Assembly: GCF_032062105.1 (NCBI RefSeq)
Contig: NW_026928438.1
Location: forward strand, 186,001 to 250,000
Direction: 5' to 3'
Origin: Saccostrea cucullata
Taxonomy: Eukaryota
Length of the DNA: 64,000 nt
Shown here: positions 1-64,000 of the stretch, piece after piece
Numbering within the stretch: position 1 is the stretch's first letter
How the letters are laid out: each line of letters starts with the position of its first letter
Made by a program: the position numbers and the translations under genes
Notes under the pieces: model-generated
Told to the model about the DNA's origin: nothing
Databases searched by the model: none
The model's input: the letters and a program-made list of their open reading frames with translations, nothing else

Positions 1-3000
1 TACAAATGTTAATGCATGGTAAACTTGTAAATTCAGGAAAGAATGATTCAACGGCGTCGGAAGCAAATTGGAAAAAAGGGGGTGGCTAATTCAAAGGAAA
101 AAAATTCAACTGAAAAAAAAAAGACAAAAAAGAGGAGAATTTGACCATTGTCCAAACCTGAAAATCCTATTTCATGCGGGTAGAAGGGGGCGGGGGTTAG
201 CTTCGAACTTTTTTTCAGTTACTACTTACCCATCTTTTCATTTACACTGCAACGTGCCTGTTGAAAGTGTAAACATGTTACATTGAATTAAATTTCATAA
301 CTATACGAAATTAGAGAAACAAAAATGCAAAATTGCATTGTTGAGATTACTGCTTCTAACGTGTTGTTAATCATAATTTAAAGATTTATTCCTTAGGTAT
401 TCGTATTCTAATGACATAAATTCTTAATGTTTTTACCGGTGGCAATGAACAGTTCTTCGTTTGAGGACACTTTAATTGCGTTGGAAACATATGTTGGGAT
501 CCTGCATAAGTTAAAATGCGTAAATTTTAATAGGGAATCAGATACTTTCCAAAACATAGGCTACATGAAATAACACAGACCAGGTGGCATTTTTATATTT
601 AAAAAAAAGGGGGGGGGGCTTCTGAAAAATCTGCCCCCAAAAATCAAATAAATATTTTTAAAGCTAAACGATTGATTGTTATTGTTAAATACCGAGTCGG
701 CAAAATTTCAGCCGTATTTTGGCGGCGGATGAATACTGGTAAAGACATGCTTTAATTTGAAAGAATTCATGTATCTACGAACATTGCATGGAATTCTTCG
801 AATTTTATTACATTTTGTCATACCTTGTAATTGTTTTATTGAGTTAATAAGAGAGGCAATTGTCACCTTTAATAGCTTCCTTATTAGAAGATCGAGTCTT
901 AATTGATCACCGATAAGACTTTCAATTAGAATGATAAAGATTTTAAAATGGTTATGACGATAGCTTTTACCATGCCTGATTAGAGTCTTGGTATATGATA
1001 CATTTAAAGAAATCTAGTCGCACAACCTACCTACTGTATTTGTTCCTAGTAACCCCCCCCCCCCCCCGACCTATCCATCTACATGTACCATCTCTAGCCG
1101 TCTAAAATATCACGTTTCCAATATAACTTGCAAAGTTTGAGACAGTGCAATAGTATAGGATAGAATAATTTTTAGTGTTGATTGATTTACGTAGGACGAG
1201 AATTTAAAACTGACACTGAACGCATTATTTTCACGGGTAAAATATACAGAAGAATTAATATATCTGTTAGAAGATCCTGGAAACTCTGACGAGTTTAGCA
1301 AAGAACCAATGAGGGCGCTTCTTACAGTTAGAAGGTGGGACTTTATATCAGTCAATCAGGCGAATTGAGAATTTATAGGTCACCAAACAAACTTCGTGTC
1401 GAGAACGTCATGCCATACGGAAAGTCCAAAGTGACGGACACCCCATCACTATATCATGCTGTATATACTCGCGCTTTTCAAGCAGGTATATTAAAGAAAA
1501 TAAGGTAAACGTGCAATTACAATAACCGTATAACCGAAGTAAGTTTAGTTGTACTGATAATTATCACCTGTGGTCCACCGTAGGAAGGCTACGCTATTGT
1601 TCATAAATTTATTCTAATTTCCATGATTTGCAGCAGTAGAGGCAATATTTTGAAGCAAATTTATTGAGATGAGACAATAAATATTTATCGAATGGGTTAA
1701 CATACTCCCGGATTTTCCTTTTTCAGAAGTTAACACGATTACAATTTGAATCGGAGTACAAATCTCGGTTTTCCGAGGTGTATTTTCTCCCGCTACAGAG
1801 GGATAATCGCGATTTAGCGAGATGATCTCTCTAAAGGTGATGTGTTCCCAACCTGTTAAAAGTAAAGATCTTTGCTGACATATTTTATAGGAAACCAAAT
1901 TTAGGGAATATCGATTTTTCAGCTGGCCTAGTAATTAACTTCATCAACAAAATAGATTACAACTATATCTGGAAATTTACTCCAGACAATGGGTCAAACT
2001 TGGGAAAAAGAAGACATTATTACTTTGGTGGAATGGAAATATTTAAAGTATCTGATGGATGTGGATTTCTCGTATTTAGCTAATGAGGAGAAATATAAAG
2101 CAGTTTTTAAAATTTTTAAAACATCTAAAATTCAAATATTTTTTTGATTACATATAGCATGTTATACTTTAATTCAAAAGTACAAAAAAGATCCTTACAA
2201 ACAAAGCCTCTTACTAAAAATGATAACATCATTGTAGAAGACACTTCAGGAGTACTGTACAACAATTTTCGAAATCTGGTGTATAAAACAGATGTGGGTA
2301 CGTAAAAATTCAAAGGAACTTCTGAGAAAATCTAAATTCACAAAAAATAATAATATCAAAACCTACATCTTTTAAAAACTTTACACAGGTAGATGTACTG
2401 TCCTCTCTCTAGATAAATTAAAGTCTAAAGGTATGAATGTTAACTTTTTTAATGATTAAAAGATATGAAACATCCGTTTAAAAAAACGACAGTAGGGGAA
2501 AAACAATCGAAATGTAGGACTTTTTACAGTAAGAAATTATATAGGGACTGTTTAGTAGGTATAACAGTTTTTAATATTTTTCTGTTACAGTGAAATTCAA
2601 GTCCAACGAGACAAGAGTCATTCCTTAAATGATATATCATGCTTATGAAGAAACGATAAAATACGATTAAAAAAAATATCAGATTTTTTTTTTGTAATTT
2701 TAAAAAATTACCAAGTTGGCGAAAATATATCATTCACTTTTGTTTGATGATAACAGAGGTGTTGGAGCGAGGCGCAAAAACGCCCTCTGGTAAGAGATTA
2801 ATATAGGTCAAGCATAATTTCCAGAATTCCTCTGCTACCTATCATGCGATAATGGCAAATAAATAAATAACATGAAATATAAAATGTGTTCAGTTTAAAC
2901 AAAACTATTCTACAATGTATTTCGTTCAAATTGCACTCAGCCTATTTGATGTTTATCTTGACTGTCTCGATCCGTAAACTCTGGCGAGCTCCGTTACGTC

Positions 3001-3439
3001 GTGTGACGTCATAGTGTAAAGATGTGATAACAGAGGTGTAAATGAAAGTTGCGGTGCGCGACCTCATGCAGGCCTGGTGGCCATTAAACTTAGACGAGCT
3101 AACTTTTGATCTCAGTCTCACTTTTTTCAAAGGAATTAATAGCGGAAAAGAGATACATTTCAAAAGTAAGCTAGTCTTAGTTTTAAGATCCCCAGGGCTG
3201 GTGAGAGATTGAACGTGAATGCCACTCCAAATTTCTTTCGTCTGTACACATCTTCGCAAGCTCCAAAGGCTAAATTAGTGACTAAGTTAGTCCATGGAGC
3301 TAGCTCTTCGCACCGCCTCGCCGCTGTAGCTTTTAGGTATATACCGGGAGTATCTGTACACGTATCCCAATGAGAGGCGGCTTGGAAAGGTTACACCTTA
3401 TAACTATTGCTTTAAACATTGATGGCTCTTGAGACATGG

Positions 3440-4370
3440 AACAACATTCCACTCCAAAGTTCATTAAGAAAAACAAAATTGGAACAAAGCGAACAGGGGC
3501 CTCTAAAACATCAGGAGGGATCAGGGTGTCATGGAGGAGTGAGCATTCCCTACCAACTGGTCACACCTGCTGTGTGCTCCTTGAAAAGATGGGAAAATAA
3601 GGAAAACATCTGTCGACAATTCAATGTTTATTTGTATTTCGTAATAGCCTTACAATTAATATAAAAAAGTCAGCATTTTACTTAGCTGCAGGTCTGTAGC
3701 TCTCCGAAAAAAATATATTGATAGACCGGAGAGCTACAGTGCCACCCATTGAAAAAACTGTATATTTATTGCGCACAAAAAAGTGCGCTCGGTTCTCAAT
3801 TTATTTCTCCATATTTTTCAAACCGTAATCTCAAAATATTACAACCGTGTGTTCCTAACGTATTCTTTCACTTTTTCCACAACCAAACATTCCTCAAAAT
3901 TGTTGTTAATAGTCCTCCTGAGCCTGATATTGTAATCAGCGAACATTTCGCTTATTTATACTCCCATTTTGGTTTCAAAGATAATTCGGTTCAATATGCT
4001 TCATTCGGATGTCAACTATGAGAGTACTTGATAGAAGATAAAGGAATTTCTTGAAATCTCTCCTTATTTGCAATTGAGGTAAGAATTTGGAAGAATTGAT
4101 TAAGAACCAAGCGCACTTTTTTGTGCGCAATAAATATACAGTTTTTTCAATGGGTGGCACTGTAGCTCTCCGGTCTATCAATATATTTTTTTTGGAGAGC
4201 TACAGATCTGCAGCTACATTTTACTTAGATTCTTTATTGTATTTGCTGACAAGGCCAAGGTCATTGTATCGACCATAGAACTTAAGAAATGATTACTTTA
4301 AACAAGACTGTTGATATACTCGTTTTAGCATTTGACTTTCAATAATTTACCTCGTTTCAGAAATTATTTG
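3440..4370 (-). mobile_element. Degenerate 3' fragment of Penelope-like retroelement, interrupted by a MITE
   Basis: Carries the GGATCAGG..CATGGAGGAGTGAGCAT..GGTCACACC motif (3518-3568) and, after the MITE, sequence matching the better-preserved copy at 23260-23620. Confidence 0.7.
3683..4216. mobile_element. Mutator-like MITE (~113-bp TIRs, 9-bp TSD)
   Basis: TIRs TAGCTGCAGGTCTGTAGCTCTCC... / ...GGAGAGCTACAGATCTGCAGCTA; direct repeat CATTTTACT at 3674-3682 and 4217-4225. Confidence 0.85.
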
Positions 4371-4679
4371 CTTTATCTTTCCTAATGCATGTAGCAATAT
4401 TATTACAATTATCAACTAAATAGTTTATGACTCCCAGTTAGGAATACTTCAGGCAAGCAAAGCAGAGCTGTATGAAGATCACAGCAAGTGATTTTATTTC
4501 ACGAAGATTTCTGACAAATTCTGCTTCCTAATGAGTATAAAAATAGGTCTGCTTATAACGTGGCGCAATTATTACCTATGGGAATTTCAATAGATTGATA
4601 GAATATCTGGTCTCCAAAAACCACATAGATATTGTCAATCAGAAACTAATAATAAAATGCTTTACGAGAATCATTGTCA

Positions 4680-6600
4680 CAGCTGTTGCAGAAACATACT
4701 AAATCCGCGTAAGCAATTAACTGCAAGATCAATGGCCTCAAAATGATATTTCCGATAATTTTCTTCTACTGATGGTGGGTGGTGCGATTATGAACCCTCG
4801 TCAAGACGTTTTGTAATTCCTTTCTCCCAATTTTCTTCAATTGCTACCTTCTCTGCTCAATCAGGCTCCCCCCCCCCCCGAGAAAAGAGCATAATGTTCC
4901 TCATTCCTTACGTTCTGCAAAGTCTGTATTGTCAGACTTGCCATTTTCTTTCCTGTAGATGCTGAGACGCTCTCTTTCATCAAAGCTTTTCTCAAGTTGT
5001 CACAATTTTCTATATTGTTTTTCCGAGAAGAGAACTGAAGAAGAAGTCAAATGTCTGCATGTAAAGAGACAAGCCCCCTAATTCTACCTCTCATTTCCTG
5101 CTCTTGTACATACTCTAATACCTCATCCCATATATCTAGCAGGACAACATAATTTTCAACAATACTATAAAGAGCCTCTGCTCTCTTTTTCCAACAAGTG
5201 GGACAAAGGATTCGAATGCCTGGGGAGTCTGCGTGTTCAAGAGTACTTTTGATTTATTTCAATATGGCACTCTTCGAGGTGAAAATTTGATATTAGCTTT
5301 GTTAATTCTATGACATTTTTCAATGCATTTAATTGTCCTGCAACCTTTAATTGTATCGCCACAAGCAAGATTTAGAGCATGGCCATAACAACGCATATGC
5401 ATTGCTCGCTTTTCGATCGAACTGATCCGAGTAGAAACTCCAGACTTAGATCCAGCTATAGCTGCTATCTAATCATAACGCTGACCTCGTACACGACCAC
5501 AGGACAAATTGAATCTTCAAAGAACATTCTTAATGGCACTGGATAGTTGATGCCTCTGTGTCATCAATATGATATAATCCAATAAAGGTTTCATTAGGTT
5601 CAAAATTATCTTCTATCCACCTAAGAGAAATTACAAATTGCTCTTTGTTAGAGCTCTCAATGGTTTCATGAGCCATAATTGTAAACCAATCCGCCTTCTG
5701 TATCAAAAGAATCTTTTGGCCATCACCCGTTCTCTTCAAAATTCATTTTGAAGCTCCGGCGATGTAACATCTTTTTTTCCAATCCATTTTATATATTTGG
5801 ATCATCCGAACATAATTTCAATCTACATCAACATGATCACTAAAAAGAACAAAGCCTTGACGAGCAAGAAATTTGATGCTAGACAATACATTGATCAAGT
5901 ACATTCTGTTTTCTTTTTTCTGATTCTTGTGTTGCTCTGATAAACGGCAAACAAAGGGGTTTTGCCCTGATAAAGATTCACAATTCATCTTTCGCTGACT
6001 TAAGGAGTACGTCAACGCATTCAACAAATTTCTTGTGACCTTGGTAGTTATCATTTTCTTTGAAGTTTACAGTGGCTTTTTTCCAGTTTCTTAATCCTTC
6101 AGAAATAAATCACTTTTCCTTACACAAATTTGCCAATTTGTGTTCCTTATATGCTGTAACGCACACAGAATAAAAAGCCTTGTCTGTATTCTCCTCACAA
6201 TGAATCCAAGGCCATATTCTAAACCAATTATAGACAAAAGACATCTCTCTTGTTCCAATTATTGATACTAGTTTTCTTAGGTTAATTTGCTTTATTGGTA
6301 ATAACAGGAACATCCCATTCTAGCGTTGGAGCTGTGTGAATTAAAGACTTGTATATCCTCTGATGATGTGTCATAGATTTGTGTACCAATACCCTGTTCT
6401 TGATCAGTTTCTGTTTGATTTGAATTTGCAAATTTGACCCAGACACCCCAGTAGAAACAATATCATGTTTAATATCAATATGCTCCACTTCCTTACCTTC
6501 GTCAACCTTAAACTGTACTGAAGAACCGGGGCCATCTTTTACCTCGTCCGTAACACTCACAGCTGCCTTTTTATTTTTGTAATCACCTTAATGCTTTTAT
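4680..6600 (-). pseudogene. Fragmented hAT transposase (ZMYM1-like/DUF4371 type)
   Basis: Minus-strand pieces read WFRIWPWIHCEENTDKAFYSVC (TTF-like zinc finger), IKFLARQG, WFTIMAHETIESSNKEQFVISLRW, RCYGHALNL (CxxH motif) and GIRILCPTCW, with many stops and frameshifts. Confidence 0.85.
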
Positions 6601-7299
6601 TTTGGTTCAAAAAACTACAAGACTGACAAAAGTTTCTTTTTCTTTATAGTGACATGACCCAAAATGGTTTGGCTTATACATAGACCCATGGGTATTCTCT
6701 AATACCCCGTCTCTACTCCATAATATAGTGTATTTGTGTGGTTAGAACAGCGGTTTTTGTAGGTCTAAAATTTTGATTTACGGCTGGATAGACTGACACT
6801 TCATTGCAAAATTTCTGCAGAATTTCAACAAAAGCCATACGTTGAAGTATCCCACTCCAAGATCGATCACATCAGTTTATATTGCTTCTGTCTGTATAGA
6901 CAGTGACAGATGTTGATGCTTCTGAAATTCTTCAACAGTGTCCACAGACAGCATCATGTCCACAAATTCCATCTGATTTAATTTGCCATCTTCATCAGAT
7001 CAATGATTTTCTCAGTTTAATGTGTAGTGGTCGGCGTTTAAAAAGAGTTCCTTAGCTGTCAAGAGTCTGAGGCAACTATTTAGGGACTCGTTTCTACAAA
7101 AAAAAAATAAATGCAGCGTTATAAAGACAATTTCTATCACAGATGTTTTCACATCTAAATATGATCCAAGGGAAAGTGTTTCTGTGTCTTCAGGAATCAA
7201 ATTGTTGGTTCGGTAATGTTTTCGAAAAGAATAAAATCAATGCTTTTTCCTAAAACCTTTTCTTGATCTGATCTAAATTTACGTATAGTTTCTATTTCA

Positions 7300-7810
7300 T
7301 TTTTATGCACCCGGATCTAAAGACCTAGGGCGTATACAGGGGCGTAGCAACAGGGGGGGGGGCAGGGGGGGCCTGGCTCCCCACTTTTTTTCCCAACCTT
7401 ACTTATACTATAGGAAATGTTAATTGAAAGCCTGGTTGTTAGGTACCGATAATGTAGTATTAGAAATGGTACTGAAAGTAGTTGACACTGAGAAAAAGTT
7501 TACTACCCCCCCCCCCCCTACCCCCACGAAATAGGATTTTCGTCTTTAGGCAACTTTTTCCTTTTTTTTTTCTGCTTGTCAACTTTTTCAGGTAAGTAAA
7601 AAAATTTTTTTCTCTGGCTGGCCCCCCCACTTTCAAAAACGATGCTACGCCACTGGTATATATATTATTTTTGTCCTGTCTGTCTGTCTGTTTGTCTTCG
7701 CCATAACTTTTGAACCATAAAAGATAGAGACTTCATATTTGATATGCACACTCAACTAATTAAGCTCTTTAAAATGACACCAAGGTTAATGACCTTGTTA
7801 CCTTGACTCT
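7300..7810 (-). mobile_element. CvA/pearl-type non-autonomous Helentron-like element fragment
   Basis: TTTTATGCACCCG terminal stem-loop, (CTGT)n microsatellite and core repeat similar to 18414-19284 in reverse orientation. Confidence 0.7.
7337..7655. mobile_element. hAT-type MITE with 5-bp TSD
   Basis: TIRs CAGGGGCGTAGCA / TGCTACGCCACTG; GTATA on both sides (7332-7336, 7656-7660); G/C-run subterminal sequence. Confidence 0.8.
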
Positions 7811-8258
7811 CACCTAGGTAAATGCTAACATTAGCTTTTTAGTACCCCCAAATTGATGCATATTTAAATTTGCTATGTGTTTTAAAGTCAATCAAAAATT
7901 ATAAGTGATAATTTGTTGAATTATGGCAAACAGAACATCGGTTGCTTTGAGTCTTTGTTGCCAAAGACAGTACCCATTTTTGATGCTCATAAATGAGTAT
8001 ATCATTATTGGTTATTATAATTCACCTGCTCATATGTCTATAAATCAGGCATTGGTTGCTGTAAATTTCACAAATTTCAGTGAACAGTGAATATTTCTTT
8101 TGGAATCTTATCAAGATTTACAGCAGTTTAAATGAAGTGTTTTAATTTCACTCTAGTTTACTGATTCTTTACCCTTTAGTTTTAATACAGTGTCTCGAAT
8201 AACTCTTGTTTATTAACTTCTCACAATGAAAATATGAGATGAAAAGTGGTAACATATA

Positions 8259-9533
8259 CCCAGTAGGCACACAACGTTGTTTAAACGTTGAATATTAGTT
8301 GAAGTTGGGTTTAGACGTTGATAAATCTAGACAAAATATCGATTCAACGTTGACTTTTCAACGTTGAAAATTAACGTTGATTCAACATTGAATTCAAATT
8401 GAGTTGAATTATCAACATAAATTGAACGCCGGATCTTTGCCGAGCGGTCCAATCCTATTTTTCGCAGATAGATAATTCCTACTATAATAGTGTCGGACTA
8501 TAATACTGTCAGACCATAATGAGGTCGAACTTGACAAAGTCGCACTACCTTATATCATTACTAACTATTATAACTAACATGGATGGTAAATACAGGAATT
8601 TTGCAAACTCAATGATAAAAATGAATTTAGTACGAATTAGCCAAAGTACAAATTAAGAGCATGCGCAGAAGGACCCCGGAAAAAATTCAAAAAGACAGCA
8701 TAACAGTTACCGGTAAGTTTTTGAAAATTTTAAAGATTTTATATTTATATGCAGCTGTGGTAAGGTTTAAAAAATTAGAACTCGATTTGTAATCTTCTTA
8801 TGGATGTTTTAGAATTACAACTGACGCCAATTTCATTGTACATTGTAGGGATAATCAACTAAAAGCTGCACCACTCTGTCGACTCAATAAACCAACGTAA
8901 TTCATTAGAGAATACTAACCAGTAGTTCAACACAAGCCTCGGGACTCTAACACCAAGATTTGAGCAAAAATTTACTCCTTAAAGAAAACATTCCGGCATG
9001 TCAGAGTATCATTGAAGAGAAATGATTTGTCGAAATGCATATCTGGTGCATCAAAAGTGGTACCGTATAAGATTTAAATCTTACTTTGGAATGGTTTTAT
9101 GTTCTGAACTATTTCATGACTACATGTAAAAATACAAAACTTTTGTAAATGATCGGGTTTTGTAACTAATTGTGATCAATTTATACAATGTATTTTGGTG
9201 AAATTTATTGTAACACATATATTGATAGGAAATTAAATAAATGTTTAAAATATATAGATTTTTTTCACATACTGTATGTTTTTCTAAGTAACCCTGTAAT
9301 AAAATTTTTGAAATTTTAAGTAATTAATGACCCCCCCCCCCCCACCTCCCTGAAAAAAATGCTGAATTAACTTTTATTCGATGTCTTTTCAACTTTGATT
9401 TTCAACATTGATTCAACATTAAGATTTAAAGTTAAACTCAATTTTCAAAATCTAATATAAACTAAACGTTGAATCAATATATATGATCAACGTTGATTCA
9501 AAGTTTTTTTTTTCAATGTTGTTTGCCTGCAGA
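8259..9533. mobile_element. EnSpm/CACTA-like non-autonomous DNA transposon
   Basis: Left end TA|CCCAGTAGGCACACAAC, degenerate right end GTTGTTTGCCTGCAGA|TA, and subterminal (CAACGTTGA)-type repeats at both ends. Confidence 0.6.
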
Positions 9534-9669
9534 TATCAAGTTATTAAAGATTCAATTATGAGAGAAAGTCAAGCTTAATGTCATATCATAGAGTTCAGGA
9601 CATTATTTATTGAACAGCCTTTGTATGTTTTACTGACTGTATATGATAAGGTCTACTACATGTAACAGC

Positions 9670-9810
9670 TTAATTGTATGACAATAAAAATTATTTCAAC
9701 TTTTCCATAGTCAAATTTTCAAATGTAGTAAATAGTAATATCCGCTCCCACCTGCATATGGTGTCTGCATATCCCAACTAACTAGCGTTTGATACTCAAA
9801 AGCATACGCA
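9670..9810 (+). mobile_element. Penelope-like RT fragment
   Basis: Degenerate match to the FNFSIV...PAYGV.ISQL motif seen in the 29343-29528 ORF. Confidence 0.55.
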
Positions 9811-10446
9811 GAAAAAGACCCCTTTTCTAAACAATTTTTTTATAATTCGCGATATGTAAAACTATTGATGGAATACCATTTTAGATACAATTTTCAATTA
9901 TTTTTATGACACTCGATGTCCGACAGCTCCAACATTCTAATTTTTTTGAAAATTTTATTACAAATTTTATTTATGGCGATGATCGAGCCAAACATAAAAA
10001 GAAAATACCTTTTTTTTAAATTGATTAATAGTAACACATATAAATGTACTCCATGTAAAAATGAGAGTTAACTGCATGTATGAATTGCACAATCATTTTA
10101 ACAAGAACAGATGATTTTAAAACAAATATTGTATAGCTAATTTTTTTTTAAAGAAGTATATTATTTTTATGTATTTGATAATGACTGTAAAAAGACATAA
10201 CAGTACATCTCCCCTCTGTAGGCTAGGCATCTGATAAACCCACTTACAAAAGATAATGTGTTATTATTTTATTGATTTTTAAATCATGAAATTTTCTACC
10301 GGAGAAAAATCAGCGTAAATATCTGAAGCAATTATATGTAGTTTAGTGATGGCTATTATTATTCCCTATAAGATGATCGAAGATAGATAGACAACACCAA
10401 TCAAGCCTCCACATGAACTAGTGTTTCGTATCCGTTTTTAATGGAG

Positions 10447-11138
10447 CATTGGCGAATCCAGAGGGGGGTTCCGGGGGTTGGAACCCCTCCCCCCTTTATT
10501 TTTTGCCAAGTGGAGAGAGAGAGGGAAGATAAAACGTTTTTCGAGAATAAATATTTGTACCTCTAACTTATGTATTGAATAGTTAGATTTTCACACATTT
10601 AGTTTCCTCCGTTCACTTCACTATTACTTTTTTTTATGAGAGAATGGTAGAAAACATTCTACTTATCTATATATATGTATATCTTAAAATGATATGTAAC
10701 ATGCGAGGTTAAATTCCATTTGATATTAGATTCCCACGAGCTGTGGCTGTGTTGGCTATATATGTACCTTTTTTATCATATATCTTTTGAAGGAATTAAC
10801 TTGTAACTCTTTGTTTTAAACCACACCCGCACCCCATCCCCCAAAAAGTTTTTCAAATTCTAAAAGACAATTCTTTGTACTCTTTGGAAATGCTGCAAAT
10901 CCATTCAATTTTAAGGCTTCAGTAGTTTTTGAAATGTGTTTGTTTTTTATTCAGACTGGGGTAAAGTACCTTTTCAAAGAAAAAAGGGAGGTAAAACAAA
11001 CTTATTATTTACCACAACCTCAGATCTTTTCATACGTGTGTGTAAATCTTAGCTTGAGATCTCTGTGTGGAGGGGGGGGTGTTAAAGGTGCACAACCCTA
11101 GAACCCCCCCCTTTCAAAAATTGCTGGATCCGCCCCTG
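10447..11138. mobile_element. hAT-type MITE with 5-bp TSD
   Basis: TIRs CATTGGCGAATCCAG / CTGGATCCGCCCCTG; TGGAG on both sides (10442-10446, 11139-11143). Confidence 0.75.
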
Positions 11139-11189
11139 TGGAGGACCATTTAGGACATATGAAACAGTACTTTGATGTCTTTGTTTATC

Positions 11190-11458
11190 GTTTCTCAGAG
11201 AATTGTCACTTTTTACTGATTAAAACGACACTTCTCGTCGGTAGTGGGCTGCAGATTTAGAAAGGTACTTGACACTTACGACCTTTGTGCAGAGTGTGAT
11301 CTTTTTTATGCCAAAGACGTACTGAGACTCTTCAACTTGATTTATTCAGTCTCATCCGAGAGACCGACCTCCTGAGTTGGAATCTACCAATTGATTATGA
11401 TCTCTCTCCTCGATTTCCACGATTTTAGAGTAAAAGTTCTAACCACTGCACCACGCTA
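11190..11458 (-). mobile_element. Degenerate tRNA-derived SINE
   Basis: Reverse strand begins GCGTGGTGCAGTGGTTAGA (A-box-like); body resembles, from memory, an abundant oyster SINE (GTCTCATCCGA..GACCG). Confidence 0.5.
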
Positions 11459-11462
11459 ACAA

Positions 11463-11669
11463 AACAAGATGTGTTTGTGAAACACTGATGCCCCCGGCCC
11501 GTATGGCTACATACCGAAGGTTAATTTTTTTTAAAAGCGAATCAAACATGTTGATACCCAAAGGAAGACCTTCTTACAAGAAATACCAATATGAACAGAC
11601 AAACAGACAGACTGGCGGACAGGGCAAAAACTATATACTCTCGAAATTTTGCTTACGGGCGCATAAAAA
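11463..11669 (+). mobile_element. Short CvA/pearl-type Helentron-like element
   Basis: Starts AACAAGATGTGTTTGTGAAACAC, has (ACAG)n, ends with stem-loop plus GCATAAAAA, like 18414-19284. Confidence 0.75.
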
Positions 11670-12489
11670 TATTTGATAAAGATAAGACGAACTGTCAATT
11701 TTATAACAAGAATTAAATTTGTCGTAGCATTTTGAATTTGTGATTGTAATTTTTATCCATTATAACAAATGTGTTGAATTTGAAATGACAGATTTAAAAT
11801 AAATATAATTCATTTAGAAATAATCGTAAATTCGTACTTTCAAAATCTTCATTTTGCTACAATAGATGTAGGGAATTTAATTTAAATGTCAATGTGTTTG
11901 TGATTACATATTGCTGATTTTTTTAAAAACAAGATGAACAATTTACAATTTCAAATCTTATAAATTTGTTGGAGTTGAAAATAATCAAAAAATAACGAAG
12001 AGAAATCAGCTACAAATGTCCAATAAATGCAAATTCGGAGCAAACAGTGACTTCTGACCTAAAAAAAAACAACGTCCTGATCGGAAAAACTGAACAAAAT
12101 TCCAAAGACAATTCCGTAAAAAAAATTATTAGCTTTTTTCATTCAAAAAATGTCCTCCAGAATTCGACTTAATGATAGATTGCATTTAAATTGTATTTTC
12201 TGACAATGTTATATAGTAATCCACAATTTACAAAAGTTAACAAAATCATCAAGGTAGGACATTTATATTTATTCGGAATCCGCTAATTATTCCTACAGGG
12301 AAATGACAACAAGTTTGCTTTAACTTTTATTTTGGCGAACATTGGATGGCATAATGTTTTTGTTGGATGCCAATACACACAACTTATGGGCAATCAATTA
12401 AATAAAATTCATCAACACAACAAGATATGTTAAAAATAACCGATAAACATTTTCTTTTTGTATGAAGATAAATATAAAAGTTATTTTAA

Positions 12490-13760
12490 AAAGATGTTTT
12501 GTGAAACACTGATGCCCCCGTATGACAACAGCGAAGGTCCAGTTTTCTCAATTTCAAAGCAAATATGCTAATACCTTAAGTAAGGTCTTTTCACAAGAAA
12601 TACACTTCTAAAATATGAAAGTCCTAGCACCATATGTACAAATGGTATAGCTAAGGTTGAATATAAGAAAAATAGGTCAAACTCCAAAGTCAAAGTCAAA
12701 GGGTCAAAAGTTTTGCTAATTAGTATTGAATAGATACATCTTTGGTAAAAAATTAAAGTATGTTCTAGTTTGTGCTCAATATTTTCTGGAAGAAAAACTG
12801 CTTGAAAATAAGTTTAATACAAAATACGCAAAAAATTGCGGGAAAACATGAACTTTATGATGTCATATTTCCATATTAACGGCATTTTGATCAACTTGAA
12901 AATTAACAATAAAGGTCGCATATATAGTTTTGCAAAGTAAAGCTATATATATATAAATTAAAAGTAAGATATTCATTTTAGGGGGCCATTTGAGACACTT
13001 ACCATATATTGCTCTTTATTGTTGACACAGGAATTACATATTTGAAGTAAGCCCTAGTCCTTAATTTTCAAAATTTGCGAAGTATAGCCAAGTTAAAGTT
13101 GGTTAAATTTTACAAGACTGGGTCAGACTCAAAGGTCAAGGCCAAAAGGTCAATGAACTATATGCGGTAAATTTCATATCTTTGCCCCCACAAAAGTCAA
13201 ATTTTGAAAAATTCTTGAAATGTTCTGAATTCTATAAATTGGATGAGAAATATAAATTAAGAGAACATATTATAGTTTCAAAGAAGTTTATTGACAAATT
13301 TTGTTTTTATGACGTCACAAACTTGTCCAATTTTATATCATTTTTTTTAAAAAGACGACAAAATGGACAAAATTTCAACAATTTTAGCTTTAAAATTCAT
13401 GGAGCGCAAGCTTGCTCAGGAACAATATAAACATGTTTCATTGATATTATCATTGTACACATTATATCAAAATATTGAACCTGATCAGACTTGCACTCGG
13501 TAACTTTCGAAATATCGACGTTAATTATACATATTTCTGTAGAAATCATGGAAATTTTTAATTACCGTAATTTTCGTGACGGCATTTCAAATATATGACG
13601 TCATTGGTTATGGAAATCTTCAGTGTTTTGATCTCAGCATATCCTCCCCCCTATTCAAGAACATAATTAAATACTTGTCCGTCAAAGTTTGATTTGAGGG
13701 GCAAATATTGGTTTATACCGAATAAAGTTCTTTAATGCTACCCAAAGAAAGGTTGCTTTG
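12490..13760 (+). mobile_element. CvA/pearl-type element remnant with a nested TIR MITE (~13165-13722)
   Basis: GATGTTTTGTGAAACACTGATGCCCCCG head and GGTCAAACTCCAA core; nested imperfect TIRs CGGTAAATTTCATATCTTTGCCCC / GGGGCAAATATTGGTTTATACCG. Confidence 0.55.
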
Positions 13761-14367
13761 TTGAAAAAAAAAACTAATTTTCAAAGAAAGGCTATCATAA
13801 TTGAAATAATGTTTTAAAATGATGTTTTAGAATGTTGTAGTAAAATTAAGTTGATGTATAATTATGATCATTTCCTATCTGTGTATCTGTCCTCTTCATA
13901 AACAAATGACTTGTGAACATTACATATACTTCTTTTTACAATTTATGAACACCTTATAAATTTCACAATCATGCAGAATTTGACATTTAAGCTAGTCAAT
14001 TTTTTAATCCAGATTTTTCTTTTTCTAGATCCTGTTCTCGTCATACTGGCTATTTTCTGTTTAGATTGTATAATTTAGGAATACAAACACACAGTTCCCT
14101 TTAACTAGCAATAAAAAAACCTGACTTTATATAAAGTGATTAAATCTTTCGAATACATTTATGACTTATCATAATTACATATGTAGGAAGCAATAGCTAG
14201 CATAAATAAACTTTTATTATCTATTTTTCATAATTATTACACTTTATTTCAATCGATTTAGATGCTGAATCATCATGTTTTGTATACTTTCTTTATTATA
14301 GGCAAGGTTATGTATACACCTACTGAAATATCGATAATAAATGTAGGAATAAATAGAATTTTACATG

Positions 14368-14375
14368 TATAAATA
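14368..14375 (+). promoter_or_regulatory. Candidate TATA box of the secreted-peptide gene
   Basis: TATAAATA about 40 bp upstream of the ATG at 14411, which sits in an ACCATG context. Confidence 0.45.
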
Positions 14376-14410
14376 CTGGGATCCTTCAAGTGAAAAACTA
14401 TACAACAACC

Positions 14411-16706
14411 ATGCAGAGCCCAAGGTTTTTCATCGTGCTGTGTGTTGCTTTAATTGCTTCTTTCTTTGAAGTTGGTGTCACTCAAAGAGTTGGTAAGTTA
14501 TATGTTTTTATTGTTTCAAAGAAAACATTTGAATTTAACTTAATCTATGTTTCACATTTGAGTCCATCTTTCTGCGTAAATTCTGGTAAAATTTATTTTA
14601 AGTTTTCAAATCCATAATAGTTTTTTCAATGAAAAGCTGTCGTTTGACCCAAGGACAGATCCACCCTTGGTTATGGAAGCGTACAGAGCTCTACACTTGT
14701 TGTTACATTGTATAACTTTGTATATAATGTATTTTATCGTCTAATCAGTAATCAGTAAACATTTATAAAGTGTTATACCTCCTTATTTATGCACATATTT
14801 TTTTGAATTGTATTCTGATGTGTTTTGTTCATATAATTAAAGGTAATTTGCTTTGTTCTATATTTCTTTTTCTAAACACATTTTCTTATTAATACCCCCA
14901 GTCTATATCAATATTTCAGGAACATAAGCAAAATTTAATATTAATGTTTTTTATTAAAATTAAAATATCTGAAGGGTTCTTGATTATATATTTTTTTTCA
15001 GAAAGGGGCTTTTTGTCATAGATGGTCAAACCTTGTTATGTTGTAGAAGAGAAATGTTATGATTATATAATGCTTATAAAACTGGATACCTTGCAAACTA
15101 GATGTCTCCGTAGAATACTGAAGATATTCTGGCCAAACAAGATCACCAACGAGGAGCTGTATGAAAGAACATGCACAGCTGCTATATCGGACCAGATTAA
15201 AGAAAGACGCTGGAAATGGATTGGCCATGTGATGAGGATGAAACCATCAGAGATACCAAGGGTGGCCCTAAGATGGACTCCACCAGGAAGGAGAAACAGA
15301 GGGCGACCAAAGGAGACATGGCGACGGTCGGTTGAAAAGGAAATGAATGATCAAGGGTGGACTTGGGGCACTGTACAGACAATGGCAGCAGACAGACAGA
15401 GATGGAGGTCCTCGGTGCAGGCCTTATGTGCTCAAAGCACGAAGAGGACTAAGTAAGTAAGTATAAAACATGACGAACTGTCAAGTAGAATATTTTGTTA
15501 TATGAACTTATACTTATTTCACATGATCTGAGAAGAGACCTGTGAAGAGTGCGTCAATAATGCAGGCTACAATGAAGCATGCGTCTGTGTGGTGGACAAA
15601 AACAGTTGTGAAAATGTTCAGGAAATAAAAAAAATTGTGGGAGATAAAGCGAAAGTAGATTGCTTTGGAAATGATCCATAAGGTATGTTCATAATGTATC
15701 TTTTATTTATTCTTTTTATTTTAATCTGTGTGATTTATCTAGCATTTTAAAAAAAAATCACTCAAGAAATCTGATCTTGAAATAATCAAGATATGTTATC
15801 TCCCGAAGAATTAATCAGTAATTAGATAAATTCTCAATAAAATGATTAAAAGGAATATTTGGTAAAGTATTCTGAAGTTATCATGATATGTGAGTATAAC
15901 CAAAAAATCCAGAAAATTGCAAAAGATTAAATGTTTAGAATTATTAATTCATTGTCATTCAATTTAACAATTAAAAATGTCAAAGAGTATTATCTCAATC
16001 AATTTAAAGTTATCAGACAAAATAAATTCTACGTCTTAAGAAAAAGCTGAGATACAGACTTACTTCAAAGTTACGAATTTTCTTATTTCATATTCCGGAG
16101 GGACAAATCACATTCCTTGTCTATACGAATTCATTAACACATACGGAAATATAGGGAATCTAAATAATTCTTCAAATTAAAATACAATAAATATGGTGAA
16201 GCAAGATTACAAGTAAAATAATTGATAATATACATCGAAATAATACTTTAGAAGACATTATTATACAACTAATTTGATTATATCCTTAAAATATAGTTTT
16301 AATTTCGTAAAATATCTAAGTCTATACAACATTTGTCAATCTGACTTTTCTCTGTTAAACTTTTACAAACGGTGGCAAATAATACATAACAAAGCTGGCT
16401 AAATTTTAAATTACACTTAGCTAAAATATATTTTATTTAGATAATGTATAAAACATTACCAATTCACTCTGAGTGTCGTCTAAAATATATAAATATTACG
16501 CAGATTTAAAATGACTGAACACGCGTTATTTGATTTTAGTATTGTATGGCCAGTTTAACATGACCTTTCTTTTTATAGGTTGATACATTCATTACGCTAT
16601 TTCTATTGTGTAACTCATTCAATTCATTTATTTTCTTTATCTTTTAGATTCCAAAATGGATTTTTCTGAAGACTGGACACACGCTGATGTGTGGAAAGAT
16701 AAATAA
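14411..16706 (+). pseudogene. Three-exon secreted cysteine-rich peptide gene, disrupted (exons 14411-14492; 15002-15082 plus 15470-15682; 16648-16706)
   Basis: Signal-peptide exon MQSPRFFIVLCVALIASFFEVGVTQRV followed by GTAAGT; acceptors TTTTTTTTCAG (15001) and CTTTTAG (16647); donor GTATGT (15683); AATAAA at 16702. Frame is continuous once the RTE insert and one TSD are removed. In-frame stops at 15019, 15529 and 15679. Confidence 0.7.
15083..15461 (+). mobile_element. 5'-truncated RTE-clade LINE insertion
   Basis: Encodes the RTE C-terminus (RRWKWIGHVMR...GRRNRGRPKETWRR...ADRQRWR); (TAAG)n tail; TSD TATAAAAC at 15075-15082 and 15462-15469. Confidence 0.9.
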
Positions 16707-16944
16707 AGATCTGAATCTTCATTTATTCATTTGTTTAATTACTGAATGACTTATATAACCATGTAGATTTGGAGAATAAGTAAGATCCTAACCATTAACC
16801 GTTTTTCTGTCGCATATGGAGAGGAAGTAATGTTGACGGGAAATAAAATGGCGGTACTGTGGGGCCATCATAAAACGTGAATGAGAAAGCTTTTCTCTAT
16901 GGTCTTTGAATAGAAAGCTCAAGAACTAATGAAATGAAACATAT

Positions 16945-17270
16945 GAAGATAACAAAAAGCATTCAAGATCAAAATTCCATAAATAATAAAAGATAAAATC
17001 AGAGAAAATACGGACCTCCAAAACATTAGAAGTGGGATCAGGTGCCATGAAGGAATGAGCATCCCCTGCCTACCTGTCACACCCAACATTGTCATTATCT
17101 GCAAAAAAAACGGAAAATCCGTTGTCAGTTCAGTGTATAAATAATGGACTAACAATTAGTATGAGAAATGTCAGTCAGCATTTGGCTCAATGATAAATTG
17201 TATTTGCCGACAAGGTCATTGTTTTAACCATAGAACTTACGAAATGATGACTTTAAACGAGACTGCTCAT
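16945..17270 (-). mobile_element. Penelope-like retroelement 3' fragment
   Basis: Colinear with 23260-23590 (GGATCAGGTGCCATGAAGGA...GTCACACC; CTTACGAAATGATGACTTTAAACGAGACTGCT). Confidence 0.75.
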
Positions 17271-18149
17271 TTCATTAATAAATAACGCTAAGTAATAACA
17301 TTTCAAAAAGTTGTCTTAATTTTACACAATCAATGTAAATTAAAGAACATGCATGTATTTGTATGACATGTGTATTTTTTAGGAGGGGAAGTAATATTTC
17401 ATAACCTTACAATTTTAATACTTCATACAAAACATCAGGGGTCCGTTTTCCAGAAGACCTTACACCTAAGACCAAAAACTTGAGATGGTTGTAAAATTTT
17501 TCAAAACTAATAATTCTGTTTAAAATTGCTAGCTAAAAATATCTCACTACATTTCTTTCTAAAAGATTGAACCCATTTTCAATATAATGTAAATAAAGAA
17601 GTTATTAGTAAATTTAATTTTTGGTCTTAACTATTTTCCACTCATCAAATAGTCCATTTTCTTCCTCCTCCAAATATGTTCTGATCTGACAAATACAATC
17701 ATTCCAAGTCAACTTACAAATCCTTATTCATAATGGACTCTCAATATATTTGTTGTGAATAACAGATTTAAAGAAATAAATTGAGTTAAAGATCATGAAA
17801 TGGGTATAAAATGCCCTCATGAGAGAATGGAAGTTAGATGATGAGAGAGAGGGATCTAATATGTGTTGCATGCGATCACCACTCTTTAATTAAAAATTAT
17901 TTAAATATTATCATATTGTACTTACCTGTGATGTTCTAAGATGTGGGAATCATGTACAGACCCAGGCCAGGATGCATTAATATTTGTAACTTTTCCTGTA
18001 ATAGATGTAGTTAAGTAGCAGTTATAGTTATCAACAACTAGTAATTGATTATTACTTAAATTGTATCCTTATTGAATTGATTTCAAACACATGCACTTTC
18101 TACGAGGTGGGGGAGGGTGGGGGCAGGTGGTGCATTATTTAATATTAAT

Positions 18150-20974
18150 CCCGCACCTCAGATCTCCAGATTTCCGCATTATTCCGCATTTTTTCCTCAT
18201 TTTAATATGGAAAAAATGTGGAAAAAAATACGGAGAAAATTAACAATACGGAAAAGCAGAAAATATACGGAAATAATCCGGAAAATAAACGGAAATAATA
18301 TGGAGAATTGGACTTAGTCTATTTTTCATCTGGAAAAATATTGAACTCTTAACTTAGAATATTTTTCATCCGGAAAAAATACGGAGCTCTGGACTTAGAA
18401 TTTTTTCATCAAGAACAAGATGTGTTTGTGAGACACAGTATTACCTGGCGGCAACATTAAGTTCTAAAAAGCAATTTTTAGCAAATGGGTCTCAGTCAAG
18501 GTCACACAATCATTGTTCTTGGTGTCATTTGAAAGCACTTTATTAGTGTAGTATGCATACCAAATATTAAGTCTCTATCATCTATGGTTCAAAAGTTATG
18601 GCGAAAATTCGAAAAAAGCTATATTTAGCACATAGGTCACAATCAAGGTCACAAGGTCATTGATCTTGGTGTCAGTTGAATGTGCCTAATTAGTGGAGTA
18701 TGCATACCAAATATGAAGTCTCTATCTCTCACGGTTTTAAAGTTATGGCGAAAGTTCGAAAAAGCTATTTTTAGCATAAAGGTCCCAGTCAAGGTCACTG
18801 ACCTTGGTGTCAGTTGAAAGTGCCTAATTAGTGGAGTATGCATACAAAATATGAAGTCTCTATCTCTCACCGTTCAGAAGTTATGGCGAAAGTTCCAAAA
18901 AGCTATTTTTAGCATAAAGGTTACAGTCATGGTCACAAGGTCATTGACCTTGGTGTCAGTTGAAAGTGCCTAATTAGTGGAGTATGCATATACCAAATAT
19001 GAAGTCTCTATCTCTCATGGTTCAGAAGTTATGGCGAAAGTTCAAAAAAGCTATTTTTAGCATAAAGGTCACAATCAAGGTCATAAGGTCATTGACCTTG
19101 GTGTCAGTTGAAAGTGTTTTTGTAGTGGAGTATCCATACCAAATATGAAGTCTCTAAGTCTCACAGTTCAAAAGTTATGGCGAAGGTTGACAACAGACAA
19201 ACAAACAGACAGACATACAGCTATATAAACAGACAGACAGGACAAAAACAATATGCGCCCCGAAAAAATTTGGGTGCATAAAAACTGTCTTGGAGTTAAC
19301 AGCAGTTTCTCTGTTTCTCCTGAATGTTATGTACAATTTGATCGGGATCGGAAGAATGTTTCAAAAAGTCGGGCTCAGTGATCAATTAATTTAAACAACA
19401 GACCGCCAAAATTTAACCTTGGCCTCCATGTTGCAACGTCTGCTCTGTCTAAAGGAAGAAGTTTGTTGACCAGACAGCCTGAGATCGTATTGCTGTATCA
19501 ACCAAAAGATGCAGATACACGTATTTCATATGCGGTAGGTCAGTCATATTTTTTTAACATGTGTCTCACTGTGATGATGAAAATAAATACTCTAGGCCTA
19601 GGACTGAGCTACCAGGCTACGTACGTTTCAGCCAATATGCCCATGATTCAAATCTTTCAATCAGCTCATAGAATTTTATTATGGTTAACCACAATTAAAG
19701 GTGTTAATTTTGGGGAGCCATGGGGTGTAATCTCTAGCAATGATTTACCATACATTTTTTTTTTGGTAGCGTCTGTGCATGAGGAGGAGATTTCTGAATA
19801 TTCAACTTACTGCGATTTTAACGGGCTTAAAGCTTGGTCCATGGATGGTTATGTTTGAGGTATATATATTCTTTTTTTTCTTTTTTTATTGCTTGTTTAA
19901 TTAAAAACAGTCAACTATGATTGTCATTATTATAAATAATATTTTAAACAAATTGATATTAAATTGAAGAACCCAAACTTGTGTTTATAAAAAGATTTGA
20001 AAAGGAATAAAAGCAATGAATTTAAATTTTATTAATATTGCACCATTATAATTTAAGTACTTTTTTTTAATTGATAGGATTTGCCAATTCGACCGCAAGT
20101 GCTGCTGCAAGAAATTAAACATGCAGAGACCTTACAAATTACAAAGAAGTCTGAAGAAAATTTTTATTGGACAGATGGGTGTAAAGCACAGACCTGAGAT
20201 ATAAATTGAATTGTGAGAAATATGAATCAGGGATGCAGGTAGAAAATGGCAAATGTGATCCAGATTGATAAAAAATGTCTAAAATTTTTTCTTGTTTTGT
20301 AAATATTCAATGCTATGTCAATTGTTATTTTTTCCCCAATACCTAATAGTGTTGAACATTTCACTCCCACTTTTGCTTAAATAGAATGAATAAATTTCCA
20401 TTTATTTAATATGAATATTAAAAAATGCCACATTTTTTCCATGATGAACTTGTGGCTTAAATAAGAGTTCCAGTTTTTTTTCCATACATGCTCCTATTTG
20501 TTTGTCAAAGATATAAGATCCAATACATTGCTCATGAACATAATGTGTAATTTTGTTCATTCATTTATATGTTTTTTTCTCATAATGATATAATAAATTG
20601 TATATAATTTTGCACATTGTTGATGGTTTTGTAAATATTTATGTATGTATGCATCATGTAGCGGTTTTATTAGCCATTTTATTACCATGTGATTAACTCC
20701 GTATTTTCTCCAGATTTCCGTATTTCCGCATTTTATCAACCAAGTAAATACCTCCATATTTTGTATATATGGAAATGCGGAAATCTGGAGAGAATACGGA
20801 AAAAGAGTCCAAATACTCCCATCCACATTTTCTCCATATTTTGAATACGGAGAAAATCTGGAAATTTGAATCTACGAAAATCTGGAATGAATGCGGAAAA
20901 TTAGTCCAAATACTCTCGTCCGCATTTTTTCCTTATTTTGAATAAGGAAAAAATGTGGAGATCTGAGGTGCGGG
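18150..20974. mobile_element. EnSpm/CACTA-like non-autonomous element
   Basis: Perfect 19-bp TIRs CCCGCACCTCAGATCTCCA / TGGAGATCTGAGGTGCGGG, 2-bp TSD AT, subterminal CGGAAAA/TTTCCG repeats at both ends. Confidence 0.75.
18414..19284 (+). mobile_element. CvA/pearl-type Helentron-like element with ~5 tandem ~145-bp core repeats
   Basis: AACAAGATGTGTTTGTG head; AAGTTATGGCGAA recurs at roughly 18592, 18739, 18878, 19026 and 19171; (ACAG)n; terminal stem-loop plus GCATAAAAA. Confidence 0.85.
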
Positions 20975-23089
20975 ATATAACTTTGGAGGACATTACTTGC
21001 AATGTTCATAGATTCAATGTAATATATTCAATAACCAATTGCAAATACATATGGAAAATACATAATGTATATCATTCAAGATTAGATTCATAAAAAAAAA
21101 TAAATATTGGACTAAAATTATTTTTATTTTAAATTATTTTTTATATTCACACCTATATCTTCAGATCAATCTCTTTTTCATTTTTTATTTACCACATGAA
21201 TTTATTTTTCTTTTACATGCACTACTCTTTTGTGACAATGCACTGATGTATTTTAACATGTACTTGCTGTAAAATGAATACTCAGTAGAGGGATCCGCCA
21301 CATTATTTTTCGACGGGGAGGTTTCTCTACATGACATGCATAGATCATTTTAAAAAATCGTTTAAACAATGAATACACAACTATAGTACGATAATTAGGA
21401 AGAGGGATTGTTAAAGGATGTGTGGAAAACCTATTAATTCAATACATGTATATAGAAATTACGAAGTTTTAGTACATGTTTGAAAACCCCATCGATAGAA
21501 AATGATACAAGGGGCCTTAAAAAGTCAGTTATATTTACAATCACATACACATGGTCACATACAGCTTGGACATTGATGATGTGGTATCCTTTCCTATTTA
21601 CGAAGAAATTTTCGTCCTGTGATGGGGCCTGGATCCGCGTACATGAGTCCCATCAATGCATCCGACTACATTGGGGAAACCTGCTAGCCGGTAAACCCTG
21701 TTTTAATGCAATTTTTTTTTTGTTGCTTCAGGCCACTGAATAAAAGTGTCAGCTTTCGCAACCAGTGCTTCGGTGACTCTCTTAATGGTGCGGGATACTC
21801 TCCTTTTGTCAAACCCTGTCCAAACTTGAGTATCATGTATATTTTTTTCTATATGGAAAGACTATTTAATTAGCGTTTTGCGTTTAATCATACAGGATAT
21901 AACTACGAAATTTTCAAAGCACTGTGTCGTAGCTATTTTACTTGAACTTTCATCATAAAATTTCAACTTGAGTTTATTTTATAACAATTATGTAAAACAT
22001 GTTCTATAGTCTTTTAATTGTACCTAGAGTATCCCCGACAACCTGCAAAAAGCTGCCACTTGCAAGGTAGCGCAAGGTAATCATTACTTGATGCTGGACG
22101 CTATGCGCACAGTTCCTATTGGTGGCTCTTTCCAAGTCATTTTTCTTCTTAATTCAGCATCAGTCCAACCCTCTAATTTCGTGTGAAGTCGAAAAACACG
22201 CTGTTTTCTAGGTCCAGGCGGGTGATTTAAAAAGTTGGCGGCCATATTTAATCACGGTATTAACTTCTTAATCTACCTACCGTAGGTGGATTAAATCTAA
22301 CACAGATTTAACACCTTGTTATTGAACAGCACTTAACAATGTGGTTAAATTTAACACATTATTTAACACAGAGTAAACACTAAACACCTTTTGAACAACC
22401 AGGCCCAGAAGAATGGAAATTTATCTAGAAACATTAATATATTTATGTAGATATTTATTGTATCCCAAACAACAGGAATACAAGTGAAAAGGGTAGAAAG
22501 AAGAAAAAAAAAGAATATGATATGATTTTTAAGATTCCTTAAATGGGAGGAGTTCGTGCAACAACCTTTTAAGAAATCACAATTTAAGGAATATCTTACG
22601 AGAAATGTAAGACAAAATAAAAACTTTGTAACAGCCATTAAGACTACATATTTAGCAAATTTTAAAAACATATTCATAACTTTTAGGCTTGTTATCAATA
22701 AAGAATGATTCCATCGAAGCAATGAAAAAAAACCCTCTCATTTCCCTATCTGCACATTCTAACACAACTACAAATAGATCGGCCGCTGCGGCCGATAGTG
22801 ACTTAAGCTGCATATTTCCAATCCTGCCAGTTAATATTCCGCGGTTTTAAAATTTATAAAGATTCTAAAGTTTGAGATCTAGAATGAGGTAAAAAACGAG
22901 TTTTACTTTATTTAATTTCATGGACGTGTAACTATTTTCACAGCCTTCAAATAAAATTGTTTTTATATCTCAACTTTACAAAAACAGCCGAGTGATATTG
23001 CGATTAATATTGACTCGTGACTTTGACGCTAAATGATTACGTCCCCCCTTTTGTTGAAAACAGGGGTTTGAGGAAGTTCTAAACATAAA

Positions 23090-23258
23090 AAAAGAGATAT
23101 CTCTTTAACTTACAAAGATATCTCTCTGAAGAAAGAGTTATCTCTATTCACGAAAGAGATATCTCTTAGAAAAAGAGATATCTCACTAAGTAAACGAGAT
23201 ATCTCGCCGAGTATAAGAGATGTCTTTTTCTTAGAGAGATATCTCTTAAAGAAAGATA
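23090..23258. repeat. Array of palindromic GAGATATCTC motifs (left part)
   Basis: About 9 units at 19-22-bp spacing; the array resumes at 29545. Confidence 0.8.
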
Positions 23259-23947
23259 TGGAGATAACGAACAGTATTCAATATCAAAGTTCATGAAACA
23301 ATACGAAATAGGAGAAGAGCAAACACGGACCTACGAAACATCAGAGGTTGGATCAGGTGCCATGAAGGAGTTAGTATCCCCTGCTGACCGGTCACACCCG
23401 CCGTGTGCTCTTTGTCATGGTCGGGAAATAACGGAGATATCCGTCGTCAACTCAGTGTATAAACAATGGACTAACAATTAGTATGAAAAACGTCAGTCAG
23501 CATTCGACTCAATGATGAATTGTATTTGCTGTCAAGGTCATTGTATCGACCTTAGAACTTACGAAATGATGACTTTAAACGAGACTGCTGATATTCTTGT
23601 TTCATCAACTTGCTTGTCAAGGGTGAAACAACATGGCGTTCGAAGGGAGCGGACGTGTCTATTGAGACGCTCTTTTTCCAACCGGTATCTGGCTGATTAA
23701 CTTGTTGGCTGTGTTACTATGTGTTACTATATGATGTCCCTATGTTGATATATCCTATTTGAAGATTCTATTCTGATATTTGGGTGCATTTTTTGCAGTG
23801 TTTTGTCAAAAAAGAGTGTTTCTATATATAGCGATACAGGTAAACGGGCAATAGTGCTATAGTGAGACGTGTTCACCTGTTCACTCCGTGTTAAACGTGC
23901 GTGAAGGAATTATTAAAAACACTCGCTTATTCCAAAATTATTCCAAA

Positions 23948-24868
23948 ATGCCGGGGTCGGGTACAAAGAAAGCTTCTAAAGAAAAAGAAAAAGGGGATTC
24001 CGACGTGGAGTTCAGTTTTGAAGAGGTAAGCAAGTCACTTGATAAAATCCAAAGCGACATAAATGAAGTGAAACATGACCTGAAGAAAACGGTCAAGGAT
24101 GAGAAACTTGAAGCTCTTGTGACAAATATTATTAAAAATCTCCTCAAAGAAAATAATAAAGAACAAGAAACCATTATTAAAACTGAGGTTGACAAACGCT
24201 GTAAACTCATAGAAGAGAACTATAACAAGAAGATAGAAAGAATGAATCAGAATATTGAGGCACTTGAGGGGAAAGTGGAGAATTTAACTGAAAAACTCCA
24301 TGAATGCAAAAAAGAATTGCGCGAATCCAAACAACTCCAAGAAGAAACGCAACAAATATCAGTGGAGGCTCTTCGGCGAAGCAACTATAACGAGCAGTAT
24401 TCTCGCAAGCACAATTTCAAAATTATGGGCCTTCCTGAGGATAAAAAGGAAAACACATGGGAACTAGCCAAAAATTTCATTGAAGAGAACGCAGAAGTCG
24501 AATTACATGATCACGAAATTGTAGCAATACATAGGATTCCTGGGGAAGCGGGAAAACACCGACCAATACTGGTAAAGGTCCTAAACACAGACGTGAAGGC
24601 AAGGGTGATGAGGAAAAGATCAACGATCAAAGGAATGGGCAATGGGCTTAAATTAGTTGATGATGTGACACGTGCAAACGCCGAGTTAATCAACCAGCTA
24701 TTGCAATTCCAGGAAATTGAAAGTGCATGGTATTTCAATGGTGCAGTGTATGGAAAACATAAAAACAACAAAAACAAAAGAATAAAATTTGACATCACAG
24801 ACGACATAAAAGCAAAATTGAGAAAATTCAAAGATCATTCCGAGAAAAACATTCCTGAAGACGAGTGA
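23948..24868 (+). CDS. LINE ORF1p (coiled coil plus L1-type RRM/CTD)
   Basis: Heptad-rich coiled coil followed by NEQYSRKHNFKIMGLPE, IHRIPG and RPILVK motifs typical of L1 ORF1; first ATG at 23948. Confidence 0.9.
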   Translation: MPGSGTKKASKEKEKGDSDVEFSFEEVSKSLDKIQSDINEVKHDLKKTVKDEKLEALVTNIIKNLLKENNKEQETIIKTEVDKRCKLIEENYNKKIERMNQNIEALEGKVENLTEKLHECKKELRESKQLQEETQQISVEALRRSNYNEQYSRKHNFKIMGLPEDKKENTWELAKNFIEENAEVELHDHEIVAIHRIPGEAGKHRPILVKVLNTDVKARVMRKRSTIKGMGNGLKLVDDVTRANAELINQLLQFQEIESAWYFNGAVYGKHKNNKNKRIKFDITDDIKAKLRKFKDHSEKNIPEDE

Positions 24869-25026
24869 ATCCAGAAAATCAATATCTGCTTTGTTCTGTT
24901 CGGTTTTGTGTTTACGATGTGAATTCGGAAAAATAATATCTGCTTTGTTCTGTTCGGTTTTGTGTTTACGATGTGAATCCGGAAAAACAATATCCGTTTT
25001 GTTCTGTTCGGTTCTGTGTTTGCGAT
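24865..25026 (+). repeat. 3 x 54-bp tandem repeat in the LINE inter-ORF spacer
   Basis: Units start GTGAAT at 24865, 24919 and 24973 and share TTTGTTCTGTTCGGTT.TGTGTTT.CGAT. Confidence 0.9.
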
Positions 25027-25199
25027 GTATCAATGCCAGTCAAGTTCCGGTTTGTGAGAAACAAGAACGCATTGGACAGTGCAGTGGCACGCCTACCTCT
25101 GTCTCTCTTTAACATTTGTTTTTTTTTCTTTTGCAAATTGTATGGGTCTGAGGGTGAGTGGTGTGTATGCGGGTGAATGGAAAATCTATAAGATACAAA

Positions 25200-28100
25200 A
25201 TGGTTGATACAATAAAAATTGCAACTGTGAATTGTCAAGGGTTAGCGACGCCGTCTAAGCGACAAGATGTTCTAAATTTCTATAAAACAAAAAAATATTC
25301 TATATTATGTATTCAAGACACACATTTTATTTCTGAAATAGAACCATATGTGGAAGCACAGTGGAGATACAAATGTATTTTTAATTCTTTCAGATCAAAT
25401 TCAAGGGGAGTATGTATATTGTTTAATAATGATTTTGAATTTAAGATTCACAAAGAAAAGACAGACAATGATGGTAATTTTTTAGCTTTAGACCTTACAA
25501 TTGAAGAAAACAAAGTCACTTTGATAAATATCTATGGGCCAAATTGTGATAGCCCGGAATTTTACGAAAATGTAAGAGACGCTTTTTTAGAGTTTGATAA
25601 CGATTATTATATTTTATGTGGCGACTTTAATCTTGCTCTAAATCCATCAATTGATACACAAAATTATAGGAACATAAATAATCCACATGCTCGAGAAAAA
25701 CTTTTAGAAATCATGGATCATTTACAGATAATAGATTATTACAGAATTTTAAATCCTGACAAAAAGATATACACTTGGAGAAGAAAAAACCCTGTTAAGC
25801 AGGGTCGCCTTGATTATATTTTAATTTCTGAAAATTTATCTAATTTGGTTGAGAATTTTTCTATCAAACCTGGATATAGGTCAGACCATTCTGTTGTTGT
25901 TTTAGAACTGAAATTCAATTCTTTTGAAAGAGGGAAAGGACTTTGGAAATTTAACAACAGTTTGTTAATAGATAAAAATTTTATTGCAAAGGTTAAAGAA
26001 ACTATTAAAGAAGTCCGCAGAAAATATCTGCAGGATACAGATAATCATGTTCATCAGTACACTGAAAATATTGATGATATCTTGTTTCTTGAGGTTCTTT
26101 TAATGGAAATTAGGGGGGTTACAATTTCATATTCTTCTTACAAAAAAAGAGAAAGAGAAAAATTAGAAAAAGGCTTGATTGAAGAAATAGAAAGTCTAGA
26201 AAATAATAATGATATCAACATGGAATTATTAGAACAGAAAAAATTAGATCTCGAAAATATAAGAAAGGAAAAACTACAAGGACACATTATAAGATCTAAA
26301 GCAAGATGGGTCGAGGAAGGAGAAAAACCTACAAAATACTTTTGCAATCTTGAATCACGAAATTTCTTAAATAAAATTATTAAAAGGGTTGAATTGAATG
26401 AAAACAATATTATATATGATCAATCAGAAATTTTGAACCAAGTCAAAAAGTTTTATCAAGATTTATATTCTAATACAGATTATGAACTGATTGACATTGA
26501 TTTAGAAGAAATTATAAACTCAACTAAAATTCCAAAATTAGATAAAATCACCTCTATTGATTTAGAAAAGGATATTGAAGAAAATGAAGTTTTACAAGTT
26601 TTAAAAAATATGAAGAATGATAAATCTCCTGGAAGTGATGGTTTCACAACTGAATTTTTTAAATTTTTCTGGAGTGATCTTAAAATCTATATTATGCGAG
26701 CGATAAATTGTATTTTGTCAAAAAAAGAACTTCCTATATCACAAAGACTAGGGATAATTTCATGTATACCCAAAGGGGATAAACCAAGACAGTTTTTGAA
26801 AAATTGGAGACCAATAACTCTACTAAATGTACTTTATAAACTAATATCAGGATGCCTAAGTTACAGAATAAAATCTACTCTAGATCTCTTGATTTCCGAC
26901 ACACAAACTGGATTCCTAAAAGGAAGATATATTGGTGAAAACACCAGATTTATTTATGATTTAATGGCATACACGGAAGCTAAAAATATACCAGGATTGT
27001 TGGTTTTAATCGATTTTGAAAAGGCTTTTGATTCAATTTCATGGTCTTTTATTTATAAAGTATTGAAATATTTTGGTTTTGGTAATAATATAATTAATTG
27101 GATAAAAATCCTTAATACAAATTTTAAAGCATCAGTTTTGCAATGCGGATTCTTATCAGAACAATTTGATATCCAAAGGGGTTGTAGACAAGGAGATCCC
27201 GTTGCTCCATACTTATTTCTTCTTTGTGCTGAAATTCTAGCTATTCTAATTAAACAAAATACTGATATAAAAGGCATTGTTGTCAATGACAAAGAACATA
27301 AGATTTCTCAATATGCTGATGACATGTCGCTAGCTCTTGATGGCTCACCAAGATCCCTATTTGCTGCTCTTGAAACCATTGACTTTTACTCTAGATTATC
27401 TGGTTTAAAAATAAACAGTTCTAAGACAAAAATTGTATGGATAGGCTCTAAAAAATTTTCTAATGAGGTGTTTCATCATTCTAGATGGAAACTAGATTGG
27501 GGATGCACAACCTTTGATCTACTAGGAATAAATTTTTCTGTTGAACTCGATAAAATAAATGAAATTAACTACGATAGTATAATACCCAAATTTAAAGCAT
27601 TAATACAACATTGGAAACGGAGAATACTAACTCCAATTGGTCGTGTTACAGTTGTTAAAACTATACTTATACCAAAATTAAATCACCTATTTATATCATT
27701 GCCAACACCAAAACCTGTAGTAATTTATTCTCTCTGTCGAGACATTTTTGAGTTCATTTGGAAATCAAAGTGTGACAAAATTAATAGAGCTACTATAACG
27801 CAGGATTATTTATTAGGGGGACTTAAAATGATTAATATAAGCAAATTTATAATGGCCTTGAAATGTTCTTGGATTAAAAGATTGTCAAACTATTGTTGTA
27901 ACAAACCATGGATAGATTTATTCATGGCTGTAAATGGTAATGACATTTTAAACAAGCTACTTGATTTTGGGGTCGATTTTGTTCGTAAAATCTTAATTAC
28001 AAAAAACAATAAATTCTGGCAAGATGTTTTTATTTCATGGCTTGAAGTTATAAAAACTCTGAATGATTCAGTTTCTCAAGACAATTTCTTAAATATACCA

Positions 28101-28835
28101 GTATGGTATAACTCAAAAATCAAAGTTAATAACAAAAGCATTTTTATTCAAGATTGGTATAAGAATGGTGTTAAAACTATCCGTGATTTTTTAGATGAAA
28201 GGGGTATTTTTCTTACTCAAAAGACTTTTCAACAAAAATTTAACATTTCTACAGTATGTATAATGCAGTATAACAGTGTTGTTTGTTCAATCTCAAAGTA
28301 CATAAAGGATATGTCAATAGATAGATTCTCAGTGAAAAATATGTATGGACCTTTTTTACCTGTTTATTTTCAAGACATACTGTTGTATGAAAAATGTACA
28401 AAATATATTTACAATTGTCTTAATACAAAGGAAACTGTTTTAAAAGCTTTATCCAAGTGGAATGTAGAATTATCTCCATATGGAATCAATGAAATTTGTG
28501 TAAAAGATGTTTTTAAAGTATGTTTTAAAACAACAAAGGACTCAACAATTCAATGGTTACAATTTAGAATTTTACATAGGATTCTACCTGTTAACTCTTA
28601 TTTAAAAAAAATTAAGATAAAGAATTCAGATATTTGTACTTTTTGTAAACAAGAAGTAGAAACTATTCAACATGTTTTCATTGGTTGTGAAAAAGTTTTA
28701 TCTCTGTGGACCAGCCTCAGTTTACATATTTACCAAACAATGAAAAAAAGAGTTGGTTTTAATGTTGAAAATGTTATTCTAGGTGAAATACCAATGACAT
28801 ATAACAACAGAGTCAAGAATTTTATAATATTATAA
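25200..28835 (+). CDS. LINE ORF2p: APE endonuclease, reverse transcriptase and C-terminal CCHC zinc finger
   Basis: TVNCQG, GDFN, RLDY and SDH (APE); KSPGSDG, NWRPITLLN, IDFEKAFDS, GCRQGDP and QYADD (RT); CTFC...HVFIGC. The frame continues past the TAA at 28833 to a TGA at 29004-29006. Confidence 0.95.
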   Translation: MVDTIKIATVNCQGLATPSKRQDVLNFYKTKKYSILCIQDTHFISEIEPYVEAQWRYKCIFNSFRSNSRGVCILFNNDFEFKIHKEKTDNDGNFLALDLTIEENKVTLINIYGPNCDSPEFYENVRDAFLEFDNDYYILCGDFNLALNPSIDTQNYRNINNPHAREKLLEIMDHLQIIDYYRILNPDKKIYTWRRKNPVKQGRLDYILISENLSNLVENFSIKPGYRSDHSVVVLELKFNSFERGKGLWKFNNSLLIDKNFIAKVKETIKEVRRKYLQDTDNHVHQYTENIDDILFLEVLLMEIRGVTISYSSYKKREREKLEKGLIEEIESLENNNDINMELLEQKKLDLENIRKEKLQGHIIRSKARWVEEGEKPTKYFCNLESRNFLNKIIKRVELNENNIIYDQSEILNQVKKFYQDLYSNTDYELIDIDLEEIINSTKIPKLDKITSIDLEKDIEENEVLQVLKNMKNDKSPGSDGFTTEFFKFFWSDLKIYIMRAINCILSKKELPISQRLGIISCIPKGDKPRQFLKNWRPITLLNVLYKLISGCLSYRIKSTLDLLISDTQTGFLKGRYIGENTRFIYDLMAYTEAKNIPGLLVLIDFEKAFDSISWSFIYKVLKYFGFGNNIINWIKILNTNFKASVLQCGFLSEQFDIQRGCRQGDPVAPYLFLLCAEILAILIKQNTDIKGIVVNDKEHKISQYADDMSLALDGSPRSLFAALETIDFYSRLSGLKINSSKTKIVWIGSKKFSNEVFHHSRWKLDWGCTTFDLLGINFSVELDKINEINYDSIIPKFKALIQHWKRRILTPIGRVTVVKTILIPKLNHLFISLPTPKPVVIYSLCRDIFEFIWKSKCDKINRATITQDYLLGGLKMINISKFIMALKCSWIKRLSNYCCNKPWIDLFMAVNGNDILNKLLDFGVDFVRKILITKNNKFWQDVFISWLEVIKTLNDSVSQDNFLNIPVWYNSKIKVNNKSIFIQDWYKNGVKTIRDFLDERGIFLTQKTFQQKFNISTVCIMQYNSVVCSISKYIKDMSIDRFSVKNMYGPFLPVYFQDILLYEKCTKYIYNCLNTKETVLKALSKWNVELSPYGINEICVKDVFKVCFKTTKDSTIQWLQFRILHRILPVNSYLKKIKIKNSDICTFCKQEVETIQHVFIGCEKVLSLWTSLSLHIYQTMKKRVGFNVENVILGEIPMTYNNRVKNFIIL

Positions 28836-29544
28836 TCAAAACAATACATTTTCACATGTTTAATGCAAGATAAAATTCCAAATCTTTTGGGCTTATTAAA
28901 TCACATTAAATTGAAACATAATATTGAAAAATGTGTAGCTATCAAAAATTTCCACATAGATAAATTTGAAAAAGAATGGTCTTTGTGGAAAAACATATTT
29001 CAATGAGCTTATTATAAAAATATTATATACTGTTTGTTTTTCATAAAGAGATTTGTCAATATAAATCTATACAGAGTAGTAAATATATGTTCTAAGTAAA
29101 GTTGTAATAAGATATATGAATCATTATTTTTTCCAAACCATTTTGTTATTATTTTCATGATCTAAAGAATGAGACTGTATGTAAGTCAGTAAGAGTGTGT
29201 GAATGAAAGCAGTCAAAATGTAAAAAAGCTCATAAATTGTTTATAATTTCATACAAATTGTGATGTTGGGCAATATAAATAAAAAAAAAAAAAAAAAAAA
29301 AAACTTGCTTGTCAATAATTTACCTCGTTTTAGAAATTGTTCTCACGTAGAGCATGCTCTTGCGTATCGAATCAACTTAGATATATATACTCCGTATGCA
29401 GGTGATGAAGGTATTTTGCTGCATAAGTAAGGGAAGTTGACGATAGAAAAGTTAAAGTCATCACGTTTATCATATAGCTTGGTCCTTAGATTACCATTAT
29501 CGTCTTCTTTTTCAAGTACAATATCCAAATTTGAAACGGATGTG

Positions 29545-29620
29545 TCTCTTTAAGTTGAAAGATATCTCTATTTTTTAGAGATATTTCTCTAAAATGAGAG
29601 ATATCTCTGTAACTTCAAGA
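29545..29620. repeat. GAGATATCTC motif array (right part; mirrored at ~39875-39947)
   Basis: Joining 23258 to 29545 restores the unit AAGATATCTC. Confidence 0.7.
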
Positions 29621-30484
29621 TAGATTTTATTTTTCAAATAAATAGCAAAAAGGTTTGCCATACTAAACACAAGAGCACATTTAAAATTTCTGACAGTATA
29701 TGCAACACGATGCAAAAGATTAGAGTTGACTCAATAAAACTAAAATATATTATTAGACATATATACACGTACGTGCAGAATAATTTAGCTCTGAGAGTAC
29801 AACAAATGCCAATACGGAATGTGTTTACCTTCCTATGCAGAGACATAGATTCTTTATATTTTACTAACATTAATAATGATAACTTAGTATATTGCTTTTC
29901 ACCATCTATAGTGCAATGACGCAAATCATGCAACTCTGCGCATTATAACTATACATATATATATATACATGTACACTAAGCCTACTGTAGGAAAAAAAAA
30001 CGCCGCAATGTAATGACCTAATTCAATGCAGATATATTGTTACGCCGATAAACATTTTCCGTGATTGTGAAATCAATCTCATCATTTTATTTGACGTATT
30101 AGTAAAGAATATGCCGACTTCATTGGATTTCAAGGTAATGATGCACTTATAAAATTAAAGAAACCATTCTTGATTTGTTTGCAGCAAAACTCTTTTCATG
30201 GCATTGTATCATTTGATGCATGGAGCTTTTTGAAACCCTTAACAATGTACACAAGATGCAAGTGCACTTTTGTTTTAGCGAATGTTTTCTGTGCAACATG
30301 CGTGGAGATTGGTCCCTCGAAAGAGAAAGTTCACATGTGTGAAGTGACAGTTAGTCAAAGAGAGTTATTTATCTACTCTCCACTTTAGAAACACAGCAAT
30401 AAGACATTAAGTAATGGGAAGGGAAATTTCGGCTTTCTAACCTTTTAGATCAAGTATAGTTAAACCTCTCCCAAATATTATATG

Positions 30485-30668
30485 TATATTACATGGCTTT
30501 GAGGGCAGCATACCAGAATATTTGCCCCAAGGTGACAGGAAAGCCCTGGAGTGTTATGTCGCCCGATTCCGAAGGCAGAGTACGTGCGACATAACACTCC
30601 TGGGCTTTTCTGTCACCGAGGGGCAAATATTCTGGTATTGCTGCCCGAGAATAACGCCATGTAATATA
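30485..30668. repeat. ~180-bp imperfect hairpin element (mirrored at ~38824-39007)
   Basis: TACATGGC...ATACCAGAATATTTGCCCC...GTGTTATGTCGC / GCGACATAACAC...GGGGCAAATATTCTGGTAT...GCCATGTA around a CCGAAGG-containing loop. Confidence 0.75.
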
Positions 30669-31450
30669 TGATATAACATTTTTAATCATTGAACCCATAC
30701 CGATCATCGAACATATTTATTGAACACTATGTACACATGTATGTGATTCGATACACAAGGGACACAATTTTAAATAACGCAAGCTACTAAACATGTAAAA
30801 TACACATATACCCTACGAATGATAAAATATATATAACAGGCAAACAATTTAAATAAAACACAATAATTAACTTGCTCGGTAGTAGAATAGGTTATACCTG
30901 CATTTATTAATGAACTATTTATAGCTGAACTCTGGGATCAAGAGAGTTGATGACAAAATACTAATGAATCATCAGCAATACATTTCTGCAAATTTGTAAT
31001 TGTGTGTTTTATAATAAAATGATATCATACCCCGGTAGTTCCTCCGGTGATACTGGTACGACTGACAGCTGTACTGGCTGTATCTAATCGACATCCAGTG
31101 GTATCCATTTTAATGATGCAGCCAGGACAAAGATGCAATACCTTTTCCGCCAATTGATCTGCAAAATAAAAACAAATTATGTAAAATTATTCCTTCATGG
31201 AATGGGTTAGGACAGGAAACATTCTAAACTACATTAGTCGGTTTCTGTATGAAGTCTAAATCACATTACATGATCAAGGGAGATAAGTAGTATGAAAGAA
31301 ACGTGTTATATTTGACACTTAGTAAAAATTTATTTAATTTATATTAAATATCTTATTAGCACAGAAGCAAAACCCCGAATTTCACTTTTAAAAAATTAAT
31401 ACACAAGTGCATGTACAATGTGGTATTCTATCGTCAACTTCTCTTGCTTC

Positions 31451-31690
31451 CGAGGGGTGATCAAGAACTTTGCGCAAGCTATCTCTATACACAAAAGCAC
31501 AATTCAAATCGGAATGAAATTTGGTACACATAGAGTCAAACACATGTTCTATAAATAACATATGTAGTGAAATGTGTTCATGTTTGTGAGGTCACAGTGT
31601 GAAAATGACATCAATATAAAGATCACATGTGACAAAAAATGGTTAATTTAGTCGTATTAGAGCCATAAACGGCTGGAAAAATACAAATAT
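31451..31690. mobile_element. Tc1/mariner-like MITE fragment (related copies at ~37805-38041, ~43365-43595, ~52975-53205)
   Basis: CGAGGGGTGATCAAGAACTTT terminus; shared block TATTTATAGAACATGTGTTTGACTCT. Confidence 0.55.
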
Positions 31691-32099
31691 GTTTTTAAAA
31701 TTCCTTTACAGCAATATATTATAATTTGTACACGGTTTATAAAGTCAAAAGACTTACCAGAAGTGTAGTTATTTATTGGGTTTAGTAAGGGAAGGGAGAT
31801 GATTAAAATTAATGTTTGTTCTGTTGCCCAGTGGAAGCAAGCTGGCAAAGAGATGTGTACTTTGTTAAGCAATTTGATATGAAATATCGGCAATGTACAG
31901 TAAGAAACATAGTTGAATATCATATAAAAACAATACGATTACTGAGTAATAGATCACCGAAATATCGTTTACTTTAGATTTTAACATATTAGATACTAGT
32001 GTGGGGTCAAAGGCTGGTAAAGGTCTCGAAGAGTTCAACCGATGTCACAAAGTTGCACTACCAAAACCTCGAATTAATGCCTACTGTCTCAAAAAGGTT

Positions 32100-33990
32100 C
32101 TGCCAGCTAGTCGCATGTCGTACATTTTCATGGTGACCCTGGGAATGCTTTCAGTAGCTGAGTGACAGTGGCAAAAGGCCAGTCTCCAGCGCCTTTAAAT
32201 AACTGGAACCTGTGACTAGGGAAAGGCCAATCTCCAGCGCCTTTAAATAACTGGAACCTGTGACTAGGGGAAGGAAAACTCCATCAGAAAACAACCGGTC
32301 CTCCGGGTCCAGGGGGTTTTGCCTAGGGTTTACAGCCCTATCATGTAAAAACTCTCTACGCTACAGAAACCAGAGCAACAGAAGAAGAAATCCAACGCTC
32401 GATTCAGGTGGATGCCTCACCTAGAAGCCGTAAAACGCAGACTGGTGAAAGCCGTATGAAAACCAGTCAGCCTAAGGTTCTCCTGATGATGAAAGCAGCA
32501 TCAAGAATTGGAACCTGGAATGTGCGAACCATGTTTGAAACTGGGAAAGCAGCCCAGGTAGCCAGAGAGATGAGGAGATACAACATCCAACTACTTGGAA
32601 TACGTGAGAGCAGATGGAATGAAACTGGCATGTCTTCATTGACTAGCGGAGAAAAGATCATATACTCTTGACATTCAGATTAAAATCATGATCACACTGA
32701 AGGAATTACCATCACGATGTCACCAGCTACTGCCAATGCACTGACTGAATGGAAACCAATCTCATCAAGGATTATGACAGCAAGATTCCACTCCAAATGA
32801 AGAGAAGAAACTGTAATCTCACGTACAAACTCTGAAGATGAGGAAACAATATTGCAGGCAGCAGTGGACAAGACGAGATATGAAAATCTTGATGGGTGAC
32901 ATGAATGCCAAGATAAATACCAGTAAAAGACAGGGAAGGCAAGGCTCTAACAAAGGAAGAAGATCAGAGAAAGCGCTTGGCAGAACATTTCAGAGAACTC
33001 TCAAATCACCCAGCACCAGAAACAACACAAAACATACCACAAGGAGATTCTGAACTAACAGTGATCACCACTCCTCCCACAAGGGATGAAACCATCAAGG
33101 CTCTGAAGAAACTAAAGAGTGGGAAAGCAGCTGGGCCTGATGGAATTCCTCCAGAAGCCATTTAAGCAGACATAAAGACTTCAGAAGATATGTTACTACC
33201 TCTCCTGGAGAAGATATGGTCCGAGGGGAACGTACCAGCTGATTGGAAAAAAGGACATCTAGTGAAGCTACCCAAGAAAGAAGACCCTGGAAAATGCAAG
33301 AACTGGCGTTGCATCATGCTCCGATCCATCCCAAGCATTATCCTGACACAGAACAGGCAGGCTTTAGAAAGGAAAAGTCCTGTACAGACCAGGTCGTCAC
33401 TCTAGGTATAATAATCGAACAGTCACTGGAGTTGTGCAGTCAACACTGTATCTGAACTTCATAGACTTTGAAAAGGCCTTTGATAGTGTTGATAGAAAAG
33501 TCATCTGGAAATTACTACAGCATTATGGAACGCCCTCTACTTTCATCAACCTCATACAACAATTGTATGACGAGATTATATGCCAAGTCATCCACAATGG
33601 AAACCTTTTGAGGTGCAGACAAGGGTTAGACAAGGCTGTCTACTGTCATCAATGATTTTTTCTAGTGGTAGTAGACTGGATCATACGGAGGACAAATAAA
33701 GATAGTAAGACCAGTGGACTGTCACTCATTGTTTGGAAGACGTCGACTTTGCAGACGATCTATGCCTCATGTCCCTGAAGTATGAGCATATACAGCTCAA
33801 GACAAATAGGCTTGCAAAAGAAGTAGCAAAGACAGGTCTAAAGGTGAATATCGAAAAGACAGAGGTAATGCGGCTCCACAACAAACAGCAAACACCAGTT
33901 ACGCTTGGAGAGCACAACTTTTAAGATGCAGACTCGTTTAAATACTTAAGCAGCATCGTCACAGCCACTGGTAGAACAGATGAATCGAAG
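32100..33990 (+). pseudogene. Degenerate, internally deleted RTE-clade LINE
   Basis: RIGTWNVRT (APE), KSGKAAGPDGIPPE, FIDFEKAFDSV, DFADDL and GLKVNIEKTEVM in broken frames. Confidence 0.9.
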
Positions 33991-34516
33991 ACAAATTAAG
34001 AAAGAAGACACTTTAAGAGGGACAGACAGAGCCATAGGGAGTTTCTACTACGGTATAAAATTTAACTGAAAAAGCCCGGCAGGTTCTTGAAATATCGTGC
34101 GGAAACGAGAGTTTTAAAACAAACATTATTTATCATTTTTCTTCTTAATAATGACCTTTGAACTCCGTATCAATAGGGGTCTATATTAGGCAACAGGGAG
34201 TTGTCTTGTAATTTTTTTTTGAAAAAGCAGGGATATCAATATGTATTTGAAGCTTAAGAAAGTATAGATCACAGACAGAAGGGCTGAAGGACGGATAGAC
34301 AGACAGACAGACTAAAATTAACACCTTTACTTTCAGCAAAAGGTATTCATGCAATATGAATCCAAAATTTGTATATACAATATATAGGTACATGTCACCA
34401 TTGCTTTGTCTTCTTTGAAAGACGAACAGGTAGTATATTAAGCTTAATATAATAAGATTGTTAACATCACCATTACTTTATTTAAACCGTGTCTCTATAT
34501 CCTCTATACATGTATA

Positions 34517-34974
34517 CGAGGGTTGTCTCAAAATATGCGAATAATTTCAATATTTTTTTTGTTTTACTAACATCATAAAATTAAATATTGGTATGCTTTA
34601 AAACAACAGTTTTTGATAATTCTCAGAAACAGTAAAATATCTCTATAAATGACATTTTTCCCATCGTTAGATAAATCATTCAACATAGCTGCCGCAGCAA
34701 CACTGATGACGTCAAAACGTAACTCTTGGAAATTTTTGATCCTTAACGCATTCAAAAATTTCCAAGAGTTACGTTTTGACGTCATCAGTGTTGCTGCGGC
34801 AGCTATGTTGAATGATTTATCTAACGATGGGAAAAATGTCATTTATAGAGATATTTTACTGTTTCTGAGAATTATCAAAAACTGTTGTTTTAAAGCATAC
34901 CAATATTTAATTTTATGATGTTAGTAAAACAAAAAAAATATTGAAATTATTCGCATATTTTGAGACAACCCTCG
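34517..34974. mobile_element. Tc1/mariner-like MITE forming the centre of palindrome 1
   Basis: TA|CGAGGGTTGTCTCAAAA ... TTTTGAGACAACCCTCG|TA; terminus resembles 54770 and 56334. Confidence 0.65.
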
Positions 34975-35499
34975 TATACATGTATAGAGGATATAGAGAC
35001 ACGGTTTAAATAAAGTAATGGTGATGTTAACAATCTTATTATATTAAGCTTAATATACTACCTGTTCGTCTTTCAAAGAAGACAAAGCAATGGTGACATG
35101 TACCTATATATTGTATATACAAATTTTGGATTCATATTGCATGAATACCTTTTGCTGAAAGTAAAGGTGTTAATTTTAGTCTGTCTGTCTGTCTATACGT
35201 CCTTCAGCCCTTCTGTCTGTGATCCTATACTTTCTTAAGCTTCAAATACATATTGATATCCCTGCTTTTTCAAAAAAAAATTACAAGACAACTCCCTGTT
35301 GCCTAATATAGACCCCTATTGATACGGAGTTCAAAGGTCATTATTAAGAAGAAAAATGATAAATAATGTTTGTTTTAAAACTCTCGTTTCCGCACGATAT
35401 TTCAAGAACCTGCCGGGCTTTTTCAGTTAAATTTTATACCGTAGTAGAAACTCCCTATGGCTCTGTCTGTCCCTCTTAAAGTGTCTTCTTTCTTAATTT

Positions 35500-37390
35500 G
35501 TCTTCGATTCATCTGTTCTACCAGTGGCTGTGACGATGCTGCTTAAGTATTTAAACGAGTCTGCATCTTAAAAGTTGTGCTCTCCAAGCGTAACTGGTGT
35601 TTGCTGTTTGTTGTGGAGCCGCATTACCTCTGTCTTTTCGATATTCACCTTTAGACCTGTCTTTGCTACTTCTTTTGCAAGCCTATTTGTCTTGAGCTGT
35701 ATATGCTCATACTTCAGGGACATGAGGCATAGATCGTCTGCAAAGTCGACGTCTTCCAAACAATGAGTGACAGTCCACTGGTCTTACTATCTTTATTTGT
35801 CCTCCGTATGATCCAGTCTACTACCACTAGAAAAAATCATTGATGACAGTAGACAGCCTTGTCTAACCCTTGTCTGCACCTCAAAAGGTTTCCATTGTGG
35901 ATGACTTGGCATATAATCTCGTCATACAATTGTTGTATGAGGTTGATGAAAGTAGAGGGCGTTCCATAATGCTGTAGTAATTTCCAGATGACTTTTCTAT
36001 CAACACTATCAAAGGCCTTTTCAAAGTCTATGAAGTTCAGATACAGTGTTGACTGCACAACTCCAGTGACTGTTCGATTATTATACATAGAGTGACGACC
36101 TGGTCTGTACAGGACTTTTCCTTTCTAAAGCCTGCCTGTTCTGTGTCAGGATAATGCTTGGGATGGATCGGAGCATGATGCAACGCCAGTTCTTGCATTT
36201 TCCAGGGTCTTCTTTCTTGGGTAGCTTCACTAGATGTCCTTTTCTCCAATCAGCTGGTACGTTCCCCTCGGACCATATCTTCTCCAGGAGAGGTAGTAAC
36301 ATATCTTCTGAAGTCTTTATGTCTGCTTAAATGGCTTCTGGAGGAATTCCATCAGGCCCAGCTGCTTTCCCACTCTTTAGTTTCTTCAGAGCCTTGATGG
36401 TTTCATCCCTTGTGGGAGGAGTGGTGATCACTGTTAGTTCAGAATCTCCTTGTGGTATGTTTTGTGTTGTTTCTGGTGCTGGGTGATTTGAGAGTTCTCT
36501 GAAATGTTCTGCCAAGCGCTTTCTCTGATCTTCTTCCTTTGTTAGAGCCTTGCCTTCCCTGTCTTTTACTGGTATTTATCTTGGCATTCATGTCACCCAT
36601 CAAGATTTTCATATCTCGTCTTGTCCACTGCTGCCTGCAATATTGTTTCCTCATCTTCAGAGTTTGTACGTGAGATTACAGTTTCTTCTCTTCATTTGGA
36701 GTGGAATCTTGCTGTCATAATCCTTGATGAGATTGGTTTCCATTCAGTCAGTGCATTGGCAGTAGCTGGTGACATCGTGATGGTAATTCCTTCAGTGTGA
36801 TCATGATTTTAATCTGAATGTCAAGAGTATATGATCTTTTCTCCGCTAGTCAATGAAGACATGCCAGCTCCATTTCATCTGCTCTCACATATTTCAAAGA
36901 GTTGGATGTTGTATCTCCTCATCTCTCTGGCTACCTGGGCTGCCTTTCCAGTTTAAAACATGGTTCGCACATTCCAGGTTCCAATTCTTGATGCTGCTTT
37001 CATCATCAGGAGAACCTTAGGCTGACTGGTTTTCATACGGCTTTCACCAGTCTGCGTTTTACGGCTTCTAGGTGAGGCATCCACCTGAATCGAGCGTTGG
37101 ATTTCTTCTTCTGTTGCTCTGGTTTCTGTAGCGTAGAGAGTTTTTACATGATAGGGCTGTAAACCCTAGGCAAAACCCCCTGGACCCGGAGGACCGGTTG
37201 TTTTCTGATGGAGTTTTCCTTCCCCTAGTCACAGGTTCCAGTTATTTAAAGGCGCTGGAGATTGGCCTTTCCCTAGTCACAGGTTCCAGTTATTTAAAGG
37301 CGCTGGAGACTGGCCTTTTGCCACTGTCACTCAGCTACTGAAAGCATTCCCAGGGTCACCATGAAAATGTACGACATGCGACTAGCTGGC
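35500..37390 (-). pseudogene. Mirror copy of the degenerate RTE LINE
   Basis: Same broken ORFs on the minus strand (35568-36654). Confidence 0.9.
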
Positions 37391-40188
37391 AGAACCTTTT
37401 TGAGACAGTAGGCATTAATTCGAGGTTTTGGTAGTGCAACTTTGTGACATCGGTTGAACTCTTCGAGACCTTTACCAGCCTTTGACCCCACACTAGTATC
37501 TAATATGTTAAAATCTAAAGTAAACGATATTTCGGTGATCTATTACTCAGTAATCGTATTGTTTTTATATGATATTCAACTATGTTTCTTACTGTACATT
37601 GCCGATATTTCATATCAAATTGCTTAACAAAGTACACATCTCTTTGCCAGCTTGCTTCCACTGGGCAACAGAACAAACATTAATTTTAATCATCTCCCTT
37701 CCCTTACTAAACCCAATAAATAACTACACTTCTGGTAAGTCTTTTGACTTTATAAACCGTGTACAAATTATAATATATTGCTGTAAAGGAATTTTAAAAA
37801 CATATTTGTATTTTTCCAGCCGTTTATGGCTCTAATACGACTAAATTAACCATTTTTTGTCACATGTGATCTTTATATTGATGTCATTTTCACACTGTGA
37901 CCTCACAAACATGAACACATTTCACTACATATGTTATTTATAGAACATGTGTTTGACTCTATGTGTACCAAATTTCATTCCGATTTGAATTGTGCTTTTG
38001 TGTATAGAGATAGCTTGCGCAAAGTTCTTGATCACCCCTCGGAAGCAAGAGAAGTTGACGATAGAATACCACATTGTACATGCACTTGTGTATTAATTTT
38101 TTAAAAGTGAAATTCGGGGTTTTGCTTCTGTGCTAATAAGATATTTAATATAAATTAAATAAATTTTTACTAAGTGTCAAATATAACACGTTTCTTTCAT
38201 ACTACTTATCTCCCTTGATCATGTAATGTGATTTAGACTTCATACAGAAACCGACTAATGTAGTTTAGAATGTTTCCTGTCCTAACCCATTCCATGAAGG
38301 AATAATTTTACATAATTTGTTTTTATTTTGCAGATCAATTGGCGGAAAAGGTATTGCATCTTTGTCCTGGCTGCATCATTAAAATGGATACCACTGGATG
38401 TCGATTAGATACAGCCAGTACAGCTGTCAGTCGTACCAGTATCACCGGAGGAACTACCGGGGTATGATATCATTTTATTATAAAACACACAATTACAAAT
38501 TTGCAGAAATGTATTGCTGATGATTCATTAGTATTTTGTCATCAACTCTCTTGATCCCAGAGTTCAGCTATAAATAGTTCATTAATAAATGCAGGTATAA
38601 CCTATTCTACTACCGAGCAAGTTAATTATTGTGTTTTATTTAAATTGTTTGCCTGTTATATATATTTTATCATTCGTAGGGTATATGTGTATTTTACATG
38701 TTTAGTAGCTTGCGTTATTTAAAATTGTGTCCCTTGTGTATCGAATCACATACATGTGTACATAGTGTTCAATAAATATGTTCGATGATCGGTATGGGTT
38801 CAATGATTAAAAATGTTATATCATATATTACATGGCGTTATTCTCGGGCAGCAATACCAGAATATTTGCCCCTCGGTGACAGAAAAGCCCAGGAGTGTTA
38901 TGTCGCACGTACTCTGCCTTCGGAATCGGGCGACATAACACTCCAGGGCTTTCCTGTCACCTTGGGGCAAATATTCTGGTATGCTGCCCTCAAAGCCATG
39001 TAATATACATATAATATTTGGGAGAGGTTTAACTATACTTGATCTAAAAGGTTAGAAAGCCGAAATTTCCCTTCCCATTACTTAATGTCTTATTGCTGTG
39101 TTTCTAAAGTGGAGAGTAGATAAATAACTCTCTTTGACTAACTGTCACTTCACACATGTGAACTTTCTCTTTCGAGGGACCAATCTCCACGCATGTTGCA
39201 CAGAAAACATTCGCTAAAACAAAAGTGCACTTGCATCTTGTGTACATTGTTAAGGGTTTCAAAAAGCTCCATGCATCAAATGATACAATGCCATGAAAAG
39301 AGTTTTGCTGCAAACAAATCAAGAATGGTTTCTTTAATTTTATAAGTGCATCATTACCTTGAAATCCAATGAAGTCGGCATATTCTTTACTAATACGTCA
39401 AATAAAATGATGAGATTGATTTCACAATCACGGAAAATGTTTATCGGCGTAACAATATATCTGCATTGAATTAGGTCATTACATTGCGGCGTTTTTTTTC
39501 CTACAGTAGGCTTAGTGTACATGTATATATATATATGTATAGTTATAATGCGCAGAGTTGCATGATTTGCGTCATTGCACTATAGATGGTGAAAAGCAAT
39601 ATACTAAGTTATCATTATTAATGTTAGTAAAATATAAAGAATCTATGTCTCTGCATAGGAAGGTAAACACATTCCGTATTGGCATTTGTTGTACTCTCAG
39701 AGCTAAATTATTCTGCACGTACGTGTATATATGTCTAATAATATATTTTAGTTTTATTGAGTCAACTCTAATCTTTTGCATCGTGTTGCATATACTGTCA
39801 GAAATTTTAAATGTGCTCTTGTGTTTAGTATGGCAAACCTTTTTGCTATTTATTTGAAAAATAAAATCTATCTTGAAGTTACAGAGATATCTCTCATTTT
39901 AGAGAAATATCTCTAAAAAATAGAGATATCTTTCAACTTAAAGAGACACATCCGTTTCAAATTTGGATATTGTACTTGAAAAAAAAAGACGATAATGGTA
40001 ATCTAAGGACCAAGCTATATGATAAACGTGATGACTTTAACTTTTCTATCGTCAACTTCCCTTACTTATGCAGCAAAATACCTTCATCACCTGCATACGG
40101 AGTATATATATCTAAGTTGATTCGATACGCAAGAGCATGCTCTACGTGAGAACAATTTCTAAAACGAGGTAAATTATTGACAAGCAAG

Positions 40189-41685
40189 TTTTTTTTTTTA
40201 TTTTTTTTTTTTCTTTATATTGCCCGACATCACAATTTGTATGAAATTATAAACAATTTATGAGCTTTTTTACATTTTGACTGCTTTCATTCACACACTC
40301 TTACTGACTTACATACAGTCTCATTCTTTAGATCATGAAAATAATAACAAAATGGTTTGGGAAAAATCAAGAATTCATATATATTATTACAGCTTTACTT
40401 AGAACATATATTTACTACTCTGTATAGATTTATATTGACAAATCTCTTTATGAAAAACAAACAGTATATAATATTTTTATAATAAGCTCATTGAAATATG
40501 TTTTTCCATAAAGACCATTCTTTTTCAAATTTATCTATGTGGAAATTTTTGATAGCTATACATTTTTCAATATTATGTTTCAATTTAATGTGATTTAATA
40601 AGCCCAAAAGATTTGGAATTTTATCTTGCATTAAACTTGTGAAAATGTATTGTTTTGATTATAATATTATAAAATTCTTGACTCTGTTGTTATATGTCAT
40701 TGGTATTTCACCTAGAATAACATTTTCAACATTAAAACCAACTCTTTTTTTCATTGTTTTGTAAATATGTAAACTGAGGTTGGTCCATAGAGATAAAACT
40801 TTTTCACAACCAATGAAAACATGTTGAATAGTTTCTACTTCTTGTTTACAAAAAGTACAAATATCTGAATTCTTTATCTTAATTTTTTTTAAATAAGAGT
40901 TAACAGGTAGAATCCTATGTAAAATTCTAAATTGTAACCATTGAATTGTTGAGTCCTTTGTTGTTTTAAAACATACTTTAAAAACATCTTTTACACAAAT
41001 TTCATTGATTCCATATGGAGATAATTCTACATTCCACTTGGATAAAGCTTTTAAAACAGTTTCCTTTGTATTAAGACAATTGTAAATATATTTTGTACAT
41101 TTTTCATACAACAGTATGTCTTGAAAATAAACAGGTAAAAAAGGTCCATACATATTTTTCACTGAGAATCTATCTATTGACATATCCTTTATGTACTTTG
41201 AGATTGAACAAACAACACTGTTATACTGCATTATACATACTGTAGAAATGTTAAATTTTTGTTGAAATGTCTTTTGAGTAAGAAAAATACCCCTTTCATC
41301 TAAAAAATCACGGATAGTTTTAACACCATTCTTATACCAATCTTGAATAAAAATGCTTTTGTTATTAACTTTGATTTTTGAGTTATACCATACTGGTATA
41401 TTTAAGAAATTGTCTTGAGAAACTGAATCATTCAGAGTTTTTATAACTTCAAGCCATGAAATAAAAACATCTTGCCAGAATTTATTGTTTTTTGTAATTA
41501 AGATTTTACGAACAAAATCGTCCCCAAAATCAAGTAGCTTGTTTAAAATGTCATTACCATTTACAGCCATGAATAAATCTATCCATGGTTTGTTACAACA
41601 ATAGTTTGACAATCTTTTAATCCAAGAACATTTCAAGGCCATTATAAATTTGCTTATATTAATCATTTTAAGTCCCCCTAATAAA
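40189..41685 (-). mobile_element. Inverted copy of the LINE 3' end (ORF2 C-terminus, 3' UTR, poly-A)
   Basis: ORF 40659-41666 is almost identical to the last 335 aa of ORF2, with the same premature stop and the same 3' flank. Confidence 0.95.
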
Positions 41686-41945
41686 AATTTTTGTATGTTG
41701 ATAAGAAAATCGGTAAAAGTTTTTATCTGGAGAGTTTTACCGGTTTCAAGGTGATAGCGTGCTCATAATAGATCTTGTCCGCGAACTTTCCTAACAACCT
41801 TCGTACAAGTGGTTCACGAAAAGGGGTGATCGAGTGTGTAAAGGCTCGTATAACGAGGGGCTACTTTTTTTCGAGTTTATTTTAACAGTAAATCTTAATT
41901 TAGATACCTTAGATACCCCTCCACACACACACCCTCTCACTTCTG

Positions 41946-42028
41946 GTCATCTTCCCAAGTCAAGAGTTTCTGATCCGCTCCGCTCCACTAGCGGAGCGGA
42001 TCAGAAACTCTTGACTTGGGAAGATGAC
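41946..42028. mobile_element. 83-bp hairpin mini-element with 5-bp TSD (variant mirror at ~54554-54627)
   Basis: GTCATCTTCCCAAGTCAAGAGTTTCTGATCCGCTCCGCT / AGCGGAGCGGATCAGAAACTCTTGACTTGGGAAGATGAC flanked by TTCTG. Confidence 0.7.
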
Positions 42029-45000
42029 TTCTGGTATATTCAAGGTTTCTTTTTCGGAAAAGTTAACCAAAAATAAGAACCCACCCCTTACAAACATACG
42101 CACGAAATAGGAATTTTGAGATCGGATTATCAAAACAATTTAGGTTTTTTTTAGGGGGTTCAGGTTTATTAAGACGCCCACCCTATCGGGCTTTCTAGTA
42201 GTCGGGTTACTAGTAGTGGCAGAACTAGCTGTAGCTCTTCAAAAATATTTTGACAGACTGTCTATCAATATATATTTTTTCGGAGAGCTACTAACAGTAC
42301 AGTTTTCAGCTATGGGCCGGGTACATTTGATAAATTATGTAAGGTCTACGTTAGAAAATAATTATATTTTAAGGTGTACAAACATCTGAAATAAACCTTT
42401 TTCAAGTTCGATAGAATTTTCAATGATAAATCACGAAAACTTGTGAATAGTTATTATGCATAACTCTGTTTCAATTACACTGCATTTGTATATATTAAAT
42501 TTTAATCGTACTGCATTTCCTGCAAAAAGTGAAAGGCAAAAAAGTTTTTATACCTTTACCTACTTTGTTTGTGACGTCACAGTAACGTAACGTCATAGAT
42601 TTAACGTAATAAAAAACTGTCACGGCACTGTGTGTAATTTGAACTCCAAATCTGTACGACAGTGAAAAGGTTAAGTGAATTTATAGATGTGTATGAAGGC
42701 TGAATTATTATGCAATCAAATCTTACCATTGCCCATTTTTGGGACAAGGCGGGTTAAAGTAATGCAAATTCTACTACGATTATTGCCGAGATCAAAGAAA
42801 TGCCGCGGACATTATTCTCCAAATAAATTACAAATGTCATCAAATATCCGATCAGAAACACGTATCAAAACTGTGCAGATGAAATGTACATTTGAGTTAA
42901 GAATGAAATACAAATTTAGACTACATCGATGTGTAGTGTTTTGCAATTTAAATACTGTATATTGCAGAAAGTAGCTGATGAATGTAGGTTTTTAAAGCTA
43001 AGCGGGACTGTTTCACGAACCTCCCTGAACTCTGTGATTTTAGTGATAAAGTGGTAAATTAGGAAACTGATTTTGTTATTGTATATTCAAAGAAGATTTA
43101 TCCATATAAGCTACAAACAGGTTTTTGATGAATAAAAGGATATTTTTAATGCGGCAAAAGCCCAAATCGTCTGCAGTCTATTCACAGGTCTACAAACAAA
43201 TCTAATCTCTGGTGCTAAACGAAACAGCGTTATCGCAGCATGGTGACCTAATTCGTTTCTCTAAAGGAAAATGATCAGTCGAATTTTAGAGATAAACTGC
43301 GTAAAAATCGTACAGTATATGCTTATGTAGTTATGTATAATTTCAAAGATACATGTATATTTTTAACTTTACAGCCGTTTGTTGCTCGAATACGACTGAG
43401 TCAACCATTTTTTATCATAAGTGATCTACGTATTGACGTCATCATCACATTGTGGCGTCACAAACATGAAGCAAAGCATTTCATTACATATGCTATTTAT
43501 AGAACATGTGTTTGACTCTGTTTGTGCCAAATTTCACTCTCGTTTGAATTGTAGTTTTGTAAATATAGAAATAGTTCTCAAACTTTTTGATCAAAACTCA
43601 TATGTAAGCATTATATTCATGCATAGAACATGTAGAAAAGTAATAAATGTCATTTACATACAACTCATTCTTCAATACTGGTGTTTTTTTTAAATATTAA
43701 TTTTCTCCTTTATTTTCCAATAAATAATGTGTAAGCAGATAGATTGATATTGCTAAAATTTGATATTTGTATGAGAATATAGTTTAAATAGTTTTTTTGA
43801 ATATGGTTGAGGAATAAAAAATATTGATCATAGTTGTATTGCATTCAGGAGAGTTCAATAACTGAAATTGTGACATTATTAAGGAATTGGCATAAAATAC
43901 TGTTTTATCAAAATAATAAATCACTTGACATGATATATGTGTACATAGTTTTAGTATATAAATAAAACGATGTATTCCTTTTGTCAAACGTGCTAAAATT
44001 ATCCTAATTTTCCCGAACTTAAATAATATTCCAAGTTAAATTTCCGTGTTTAATAAATGAGTATGGGTAATTTATTATTTTTTTAAAAAAGGCTTCATAA
44101 ACATAACTCAATTCTTTGTGTAATTTTAATATTTGGTGTCTTGACCGTTACGAACATAAAAGCTTTCAGTATGATATAACAGCCAAATAACAGCCAATGA
44201 ATCATATTTATGGATCATGGGGTCCGTGGTAGTGGTATAATTATAAATTGAAAATGAAAGTAAAGAGGTGGCGCAGCTGTCTGCTAGAAAACATGGCGTC
44301 GCTCATTGTGCCCATGTGGAAAAGAAAGTTACGAACATAATAGATAGGGTGAGTAGATTCGAATTGTACCAATTTGATTGAATGTATATCACATAAGTAC
44401 AGTAATTGTATCTTTATACCATGTACCTGTTAATCAGAAACTAAAAAATGTTGATTATGACCACACAAAATGCATTGATCTGTCCGAGTTGAGTACCTTC
44501 GGTTAAACATTTAACTTTTGATTCGCGTCTTTTGTTATGAACATGTGTTTTAACATTATTTGTATTGTCTATTACTGATTAACTTACATTGTACTATATT
44601 TAATTCTATATTTGTTGGTTTTGTTTTGGTCTAATCAAAGGGTGAATATTTATCGAATATTTTTTTTAAAATATTGCCATATCGATAACGTTCGTAATGG
44701 AGACACGAAAACTTGAAATGGTGAAATAATTTGTGCTTTGATTGCCTTGTTTCTAGTGTTTCGAGGATATTTAATAAAGTATAGTTATATTAGATAAAAA
44801 GTAACTTAAAATGATTTTTTATCATAAATTTTATAGTTATTATAACTTGAAAGAAAACATGAATGACCACAACAAATTTTAGTGTCCATTGTTTGAACGT
44901 AACATTTGTTTTCTTTTATAAAAAAAGTTTTTCAAACAACTGAGAAGTAATATATTTAAGAAACATGTGTTTTCAATACCACTGGCTAATGGTCTATTTT

Positions 45001-46694
45001 GTTTTATATATTTTTTATTTCTTTCAGATTTACAAAAAGTGACTGAATTATGTTCGTAACAATGACACAAAGATCCACAAGACTCAAAATAGAAGACCTA
45101 CATATAGTATGTTTAGCCATTCAACTGACAATTTACTTGTCTGCATTTATTCTCTTTGAAAGCTAGTCTATTATTGAGCTTTGAAATACAATATTAAAAG
45201 TATTACAGACAAGTGTTTGACTGTTTTGTTATTTTTTGTTCCTTTTTTAAGCCTTAGATTCGGATTTAGGTGTCCATGTTACATGAAAGTATGAATAAAA
45301 ATTGTGACTTTTTAAATAAATTCCGTTTGATTAAACATCAAATATGATTTCATCCTACCCCTTTGATCACATTATTTTAATATTTTAACAACTTGTTAAT
45401 TTTTAGTAATATGTTACTTGATTAGTGTTTATATGAAAGTAACGGTGTCCAATGGTAATCTTGAATATATTTTCTTATTATAAGTGAAATAAGGCAGAAA
45501 TAAGTCATGCAATAAAACATACAAACTAGTGTTTATACATGGATACTTCTAAAAGGATACACCAGAAAAGTATAGCTCATTGATTAAAAACACAGTCCCT
45601 GTGGACTCCCAAGTTACGTACGTAAAATTTCAAACATGCCTGTACAATTGGACACTTATCTCCTCTTTAAGACTTCAGATTATCTTCCCATCATTTGTTT
45701 TTCAGAGGAGGAAAGGTACTGACTCACATAAATAATGAAACTGATTATTTGAAAAAAAAAATCGCCCTTTTGATCACAAATCTAAATTTAGTTCTGAAGA
45801 ATGAGTTATATATACATGTACAACTACATCTATACTCACAGGCAATAATGAGAAATAGTTCTCAGGAATTTGTTCGCAGCAAACGTTCTCTATTTCAGTG
45901 GGTTTCTTAGGACAATATATATAAGTGCACCAGAATGGTGTAACACCTGGTGGTGGATGGTATCCTCTGAGCGTTGACTTACTTTTCGAGGATTCTTCCA
46001 AAACGTCGAAAACCAAGGAGGGATTTCTCTTACACAGTTAAATTCTGAGATGAGGGCAAATGTCATCAATAAAATGTCCAGTTTTTTCTTCAAATTATAC
46101 AAAAATTATTTTTTTTTATTTTAATGGATTTATTCTAATTATTACCTAATGAAAACCTTTAATTTTCAAAACCTTCTTCCCGTTTTTTTAATAATGCTTA
46201 TAAATGCATCCAAAATTTTAGCACGGAACTATGGAAAATGAGAAAAAGTTTTGTGGGAACAATGATATCATAAACTCCTGAATTACAATTATTCATACCT
46301 TCAGTTCCTGCCTATGTACATGTACATTCATTACATCTTAAATGTCTTTTGCCCTTTTATTCAACATCTGTGTTTTCCCTCTTTTTCTTGATGCTTTCAG
46401 AGCTACTTTTGAACTTTGTTGTTGGTCAAATTAAGAATTAGTCCGCTTAATTAATCGAATTCGCACAAAGTTTATTTTCTAACGTCATGACGTCAAACAG
46501 TGCTGAATTTGGTCTAGTTATCGGAGAGCAAAGGGGAGAGTTAATGTCTATATTCAAAGCACTATGATTAAAAAAAATATGATCACATTGTCCAATCTAG
46601 ATAAGCAGATACATGTGAACTATTTGGCTAATCCATGTTTAGTTAAATGACCTGAAGCACTTAATAAGAAAAGTTCATTTGGAATTCGTTGTTG

Positions 46695-47650
46695 TTTTTT
46701 TTTTATGCACCCGTAAACGATGTTTCTGGGGTACATAGTTTTTGTTGTGTCCGTCCGTCTGTCTAGCTGTCTCTCCGTCTGTCTCTCTGTTTGTCTGTTT
46801 GTCCGCAAAAACTTTGACCTTGCCCATAATTTTTGATTTAGTGGAGCCATGACTTTCAAATTTCACATGTGTATTTCTTGTGTATTGACAAGACCTTTCT
46901 TTGGGTACCACCAAATTTGACCTTTTGACCTTGACCTTGGAGTTTGACCCACTTTTACATGAAAATTTTTTCTTTGGTCATATTTTTCGAGCAGTAAATA
47001 CCAGGACATTTATACTTCACATATGAAATATTTGTTGAAAGACCTTTCATTTGATACCAACAACCTTGACCCTTTGACATTGACCTTGTAGATTTGCATA
47101 CTTGTGAAAAACTTTAACCTTTGCCATTACTTTTGAACGGTAAGGGATAGGGCTTTCATACTTTATGTGTAATCCTTGTGAGAAGACCCTTTTGGATATC
47201 AAAATCTTTGACCCTTTGACCTTGTCCTTTGAGTTTGACCATGACTTTTAAAGGGTTAGGCCTAGTGCTTTCATACTTTACACATTTAATTCTTGTGACA
47301 AGACCTTTCATTTGATAAGATGAATTTTTACCCTTTGACCTTGGAGTTTGACCTACTTAAAAAAAAATAACCATGGCCATAACTTTTGCACGGTTAGGGC
47401 TAGGTCTTTTATCCTCTACATTATATGGCAAGGCCTTTCATTAGATACCAATGACATTGACTGTTTGACCTTGACCTTGGAGAATTTTGTACTTATTGAA
47501 AAACTTTAACATTGGCCTACTTTCAAATTTCACAATTGTTTTCCAGTGAGAATACCCTACTTTTGGAACCAATTAATTAAATTTGCATTTAAGAAAAGTT
47601 TAATCTTTGTTTGTTGCCATACGGGGGCATCAGTGTTTCACAAACACATT
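46695..47650 (-). mobile_element. CvA/pearl-type Helentron-like element with diverged core repeats
   Basis: Terminal stem-loop, (CTGT)n, repeated TTGACCTTGACCTTGGAGTTTGACC cores, GGGGGCATCAGTGTTTCACAAACACAT end. Confidence 0.8.
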
Positions 47651-48929
47651 TCTTTTTTATGAAATTGAAATAAAATTGTTATTATCAAACTTAGAAAAAG
47701 AATCGAGAAAAATCCAGCATTGAATATTTTATCAAGATTCCAATTGCAATCAAAGTCCCTCATATTATTCTATGTAGTATTGTGAAAAATTTTGAATATG
47801 ACGTGATCATAATCAGAATAAGCCAAGAAAAAGATGGCCCAATCGGCGTAAGTTAAAATAAAACCTCATTCGAATGAAATCATTTGACATAAGAAATTAG
47901 ACTATCTATGTATGGATATCTTTAAAGCCAATTTCACAAGGGGTAGTTTTTGTACCATATTATGCATATACCATTACACTATGACTATGAATTACTACTA
48001 TAATAGTAGTTTATGCAAACGGCAGTGCGATGGGACAGAAGAGTGCATTAATGTATCAAAACAATATTACTACTGACATCAACATAAAAACTTTATTAGT
48101 TAGATATTGAACGCACTAGCTCAGAAATTTCTTAAGAAGACTCACTAGGAAAGCATTTGTGAATTAAATGATACGATTCATCTAAATAAACAAAGACTAT
48201 TAAAAGAAAATGATATTAGAAAGTAAATGAAATGCATAAAGGTTGACATCAATGCTTTTTTTAGTTTCATTGCTAAATTAAGTGATTAAATACCATTTAA
48301 AGAAATGAATAATTCTAGAGCCTAAGGATCATAAGTAGTTGTCAATGTCAATCAGCATTATGCTGAAATTTTCTTTTAATAGTCTTTGTTTATTTAGATG
48401 AATCGTATCATTTAATTCACAAATGCTTTCCTAGTGAGTCTTCTTAAGAAATTTCTGAGCTAGTGCGTTCAATATCTAACTAATAAAGTTTTTATGTTGA
48501 TGTCAGTAGTAATATTGTTTTGATACATTAATGCACTCTTCTGTCCCATCGCACTGCCGTTTGCATAAACTACTATTATAGTAGTAATTCATAGTCATAG
48601 TGTAATGGTATATGCATAATATGGTACAAAAACTACCCCTTGTGAAATTGGCTTTAAAGATATCCATACATAGATAGTCTAATTTCTTATGTCAAATGAT
48701 TTCATTCGAATGAGGTTTTATTTTAACTTACGCCGATTGGGCCATCTTTTTCTTGGCTTATTCTGATTATGATCACGTCATATTCAAAATTTTTCACAAT
48801 ACTACATAGAATAATATGAGGGACTTTGATTGCAATTGGAATCTTGATAAAATATTCAATGCTGGATTTTTCTCGATTCTTTTTCTAAGTTTGATAATAA
48901 CAATTTTATTTCAATTTCATAAAAAAAGA

Positions 48930-49870
48930 AATGTGTTTGTGAAACACTGATGCCCCCGTATGGCAACATAACAAAGATTAAACTTTTCTTAAATGCAAAT
49001 TTAATTAATTGGTTCCAAAAGTAGGGTATTCTCACTGGAAAACAATTGTGAAATTTGAAAGTAGGCCAATGTTAAAGTTTTTCAATAAGTACAAAATTCT
49101 CCAAGGTCAAGGTCAAACAGTCAATGTCATTGGTATCTAATGAAAGGCCTTGCCATATAATGTAGAGGATAAAAGACCTAGCCCTAACCGTGCAAAAGTT
49201 ATGGCCATGGTTATTTTTTTTTAAGTAGGTCAAACTCCAAGGTCAAAGGGTAAAAATTCATCTTATCAAATGAAAGGTCTTGTCACAAGAATTAAATGTG
49301 TAAAGTATGAAAGCACTAGGCCTAACCCTTTAAAAGTCATGGTCAAACTCAAAGGACAAGGTCAAAGGGTCAAAGATTTTGATATCCAAAAGGGTCTTCT
49401 CACAAGGATTACACATAAAGTATGAAAGCCCTATCCCTTACCGTTCAAAAGTAATGGCAAAGGTTAAAGTTTTTCACAAGTATGCAAATCTACAAGGTCA
49501 ATGTCAAAGGGTCAAGGTTGTTGGTATCAAATGAAAGGTCTTTCAACAAATATTTCATATGTGAAGTATAAATGTCCTGGTATTTACTGCTCGAAAAATA
49601 TGACCAAAGAAAAAATTTTCATGTAAAAGTGGGTCAAACTCCAAGGTCAAAAGGTCAAATTTGGTGGTACCCAAAGAAAGATCTTGTCACAAGAAATACA
49701 CATGTGAAATTTGAAAGTCATGGCTCCACTAAATCAAAAATTATGGGCAAGGTCAAAGTTTTTGCGGACAAACAGACAAACAGAGAGACAGACGGAGAGA
49801 CAGCTAGACAGACGGACGGACACAACAAAAACTATGTACCCCAGAAACATCGTTTACGGGTGCATAAAAA
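48930..49870 (+). mobile_element. Mirror copy of the CvA/pearl-type element
   Basis: Reverse complement of 46695-47650 with small indels. Confidence 0.8.
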
Positions 49871-52800
49871 AAACAACAACGAATTCCAAATGAACTTTTC
49901 TTATTAAGTGCTTCAGGTCATTTAACTAAACATGGATTAGCCAAATAGTTCACATGTATCTGCTTATCTAGATTGGACAATGTGATCATATTTTTTTTAA
50001 TCATAGTGCTTTGAATATAGACATTAACTCTCCCCTTTGCTCTCCGATAACTAGACCAAATTCAGCACTGTTTGACGTCATGACGTTAGAAAATAAACTT
50101 TGTGCGAATTCGATTAATTAAGCGGACTAATTCTTAATTTGACCAACAACAAAGTTCAAAAGTAGCTCTGAAAGCATCAAGAAAAAGAGGGAAAACACAG
50201 ATGTTGAATAAAAGGGCAAAAGACATTTAAGATGTAATGAATGTACATGTACATAGGCAGGAACTGAAGGTATGAATAATTGTAATTCAGGAGTTTATGA
50301 TATCATTGTTCCCACAAAACTTTTTCTCATTTTCCATAGTTCCGTGCTAAAATTTTGGATGCATTTATAAGCATTATTAAAAAAACGGGAAGAAGGTTTT
50401 GAAAATTAAAGGTTTTCATTAGGTAATAATTAGAATAAATCCATTAAAATAAAAAAAAAATAATTTTTGTATAATTTGAAGAAAAAACTGGACATTTTAT
50501 TGATGACATTTGCCCTCATCTCAGAATTTAACTGTGTAAGAGAAATCCCTCCTTGGTTTTCGACGTTTTGGAAGAATCCTCGAAAAGTAAGTCAACGCTC
50601 AGAGGATACCATCCACCACCAGGTGTTACACCATTCTGGTGCACTTATATATATTGTCCTAAGAAACCCACTGAAATAGAGAACGTTTGCTGCGAACAAA
50701 TTCCTGAGAACTATTTCTCATTATTGCCTGTGAGTATAGATGTAGTTGTACATGTATATATAACTCATTCTTCAGAACTAAATTTAGATTTGTGATCAAA
50801 AGGGCGATTTTTTTTTTCAAATAATCAGTTTCATTATTTATGTGAGTCAGTACCTTTCCTCCTCTGAAAAACAAATGATGGGAAGATAATCTGAAGTCTT
50901 AAAGAGGAGATAAGTGTCCAATTGTACAAGCATGTTTGAAATTTTACGTACGTAACTTGGGAGTCCACAGGGACTGTGTTTTTAATCAATGAGCTATACT
51001 TTTCTGGTGTATCCTTTTAGAAGTATCCATGTATAAACACTAGTTTGTATGTTTTATTGCATGACTTATTTCTGCCTTATTTCACTTATAATAATAAAAT
51101 ATATTCAAGATTACCATTGGACACCGTTACTTTCATATAAACACTAATCAAGTAACATATTACTAAAAATTAACAAGTTGTTAAAATATTAAAATAATGT
51201 GATCAAAGGGGTAGGATGAAATCATATTTGATGTTTAATCAAACGGAATTTATTTAAAAAGTCACAATTTTTATTCATACTTTCATGTAACATGGACACC
51301 TAAATCCGAATCTAAGGCTTAAAAAAGGAACAAAAAATAACAAAACAGTCAAACACTTGTCTGTAATACTTTTAATATTGTATTTCAAAGCTCAATAATA
51401 GACTAGCTTTCAAAGAGAATAAATGCAGACAAGTAAATTGTCAGTTGAATGGCTAAACATACTATATGTAGGTCTTCTATTTCGAGTCTTGTGGATCTTT
51501 GTGTCATTGTTACGAACATAATTCAGTCACTTTTTGTAAATCTGAAAGAAATAAAAAATATATAAAACAAAATAGACCATTAGCCAGTGGTATTGAAAAC
51601 ACATGTTTCTTAAATATATTACTTCTCAGTTGTTTGAAAAACTTTTTTTATAAAAGAAAACAAATGTTACGTTCAAACAATGGACACTAAAATTTGTTGT
51701 GGTCATTCATGTTTTCTTTCAAGTTATAATAACTATAAAATTTATGATAAAAAATCATTTTAAGTTACTTTTTATCTAATATAACTATACTTTATTAAAT
51801 ATCCTCGAAACACTAGAAACAAGGCAATCAAAGCACAAATTATTTCACCATTTCAAGTTTTCGTGTCTCCATTACGAACGTTATCGATATGGCAATATTT
51901 TAAAAAAAATATTCGATAAATATTCACCCTTTGATTAGACCAAAACAAAACCAACAAATATAGAATTAAATATAGTACAATGTAAGTTAATCAGTAATAG
52001 ACAATACAAATAATGTTAAAACACATGTTCATAACAAAAGACGCGAATCAAAAGTTAAATGTTTAACCGAAGGTACTCAACTCGGACAGATCAATGCATT
52101 TTGTGTGGTCATAATCAACATTTTTTAGTTTCTGATTAACAGGTACATGGTATAAAGATACAATTACTGTACTTATGTGATATACATTCAATCAAATTGG
52201 TACAATTCGAATCTACTCACCCTATCTATTATGTTCGTAACTTTCTTTTCCACATGGGCACAATGAGCGACGCCATGTTTTCTAGCAGACAGCTGCGCCA
52301 CCTCTTTACTTTCATTTTCAATTTATAATTATACCACTACCACGGACCCCATGATTCATAAATATGATTCATTGGCTGTTATTTGGCTGTTATATTATAC
52401 TGAAAGCTTTTATGTTCGTAACGGTCAAGACACCAAATATTAAAATTACACAAAGAATTGAGTTATGTTTATGAAGCCTTTTTTAAAAAAATAATAAATT
52501 ACCCATACTCATTTATTAAACACGGAAATTTAACTTGGAATATTATTTAAGTTCGGGAAAATTAGGATAATTTTAGCACGTTTGACAAAAGGAATACATC
52601 GTTTTATTTATATACTAAAACTATGTACACATATATCATGTCAAGTGATTTATTATTTTGATAAAACAGTATTTTATGCCAATTCCTTAATAATGTCACA
52701 ATTTCAGTTATTGAACTCTCCTGAATGCAATACAACTATGATCAATATTTTTTATTCCTCAACCATATTCAAAAAAACTATTTAAACTATATTCTCATAC

Positions 52801-54769
52801 AAATATCAAATTTTAGCAATATCAATCTATCTGCTTACACATTATTTATTGGAAAATAAAGGAGAAAATTAATATTTAAAAAAAACACCAGTATTGAAGA
52901 ATGAGTTGTATGTAAATGACATTTATTACTTTTCTACATGTTCTATGCATGAATATAATGCTTACATATGAGTTTTGATCAAAAAGTTTGAGAACTATTT
53001 CTATATTTACAAAACTACAATTCAAACGAGAGTGAAATTTGGCACAAACAGAGTCAAACACATGTTCTATAAATAGCATATGTAATGAAATGCTTTGCTT
53101 CATGTTTGTGACGCCACAATGTGATGATGACGTCAATACGTAGATCACTTATGATAAAAAATGGTTGACTCAGTCGTATTCGAGCAACAAACGGCTGTAA
53201 AGTTAAAAATATACATGTATCTTTGAAATTATACATAACTACATAAGCATATACTGTACGATTTTTACGCAGTTTATCTCTAAAATTCGACTGATCATTT
53301 TCCTTTAGAGAAACGAATTAGGTCACCATGCTGCGATAACGCTGTTTCGTTTAGCACCAGAGATTAGATTTGTTTGTAGACCTGTGAATAGACTGCAGAC
53401 GATTTGGGCTTTTGCCGCATTAAAAATATCCTTTTATTCATCAAAAACCTGTTTGTAGCTTATATGGATAAATCTTCTTTGAATATACAATAACAAAATC
53501 AGTTTCCTAATTTACCACTTTATCACTAAAATCAAGGAGTTTAAAAATATGGCTTAGGGAGGTCCGTGAAACAGCCCCGCCTCGCTTTAGAAACCTACAT
53601 TCATCAGCTACTTTCTGCAATATACAGTGTTTAAATTGCAAAACACTACACATCGATGTAGTCTAAATTTGTATTTCATTCTTAACTCAAATGTACATTT
53701 CATCTGCACAGTTTTGATACGTGTTTCTGATCGGATATTTGATGACATTTGTAATTTATTTGGAGAATAATGTCCGCGGCATTTCTTTGATCTCGGCAAT
53801 AATCGTAGTAGAATTTGCATTACTTTAACCCGCCTTGTCCCAAAAATGGGCAATGGTAAGATTTGATTGCATAATAATTCAGCCTTCATACACATCTATA
53901 AATTCACTTAACCTTTTCACTGTCGTACAGATTTGGAGTTCAAATTACACACAGTGCCGTGACAGTTTTTTATTACGTTAAATCTATGACGTTACGTTAC
54001 TGTGACGTCACAAACAAAGTAGGTAAAGGTATAAAAACTTTTTTGCCTTTCACTTTTTGCAGGAAATGCAGTACGATTAAAATTTAATATATACAAATGC
54101 AGTGTAATTGAAACAGAGTTATGCATAATAACTATTCACAAGTTTTCGTGATTTATCATTGAAAATTCTATCGAACTTGAAAAAGGTTTATTTCAGATGT
54201 TTGTACACCTTAAAATATAATTATTTTCTAACGTAGACCTTACATAATTTATCAAATGTACCCGGCCCATAGCTGAAAACTGTACTGTTAGTAGCTCTCC
54301 GAAAAAATATATATTGATAGACAGTCTGTCAAAATATTTTTGAAGAGCTACAGCTAGTTCTGCCACTACTAGTAACCCGACTACTAGAAAGCCCGATAGG
54401 GTGGGCGTCTTAATAAACCTGAACCCCCTAAAAAAAACCTAAATTGTTTTGATAATCCGATCTCAAAATTCCTATTTCTTGCGTATGTTTGTAAGGGGTG
54501 GGTTCTTATTTTTGGTTAACTTTTCCGAAAAAGAAACCTTGAATATACCAGAAGTCATATTCCCAAGTCAAGAGTTTCTGATCCGCTCTAGTGGAGCGCT
54601 CAGAAACTCTTGACTTGGGAAGATGACCAGAAGTGAGAGGGTGTGTGTGTGGAGGGGTATCTAAGGTATCTAAATTAAGATTTACTGTTAAAATAAACTC
54701 GAAAAAAAGTAGCCCCTCGTTATACGAGCCTTTACACACTCGATCACCCCTTTTCGTGAACCACTTGTA

Positions 54770-55030
54770 CGAAGGTTGTTAGGAAAGTTCGCGGACAAGA
54801 TCTATTATGAGCACGCTATCACCTTGAAACCGGTAAAACTCTCCAGATAAAAACTTTTACCGATTTTCTTATCAACATACAAAAATTTGGTGTTTTCCGG
54901 TGATTTGTAAAAAAATAATAGAGCTATATTAATTTGATAAAACATCCTTTATAGAGCATGCTACTTTTACACAAGTTTACATCACATAGACTTTTTATTG
55001 AAATCAAAAAATGCACTGTTATAAATTATT
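54770..55030. mobile_element. Tc1/mariner-like MITE left part (truncated inverted copy at 41685-41803)
   Basis: TA|CGAAGGTTGTTAGGAAAGTTCGCGGACAAG, colinear with 56334-56570. Confidence 0.7.
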
Positions 55031-56099
55031 TTTTATATTTGTTAACACGTTTATGTTGATCTTTTAATACTGTCACATTTTCTGTTCATTTTCCTAAATG
55101 CACGATAAGACATTAGTTTGCTTCGTATGTTTTCTTCGTCTTTTAACCCTTGATCGGAAACTTGGATGCAGTATGTGGATTGTTTGAATCAATCAAATAA
55201 AGAGGTTAAGATGTTTAGGTGTATAAAATCTTACTTCATTATTTTTCTAAAGATTTTATTAATCAAATCATGGGCATTTGTTTCTGTGATAATTTTAACT
55301 CATGGTATATCAATGATATTTTTAAAATATTGATTTTAAAACATATATCGCAAAAAAAAACCCAATCAAATAAAAAATAAAATAAAACAAGAAGAAAGTG
55401 GTTGTTCTTTGCGTATAAACCCTTCAAGACCCTTAAAAAATCAAGAAGTGTTTGTTAATTGACATATCTAATTCGTTTTAAAATCGCTTGCATAGCTGTT
55501 AGAAAATAAAATAATTAATACATGTATTACTACCGGTTTTAGTGACGTTGAAATCTCGAGGAAATCAAGATATTAGAGGTGTTTGCCCGGGGTGAGCGGG
55601 GAGGGGTACTTGCCCCGATTTCGACAGACAAGATATCTTGCCTGCCCTCTCATTGTAAATACCTGCCATAATTCTTTCATTAAAGTAATAGTGAGATATA
55701 ATCTAACAGGAGAAGCAAGCGAAAAAAAAAATGATCCCGGCTCCCCCCTCCCCTGTCGGCAATTAAAATCGATGATTCGTGCCTAAAAGAAATTAAATCT
55801 CTGTGGTATTTTGAACAAACAGAATGGATAGAATTCGATGGGAAGATGCGTATAAACATGCATGCAGAGGTTCTATGTCAAATTCGTTTCTTGCAGAAAA
55901 AAGAACCAAAATTGTTCAATGGACTTAGTAGTCTTTTCCGGCAATTGGCGATGTCATGCACTGACTACATGTATTACAAAACTGAGGGGTTTATCTGTAA
56001 AGTTCCGTGTCTCTTTGTGAATTTTTTTTTTAATGTGACATGTATGAAATAAACCCTTTCACTTTGGTATGCCCCTGAGGATGAAACTTTAAAACTTTT

Positions 56100-57781
56100 T
56101 ATATAGAAAATAATACATACCCTTTTCCATATCACATCCTGTATCAGCCCGAGACACCAATATCACCGAGAGGGCCGAAGACCCGAGGGCTGATATTGGT
56201 CGAGGGCTGATACAGGATGTGATGTGGAAAAGGGCATGTTTTATTATATTTATTACATACTTAGTAATAAAATACAGCATGCATTAAGTTGAGAAGAAAA
56301 TAAGTAAATAACCATGCATGGACCTCTTACATACGAGGGGTGTTAGAAAAGTTCGCGGACAAGTTCTTTTGTGAGCGCGCTATTTCCACGAAACCGGTCA
56401 AACTTTCTAAATAAAATCTTAACCTTTTTTGCAATAAATATACAAGAATTTGGTGCTCGCCGCTGATCATTAAAAAATATACAGCTTTTTTATTTTGATA
56501 AAACTTGCTTCACGGAGCATGCTACATTTTACATCACAAATCCTCTTTATTAAAATTAAAAATTGCACAATTGTAACGCAAAGAGATTTATGACATTTTA
56601 CCTGCCGCTAAAGTATTCACGAAACATCACATGGAGAAACTTTGAACTAAATTGGAGGGTATATGAATGTTTTAAAGCCGTTTATAAATGATCAACGCGT
56701 AAAAACACAGCCAAAAATTGGAACGTCATTGAGTGTCATTGAGCACTGCGCTACGTAAAAATTATGTGTGCAGACACGAAATTGTTTAAAAAGAGATTAA
56801 AGTGTTCAAGATGCTGCCGGAAATTTCCTACACATACAAAGGACAAAAGTTTTCAAATGTTGTAGCTTTATAAGAATGGAAGGATTAACATTTTTAATGA
56901 TTAACTCCATCGATACTTCAATACCCCCTTATCGCAGGAACGTTGCGTTGCGCCTATATGGTTTTGCATAGTTTCCATACCTGATCGATTAACTGCATAG
57001 ACTTTTTAAGATCTCAGTAATATCCGAATCGGTACAAAAGACATTATAAAAAAAAGTAACATGTCTTGATATAGATATTTAACTTTAAAGTTCAAGAAAA
57101 GATAGAAAAAATCCAAAGAAATGAAAGATTTATAGAACTGCGACAAAGCTTAACGTGTTAAAATTTGGTTGTCACGTCGCCTTATGTCAAGTGATTGCTC
57201 CGTGAATCCCATGACCACATAGTAAAAATCATTTTAAATTTTCAAGATTTTAGTATATGGAGCTGATTTTTTTTCATACCAATAAACAATATGTAGGAAT
57301 TTATTCAGACATAGGTCATACTTCACAGTACACAATATATTTTCCGTAATTCAATGTGTCCGCGAACTTTGCTAACAACCCTCGTACATGTACATGGTCT
57401 ATTGTCTCATACGATTTGGGTTTGTTTCAACTTCTATTTCAATGCACTCGATTCGTAATTTGAAAATAATCCATTACAATTACATGTATTTGTAAATTAA
57501 GATTAACCTTATTTTCAAAAAGTTAAAATTAAGAGAATATGAACCCACCAAAAATTGTGTATGATCACAAGTACTGTTTTTGTGGTTTAATTTACGAAGG
57601 GTGTGATGTTGACGTCACAATAGCCGTATCAGCCCTGTAGGGCTGATATGGATTTGTAGGACTGATATAGGGTATCAGCCCCGCAAATCCATATCAGCCC
57701 TGTAAGGCTGATACGGCTATTGTGACGTCAACCATATCGCATATGCAAAAAACCTGTATTTATTACTAAGTGTGTAATAAA
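56100..57781. mobile_element. Non-autonomous element with two terminal hairpins (56106-56245, 57608-57732), possibly Crypton-like
   Basis: Both hairpins share GTATCAGCCC/GGGCTGATA; TTTATTACATACTTAGTAA (56250) is inverted relative to TTACTAAGTGTGTAATAAA (57763-57781). Confidence 0.5.
56334..57384. mobile_element. Complete Tc1/mariner-like MITE
   Basis: TIRs CGAGGGGTGTTAGAAAAGTTCGCGGACA / TGTCCGCGAACTTTGCTAACAACCCTCG with TA on both sides. Confidence 0.85.
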
Positions 57782-60758
57782 GTCTGTTAAAAAGCCCTTC
57801 AAGGCTTTAACGTTTGATGATGTTACAATGTTAAACTTTATATAATATATCATGCCGATTCAATATCTAAAAAATATTTTCAGAAATTACAAAATGATAT
57901 AGTATTACTAGTATTTCCACGATCAAATCATTAAGTTTTTATGCGTAATGGTAAATTATTCCCGTTTTTAAAAAAGGCTAAATAAATATTTTTTAAAATT
58001 TTTCCCAATGGAATTTTGATTGCTTGTGTCGTTCAAACGAGGATTGAAAATGCAGACAAAGTTGTTTAATTTCAAATCAGAATGTACGGTTTTTCTTTTC
58101 TAATGACCAAGACAAATAAATTACCCGTTTAACATATTCCTTCCTACATAATATTTTTCAGCATAACATAAAATGATTGTATCCTGTTACAAAAGGGCAA
58201 AATGGCGCTAAACTCAGAATGATGACGTAACATCATAATCAGTTTTACTTGTGATGAAATGATAACGGTAGGCCCAAAATAGGCCCTTGGCACTTAACGT
58301 AGTTTTTGAAGATAGGCCCAAAATAGGCCCGCGGCACGAGGAATGTTCATTAAATAAGTTCTTTTTTGCAACAATTAAATTTTGTGAAGTTATAAAGGTT
58401 TTTGACTGAATAATTGTAGAACAGAGAGATAGAAGAGATTTAAACAACATTTCTCCGATCTTCTATCTCGGGGGAATAAAAGTACTAATAGTGCTTCACA
58501 ATTGCGATAGAATAAGTGACAAAATACACCTTTCCTTATCATTATAGATGCAGCGGTTTAATGGAAATATTGAAAGTATCCTGCACTTTTCCTCAACAAA
58601 TCATCATCTTATATGTAATGTCAATTTTCCAACGTCTTATAATATTCAGTAATTTTCTCCTACTTTCAGATCAAACGTATTTAAAAAGTACATGCGAACC
58701 TCTCTAAAGTAACTTACGACGTAATTAAGAATAGTCTTCATCGGATTTCATGACTGTTCAGTACATAGGAAAGGCTTGAATTGACATTAGCAACAAGCAG
58801 TCTCATGTCCACTAATCGAGGAATAAAAGGGATGTTCGATTAAATTAAATTGTATTTTGTCACAAGTTTGGATTTTTTAAAGTAAGATAAGAAAAAGAAG
58901 TTTGATGATTTTGAAAAGTTTAAATAAAACATCTCAAACTAGAGGATCAATATTCTACGTGGAAAAATGACACTAAGCCCACATTCTACGGGGCCACTTC
59001 TCGTCGTTCACCGCCATTTTTTCAAATATAAAAAGCGTAATAAAGAACTAATCAAACAGGGTCTAAGAATTTTTCAGAAATCTAAGAATACATGTACCAA
59101 GCAAAATTTGAATCTACTAGAACTCAACTTATTTTCGTTCAAAAAGCAATTTTTGAATTTTCACAAAATGTTCGATTGCCTTCCACCCCTTTAATTTGTT
59201 GCAGTATTGTCAAATAATATAAGAGAATATGATACTGAAAGAAGTTGGAACCCTACCCCCAATCCTCCTTCTTTTGGCTTGACAAGTTTCTTTAGGTTAG
59301 TATTTCTTTCTCAGGCTTCGGGACTTAATTTGAGTGTGTTTTATCTCGGACAGCCCCCCTCCACTTTCAATATAAAAATATGTCTGGAAAAAAGTTGGGG
59401 CAGACCCTCATGTCCCCCAGGTTAGCTTTGTGCGTGAAAACAAACAGTGCTCACCATTTAAATGAGGATTTCTTTCTAATTCTACATGTGCCTTTCTGAA
59501 ACGCCAAGACATGTTTTCCAGGAGACTGGAAAATATAACAACCAAATCACATTAACATTTGTAAAATTATTACCTTTTTAATATATTTTCCCAATTTTTA
59601 GGCGTATTTATATAAAAAAAAAACATTAACCATATTGTACCGCAATTAGTGTTTACTTATTTAAAAAAACGTAATTTTGTGATTTTTTTTCTTTTTCTTA
59701 CATTTTCCTTGAATCAGAATTAAGATATGTCAATTGATACATAGTGGTACTGAATCAAAGCTTTGTGGGACTTAAAAATGCCTCAAGTTTAATCAATTCC
59801 GTATAAATTACCCTCACTCTTTCATGTCCATTCTTTCAACAAAAGACACCTGTTTATTAATTATCTAAACATATACACATACAGTAATTATTTCTACAAA
59901 ACTTTTCCTTATTTTTCATATTTCCATGCTAAAATTTTTCATTTCCTTTAGGTGCATCTTTAAGCATTATTTAAAAAAAAAACAGGAGTTAGTCTTTAAA
60001 AATAAAAGGTTTTAAGGTCAAGATCAACAGGTTGTCTCCAGGAAAAAACTTCTTCAGACCAAAATTTTTTTTATGTTTTCTAGGCGTTTTAGACCCTTTT
60101 AAGGCATTTTAGGACCCCTTTTTGAAAAAAAAATTTTTTTAGGGGTCGGGGGCCAAATTCTCCGATTCTCCGAAAATTCTCCGAAATTCTCCGAAAGTAC
60201 GCGCTTATAACTTTATAACCAGTGATCAAATTTTATTTTTTTTGGTGTCAAAATAAAGGTACAAGTATGTAGTTTTTGTGTGCAAAATTTCAGAAAATTT
60301 GATTAACAATTAATACCTTTTCTCCATCATTCTCCAACCCCACCCCCTTATTTTCTTTTTTGAAATTGACTTTATTTACCCCATAACATTCACAAATATT
60401 TATCTACACTCATTTTTTTACGTATTCTTGTAAAACTTTTCCAGCCTAAAAGAATGATATCAAGTTTGAAAAAATCGACCCATAAATAAGGGAGTTATGG
60501 GCGTCGGAAGTCCGGATTTTCGAAAAAATGGCGACCGGCACAAAGTTTTCAGATTTTTTTCTCTAGAAAATAGCCAAAACTTTTTTATTTATTAAGATAT
60601 ATTTATAAATTTGGTGTCAAAATGTAGGTAAATTATTGCTCTCAAAAAATGAATAAAAATAATTATATATTTCAAACCGGAAGTATGGATTCTCCATCAT
60701 TCTCCATCCCAACCCCCTTCCGGTTTTTAATTTTATTAACTTCTAACGATAATATCTC

Positions 60759-63700
60759 TAGCCTGTTTCCCTGGCCTTCCCACAATGCTGCGCAAACGAA
60801 GGCCAGGCACGCACTGATTCATGGTTTCCTACTATAGGAGAGTTTTCAACATGGCGGATTACATGGTGAGTAACGTGGGTTCAGATAAATTGGTCTATTA
60901 CAGAGAATCTAGCTGTATCATTTGGGATTAATGTTTACCATTGATATGATACGGGTCTCCCATGATATTATATGCCCTCATTTCATGCATTATACAATTG
61001 ATCGTAATTATCTACACCCGTGAAGCGGAAGGAGGGGGTGGTCCTTTGTATTATAGAATAAACAACCGAATGTAGAGTGATAGAACTATTAAAATTCATA
61101 AAGTAACGAAACAACACTTTGTTAACATATTATGAAAATGTATGTATCCTGTTATGGTGTATTTCAGTCGTGAGACTCCCACAACTCGAATTTCCTCGGA
61201 GTTTTTACAGCATTTCAACCAGAATTAAATTATTTCCTGGTTAATATTTCAGGGAAAGATTTTCCACACTTACAGTAAGCCTGATAAGAGACTGTCTGAG
61301 GTAATATGTCTTATGATTCGTTTATTATAATCTAAGAGCAGAGTATGAAATATTATGATACCCAATTTATTCAGAATGAAACATATCCTACTTTACTTTA
61401 ATTAGTGGTAGAACATGTGCATATTTGAACAGTATGTAAGTTCAAAATGAAGTAATCTCTATATCTTGGATATTGATAAACTGGTTTATTAAATATTTAT
61501 TTACAGACTGTCAGTGCTGAGGAAAAGTGTCCATCTTTTTATCATAATCATATCCCGAATATCCATTCCTATGCCAAGTCAGAAACACAAGTATGCATAA
61601 TCAAGCATCAAGAATTCATATAGAAAATGATACTTTTGTTTATAATATTATAGTGGTATATAATATCAATGTGAAATAACCATGATGCATACCCATGATT
61701 AAAACCTTTCTGTTTCTCTCACAATTAAAACTTGCTAGATTGTATTTATAGATGGTGACAACTCCCAAAAAAAATATTCCTAAAAGGCCACGGGGAACCC
61801 CACCAGGAGCCACACCAAAAAAAAGTTAAAAAAAACCGGTGGGTTTTTTTTTTTTTTTTTGTCTTTTTGACACATATGTACCCATAACAGTATGACAAAG
61901 GTTGATATAAAAATAGGCCTATAGAACAAGGATAATTTTTTGACAGTCTTGAACTTTTTCTTATGGTATTGAACTACTGCATGTAGGTCTATAAAATGCT
62001 GGTTTTCAATTTAAAATTTGCTGGTACTGATTATTTTACTGAAATCAATTGGGAATTTTTCATATGAATCTCTCTTCGTGTCACCTTTCTTAAATACATG
62101 TACACTAAATTATACCTAATTTTTATCTACTTTATGTTTTAAATCGGTAATTACTAAACATATTTAAAAAATGATATTTTAGATTTTATTGTTGTCAATG
62201 TTGTCTATAAGTTATACAAAATAATCATTTCTCGATTCAAAAAATCCATTTGAAAGGCTATGATAACATGAAGTGCAATGATCATTTATTATTTAGAATC
62301 TTGGATCAAGATGGTCTGATGAGGAAAAGCAATTTTTAATAAATTACTTAGAAGTTAATCCACCTGTCGACACTCATAGTGCATATCAAACAACTACTGG
62401 AAGGAGTGTGCGGCTTCAATGAGTGAAGAGTTGAAAACCTCACGAACAGTAAATCTACCGTTTAATCCCTATCTTAAGCGCCCCCCTTAGGTCTTTTTCA
62501 ATTTACAGGAAATAAGGGCCCCCTGTACAGTGATTTAAAATCAACTATAATCGTGTCAAAATATTAAAGAAAGTGAAAATGAAACTTGTCTATTATCCAA
62601 TTTCTCAGTGGAAAATAAATGATTTAGCATAATTTGAGTGGATTGTCTTCACTTAAGTCAAGTTAGACATTATTTTTGTGGTTCCTTGTACTTATTTTTT
62701 TCTCAAAAAAAATTTTTGAAGTTAAAATATAAAATTGACAAATATATCATAAAGAGAATACCAAAATAACCGCTCCTTTTTGCAATTTTTCAAAGTCCGG
62801 GGCGGTTAATAGGGATTATATGTGTATTTTGAATATTATGTGTTTTTGATAGTAGCTTAATGCCTAAATGGTTTTCATCCAGTAATCAACATAACAGTCT
62901 TTTTAACCTCTGCAAACCAATGAATAATAAAGAAATTGTATATAATTTTATACATTTTAGAAATTAATAAACACGTGTATATTGATAGATAACTTACACT
63001 TTTTTAAATAAGGTTACTCTTGTCGTTACTATTATAATCGGAATATGAAGACCACACAGGAGCCATCCTATTGCAGTACAGATCCTGATGTTATGGAAAT
63101 TGATAAATTATATCCTGTCAGTGTGATACGAAATCCTCAAGAAGATTCCAGTTTCTAGACCGATATTTCTCTGCCACCTAAATGGTTTGCATTAATGATA
63201 TGTGTATTGAATAATACATTCTACCACAATTTGACTGGATAATTATTTCAATGTCTGACAGAAAGATACAAAGACTTTCAGATTTTTTTTTCTAGAATAG
63301 TAGTGTAGTGTAGTATCATGCTAACAATTGGTTTTGAAAATCTTCAGTTTTAAATCGTGTCTTGGTTCTCATTGATGATTGTCTTGAAAGGCAAATAGTT
63401 TTATTCAGTGCAGCATTTCATTCATAGTGCCTCATCAACATATCATTAAAGAAAAACCTGGGTTGCTTAATGGTAAAGCACTCATCGAATCATGAGAGAT
63501 TTGGGTTCAAGTCCTAACCTGGGTTAAACTGGTAATGAAGTTGATGAGGTTCATGAATGTGAAAGCTTTTATATGCAGGCAGGTAACAGAAGTATTGGGG
63601 GATTTATGATAAAAGAATTATGATAATAAAGTATAATAGGAAAACAGAATAGAGAGAATATATCTTCTTCATTCAATTGAATGAAAATAAATGTTCATAT

Positions 63701-64000
63701 CTTGTTTCATATTTTTTTGGCAACAGTATGAAAATGGACGACTACAATGAAACACTGATAATTGAGGACAAAGATACTGCAACATCTGCCTTGAAAACTC
63801 GGGGATGCAGGAGGCTTTCCTCCAATGACGTAGCAAAAGACTTATTAAAGGACAAAGATCTAAAGAAATCTCTATGGGATGTTTTTGCTGGAAATAGAGG
63901 AAGATGCGAGGGTTCTAACTGAAAGGAAGTTACCTAAGTAATACTTCCTATGAAGGTTTGGCTGAGTTTGAGTGGTTTGGTGTCTTGAAAGAAATGTTGC
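60759..64000 (+). pseudogene. Probable degenerate multi-exon Academ-like transposase, running off the window
   Basis: TAGCCTG.. terminus-like sequence; AACATGGCGGATTACATG|GTGAGT first exon; exon-like 61507-61590; 63727-64000 reads, with frameshifts, KDLLKDKDLKKSLWDVF / LLEIEEDARVL / SYLSNTSYEGLAEFEWFGVLKEML. Confidence 0.4.
63456..63524 (+). ncRNA. tRNA-like cloverleaf (pseudo-tRNA or SINE head)
   Basis: Acceptor ACCTGGG/CCTGGGT, D stem GCTT/AAGC, anticodon stem CTCAT/ATGAG with a 6-nt loop, T arm TTGGG-TTCAAGT-CCTAA; A- and B-box-like sequences. Confidence 0.5.

What the first reader, a model, noticed from the sequence alone, without database searches (positions are those of the whole stretch)
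14411..16706. Hidden secreted cysteine-rich peptide gene, reconstructable by removing an RTE insertion
Seen: splicing three exons and excising 15083-15469 gives one frameshift-free frame: MQSPRFFIVLCVALIASFFEVGVTQRV-ERGFLS*MVKPCYVVEEKCYDYIMLIKHDELSSRIFCYMNLYLFHMI*EETCEECVNNAGYNEACVCVVDKNSCENVQEIKKIVGDKAKVDCFGNDP*-DSKMDFSEDWTHADVWKDK-stop. It has a TATA box, canonical splice sites with matching phase-1 introns, and AATAAA. The ORF track misses it. The layout (signal-peptide exon, Cys-rich exon, acidic tail exon) resembles bivalve defence-peptide precursors, but I do not recognise the Cys spacing. Inference: a dead copy of a possibly undescribed secreted peptide family with intact relatives elsewhere.
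Basis: partly seen in the sequence, partly recalled or inferred. Interest (0 to 1): 0.7.

Follow-up and report, generated by a model that had tools for sequence, protein, structure and literature searches.

The report
Fast-evolving six-cysteine oyster peptide pair
What looked like a dead gene is probably a working one: with a neighbouring copy 22 kb away, it has an open reading frame for a small, likely secreted peptide whose six cysteines stay fixed while the rest changes fast, matching no family found in the searches and likely acting in defence or recognition.

Summary
The gene model does not hold. A paralogue 22.5 kb upstream, just outside the window, shares promoter, signal-peptide exon, six cysteines (identical codons) and a stop at the same place. 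So the RTE and two stops are likely intronic, TAA 15679 is the likely natural stop, and exon 3 is likely 3' UTR. Both copies then read as open 75/76- and 78-residue precursors with the core C-x2-C-x8/9-C-x-C-x6-C-x16/17-C. That core is more diverged (60% DNA identity) than the non-coding flanks (77%), as in conotoxin- and MgCRP-I-type genes. No homologue or fold was found; exon 1 relatives occur in DNA runs of two other organisms. Weak points: the needed acceptor (GAG/AAG) is non-optimal, no RNA confirms splicing, and dN/dS is below 1. Verdict: an unnamed two-gene family of likely secreted, acidic, three-disulfide peptides, probably intact; function inferred.

The parts
14006..14410 (+). Promoter/5' region conserved with the upstream paralogue; TATA box TATAAAT at 14368-14374
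   Evidence: blastn 71% over 494 columns including exon 1; 76-77% by global alignment; a 25-nt promoter pattern with up to 2 mismatches occurs at exactly these 2 places in the genome, 0 for the reversed control
14411..14492 (+). Exon 1 coding part: 27 codons + 1 nt; predicted signal peptide (residues 1-24, basic N-region, hydrophobic core), Gln25 as likely mature N-terminus
   Evidence: Hydropathy peak 3.34 over an 11-residue window; 52% identical to paralogue exon 1, Gln25 shared; cleavage judged by the (-3,-1) rule from knowledge, SignalP not available; about 85% identical contig in DNA run X7
14493..15532 (+).
   Evidence: 15002-15532 without the RTE is 73% identical to the paralogue, like the flanks (Fisher p 0.42); 5 of 6 gaps frameshift; the paralogue has 5 stops in that frame
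14985..15001 (+).
15075..15469 (+). Young 5'-truncated RTE retrotransposon (15083-15461) with 8-bp target-site duplication (15075-15082, 15462-15469), 63 nt upstream of the likely acceptor
   Evidence: 40 matches among 40 scored of 183 candidates in the genome, best others 99%
15489..15535 (+). Likely 3' splice site: AG-free zone 15489-15530, then tandem acceptors at 15531-32 (GAG) and 15534-35 (AAG), both phase 1 and in frame
   Evidence: The paralogue has an AG-free zone of similar length and an AAG acceptor at the aligned position; non-optimal -3 bases; not confirmed by RNA
15533..15682 (+). Exon 2: six-cysteine core C-x2-C-x9-C-x-C-x6-C-x17-C; stop TAA 15679-15681, then 1 nt and the donor
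   Evidence: Cys codons at 15541, 15550, 15580, 15586, 15607, 15661, all 6 of 6 identical in the paralogue; paralogue stop TGA at the same place before the same donor
15683..16647 (+). Intron 2, after the stop codon
   Evidence: GT..AG; donor and acceptor conserved in the paralogue, whose intron is 2.56 kb
16648..16930 (+). Exon 3, likely 3' UTR, with AATAAA at 16702 and 16842 (paralogue has AATAAA at comparable offsets)
   Evidence: 79% identical to the paralogue, with 7 of 7 gaps frameshifting; the paralogue's 'tail' frame stops after 11 codons

Best explanation
The locus is a probably intact three-exon gene, one of a tandem pair, that would encode a 75/76-residue precursor: a predicted signal peptide followed by an acidic 51/52-residue peptide with six cysteines, which likely forms three disulfides and likely works outside the cell by binding a fast-changing protein target in defence or recognition. 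Shown: open frames in both copies, identical cysteine codons, a shared stop position, an RTE lying in sequence that behaves as intron, and a core more diverged than the flanks. Inferred: use of the 15532/15535 acceptor, secretion, N-terminal pyroglutamate from Gln25, disulfide pairing, and a binding (inhibitor- or ligand-type) action rather than cationic membrane lysis, since the mature peptides are acidic (pI 4.4 and 5.3).
For: Paralogue with matching promoter, exons, donors and stop. Open 75/76- and 78-aa frames. 6 of 6 Cys codons identical, while the other 39 aligned codons are 40% identical. Core 84/139 identical versus 595/775 in the flanks, Fisher p 9e-5. Flanks carry 0.026 frameshifting gaps per nt, so 3.6 are expected in 141 nt and none is needed (P about 0.03). 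Signal peptide dN 0.22, dS 0.37. Exon 1 relatives in 2 of 7 runs laid, both DNA; 7 of 11 listed differences in X7 match the paralogue's base. Conserved signal region, hypervariable mature region and Cys codon preservation are described for MgCRP-I (PMC4558851, passages).
Against: The acceptor is non-optimal (GAG, then AAG; 62% pyrimidine, against 81% in the paralogue and 69% with CAG at the upstream site 15001), and a young RTE sits 63 nt upstream. No RNA confirms the junction. Core dN 0.83 is below dS 1.14, so positive selection is not formally shown (two sequences, near saturation, alignment anchored on Cys). Only two copies were found, not a large hypervariable family. Folds are low-confidence and disagree in the C-terminal half (pLDDT 70 and 54, pTM 0.39 and 0.30). 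Nothing bears directly on function.
Confidence: 0.55

Rival explanations
1. Same six-cysteine family and gene model, but the window copy is recently silenced: its acceptor has decayed, or the RTE and the stronger upstream acceptor at 15001 divert splicing into a stop-containing transcript; only the upstream paralogue works.
For: GAG/AAG acceptor with a modest pyrimidine tract; stronger CAG site at 15001 leading to TAG 15019; RTE 99% identical to other copies, so recent; outside runs resemble the paralogue more than this copy.
Against: The frame, all six Cys codons, both donors, the AG-free zone and the AG position are kept in this copy; the insertion leaves the last 63 nt of the intron in place.
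Confidence: 0.27
2. One reading: a dead 144-codon precursor with a long cysteine-rich exon 2 and a coding acidic tail, broken by three stops and the RTE.
For: The joined segments are frameshift-free and 15001 is a good acceptor; the first ten 'tail' codons are 7 of 10 identical in translation between copies, so the tail could be a relic of an older propeptide.
Against: All damage falls in the 5' half, none in the core, in both copies; the paralogue lacks the 15001 acceptor and has 5 stops and frameshifts there; both copies stop at the same codon; the 3 changes in those ten tail codons are all non-synonymous; 5'-half statistics are at chance.
Confidence: 0.06
3. Function rival, given an intact gene: a water-borne or gamete signal (pheromone- or ligand-like) rather than a defence factor.
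For: Small, acidic, partly helical, six-Cys, likely pyroglutamate-blocked, low copy number; fast divergence also fits reproductive proteins (from knowledge).
Against: No sequence match to any family; resemblance to Aplysia attractin/enticin is recalled only and was not tested on sequences.
Confidence: 0.2
4. Function rival, given an intact gene: a secreted metal-binding or shell/mucus matrix peptide using CxxC and CxC thiols or acidic residues.
For: CxxC and CxC motifs; 11 acidic residues in each mature peptide.
Against: An even number of fixed cysteines behind a signal peptide usually means disulfides (knowledge); non-Cys residues, including acidic ones, are not conserved between the copies.
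Confidence: 0.12

Closest known systems
MgCRP-I cysteine-rich peptides of Mytilus (PMC4558851, passages)
   Same: Conserved signal region, hypervariable six-Cys mature region in one exon, Cys codon preservation, a phase-1 intron after the signal exon, tandem duplication, function unknown.
   Different: Cys array is C-C-C-C-C-C with CxxC and CxC, not C-C-CC-C-C; no dibasic propeptide site; acidic, not cationic; the last intron follows the stop; two copies, not dozens.
MEROPS family I84 protease inhibitors (cvSI/scSI; PMC9198434, passages)
   Same: Bivalve, secreted, acidic (pI about 5-6), three exons with two phase-1 introns, six Cys in exon 2, tandem duplicates, Cys codon preservation.
   Different: I84 has 12 Cys, six more in a coding exon 3, and arrays such as C-x7-C-x4-C-T-C; here exon 3 has no Cys, follows the stop, and the spacing differs.
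Oyster CS-alpha-beta defensins and big defensins (PMC3390580, passages)
   Same: Signal peptide followed directly by a small disulfide peptide; some Cg-Def genes have a last intron at the very end of the coding region; N-terminal pyroglutamate is known in Cg-BigDef1.
   Different: Defensins are cationic with eight Cys in the oyster CS-alpha-beta array; spacing and charge differ; no Pfam match.
Myticusin-1, myticin, mytimycin, mytimacin (PMC5484132 table; PMC8004829 passages)
   Different: 8-12 Cys with other spacings (myticusin-1 ends in three adjacent Cys, mytimycin has an EF-hand extension); none fits six Cys as here.

Membership tests
MgCRP-I | C-C-CC-C-C cysteine array | tested here: not met
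   Spacings 2,9,1,6,17 and 2,8,1,6,16; no adjacent Cys
MgCRP-I | About 15-residue pro-region ending in KR/RR | tested here: not met
   No dibasic site between signal peptide and first Cys in either copy
MgCRP-I | Conserved signal region, hypervariable mature region, preserved Cys codons | tested here: met
MgCRP-I | Positive selection in the mature region (site models) | tested here: inconclusive
   Two sequences only; dN 0.83, dS 1.14, flank distance 0.28
Family I84 protease inhibitors | 12 conserved Cys, six each in exons 2 and 3 | tested here: not met
   Six Cys, none in exon 3, stop before intron 2
Family I84 protease inhibitors | Three exons, two phase-1 introns, acidic mature peptide | tested here: met
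   intron 2 here lies after the stop
Family I84 protease inhibitors | Inhibition of subtilisin-type proteases | not testable with these tools
   needs an assay
CS-alpha-beta defensins / myticins / mytilins | Cys array with CxxxC on the helix and CxC near the C-terminus; cationic | tested here: not met
   CxxC first, CxC in the middle; pI 4.4 and 5.3; compared by eye with the table; no Pfam hit
Myticusin | 104 residues, 10 Cys | tested here: not met
   52-54 residues, 6 Cys; compared by eye with the sequence shown
PSI domain / PTTG1IP-like | CxxC followed by CxWC (motif recalled); Pfam PSI match | tested here: inconclusive
   No PSI family in the Pfam scans at E<=10; CxC without Trp here; fold searches gave no clear match
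Aplysia attractin/enticin pheromones | Six-Cys helical fold and conserved heptapeptide (recalled) | not tested
   Only a search listing was seen; no sequences compared
RTE-clade LINE (the insertion) | 3' end of an RT ORF, short tandem-repeat tail, target-site duplication, 5' truncation | tested here: met
   the clade label rests on recalled RTE features, as Pfam gave no hit on this fragment

The most novel reading that the evidence does not exclude
A previously undescribed oyster family of secreted three-disulfide mini-proteins with a new cysteine framework (C-x2-C-x8/9-C-x-C-x6-C-x16/17-C) and possibly a new alpha-beta-alpha-beta fold, evolving conotoxin-style (frozen Cys codons, accelerated change even at silent sites) at only two gene copies, and acting as a species-specific binder in immunity or spawning.
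Probability: 0.4. Interest if true: 0.6.

Novelty: new variant of a known kind. Interest (0 to 1): 0.42.

Why it matters
Known oyster defence peptides are few (defensins, big defensins, Prp, BPI, I84 inhibitors). An unannotated, intact pair with a new disulfide framework and conotoxin-like evolution would add a testable effector or signal family and a small stable scaffold. It also shows how a chance in-frame intron plus a young retrotransposon can make an intact small gene look like a pseudogene. The general type (bivalve secreted hypervariable Cys-rich peptide of unknown function) is already known, which caps the interest.

Tried and rejected
Pfam: nothing near a cut-off for 7 pieces. PDB sequences: 1 hit at E 8.9. 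Foldseek: 0 at E<=0.001. VIA-align: best Z 3.3, tied between a YefM chain (rmsd 2.6, 41 aligned) and the potato-I-type inhibitor CMTI-V (rmsd 2.9, 43 aligned); not significant. The second model (pLDDT 54) was not searched. The ESM Atlas gave no answer for either core. Further paralogues: L005 (E 3.6) not pursued beyond reading it; C10973 62.7 kb (E 5.4) has no DNA-level support (below shuffles) and no promoter or exon-1 match in 100 kb; C10973 74.4 kb is part of an interspersed repeat (150 matches of 151 candidates); L081/L082 match only 70 nt of the distal 3' region. Reads: 12 runs listed, all small shares, 7 laid; in the 4 laid on the whole locus none covered the exon 2 core, and none of the RNA or possibly-RNA runs (X12, X6, X8, X10) covered exon 1; this shows nothing about expression. 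Myticin family search in the genome found nothing, uninformative by its own control. An alternative donor at 15655 that would join exon 3 was rejected: it drops the sixth Cys and is not in the paralogue. Literature: no paper holds any of six short motifs of the two peptides; searches showed no such family by listing. Supplements were not read and subscription papers are not searched, so a description there is not excluded. Earlier findings: none by sequence or nearby.

Full report
1. Observation. The insertion is flanked by an 8-bp duplication. It is a young 5'-truncated RTE: the five closest other copies are 98.4-99.2% identical over 379 nt, and all five continue 5' into the element's ORF, with a 5-nt microhomology at the junction. 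The genome is 1.17 Gb in 23,869 contigs; earlier AI notes on it call it an oyster (not checked here).

2. A paralogue changes the model. DNA and core-protein searches found only the locus itself, but the signal-peptide exon found a second copy on the same contig and strand, 22,533 nt upstream and about 8 kb before the window starts. It has the same promoter (76-77% identity), a 97-nt exon 1 with the same phase-1 donor, a cysteine exon at L014:5062-5202 and a matching exon-3 region at 79%. A promoter pattern with up to two mismatches occurs at exactly these 2 places; searches from the paralogue found no third copy.

3. What is coding. Between 15533 and 15682 both copies are open, differ by 9 nt, keep 6 of 6 cysteines with identical codons, and stop at the same position one base before the same donor (TAA versus TGA). 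An open frame with at least six Cys arose in 1 of 20,000 shuffles for each copy. By contrast, 15002-15532 without the RTE is 73% identical to the paralogue, the same as the flanks (p 0.42), 5 of 6 gaps shift the frame, the paralogue has 5 stops there and lacks the 15001 acceptor, and its stop and Cys counts are at chance (0.19, 0.20). Exon 3 and downstream has 7 of 7 frameshifting gaps, and the paralogue's tail frame closes after 11 codons. In the paralogue the only phase-1 AG within the open frame before the first Cys is an AAG after a pyrimidine tract; the window has an AG at the aligned position (GAG at 15532) with an in-frame AAG three bases on, and both are preceded by 42-44 nt without AG. 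I infer that exon 2 starts there, so that the RTE and two stops are intronic, the third stop is natural and exon 3 is 3' UTR. The precursors are then 75/76 and 78 residues. Against this: the acceptor is non-optimal, a stronger site lies at 15001, and no RNA was available to check.

4. Product and evolution. Residues 1-24 have the layout of a signal peptide (hydropathy peak 3.34; cleavage by the recalled (-3,-1) rule), leaving Gln25 in both copies. The mature peptides would be 52 and 54 residues, 5.7 and 6.5 kDa, pI 4.4 and 5.3, with spacing C-x2-C-x8/9-C-x-C-x6-C-x16/17-C and 26% identity. The core is less conserved than non-coding DNA: 84/139 against 595/775 (p 9e-5), and 40% in the 39 non-Cys codons. 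dN is 0.83 and dS 1.14, against 0.28 in the flanks and 0.22/0.37 in the signal peptide. So change is accelerated at all sites between frozen Cys codons; positive selection is suggested, not shown. AlphaFold2 on two sequences gives helix-strand-helix-helix-strand at pLDDT 70 for the window copy, and a weaker model (54) that agrees on the first helix, the middle strand and a late strand.

5. Relatives elsewhere. Of 12 runs listed (all small shares), 7 were laid. Two DNA runs of other organisms cover the promoter and exon 1: X7 with a 135-nt contig, 19 differences in 124 nt, and X5 at depth 4. 7 of 11 listed X7 differences and 4 of 4 listed X5 differences match the paralogue's base, so they are probably closer to the upstream copy. 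No protein, Pfam, PDB or fold match was found; these searches need shared words or good models, so they do not prove absence.

6. Mechanism. Best reading (0.55): an intact gene for a secreted three-disulfide mini-protein that binds a fast-changing target in defence or recognition; acidity argues against cationic membrane lysis. The pheromone-like (0.2) and metal/matrix (0.12) readings are alternative functions of an intact gene.

7. Known families. It evolves like MgCRP-I (PMC4558851, passages) and shares exon layout and acidity with I84 inhibitors (PMC9198434, passages), but fails the cysteine array of both, and of defensins, myticins, mytimycins, mytimacins and myticusin (PMC5484132 passages and table; PMC8004829 passages; PMC3390580 passages). 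Passages of PMC8398477 on oyster regulatory peptides showed no match; its figures and supplements were not seen. PMC10608444, PMC12466427, PMC11767717, PMC6401078 and PMC9656538 were read as passages on myticusin only. Six short motifs were found in no paper.

8. Verdict. Real gene, wrong first model; probably intact; an unnamed two-copy family with a cysteine framework not matched in any search here. New variant of a known kind; interest 0.42.

Noticed in passing
G000:C10575:177878-184030 (L014:1878-8030), about 2-8 kb before window base 1: The intact-looking paralogue itself: 78-residue precursor with a short acidic stretch after the signal peptide and a more basic core (pI 8.6 for the core alone); the better candidate for experiments.
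   Followed up: yes
window 27805-41688 and 41685-54888: Two abutting giant palindromes (arms about 6.9 and 6.5 kb, 99% complementary, loops 12 and 156 nt). Possibly fold-back assembly artefacts, possibly real inverted duplications.
   Followed up: partly
window 23855-24868 and 25158-28835: Long ORF pair (337 aa and 1225 aa) that reads as an L1/Tx1-type retrotransposon with endonuclease and reverse transcriptase (label from recall); its 3' end is repeated in the first palindrome.
   Followed up: no
G000:C10575 about 79700-80209, minus strand (L045/L046): A 178-codon open frame with an apparent signal peptide and eight regularly spaced Cys (C-x3-C-x6-C-x4-C-x6-C-x3-C-x6-C-x3-C); another unnamed secreted Cys-rich candidate on the same contig.
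   Followed up: no
window 16649-16680 and L014:7761-7792: The first ten codons of exon 3 are 90% identical between copies and read as an acidic, Trp-containing motif in both; may be a UTR element or the relic of a propeptide cut off by a stop older than the duplication.
   Followed up: partly
G000:C10973:74395-74560 (L051, L057): An interspersed repeat with at least 150 copies whose translation mimics the CxC-x6-C part of the core; treated as chance, but exon capture by a mobile element was not excluded.
   Followed up: partly
window 14670-14857, 16933-17270, 18411-19196: High-copy repeats in intron 1 and downstream of the gene, and a 147-bp tandem array.
   Followed up: no

What the first reader, a model, noticed from the sequence alone, without database searches (positions are those of the whole stretch)
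27809..54888. Two giant palindromes fused back to back (A-A'-B'-B, ~27 kb)
Seen: about 42% of the window is two inverted duplications (arms ~6.9 and ~6.5 kb, by eye about 99% identical or better) with no sequence between them. The inner 13.5 kb is the reverse complement of a B-to-A fusion. The outer copies continue normally into their flanks (the LINE at left, the MITE at right), so the inner arms are the derived ones. Established: long palindromes with short spacers are unstable and arise by fold-back, template switching or breakage-fusion-bridge events. Inference: either one complex replication-based rearrangement with three junctions, or a tandem duplication (ABAB) followed by inversion of the central BA with loss at the breakpoints. 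The two spacers are unrelated, so a clean inversion alone does not explain it.
Basis: partly seen in the sequence, partly recalled or inferred. Interest (0 to 1): 0.85.

Follow-up and report, generated by a model that had tools for sequence, protein, structure and literature searches.

The report
Back-to-back fold-back duplications at rearrangement junction
In an oyster-like genome, two 7-kb stretches of repeat-rich DNA were each copied into a mirror image and joined back to back, most likely as the inherited scar of one DNA-repair or replication accident that also separated an immune (C1q-domain) gene from its upstream DNA; raw reads are still needed to exclude an assembly artefact.

Summary
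In detail: A (27809-34739), a 12-nt spacer, A', then B', a 156-nt spacer, B (48368-54888). The arms differ by 0.42% and 0.28% substitutions, and A' meets B' with one shared base.

It is probably real (about 0.8). A second contig holds fold 2 base for base, and neither fold's unrearranged continuation was found in the assembly. Reads could not test it; the runs served shared only repeats.

New here: a paralogous C1q-domain gene array shows that A and B were not neighbours. The ancestral order was A, gene, reversed B. A gene of that subfamily now lies about 29 kb beyond B, facing back, its upstream DNA stopping about 660 nt short of A's end. The palindromes therefore look like the near junction of an inversion-type rearrangement of 41 kb or more, with both joined ends folded back. 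Tandem duplication plus inversion fits poorly. The far junction was not seen.

The closest known kinds are reciprocal fold-backs in cancer and duplication-flanked inversions. This scan noted the same layout at another locus of this genome (s1-703770; not checked here). No host gene was found in the arms.

The parts
23607..29315 (+). Young full-length LINE with 14-bp target-site duplication (23607-23620 and 29302-29315), ORF1 23888-24868, ORF2 25158-28835 (endonuclease, RT, zf-RVT). It predates the palindrome: arm A begins inside ORF2.
   Evidence: 1.6% substitutions to a sister copy in C13342
27809..34739 (+). Arm A (outer): LINE 3' end, MITE-like repeats, decayed RTE-like fragment (about 32003-33985), then DNA homologous to the upstream region of C1q-domain gene units in C2921
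34513..34739 (+). First ~230 nt of an old dispersed repeat of up to about 800 nt, cut off by fold 1; the remainder is not in the window
34740..34751 (-). Spacer 1, 12 nt; ancestral DNA continuous with the inner arm A'. Two paralogues show GA before and TC after it, a 2-bp inverted microhomology.
34752..41685 (-). Arm A' (inner), reverse complement of A; holds an antisense copy of the LINE's last 1.5 kb including poly(A) and TSD (about 40177-41685)
41685..41685 (.). Central junction A'/B': one shared base, no insert, no homology
41685..48211 (-). Arm B' (inner), reverse complement of B
48212..48367 (.). Spacer 2, 156 nt, AT-rich; found only here and, identical, in contig C12378; ancestral orientation unknown
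48368..54888 (+). Arm B (outer): mostly repeats; blocks at 48565-48913, 49945-50445 and 51223-51866 match DNA downstream of C1q-domain genes in C2921
54768..55024 (+). MITE-like repeat running through the outer end of B (cut at 41685 in B')
59166..60013 (+). Right-flank block 88% identical to C2921:124000-124828, which lies between the B-like block and the C1q exon of that unit; supports the order B, right flank, gene

Best explanation
A real, inherited complex rearrangement made in one episode. Ancestral order (inferred from paralogues): left flank, A, spacer 1, ~660 nt now missing, upstream DNA and C1q-domain gene, right flank reversed, B reversed, spacer 2. DNA was interrupted at two places at least 41 kb apart, just beyond spacer 1 and beyond B. 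Each end turned back on itself at a few bases of inverted homology (2 bp inferred at fold 1), about 7 kb was copied backwards on each, and the two copied ends were joined with one shared base. The gene-bearing segment ended up inverted relative to A. Two routes give this product and cannot be told apart here: serial template switching at a fork (forward, back, forward, back), or two broken ends that folded back or fused with their sisters, broke about 7 kb out and were end-joined. Shown: the three junctions, truncation of a repeat at fold 1, absence of the continuation from the search results, paralogue order, LINE older than the event. Inferred: single event, the far junction, the enzymology. 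No function is proposed; it is a scar.
For: Three junctions at base resolution. Fold 2 and spacer 2 identical in a second contig. No other contig found that carries spacer 2 or the DNA expected beyond fold 1. Two C2921 units read B-like(+), C1q exon(-), A-end-like(-): 48.3-49.9 kb, 52.4 kb, 65.3 kb; and 121.9 kb, 124.0 kb, 126.8 kb, 132.3 kb. C12378 is collinear with the second unit at about 85-88% through B, right flank, C1q exon (36040-36444, 92% aa) and upstream DNA, which stops at 40906; A's end is 86% to the same unit. Only one A and one such gene were found outside C2921. 2-bp inverted microhomology is the commonest size at human fold-back junctions (7 of 13, PMC3907307). Spacer 1 lies on the second-copied arm, as a fork U-turn or a symmetric intermediate allows. 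Near-equal arm lengths have a 1-4% chance under independent log-uniform sizes, suggesting a shared length scale.
Against: The far junction was not seen: C12378 ends at 41449 and no more letters could be fetched. C12378 is 99.8% identical to B but 3-8% different a few kb to the right; old haplotype variation inside a young single-origin inversion is not expected unless that contig is an assembly mosaic, or the inversion is older than the folds. A could belong to a separate, deleted gene unit. No read support. The search tool scores only the best 40 candidates, so absences are not proofs.
Confidence: 0.5

Rival explanations
1. Reciprocal fold-backs around one break or deletion: A and B flanked a segment (a second, convergent C1q unit or other DNA) that was lost; both ends folded back, about 7 kb was copied on each side and the copies were joined. 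No inversion at this event; any A/gene inversion is older or A belongs to another unit.
For: Fewest junctions (three, all seen). Equal resection of two ends of one break would explain near-equal arms. Leaves the right flank free to recombine, which fits the patchwork divergence from C12378. Described in cancers (23 cases in 2588 genomes, PMC12807874).
Against: Needs two complementary losses (A lost its gene; the C12378 gene lost its A) or an older inversion with breakpoints at the same places. Spacer 2 is not the continuation of the repeat cut at fold 1, so the folds are not two sides of a clean cut. Simple 3' fold-back predicts spacer 1 on the outer arm, and it is on the inner arm, so a later flip is needed.
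Confidence: 0.23
2. Assembly or library artefact: chimeric fold-back reads (amplification or sequencing) stitched into a contig, with arm differences coming from polishing with two alleles or with other repeat copies.
For: Fragmented assembly (23869 contigs). Fold-back reads are a known artefact (about 0.55-0.6% of ONT genomic reads, PMC12870357; amplification chimeras, PMC6218980, abstract only). Arm differences cluster in read-length patches, and C12378's B is a mosaic of B and B' variants with almost no third state. A 13.9-kb palindrome with a 12-nt spacer should be unstable (PMC7999016). A second locus with the same layout in one assembly could reflect a shared artefact.
Against: Needs three chimeric junctions in a row, one with no overlap for an assembler to use. 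Fold 2 is identical in two contigs. The true flanks should be assembled somewhere and were not found. Spacers are genomic, not adapter. Isolated substitutions lie in old repeats where mis-mapping is unlikely.
Confidence: 0.17
3. Tandem duplication ABAB (or an excised AB circle) followed by inversion of the central BA with loss at both breakpoints.
For: Reproduces the segment order; either spacer orientation is allowed.
Against: Needs A and B adjacent on one strand, while paralogues put them on opposite strands with a gene between. Needs breaks at nearly the same site in both copies. The spacers are unrelated.
Confidence: 0.06

Closest known systems
Reciprocal foldbacks from breakage-replication/fusion (Zhang et al., Nat Genet 2026, PMC12807874)
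   Same: Two fold-back junctions facing away from each other, short unequal spacers, sister or self joining of staggered ends.
   Different: Defined by the two reciprocal ends of one break, in somatic cancer genomes. Here the fold points are not neighbours in the inferred ancestor, both are capped about 7 kb out and joined to each other on one contig, and the structure appears inherited.
Fold-back inverted duplications with disomic spacer, including inverted-duplication translocations (Hermetz et al. 2014, PMC3907307)
   Same: Germline; single-copy spacer between arms; 2-bp inverted microhomology at the fold; the far end is joined to another sequence.
   Different: Large (Mb in the examples read), one fold next to a terminal deletion, spacers mostly kb-long. 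Here there are two folds, 7-kb arms and spacers of 12 and 156 nt, at an interstitial site.
DUP-INV-DUP / duplication-flanked inversions (PMC7702065) and local n-jumps (PCAWG, PMC7025897)
   Same: Under the best explanation the copy-number pattern is duplication, inverted single-copy segment, duplication, made in one event by template switching.
   Different: The usual form has two junctions with the duplicates at opposite ends of the inversion. Here both duplicates sit at one end as palindromes, with three junctions seen and a fourth implied.
ODIRA inverted triplication (PMC10766186; mechanism detail partly from memory)
   Same: Leading-to-lagging strand switch at short interrupted inverted repeats gives palindromic junctions with short spacers.
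   Different: ODIRA gives a triplication with the folds at the outer edges. Here nothing is triplicated and each duplicated block has its own fold.
Maize Mu killer (from memory; lead from scan note s1-722007)
   Same: An inverted duplication that includes part of a young transposon and could yield hairpin RNA.
   Different: Here about 18 kb of read-through past the LINE poly(A) would be needed; no RNA evidence was examined.

Membership tests
Reciprocal foldbacks | Two fold-back junctions in opposite orientation | tested here: met
Reciprocal foldbacks | Both folds derive from adjacent reciprocal ends of one break | tested here: inconclusive
   Spacer 2 does not continue the repeat cut at fold 1, and paralogues place a gene between A and B, which points against it; the true ancestral allele was not available
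Fold-back inverted duplication (Hermetz type) | Single-copy genomic spacer between the arms | tested here: met
   12 nt homologous to paralogue DNA; 156 nt unique
Fold-back inverted duplication (Hermetz type) | Short inverted microhomology at the fold | tested here: inconclusive
   2 bp (GA/TC) at fold 1, inferred from two paralogues; 2 bp or more arises by chance in about 13% of simulated junctions in that paper; fold 2 has no reference
Fold-back inverted duplication (Hermetz type) | Loss of DNA beyond the fold | tested here: met
   About 660 nt expected beyond spacer 1 not found at unit-level identity; the search scores only 40 candidates
DUP-INV-DUP | Single-copy segment between the duplications is inverted | tested here: inconclusive
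   Inferred from paralogue order; far junction not seen
DUP-INV-DUP | Duplicated copies at opposite ends of the inversion, two junctions | tested here: not met
   Both extra copies lie together at 34752-48211 with three junctions
ODIRA triplication | Three copies with the middle one inverted | tested here: not met
   Two copies each of A and B in the contig
Foldback or giant-TIR transposon | Shared termini, target-site duplication, multiple copies | tested here: not met
   Arm ends fall inside a LINE and a MITE-like repeat; no other copy of the block found
Real inherited structure (versus artefact) | Independent reads across each junction and full depth over arms | not testable with these tools
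   Runs served held 7-10% of the words; the four laid showed short repeat pieces only
Mu killer-like silencer | Hairpin transcript and small RNAs against the LINE | not tested

The most novel reading that the evidence does not exclude
This oyster-like germline repeatedly heals breaks by folding back both ends, copying several kb and joining the copies, and tolerates the resulting 13-14 kb near-perfect palindromes (spacer as short as 12 nt) long enough to be inherited and diverge. That would be a recurrent scar type that reshuffles C1q-domain immune gene arrays and may create hairpin-RNA sources against young retrotransposons.
Probability: 0.2. Interest if true: 0.7.

Novelty: new variant of a known kind. 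Interest (0 to 1): 0.4.

Why it matters
Long palindromes with very short spacers are fragile and rare in natural genomes (PMC10766186, PMC7999016), and paired fold-backs are known mainly from tumours. An inherited, unrearranged example keeps its junctions readable and would allow a test of how such structures form and how long they last in an animal germline. If the layout recurs in this genome it points to a lineage-specific repair bias, and here it touches a C1q-domain gene array, a family with many copies in this assembly. As a single locus it is a scar with no shown function.

Tried and rejected
Reads: the one run search returned five runs holding 7-10% of the words. Laying four of them on 51900-57890, chosen to compare arm and flank depth and to catch the central junction as a loose end, gave only short repeat contigs.

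Later genome searches were run for coordinates only, so C12378 beyond 30 kb and the far junction were not read.

A search for C10575's extent with a repeat-rich query was uninformative; a second showed it continues to at least 252886 at 92% to C12378. Spacer 2 could not be oriented, because the paralogue alignment stops about 200 nt short of it.

Rejected: missed-adapter read (spacers are genomic); giant-TIR or foldback transposon (no shared ends or copies); LINE-induced break (no poly(A) or insertion at any junction; the LINE is intact and older); hAT-type hairpin footprint (spacers of 12 and 156 nt, no transposon ends; criterion from memory); a strong pre-existing hairpin at fold 1 (paralogue z = -0.95).

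No C1q exon was found in the window or in C12378:1-30000. No tRNA or Rfam family lies in the arms. Short open frames in the arms were listed but not scanned against Pfam, so small host exons are not excluded.

Full report
Observation. Self-comparison confirms two abutting inverted duplications. Arm A (27809-34739) and A' (34752-41685) flank a 12-nt spacer; B' (41685-48211) and B (48368-54888) flank a 156-nt spacer. A and A' differ by 29 substitutions (0.42%) and 5 small indels; B and B' by 18 substitutions (0.28%) and about 9-12 indel events. The differences are clustered and reduce to 11 and 7 substitution events when merged within 100 nt. The central junction has one shared base and no insert. 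The outer arms continue into a LINE and a MITE-like repeat.

Setting. The genome has 1.17 Gb in 23869 contigs and the window is C10575:186001-250000. GC is 33%, and the repeat types and many C1q-domain genes suggest a bivalve, probably an oyster; this is inference, as the tools gave no name. The arms are mostly transposon debris. The LINE at 23621-29302 has open ORF1 and ORF2, a perfect 14-bp target-site duplication and 1.6% substitutions to a sister copy. A' contains its 3' end and TSD, so the palindrome is younger than this insertion, which agrees with the low arm divergence.

Is it real? Reads could not decide. The runs found held 7-10% of the words and the four laid gave only repeat pieces. 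Assembly-internal evidence favours a real structure. Contig C12378 starts 312 nt inside B', crosses an identical spacer 2 and follows B and the right flank. No other contig was found with spacer 2, so no unrearranged left flank of B turned up. The DNA expected beyond fold 1 was not found either. An artefact would need three chimeric junctions in a row. Against this: the differences cluster in read-length patches, C12378's B mixes B and B' variants with few private ones, and fold-back reads are a known artefact (PMC12870357). I put reality at about 0.8.

What was there before. Contig C2921 carries four C1q exons of one subfamily and four matches to the end of A at 71-86%. Two aligned paralogues read through A's end into spacer 1 in the orientation of the inner arm, with GA before and TC after it. 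Fold 1 also cuts an old dispersed repeat after about 250 of up to 800 nt. In two C2921 units the order on one strand is B-like DNA, C1q exon on the other strand, then A'. C12378 repeats that order: B, right flank, a C1q exon at 36040-36444 (92% aa) and upstream DNA to 40906 at 74-85%, stopping about 660 nt before the point where A' would join. Outside C2921 the searches found one A and one such gene. The simplest reading is that A is the displaced upstream end of that gene, and that A and B were at least 41 kb apart and in opposite orientation.

Mechanism. In those ancestral coordinates the contig reads forward (left flank, A), back (spacer 1, A'), forward (B'), back (spacer 2, B, right flank, gene). 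That is an inversion-type rearrangement whose near junction consists of two folded-back ends joined to each other. Serial template switching gives this directly and puts spacer 1 on the second-copied arm, as seen. Two broken ends that folded back or fused with their sisters, then broke and were end-joined, give the same product (PMC12807874; PMC3907307). The similar arm lengths (1-4% chance under log-uniform sizes) hint at a shared resection or synthesis length. I give this reading 0.5. Its weak points are the unseen far junction and the 3-8% divergence between the window and C12378 a few kb right of B, which does not suit a young single-origin inversion unless C12378 is an assembly mosaic or the inversion is older than the folds. 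Reciprocal fold-backs around one deletion get 0.23, artefact 0.17, tandem duplication plus inversion 0.06.

Comparison and novelty. Each ingredient is known: fold-back duplications with a spacer and 2-bp microhomology, reciprocal foldbacks in tumours (23 cases in 2588 genomes), duplication-flanked inversions (PMC7702065) and local multi-jump clusters (PMC7025897). I did not find this exact arrangement, both folds capped at about 7 kb and joined to each other in an apparently inherited genome, in the papers read, but the search was limited to nine queries. I checked the paper but not that locus, and the recurrence could reflect either biology or a shared artefact.

Verdict. Confirmed observation, probably real, a new variant of known fold-back rearrangements, with no function shown. 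Interest 0.4; it would rise to about 0.7 if reads confirm it and a genome-wide scan shows a recurrent, tolerated class.

Noticed in passing
window:23607-29315: Full-length young LINE with open ORF1 and ORF2 (endonuclease, RT, zf-RVT) and a perfect 14-bp TSD; its last 1.5 kb is mirrored at about 40177-41685, a possible hairpin-RNA source if read-through occurs.
   Followed up: partly
G000:C2921:48000-149000 (L025, L026, L033, L038): Tandem array of four C1q-domain gene units of one subfamily; three of the four C1q exon matches contain a stop codon. A fifth member lies in C12378:36040-36444 with an open frame.
   Followed up: partly
window:32537-32624 and 53535-53629: Patches of about 90 nt with 9-10 substitutions between arms; in the first, derived bases fall on both arms (4 on A, 6 on A'). 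Conversion from another repeat copy, allele mixing or polishing error.
   Followed up: partly
window:54560-54630 and its mirror near 41970: Small strong hairpin inside a MITE-like element; B, B' and C12378 each show a different loop region, and B' has the perfect version.
   Followed up: no
window:56000-64000 versus C12378:8100-16117: Patchwork divergence between the two contigs: about 2.5% substitutions at 56-58 kb, none at 58-60 kb, 4.6% at 63-64 kb and 92% identity beyond. A third related copy lies on C23592.
   Followed up: partly
window:63455-63526: Degenerate tRNA-like sequence without a clear anticodon, probably a SINE head or pseudogene.
   Followed up: no
window:18459-19188 and 48910-49870: Arrays of 148-nt and related units belonging to a very common repeat family in this genome.
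   Followed up: no
window:14411-16706: An earlier scan note (s1-722029) proposes a cysteine-rich peptide gene interrupted by an RTE insertion here; the 144-aa ORF at 15022-15456 had no Pfam match.
   Followed up: no
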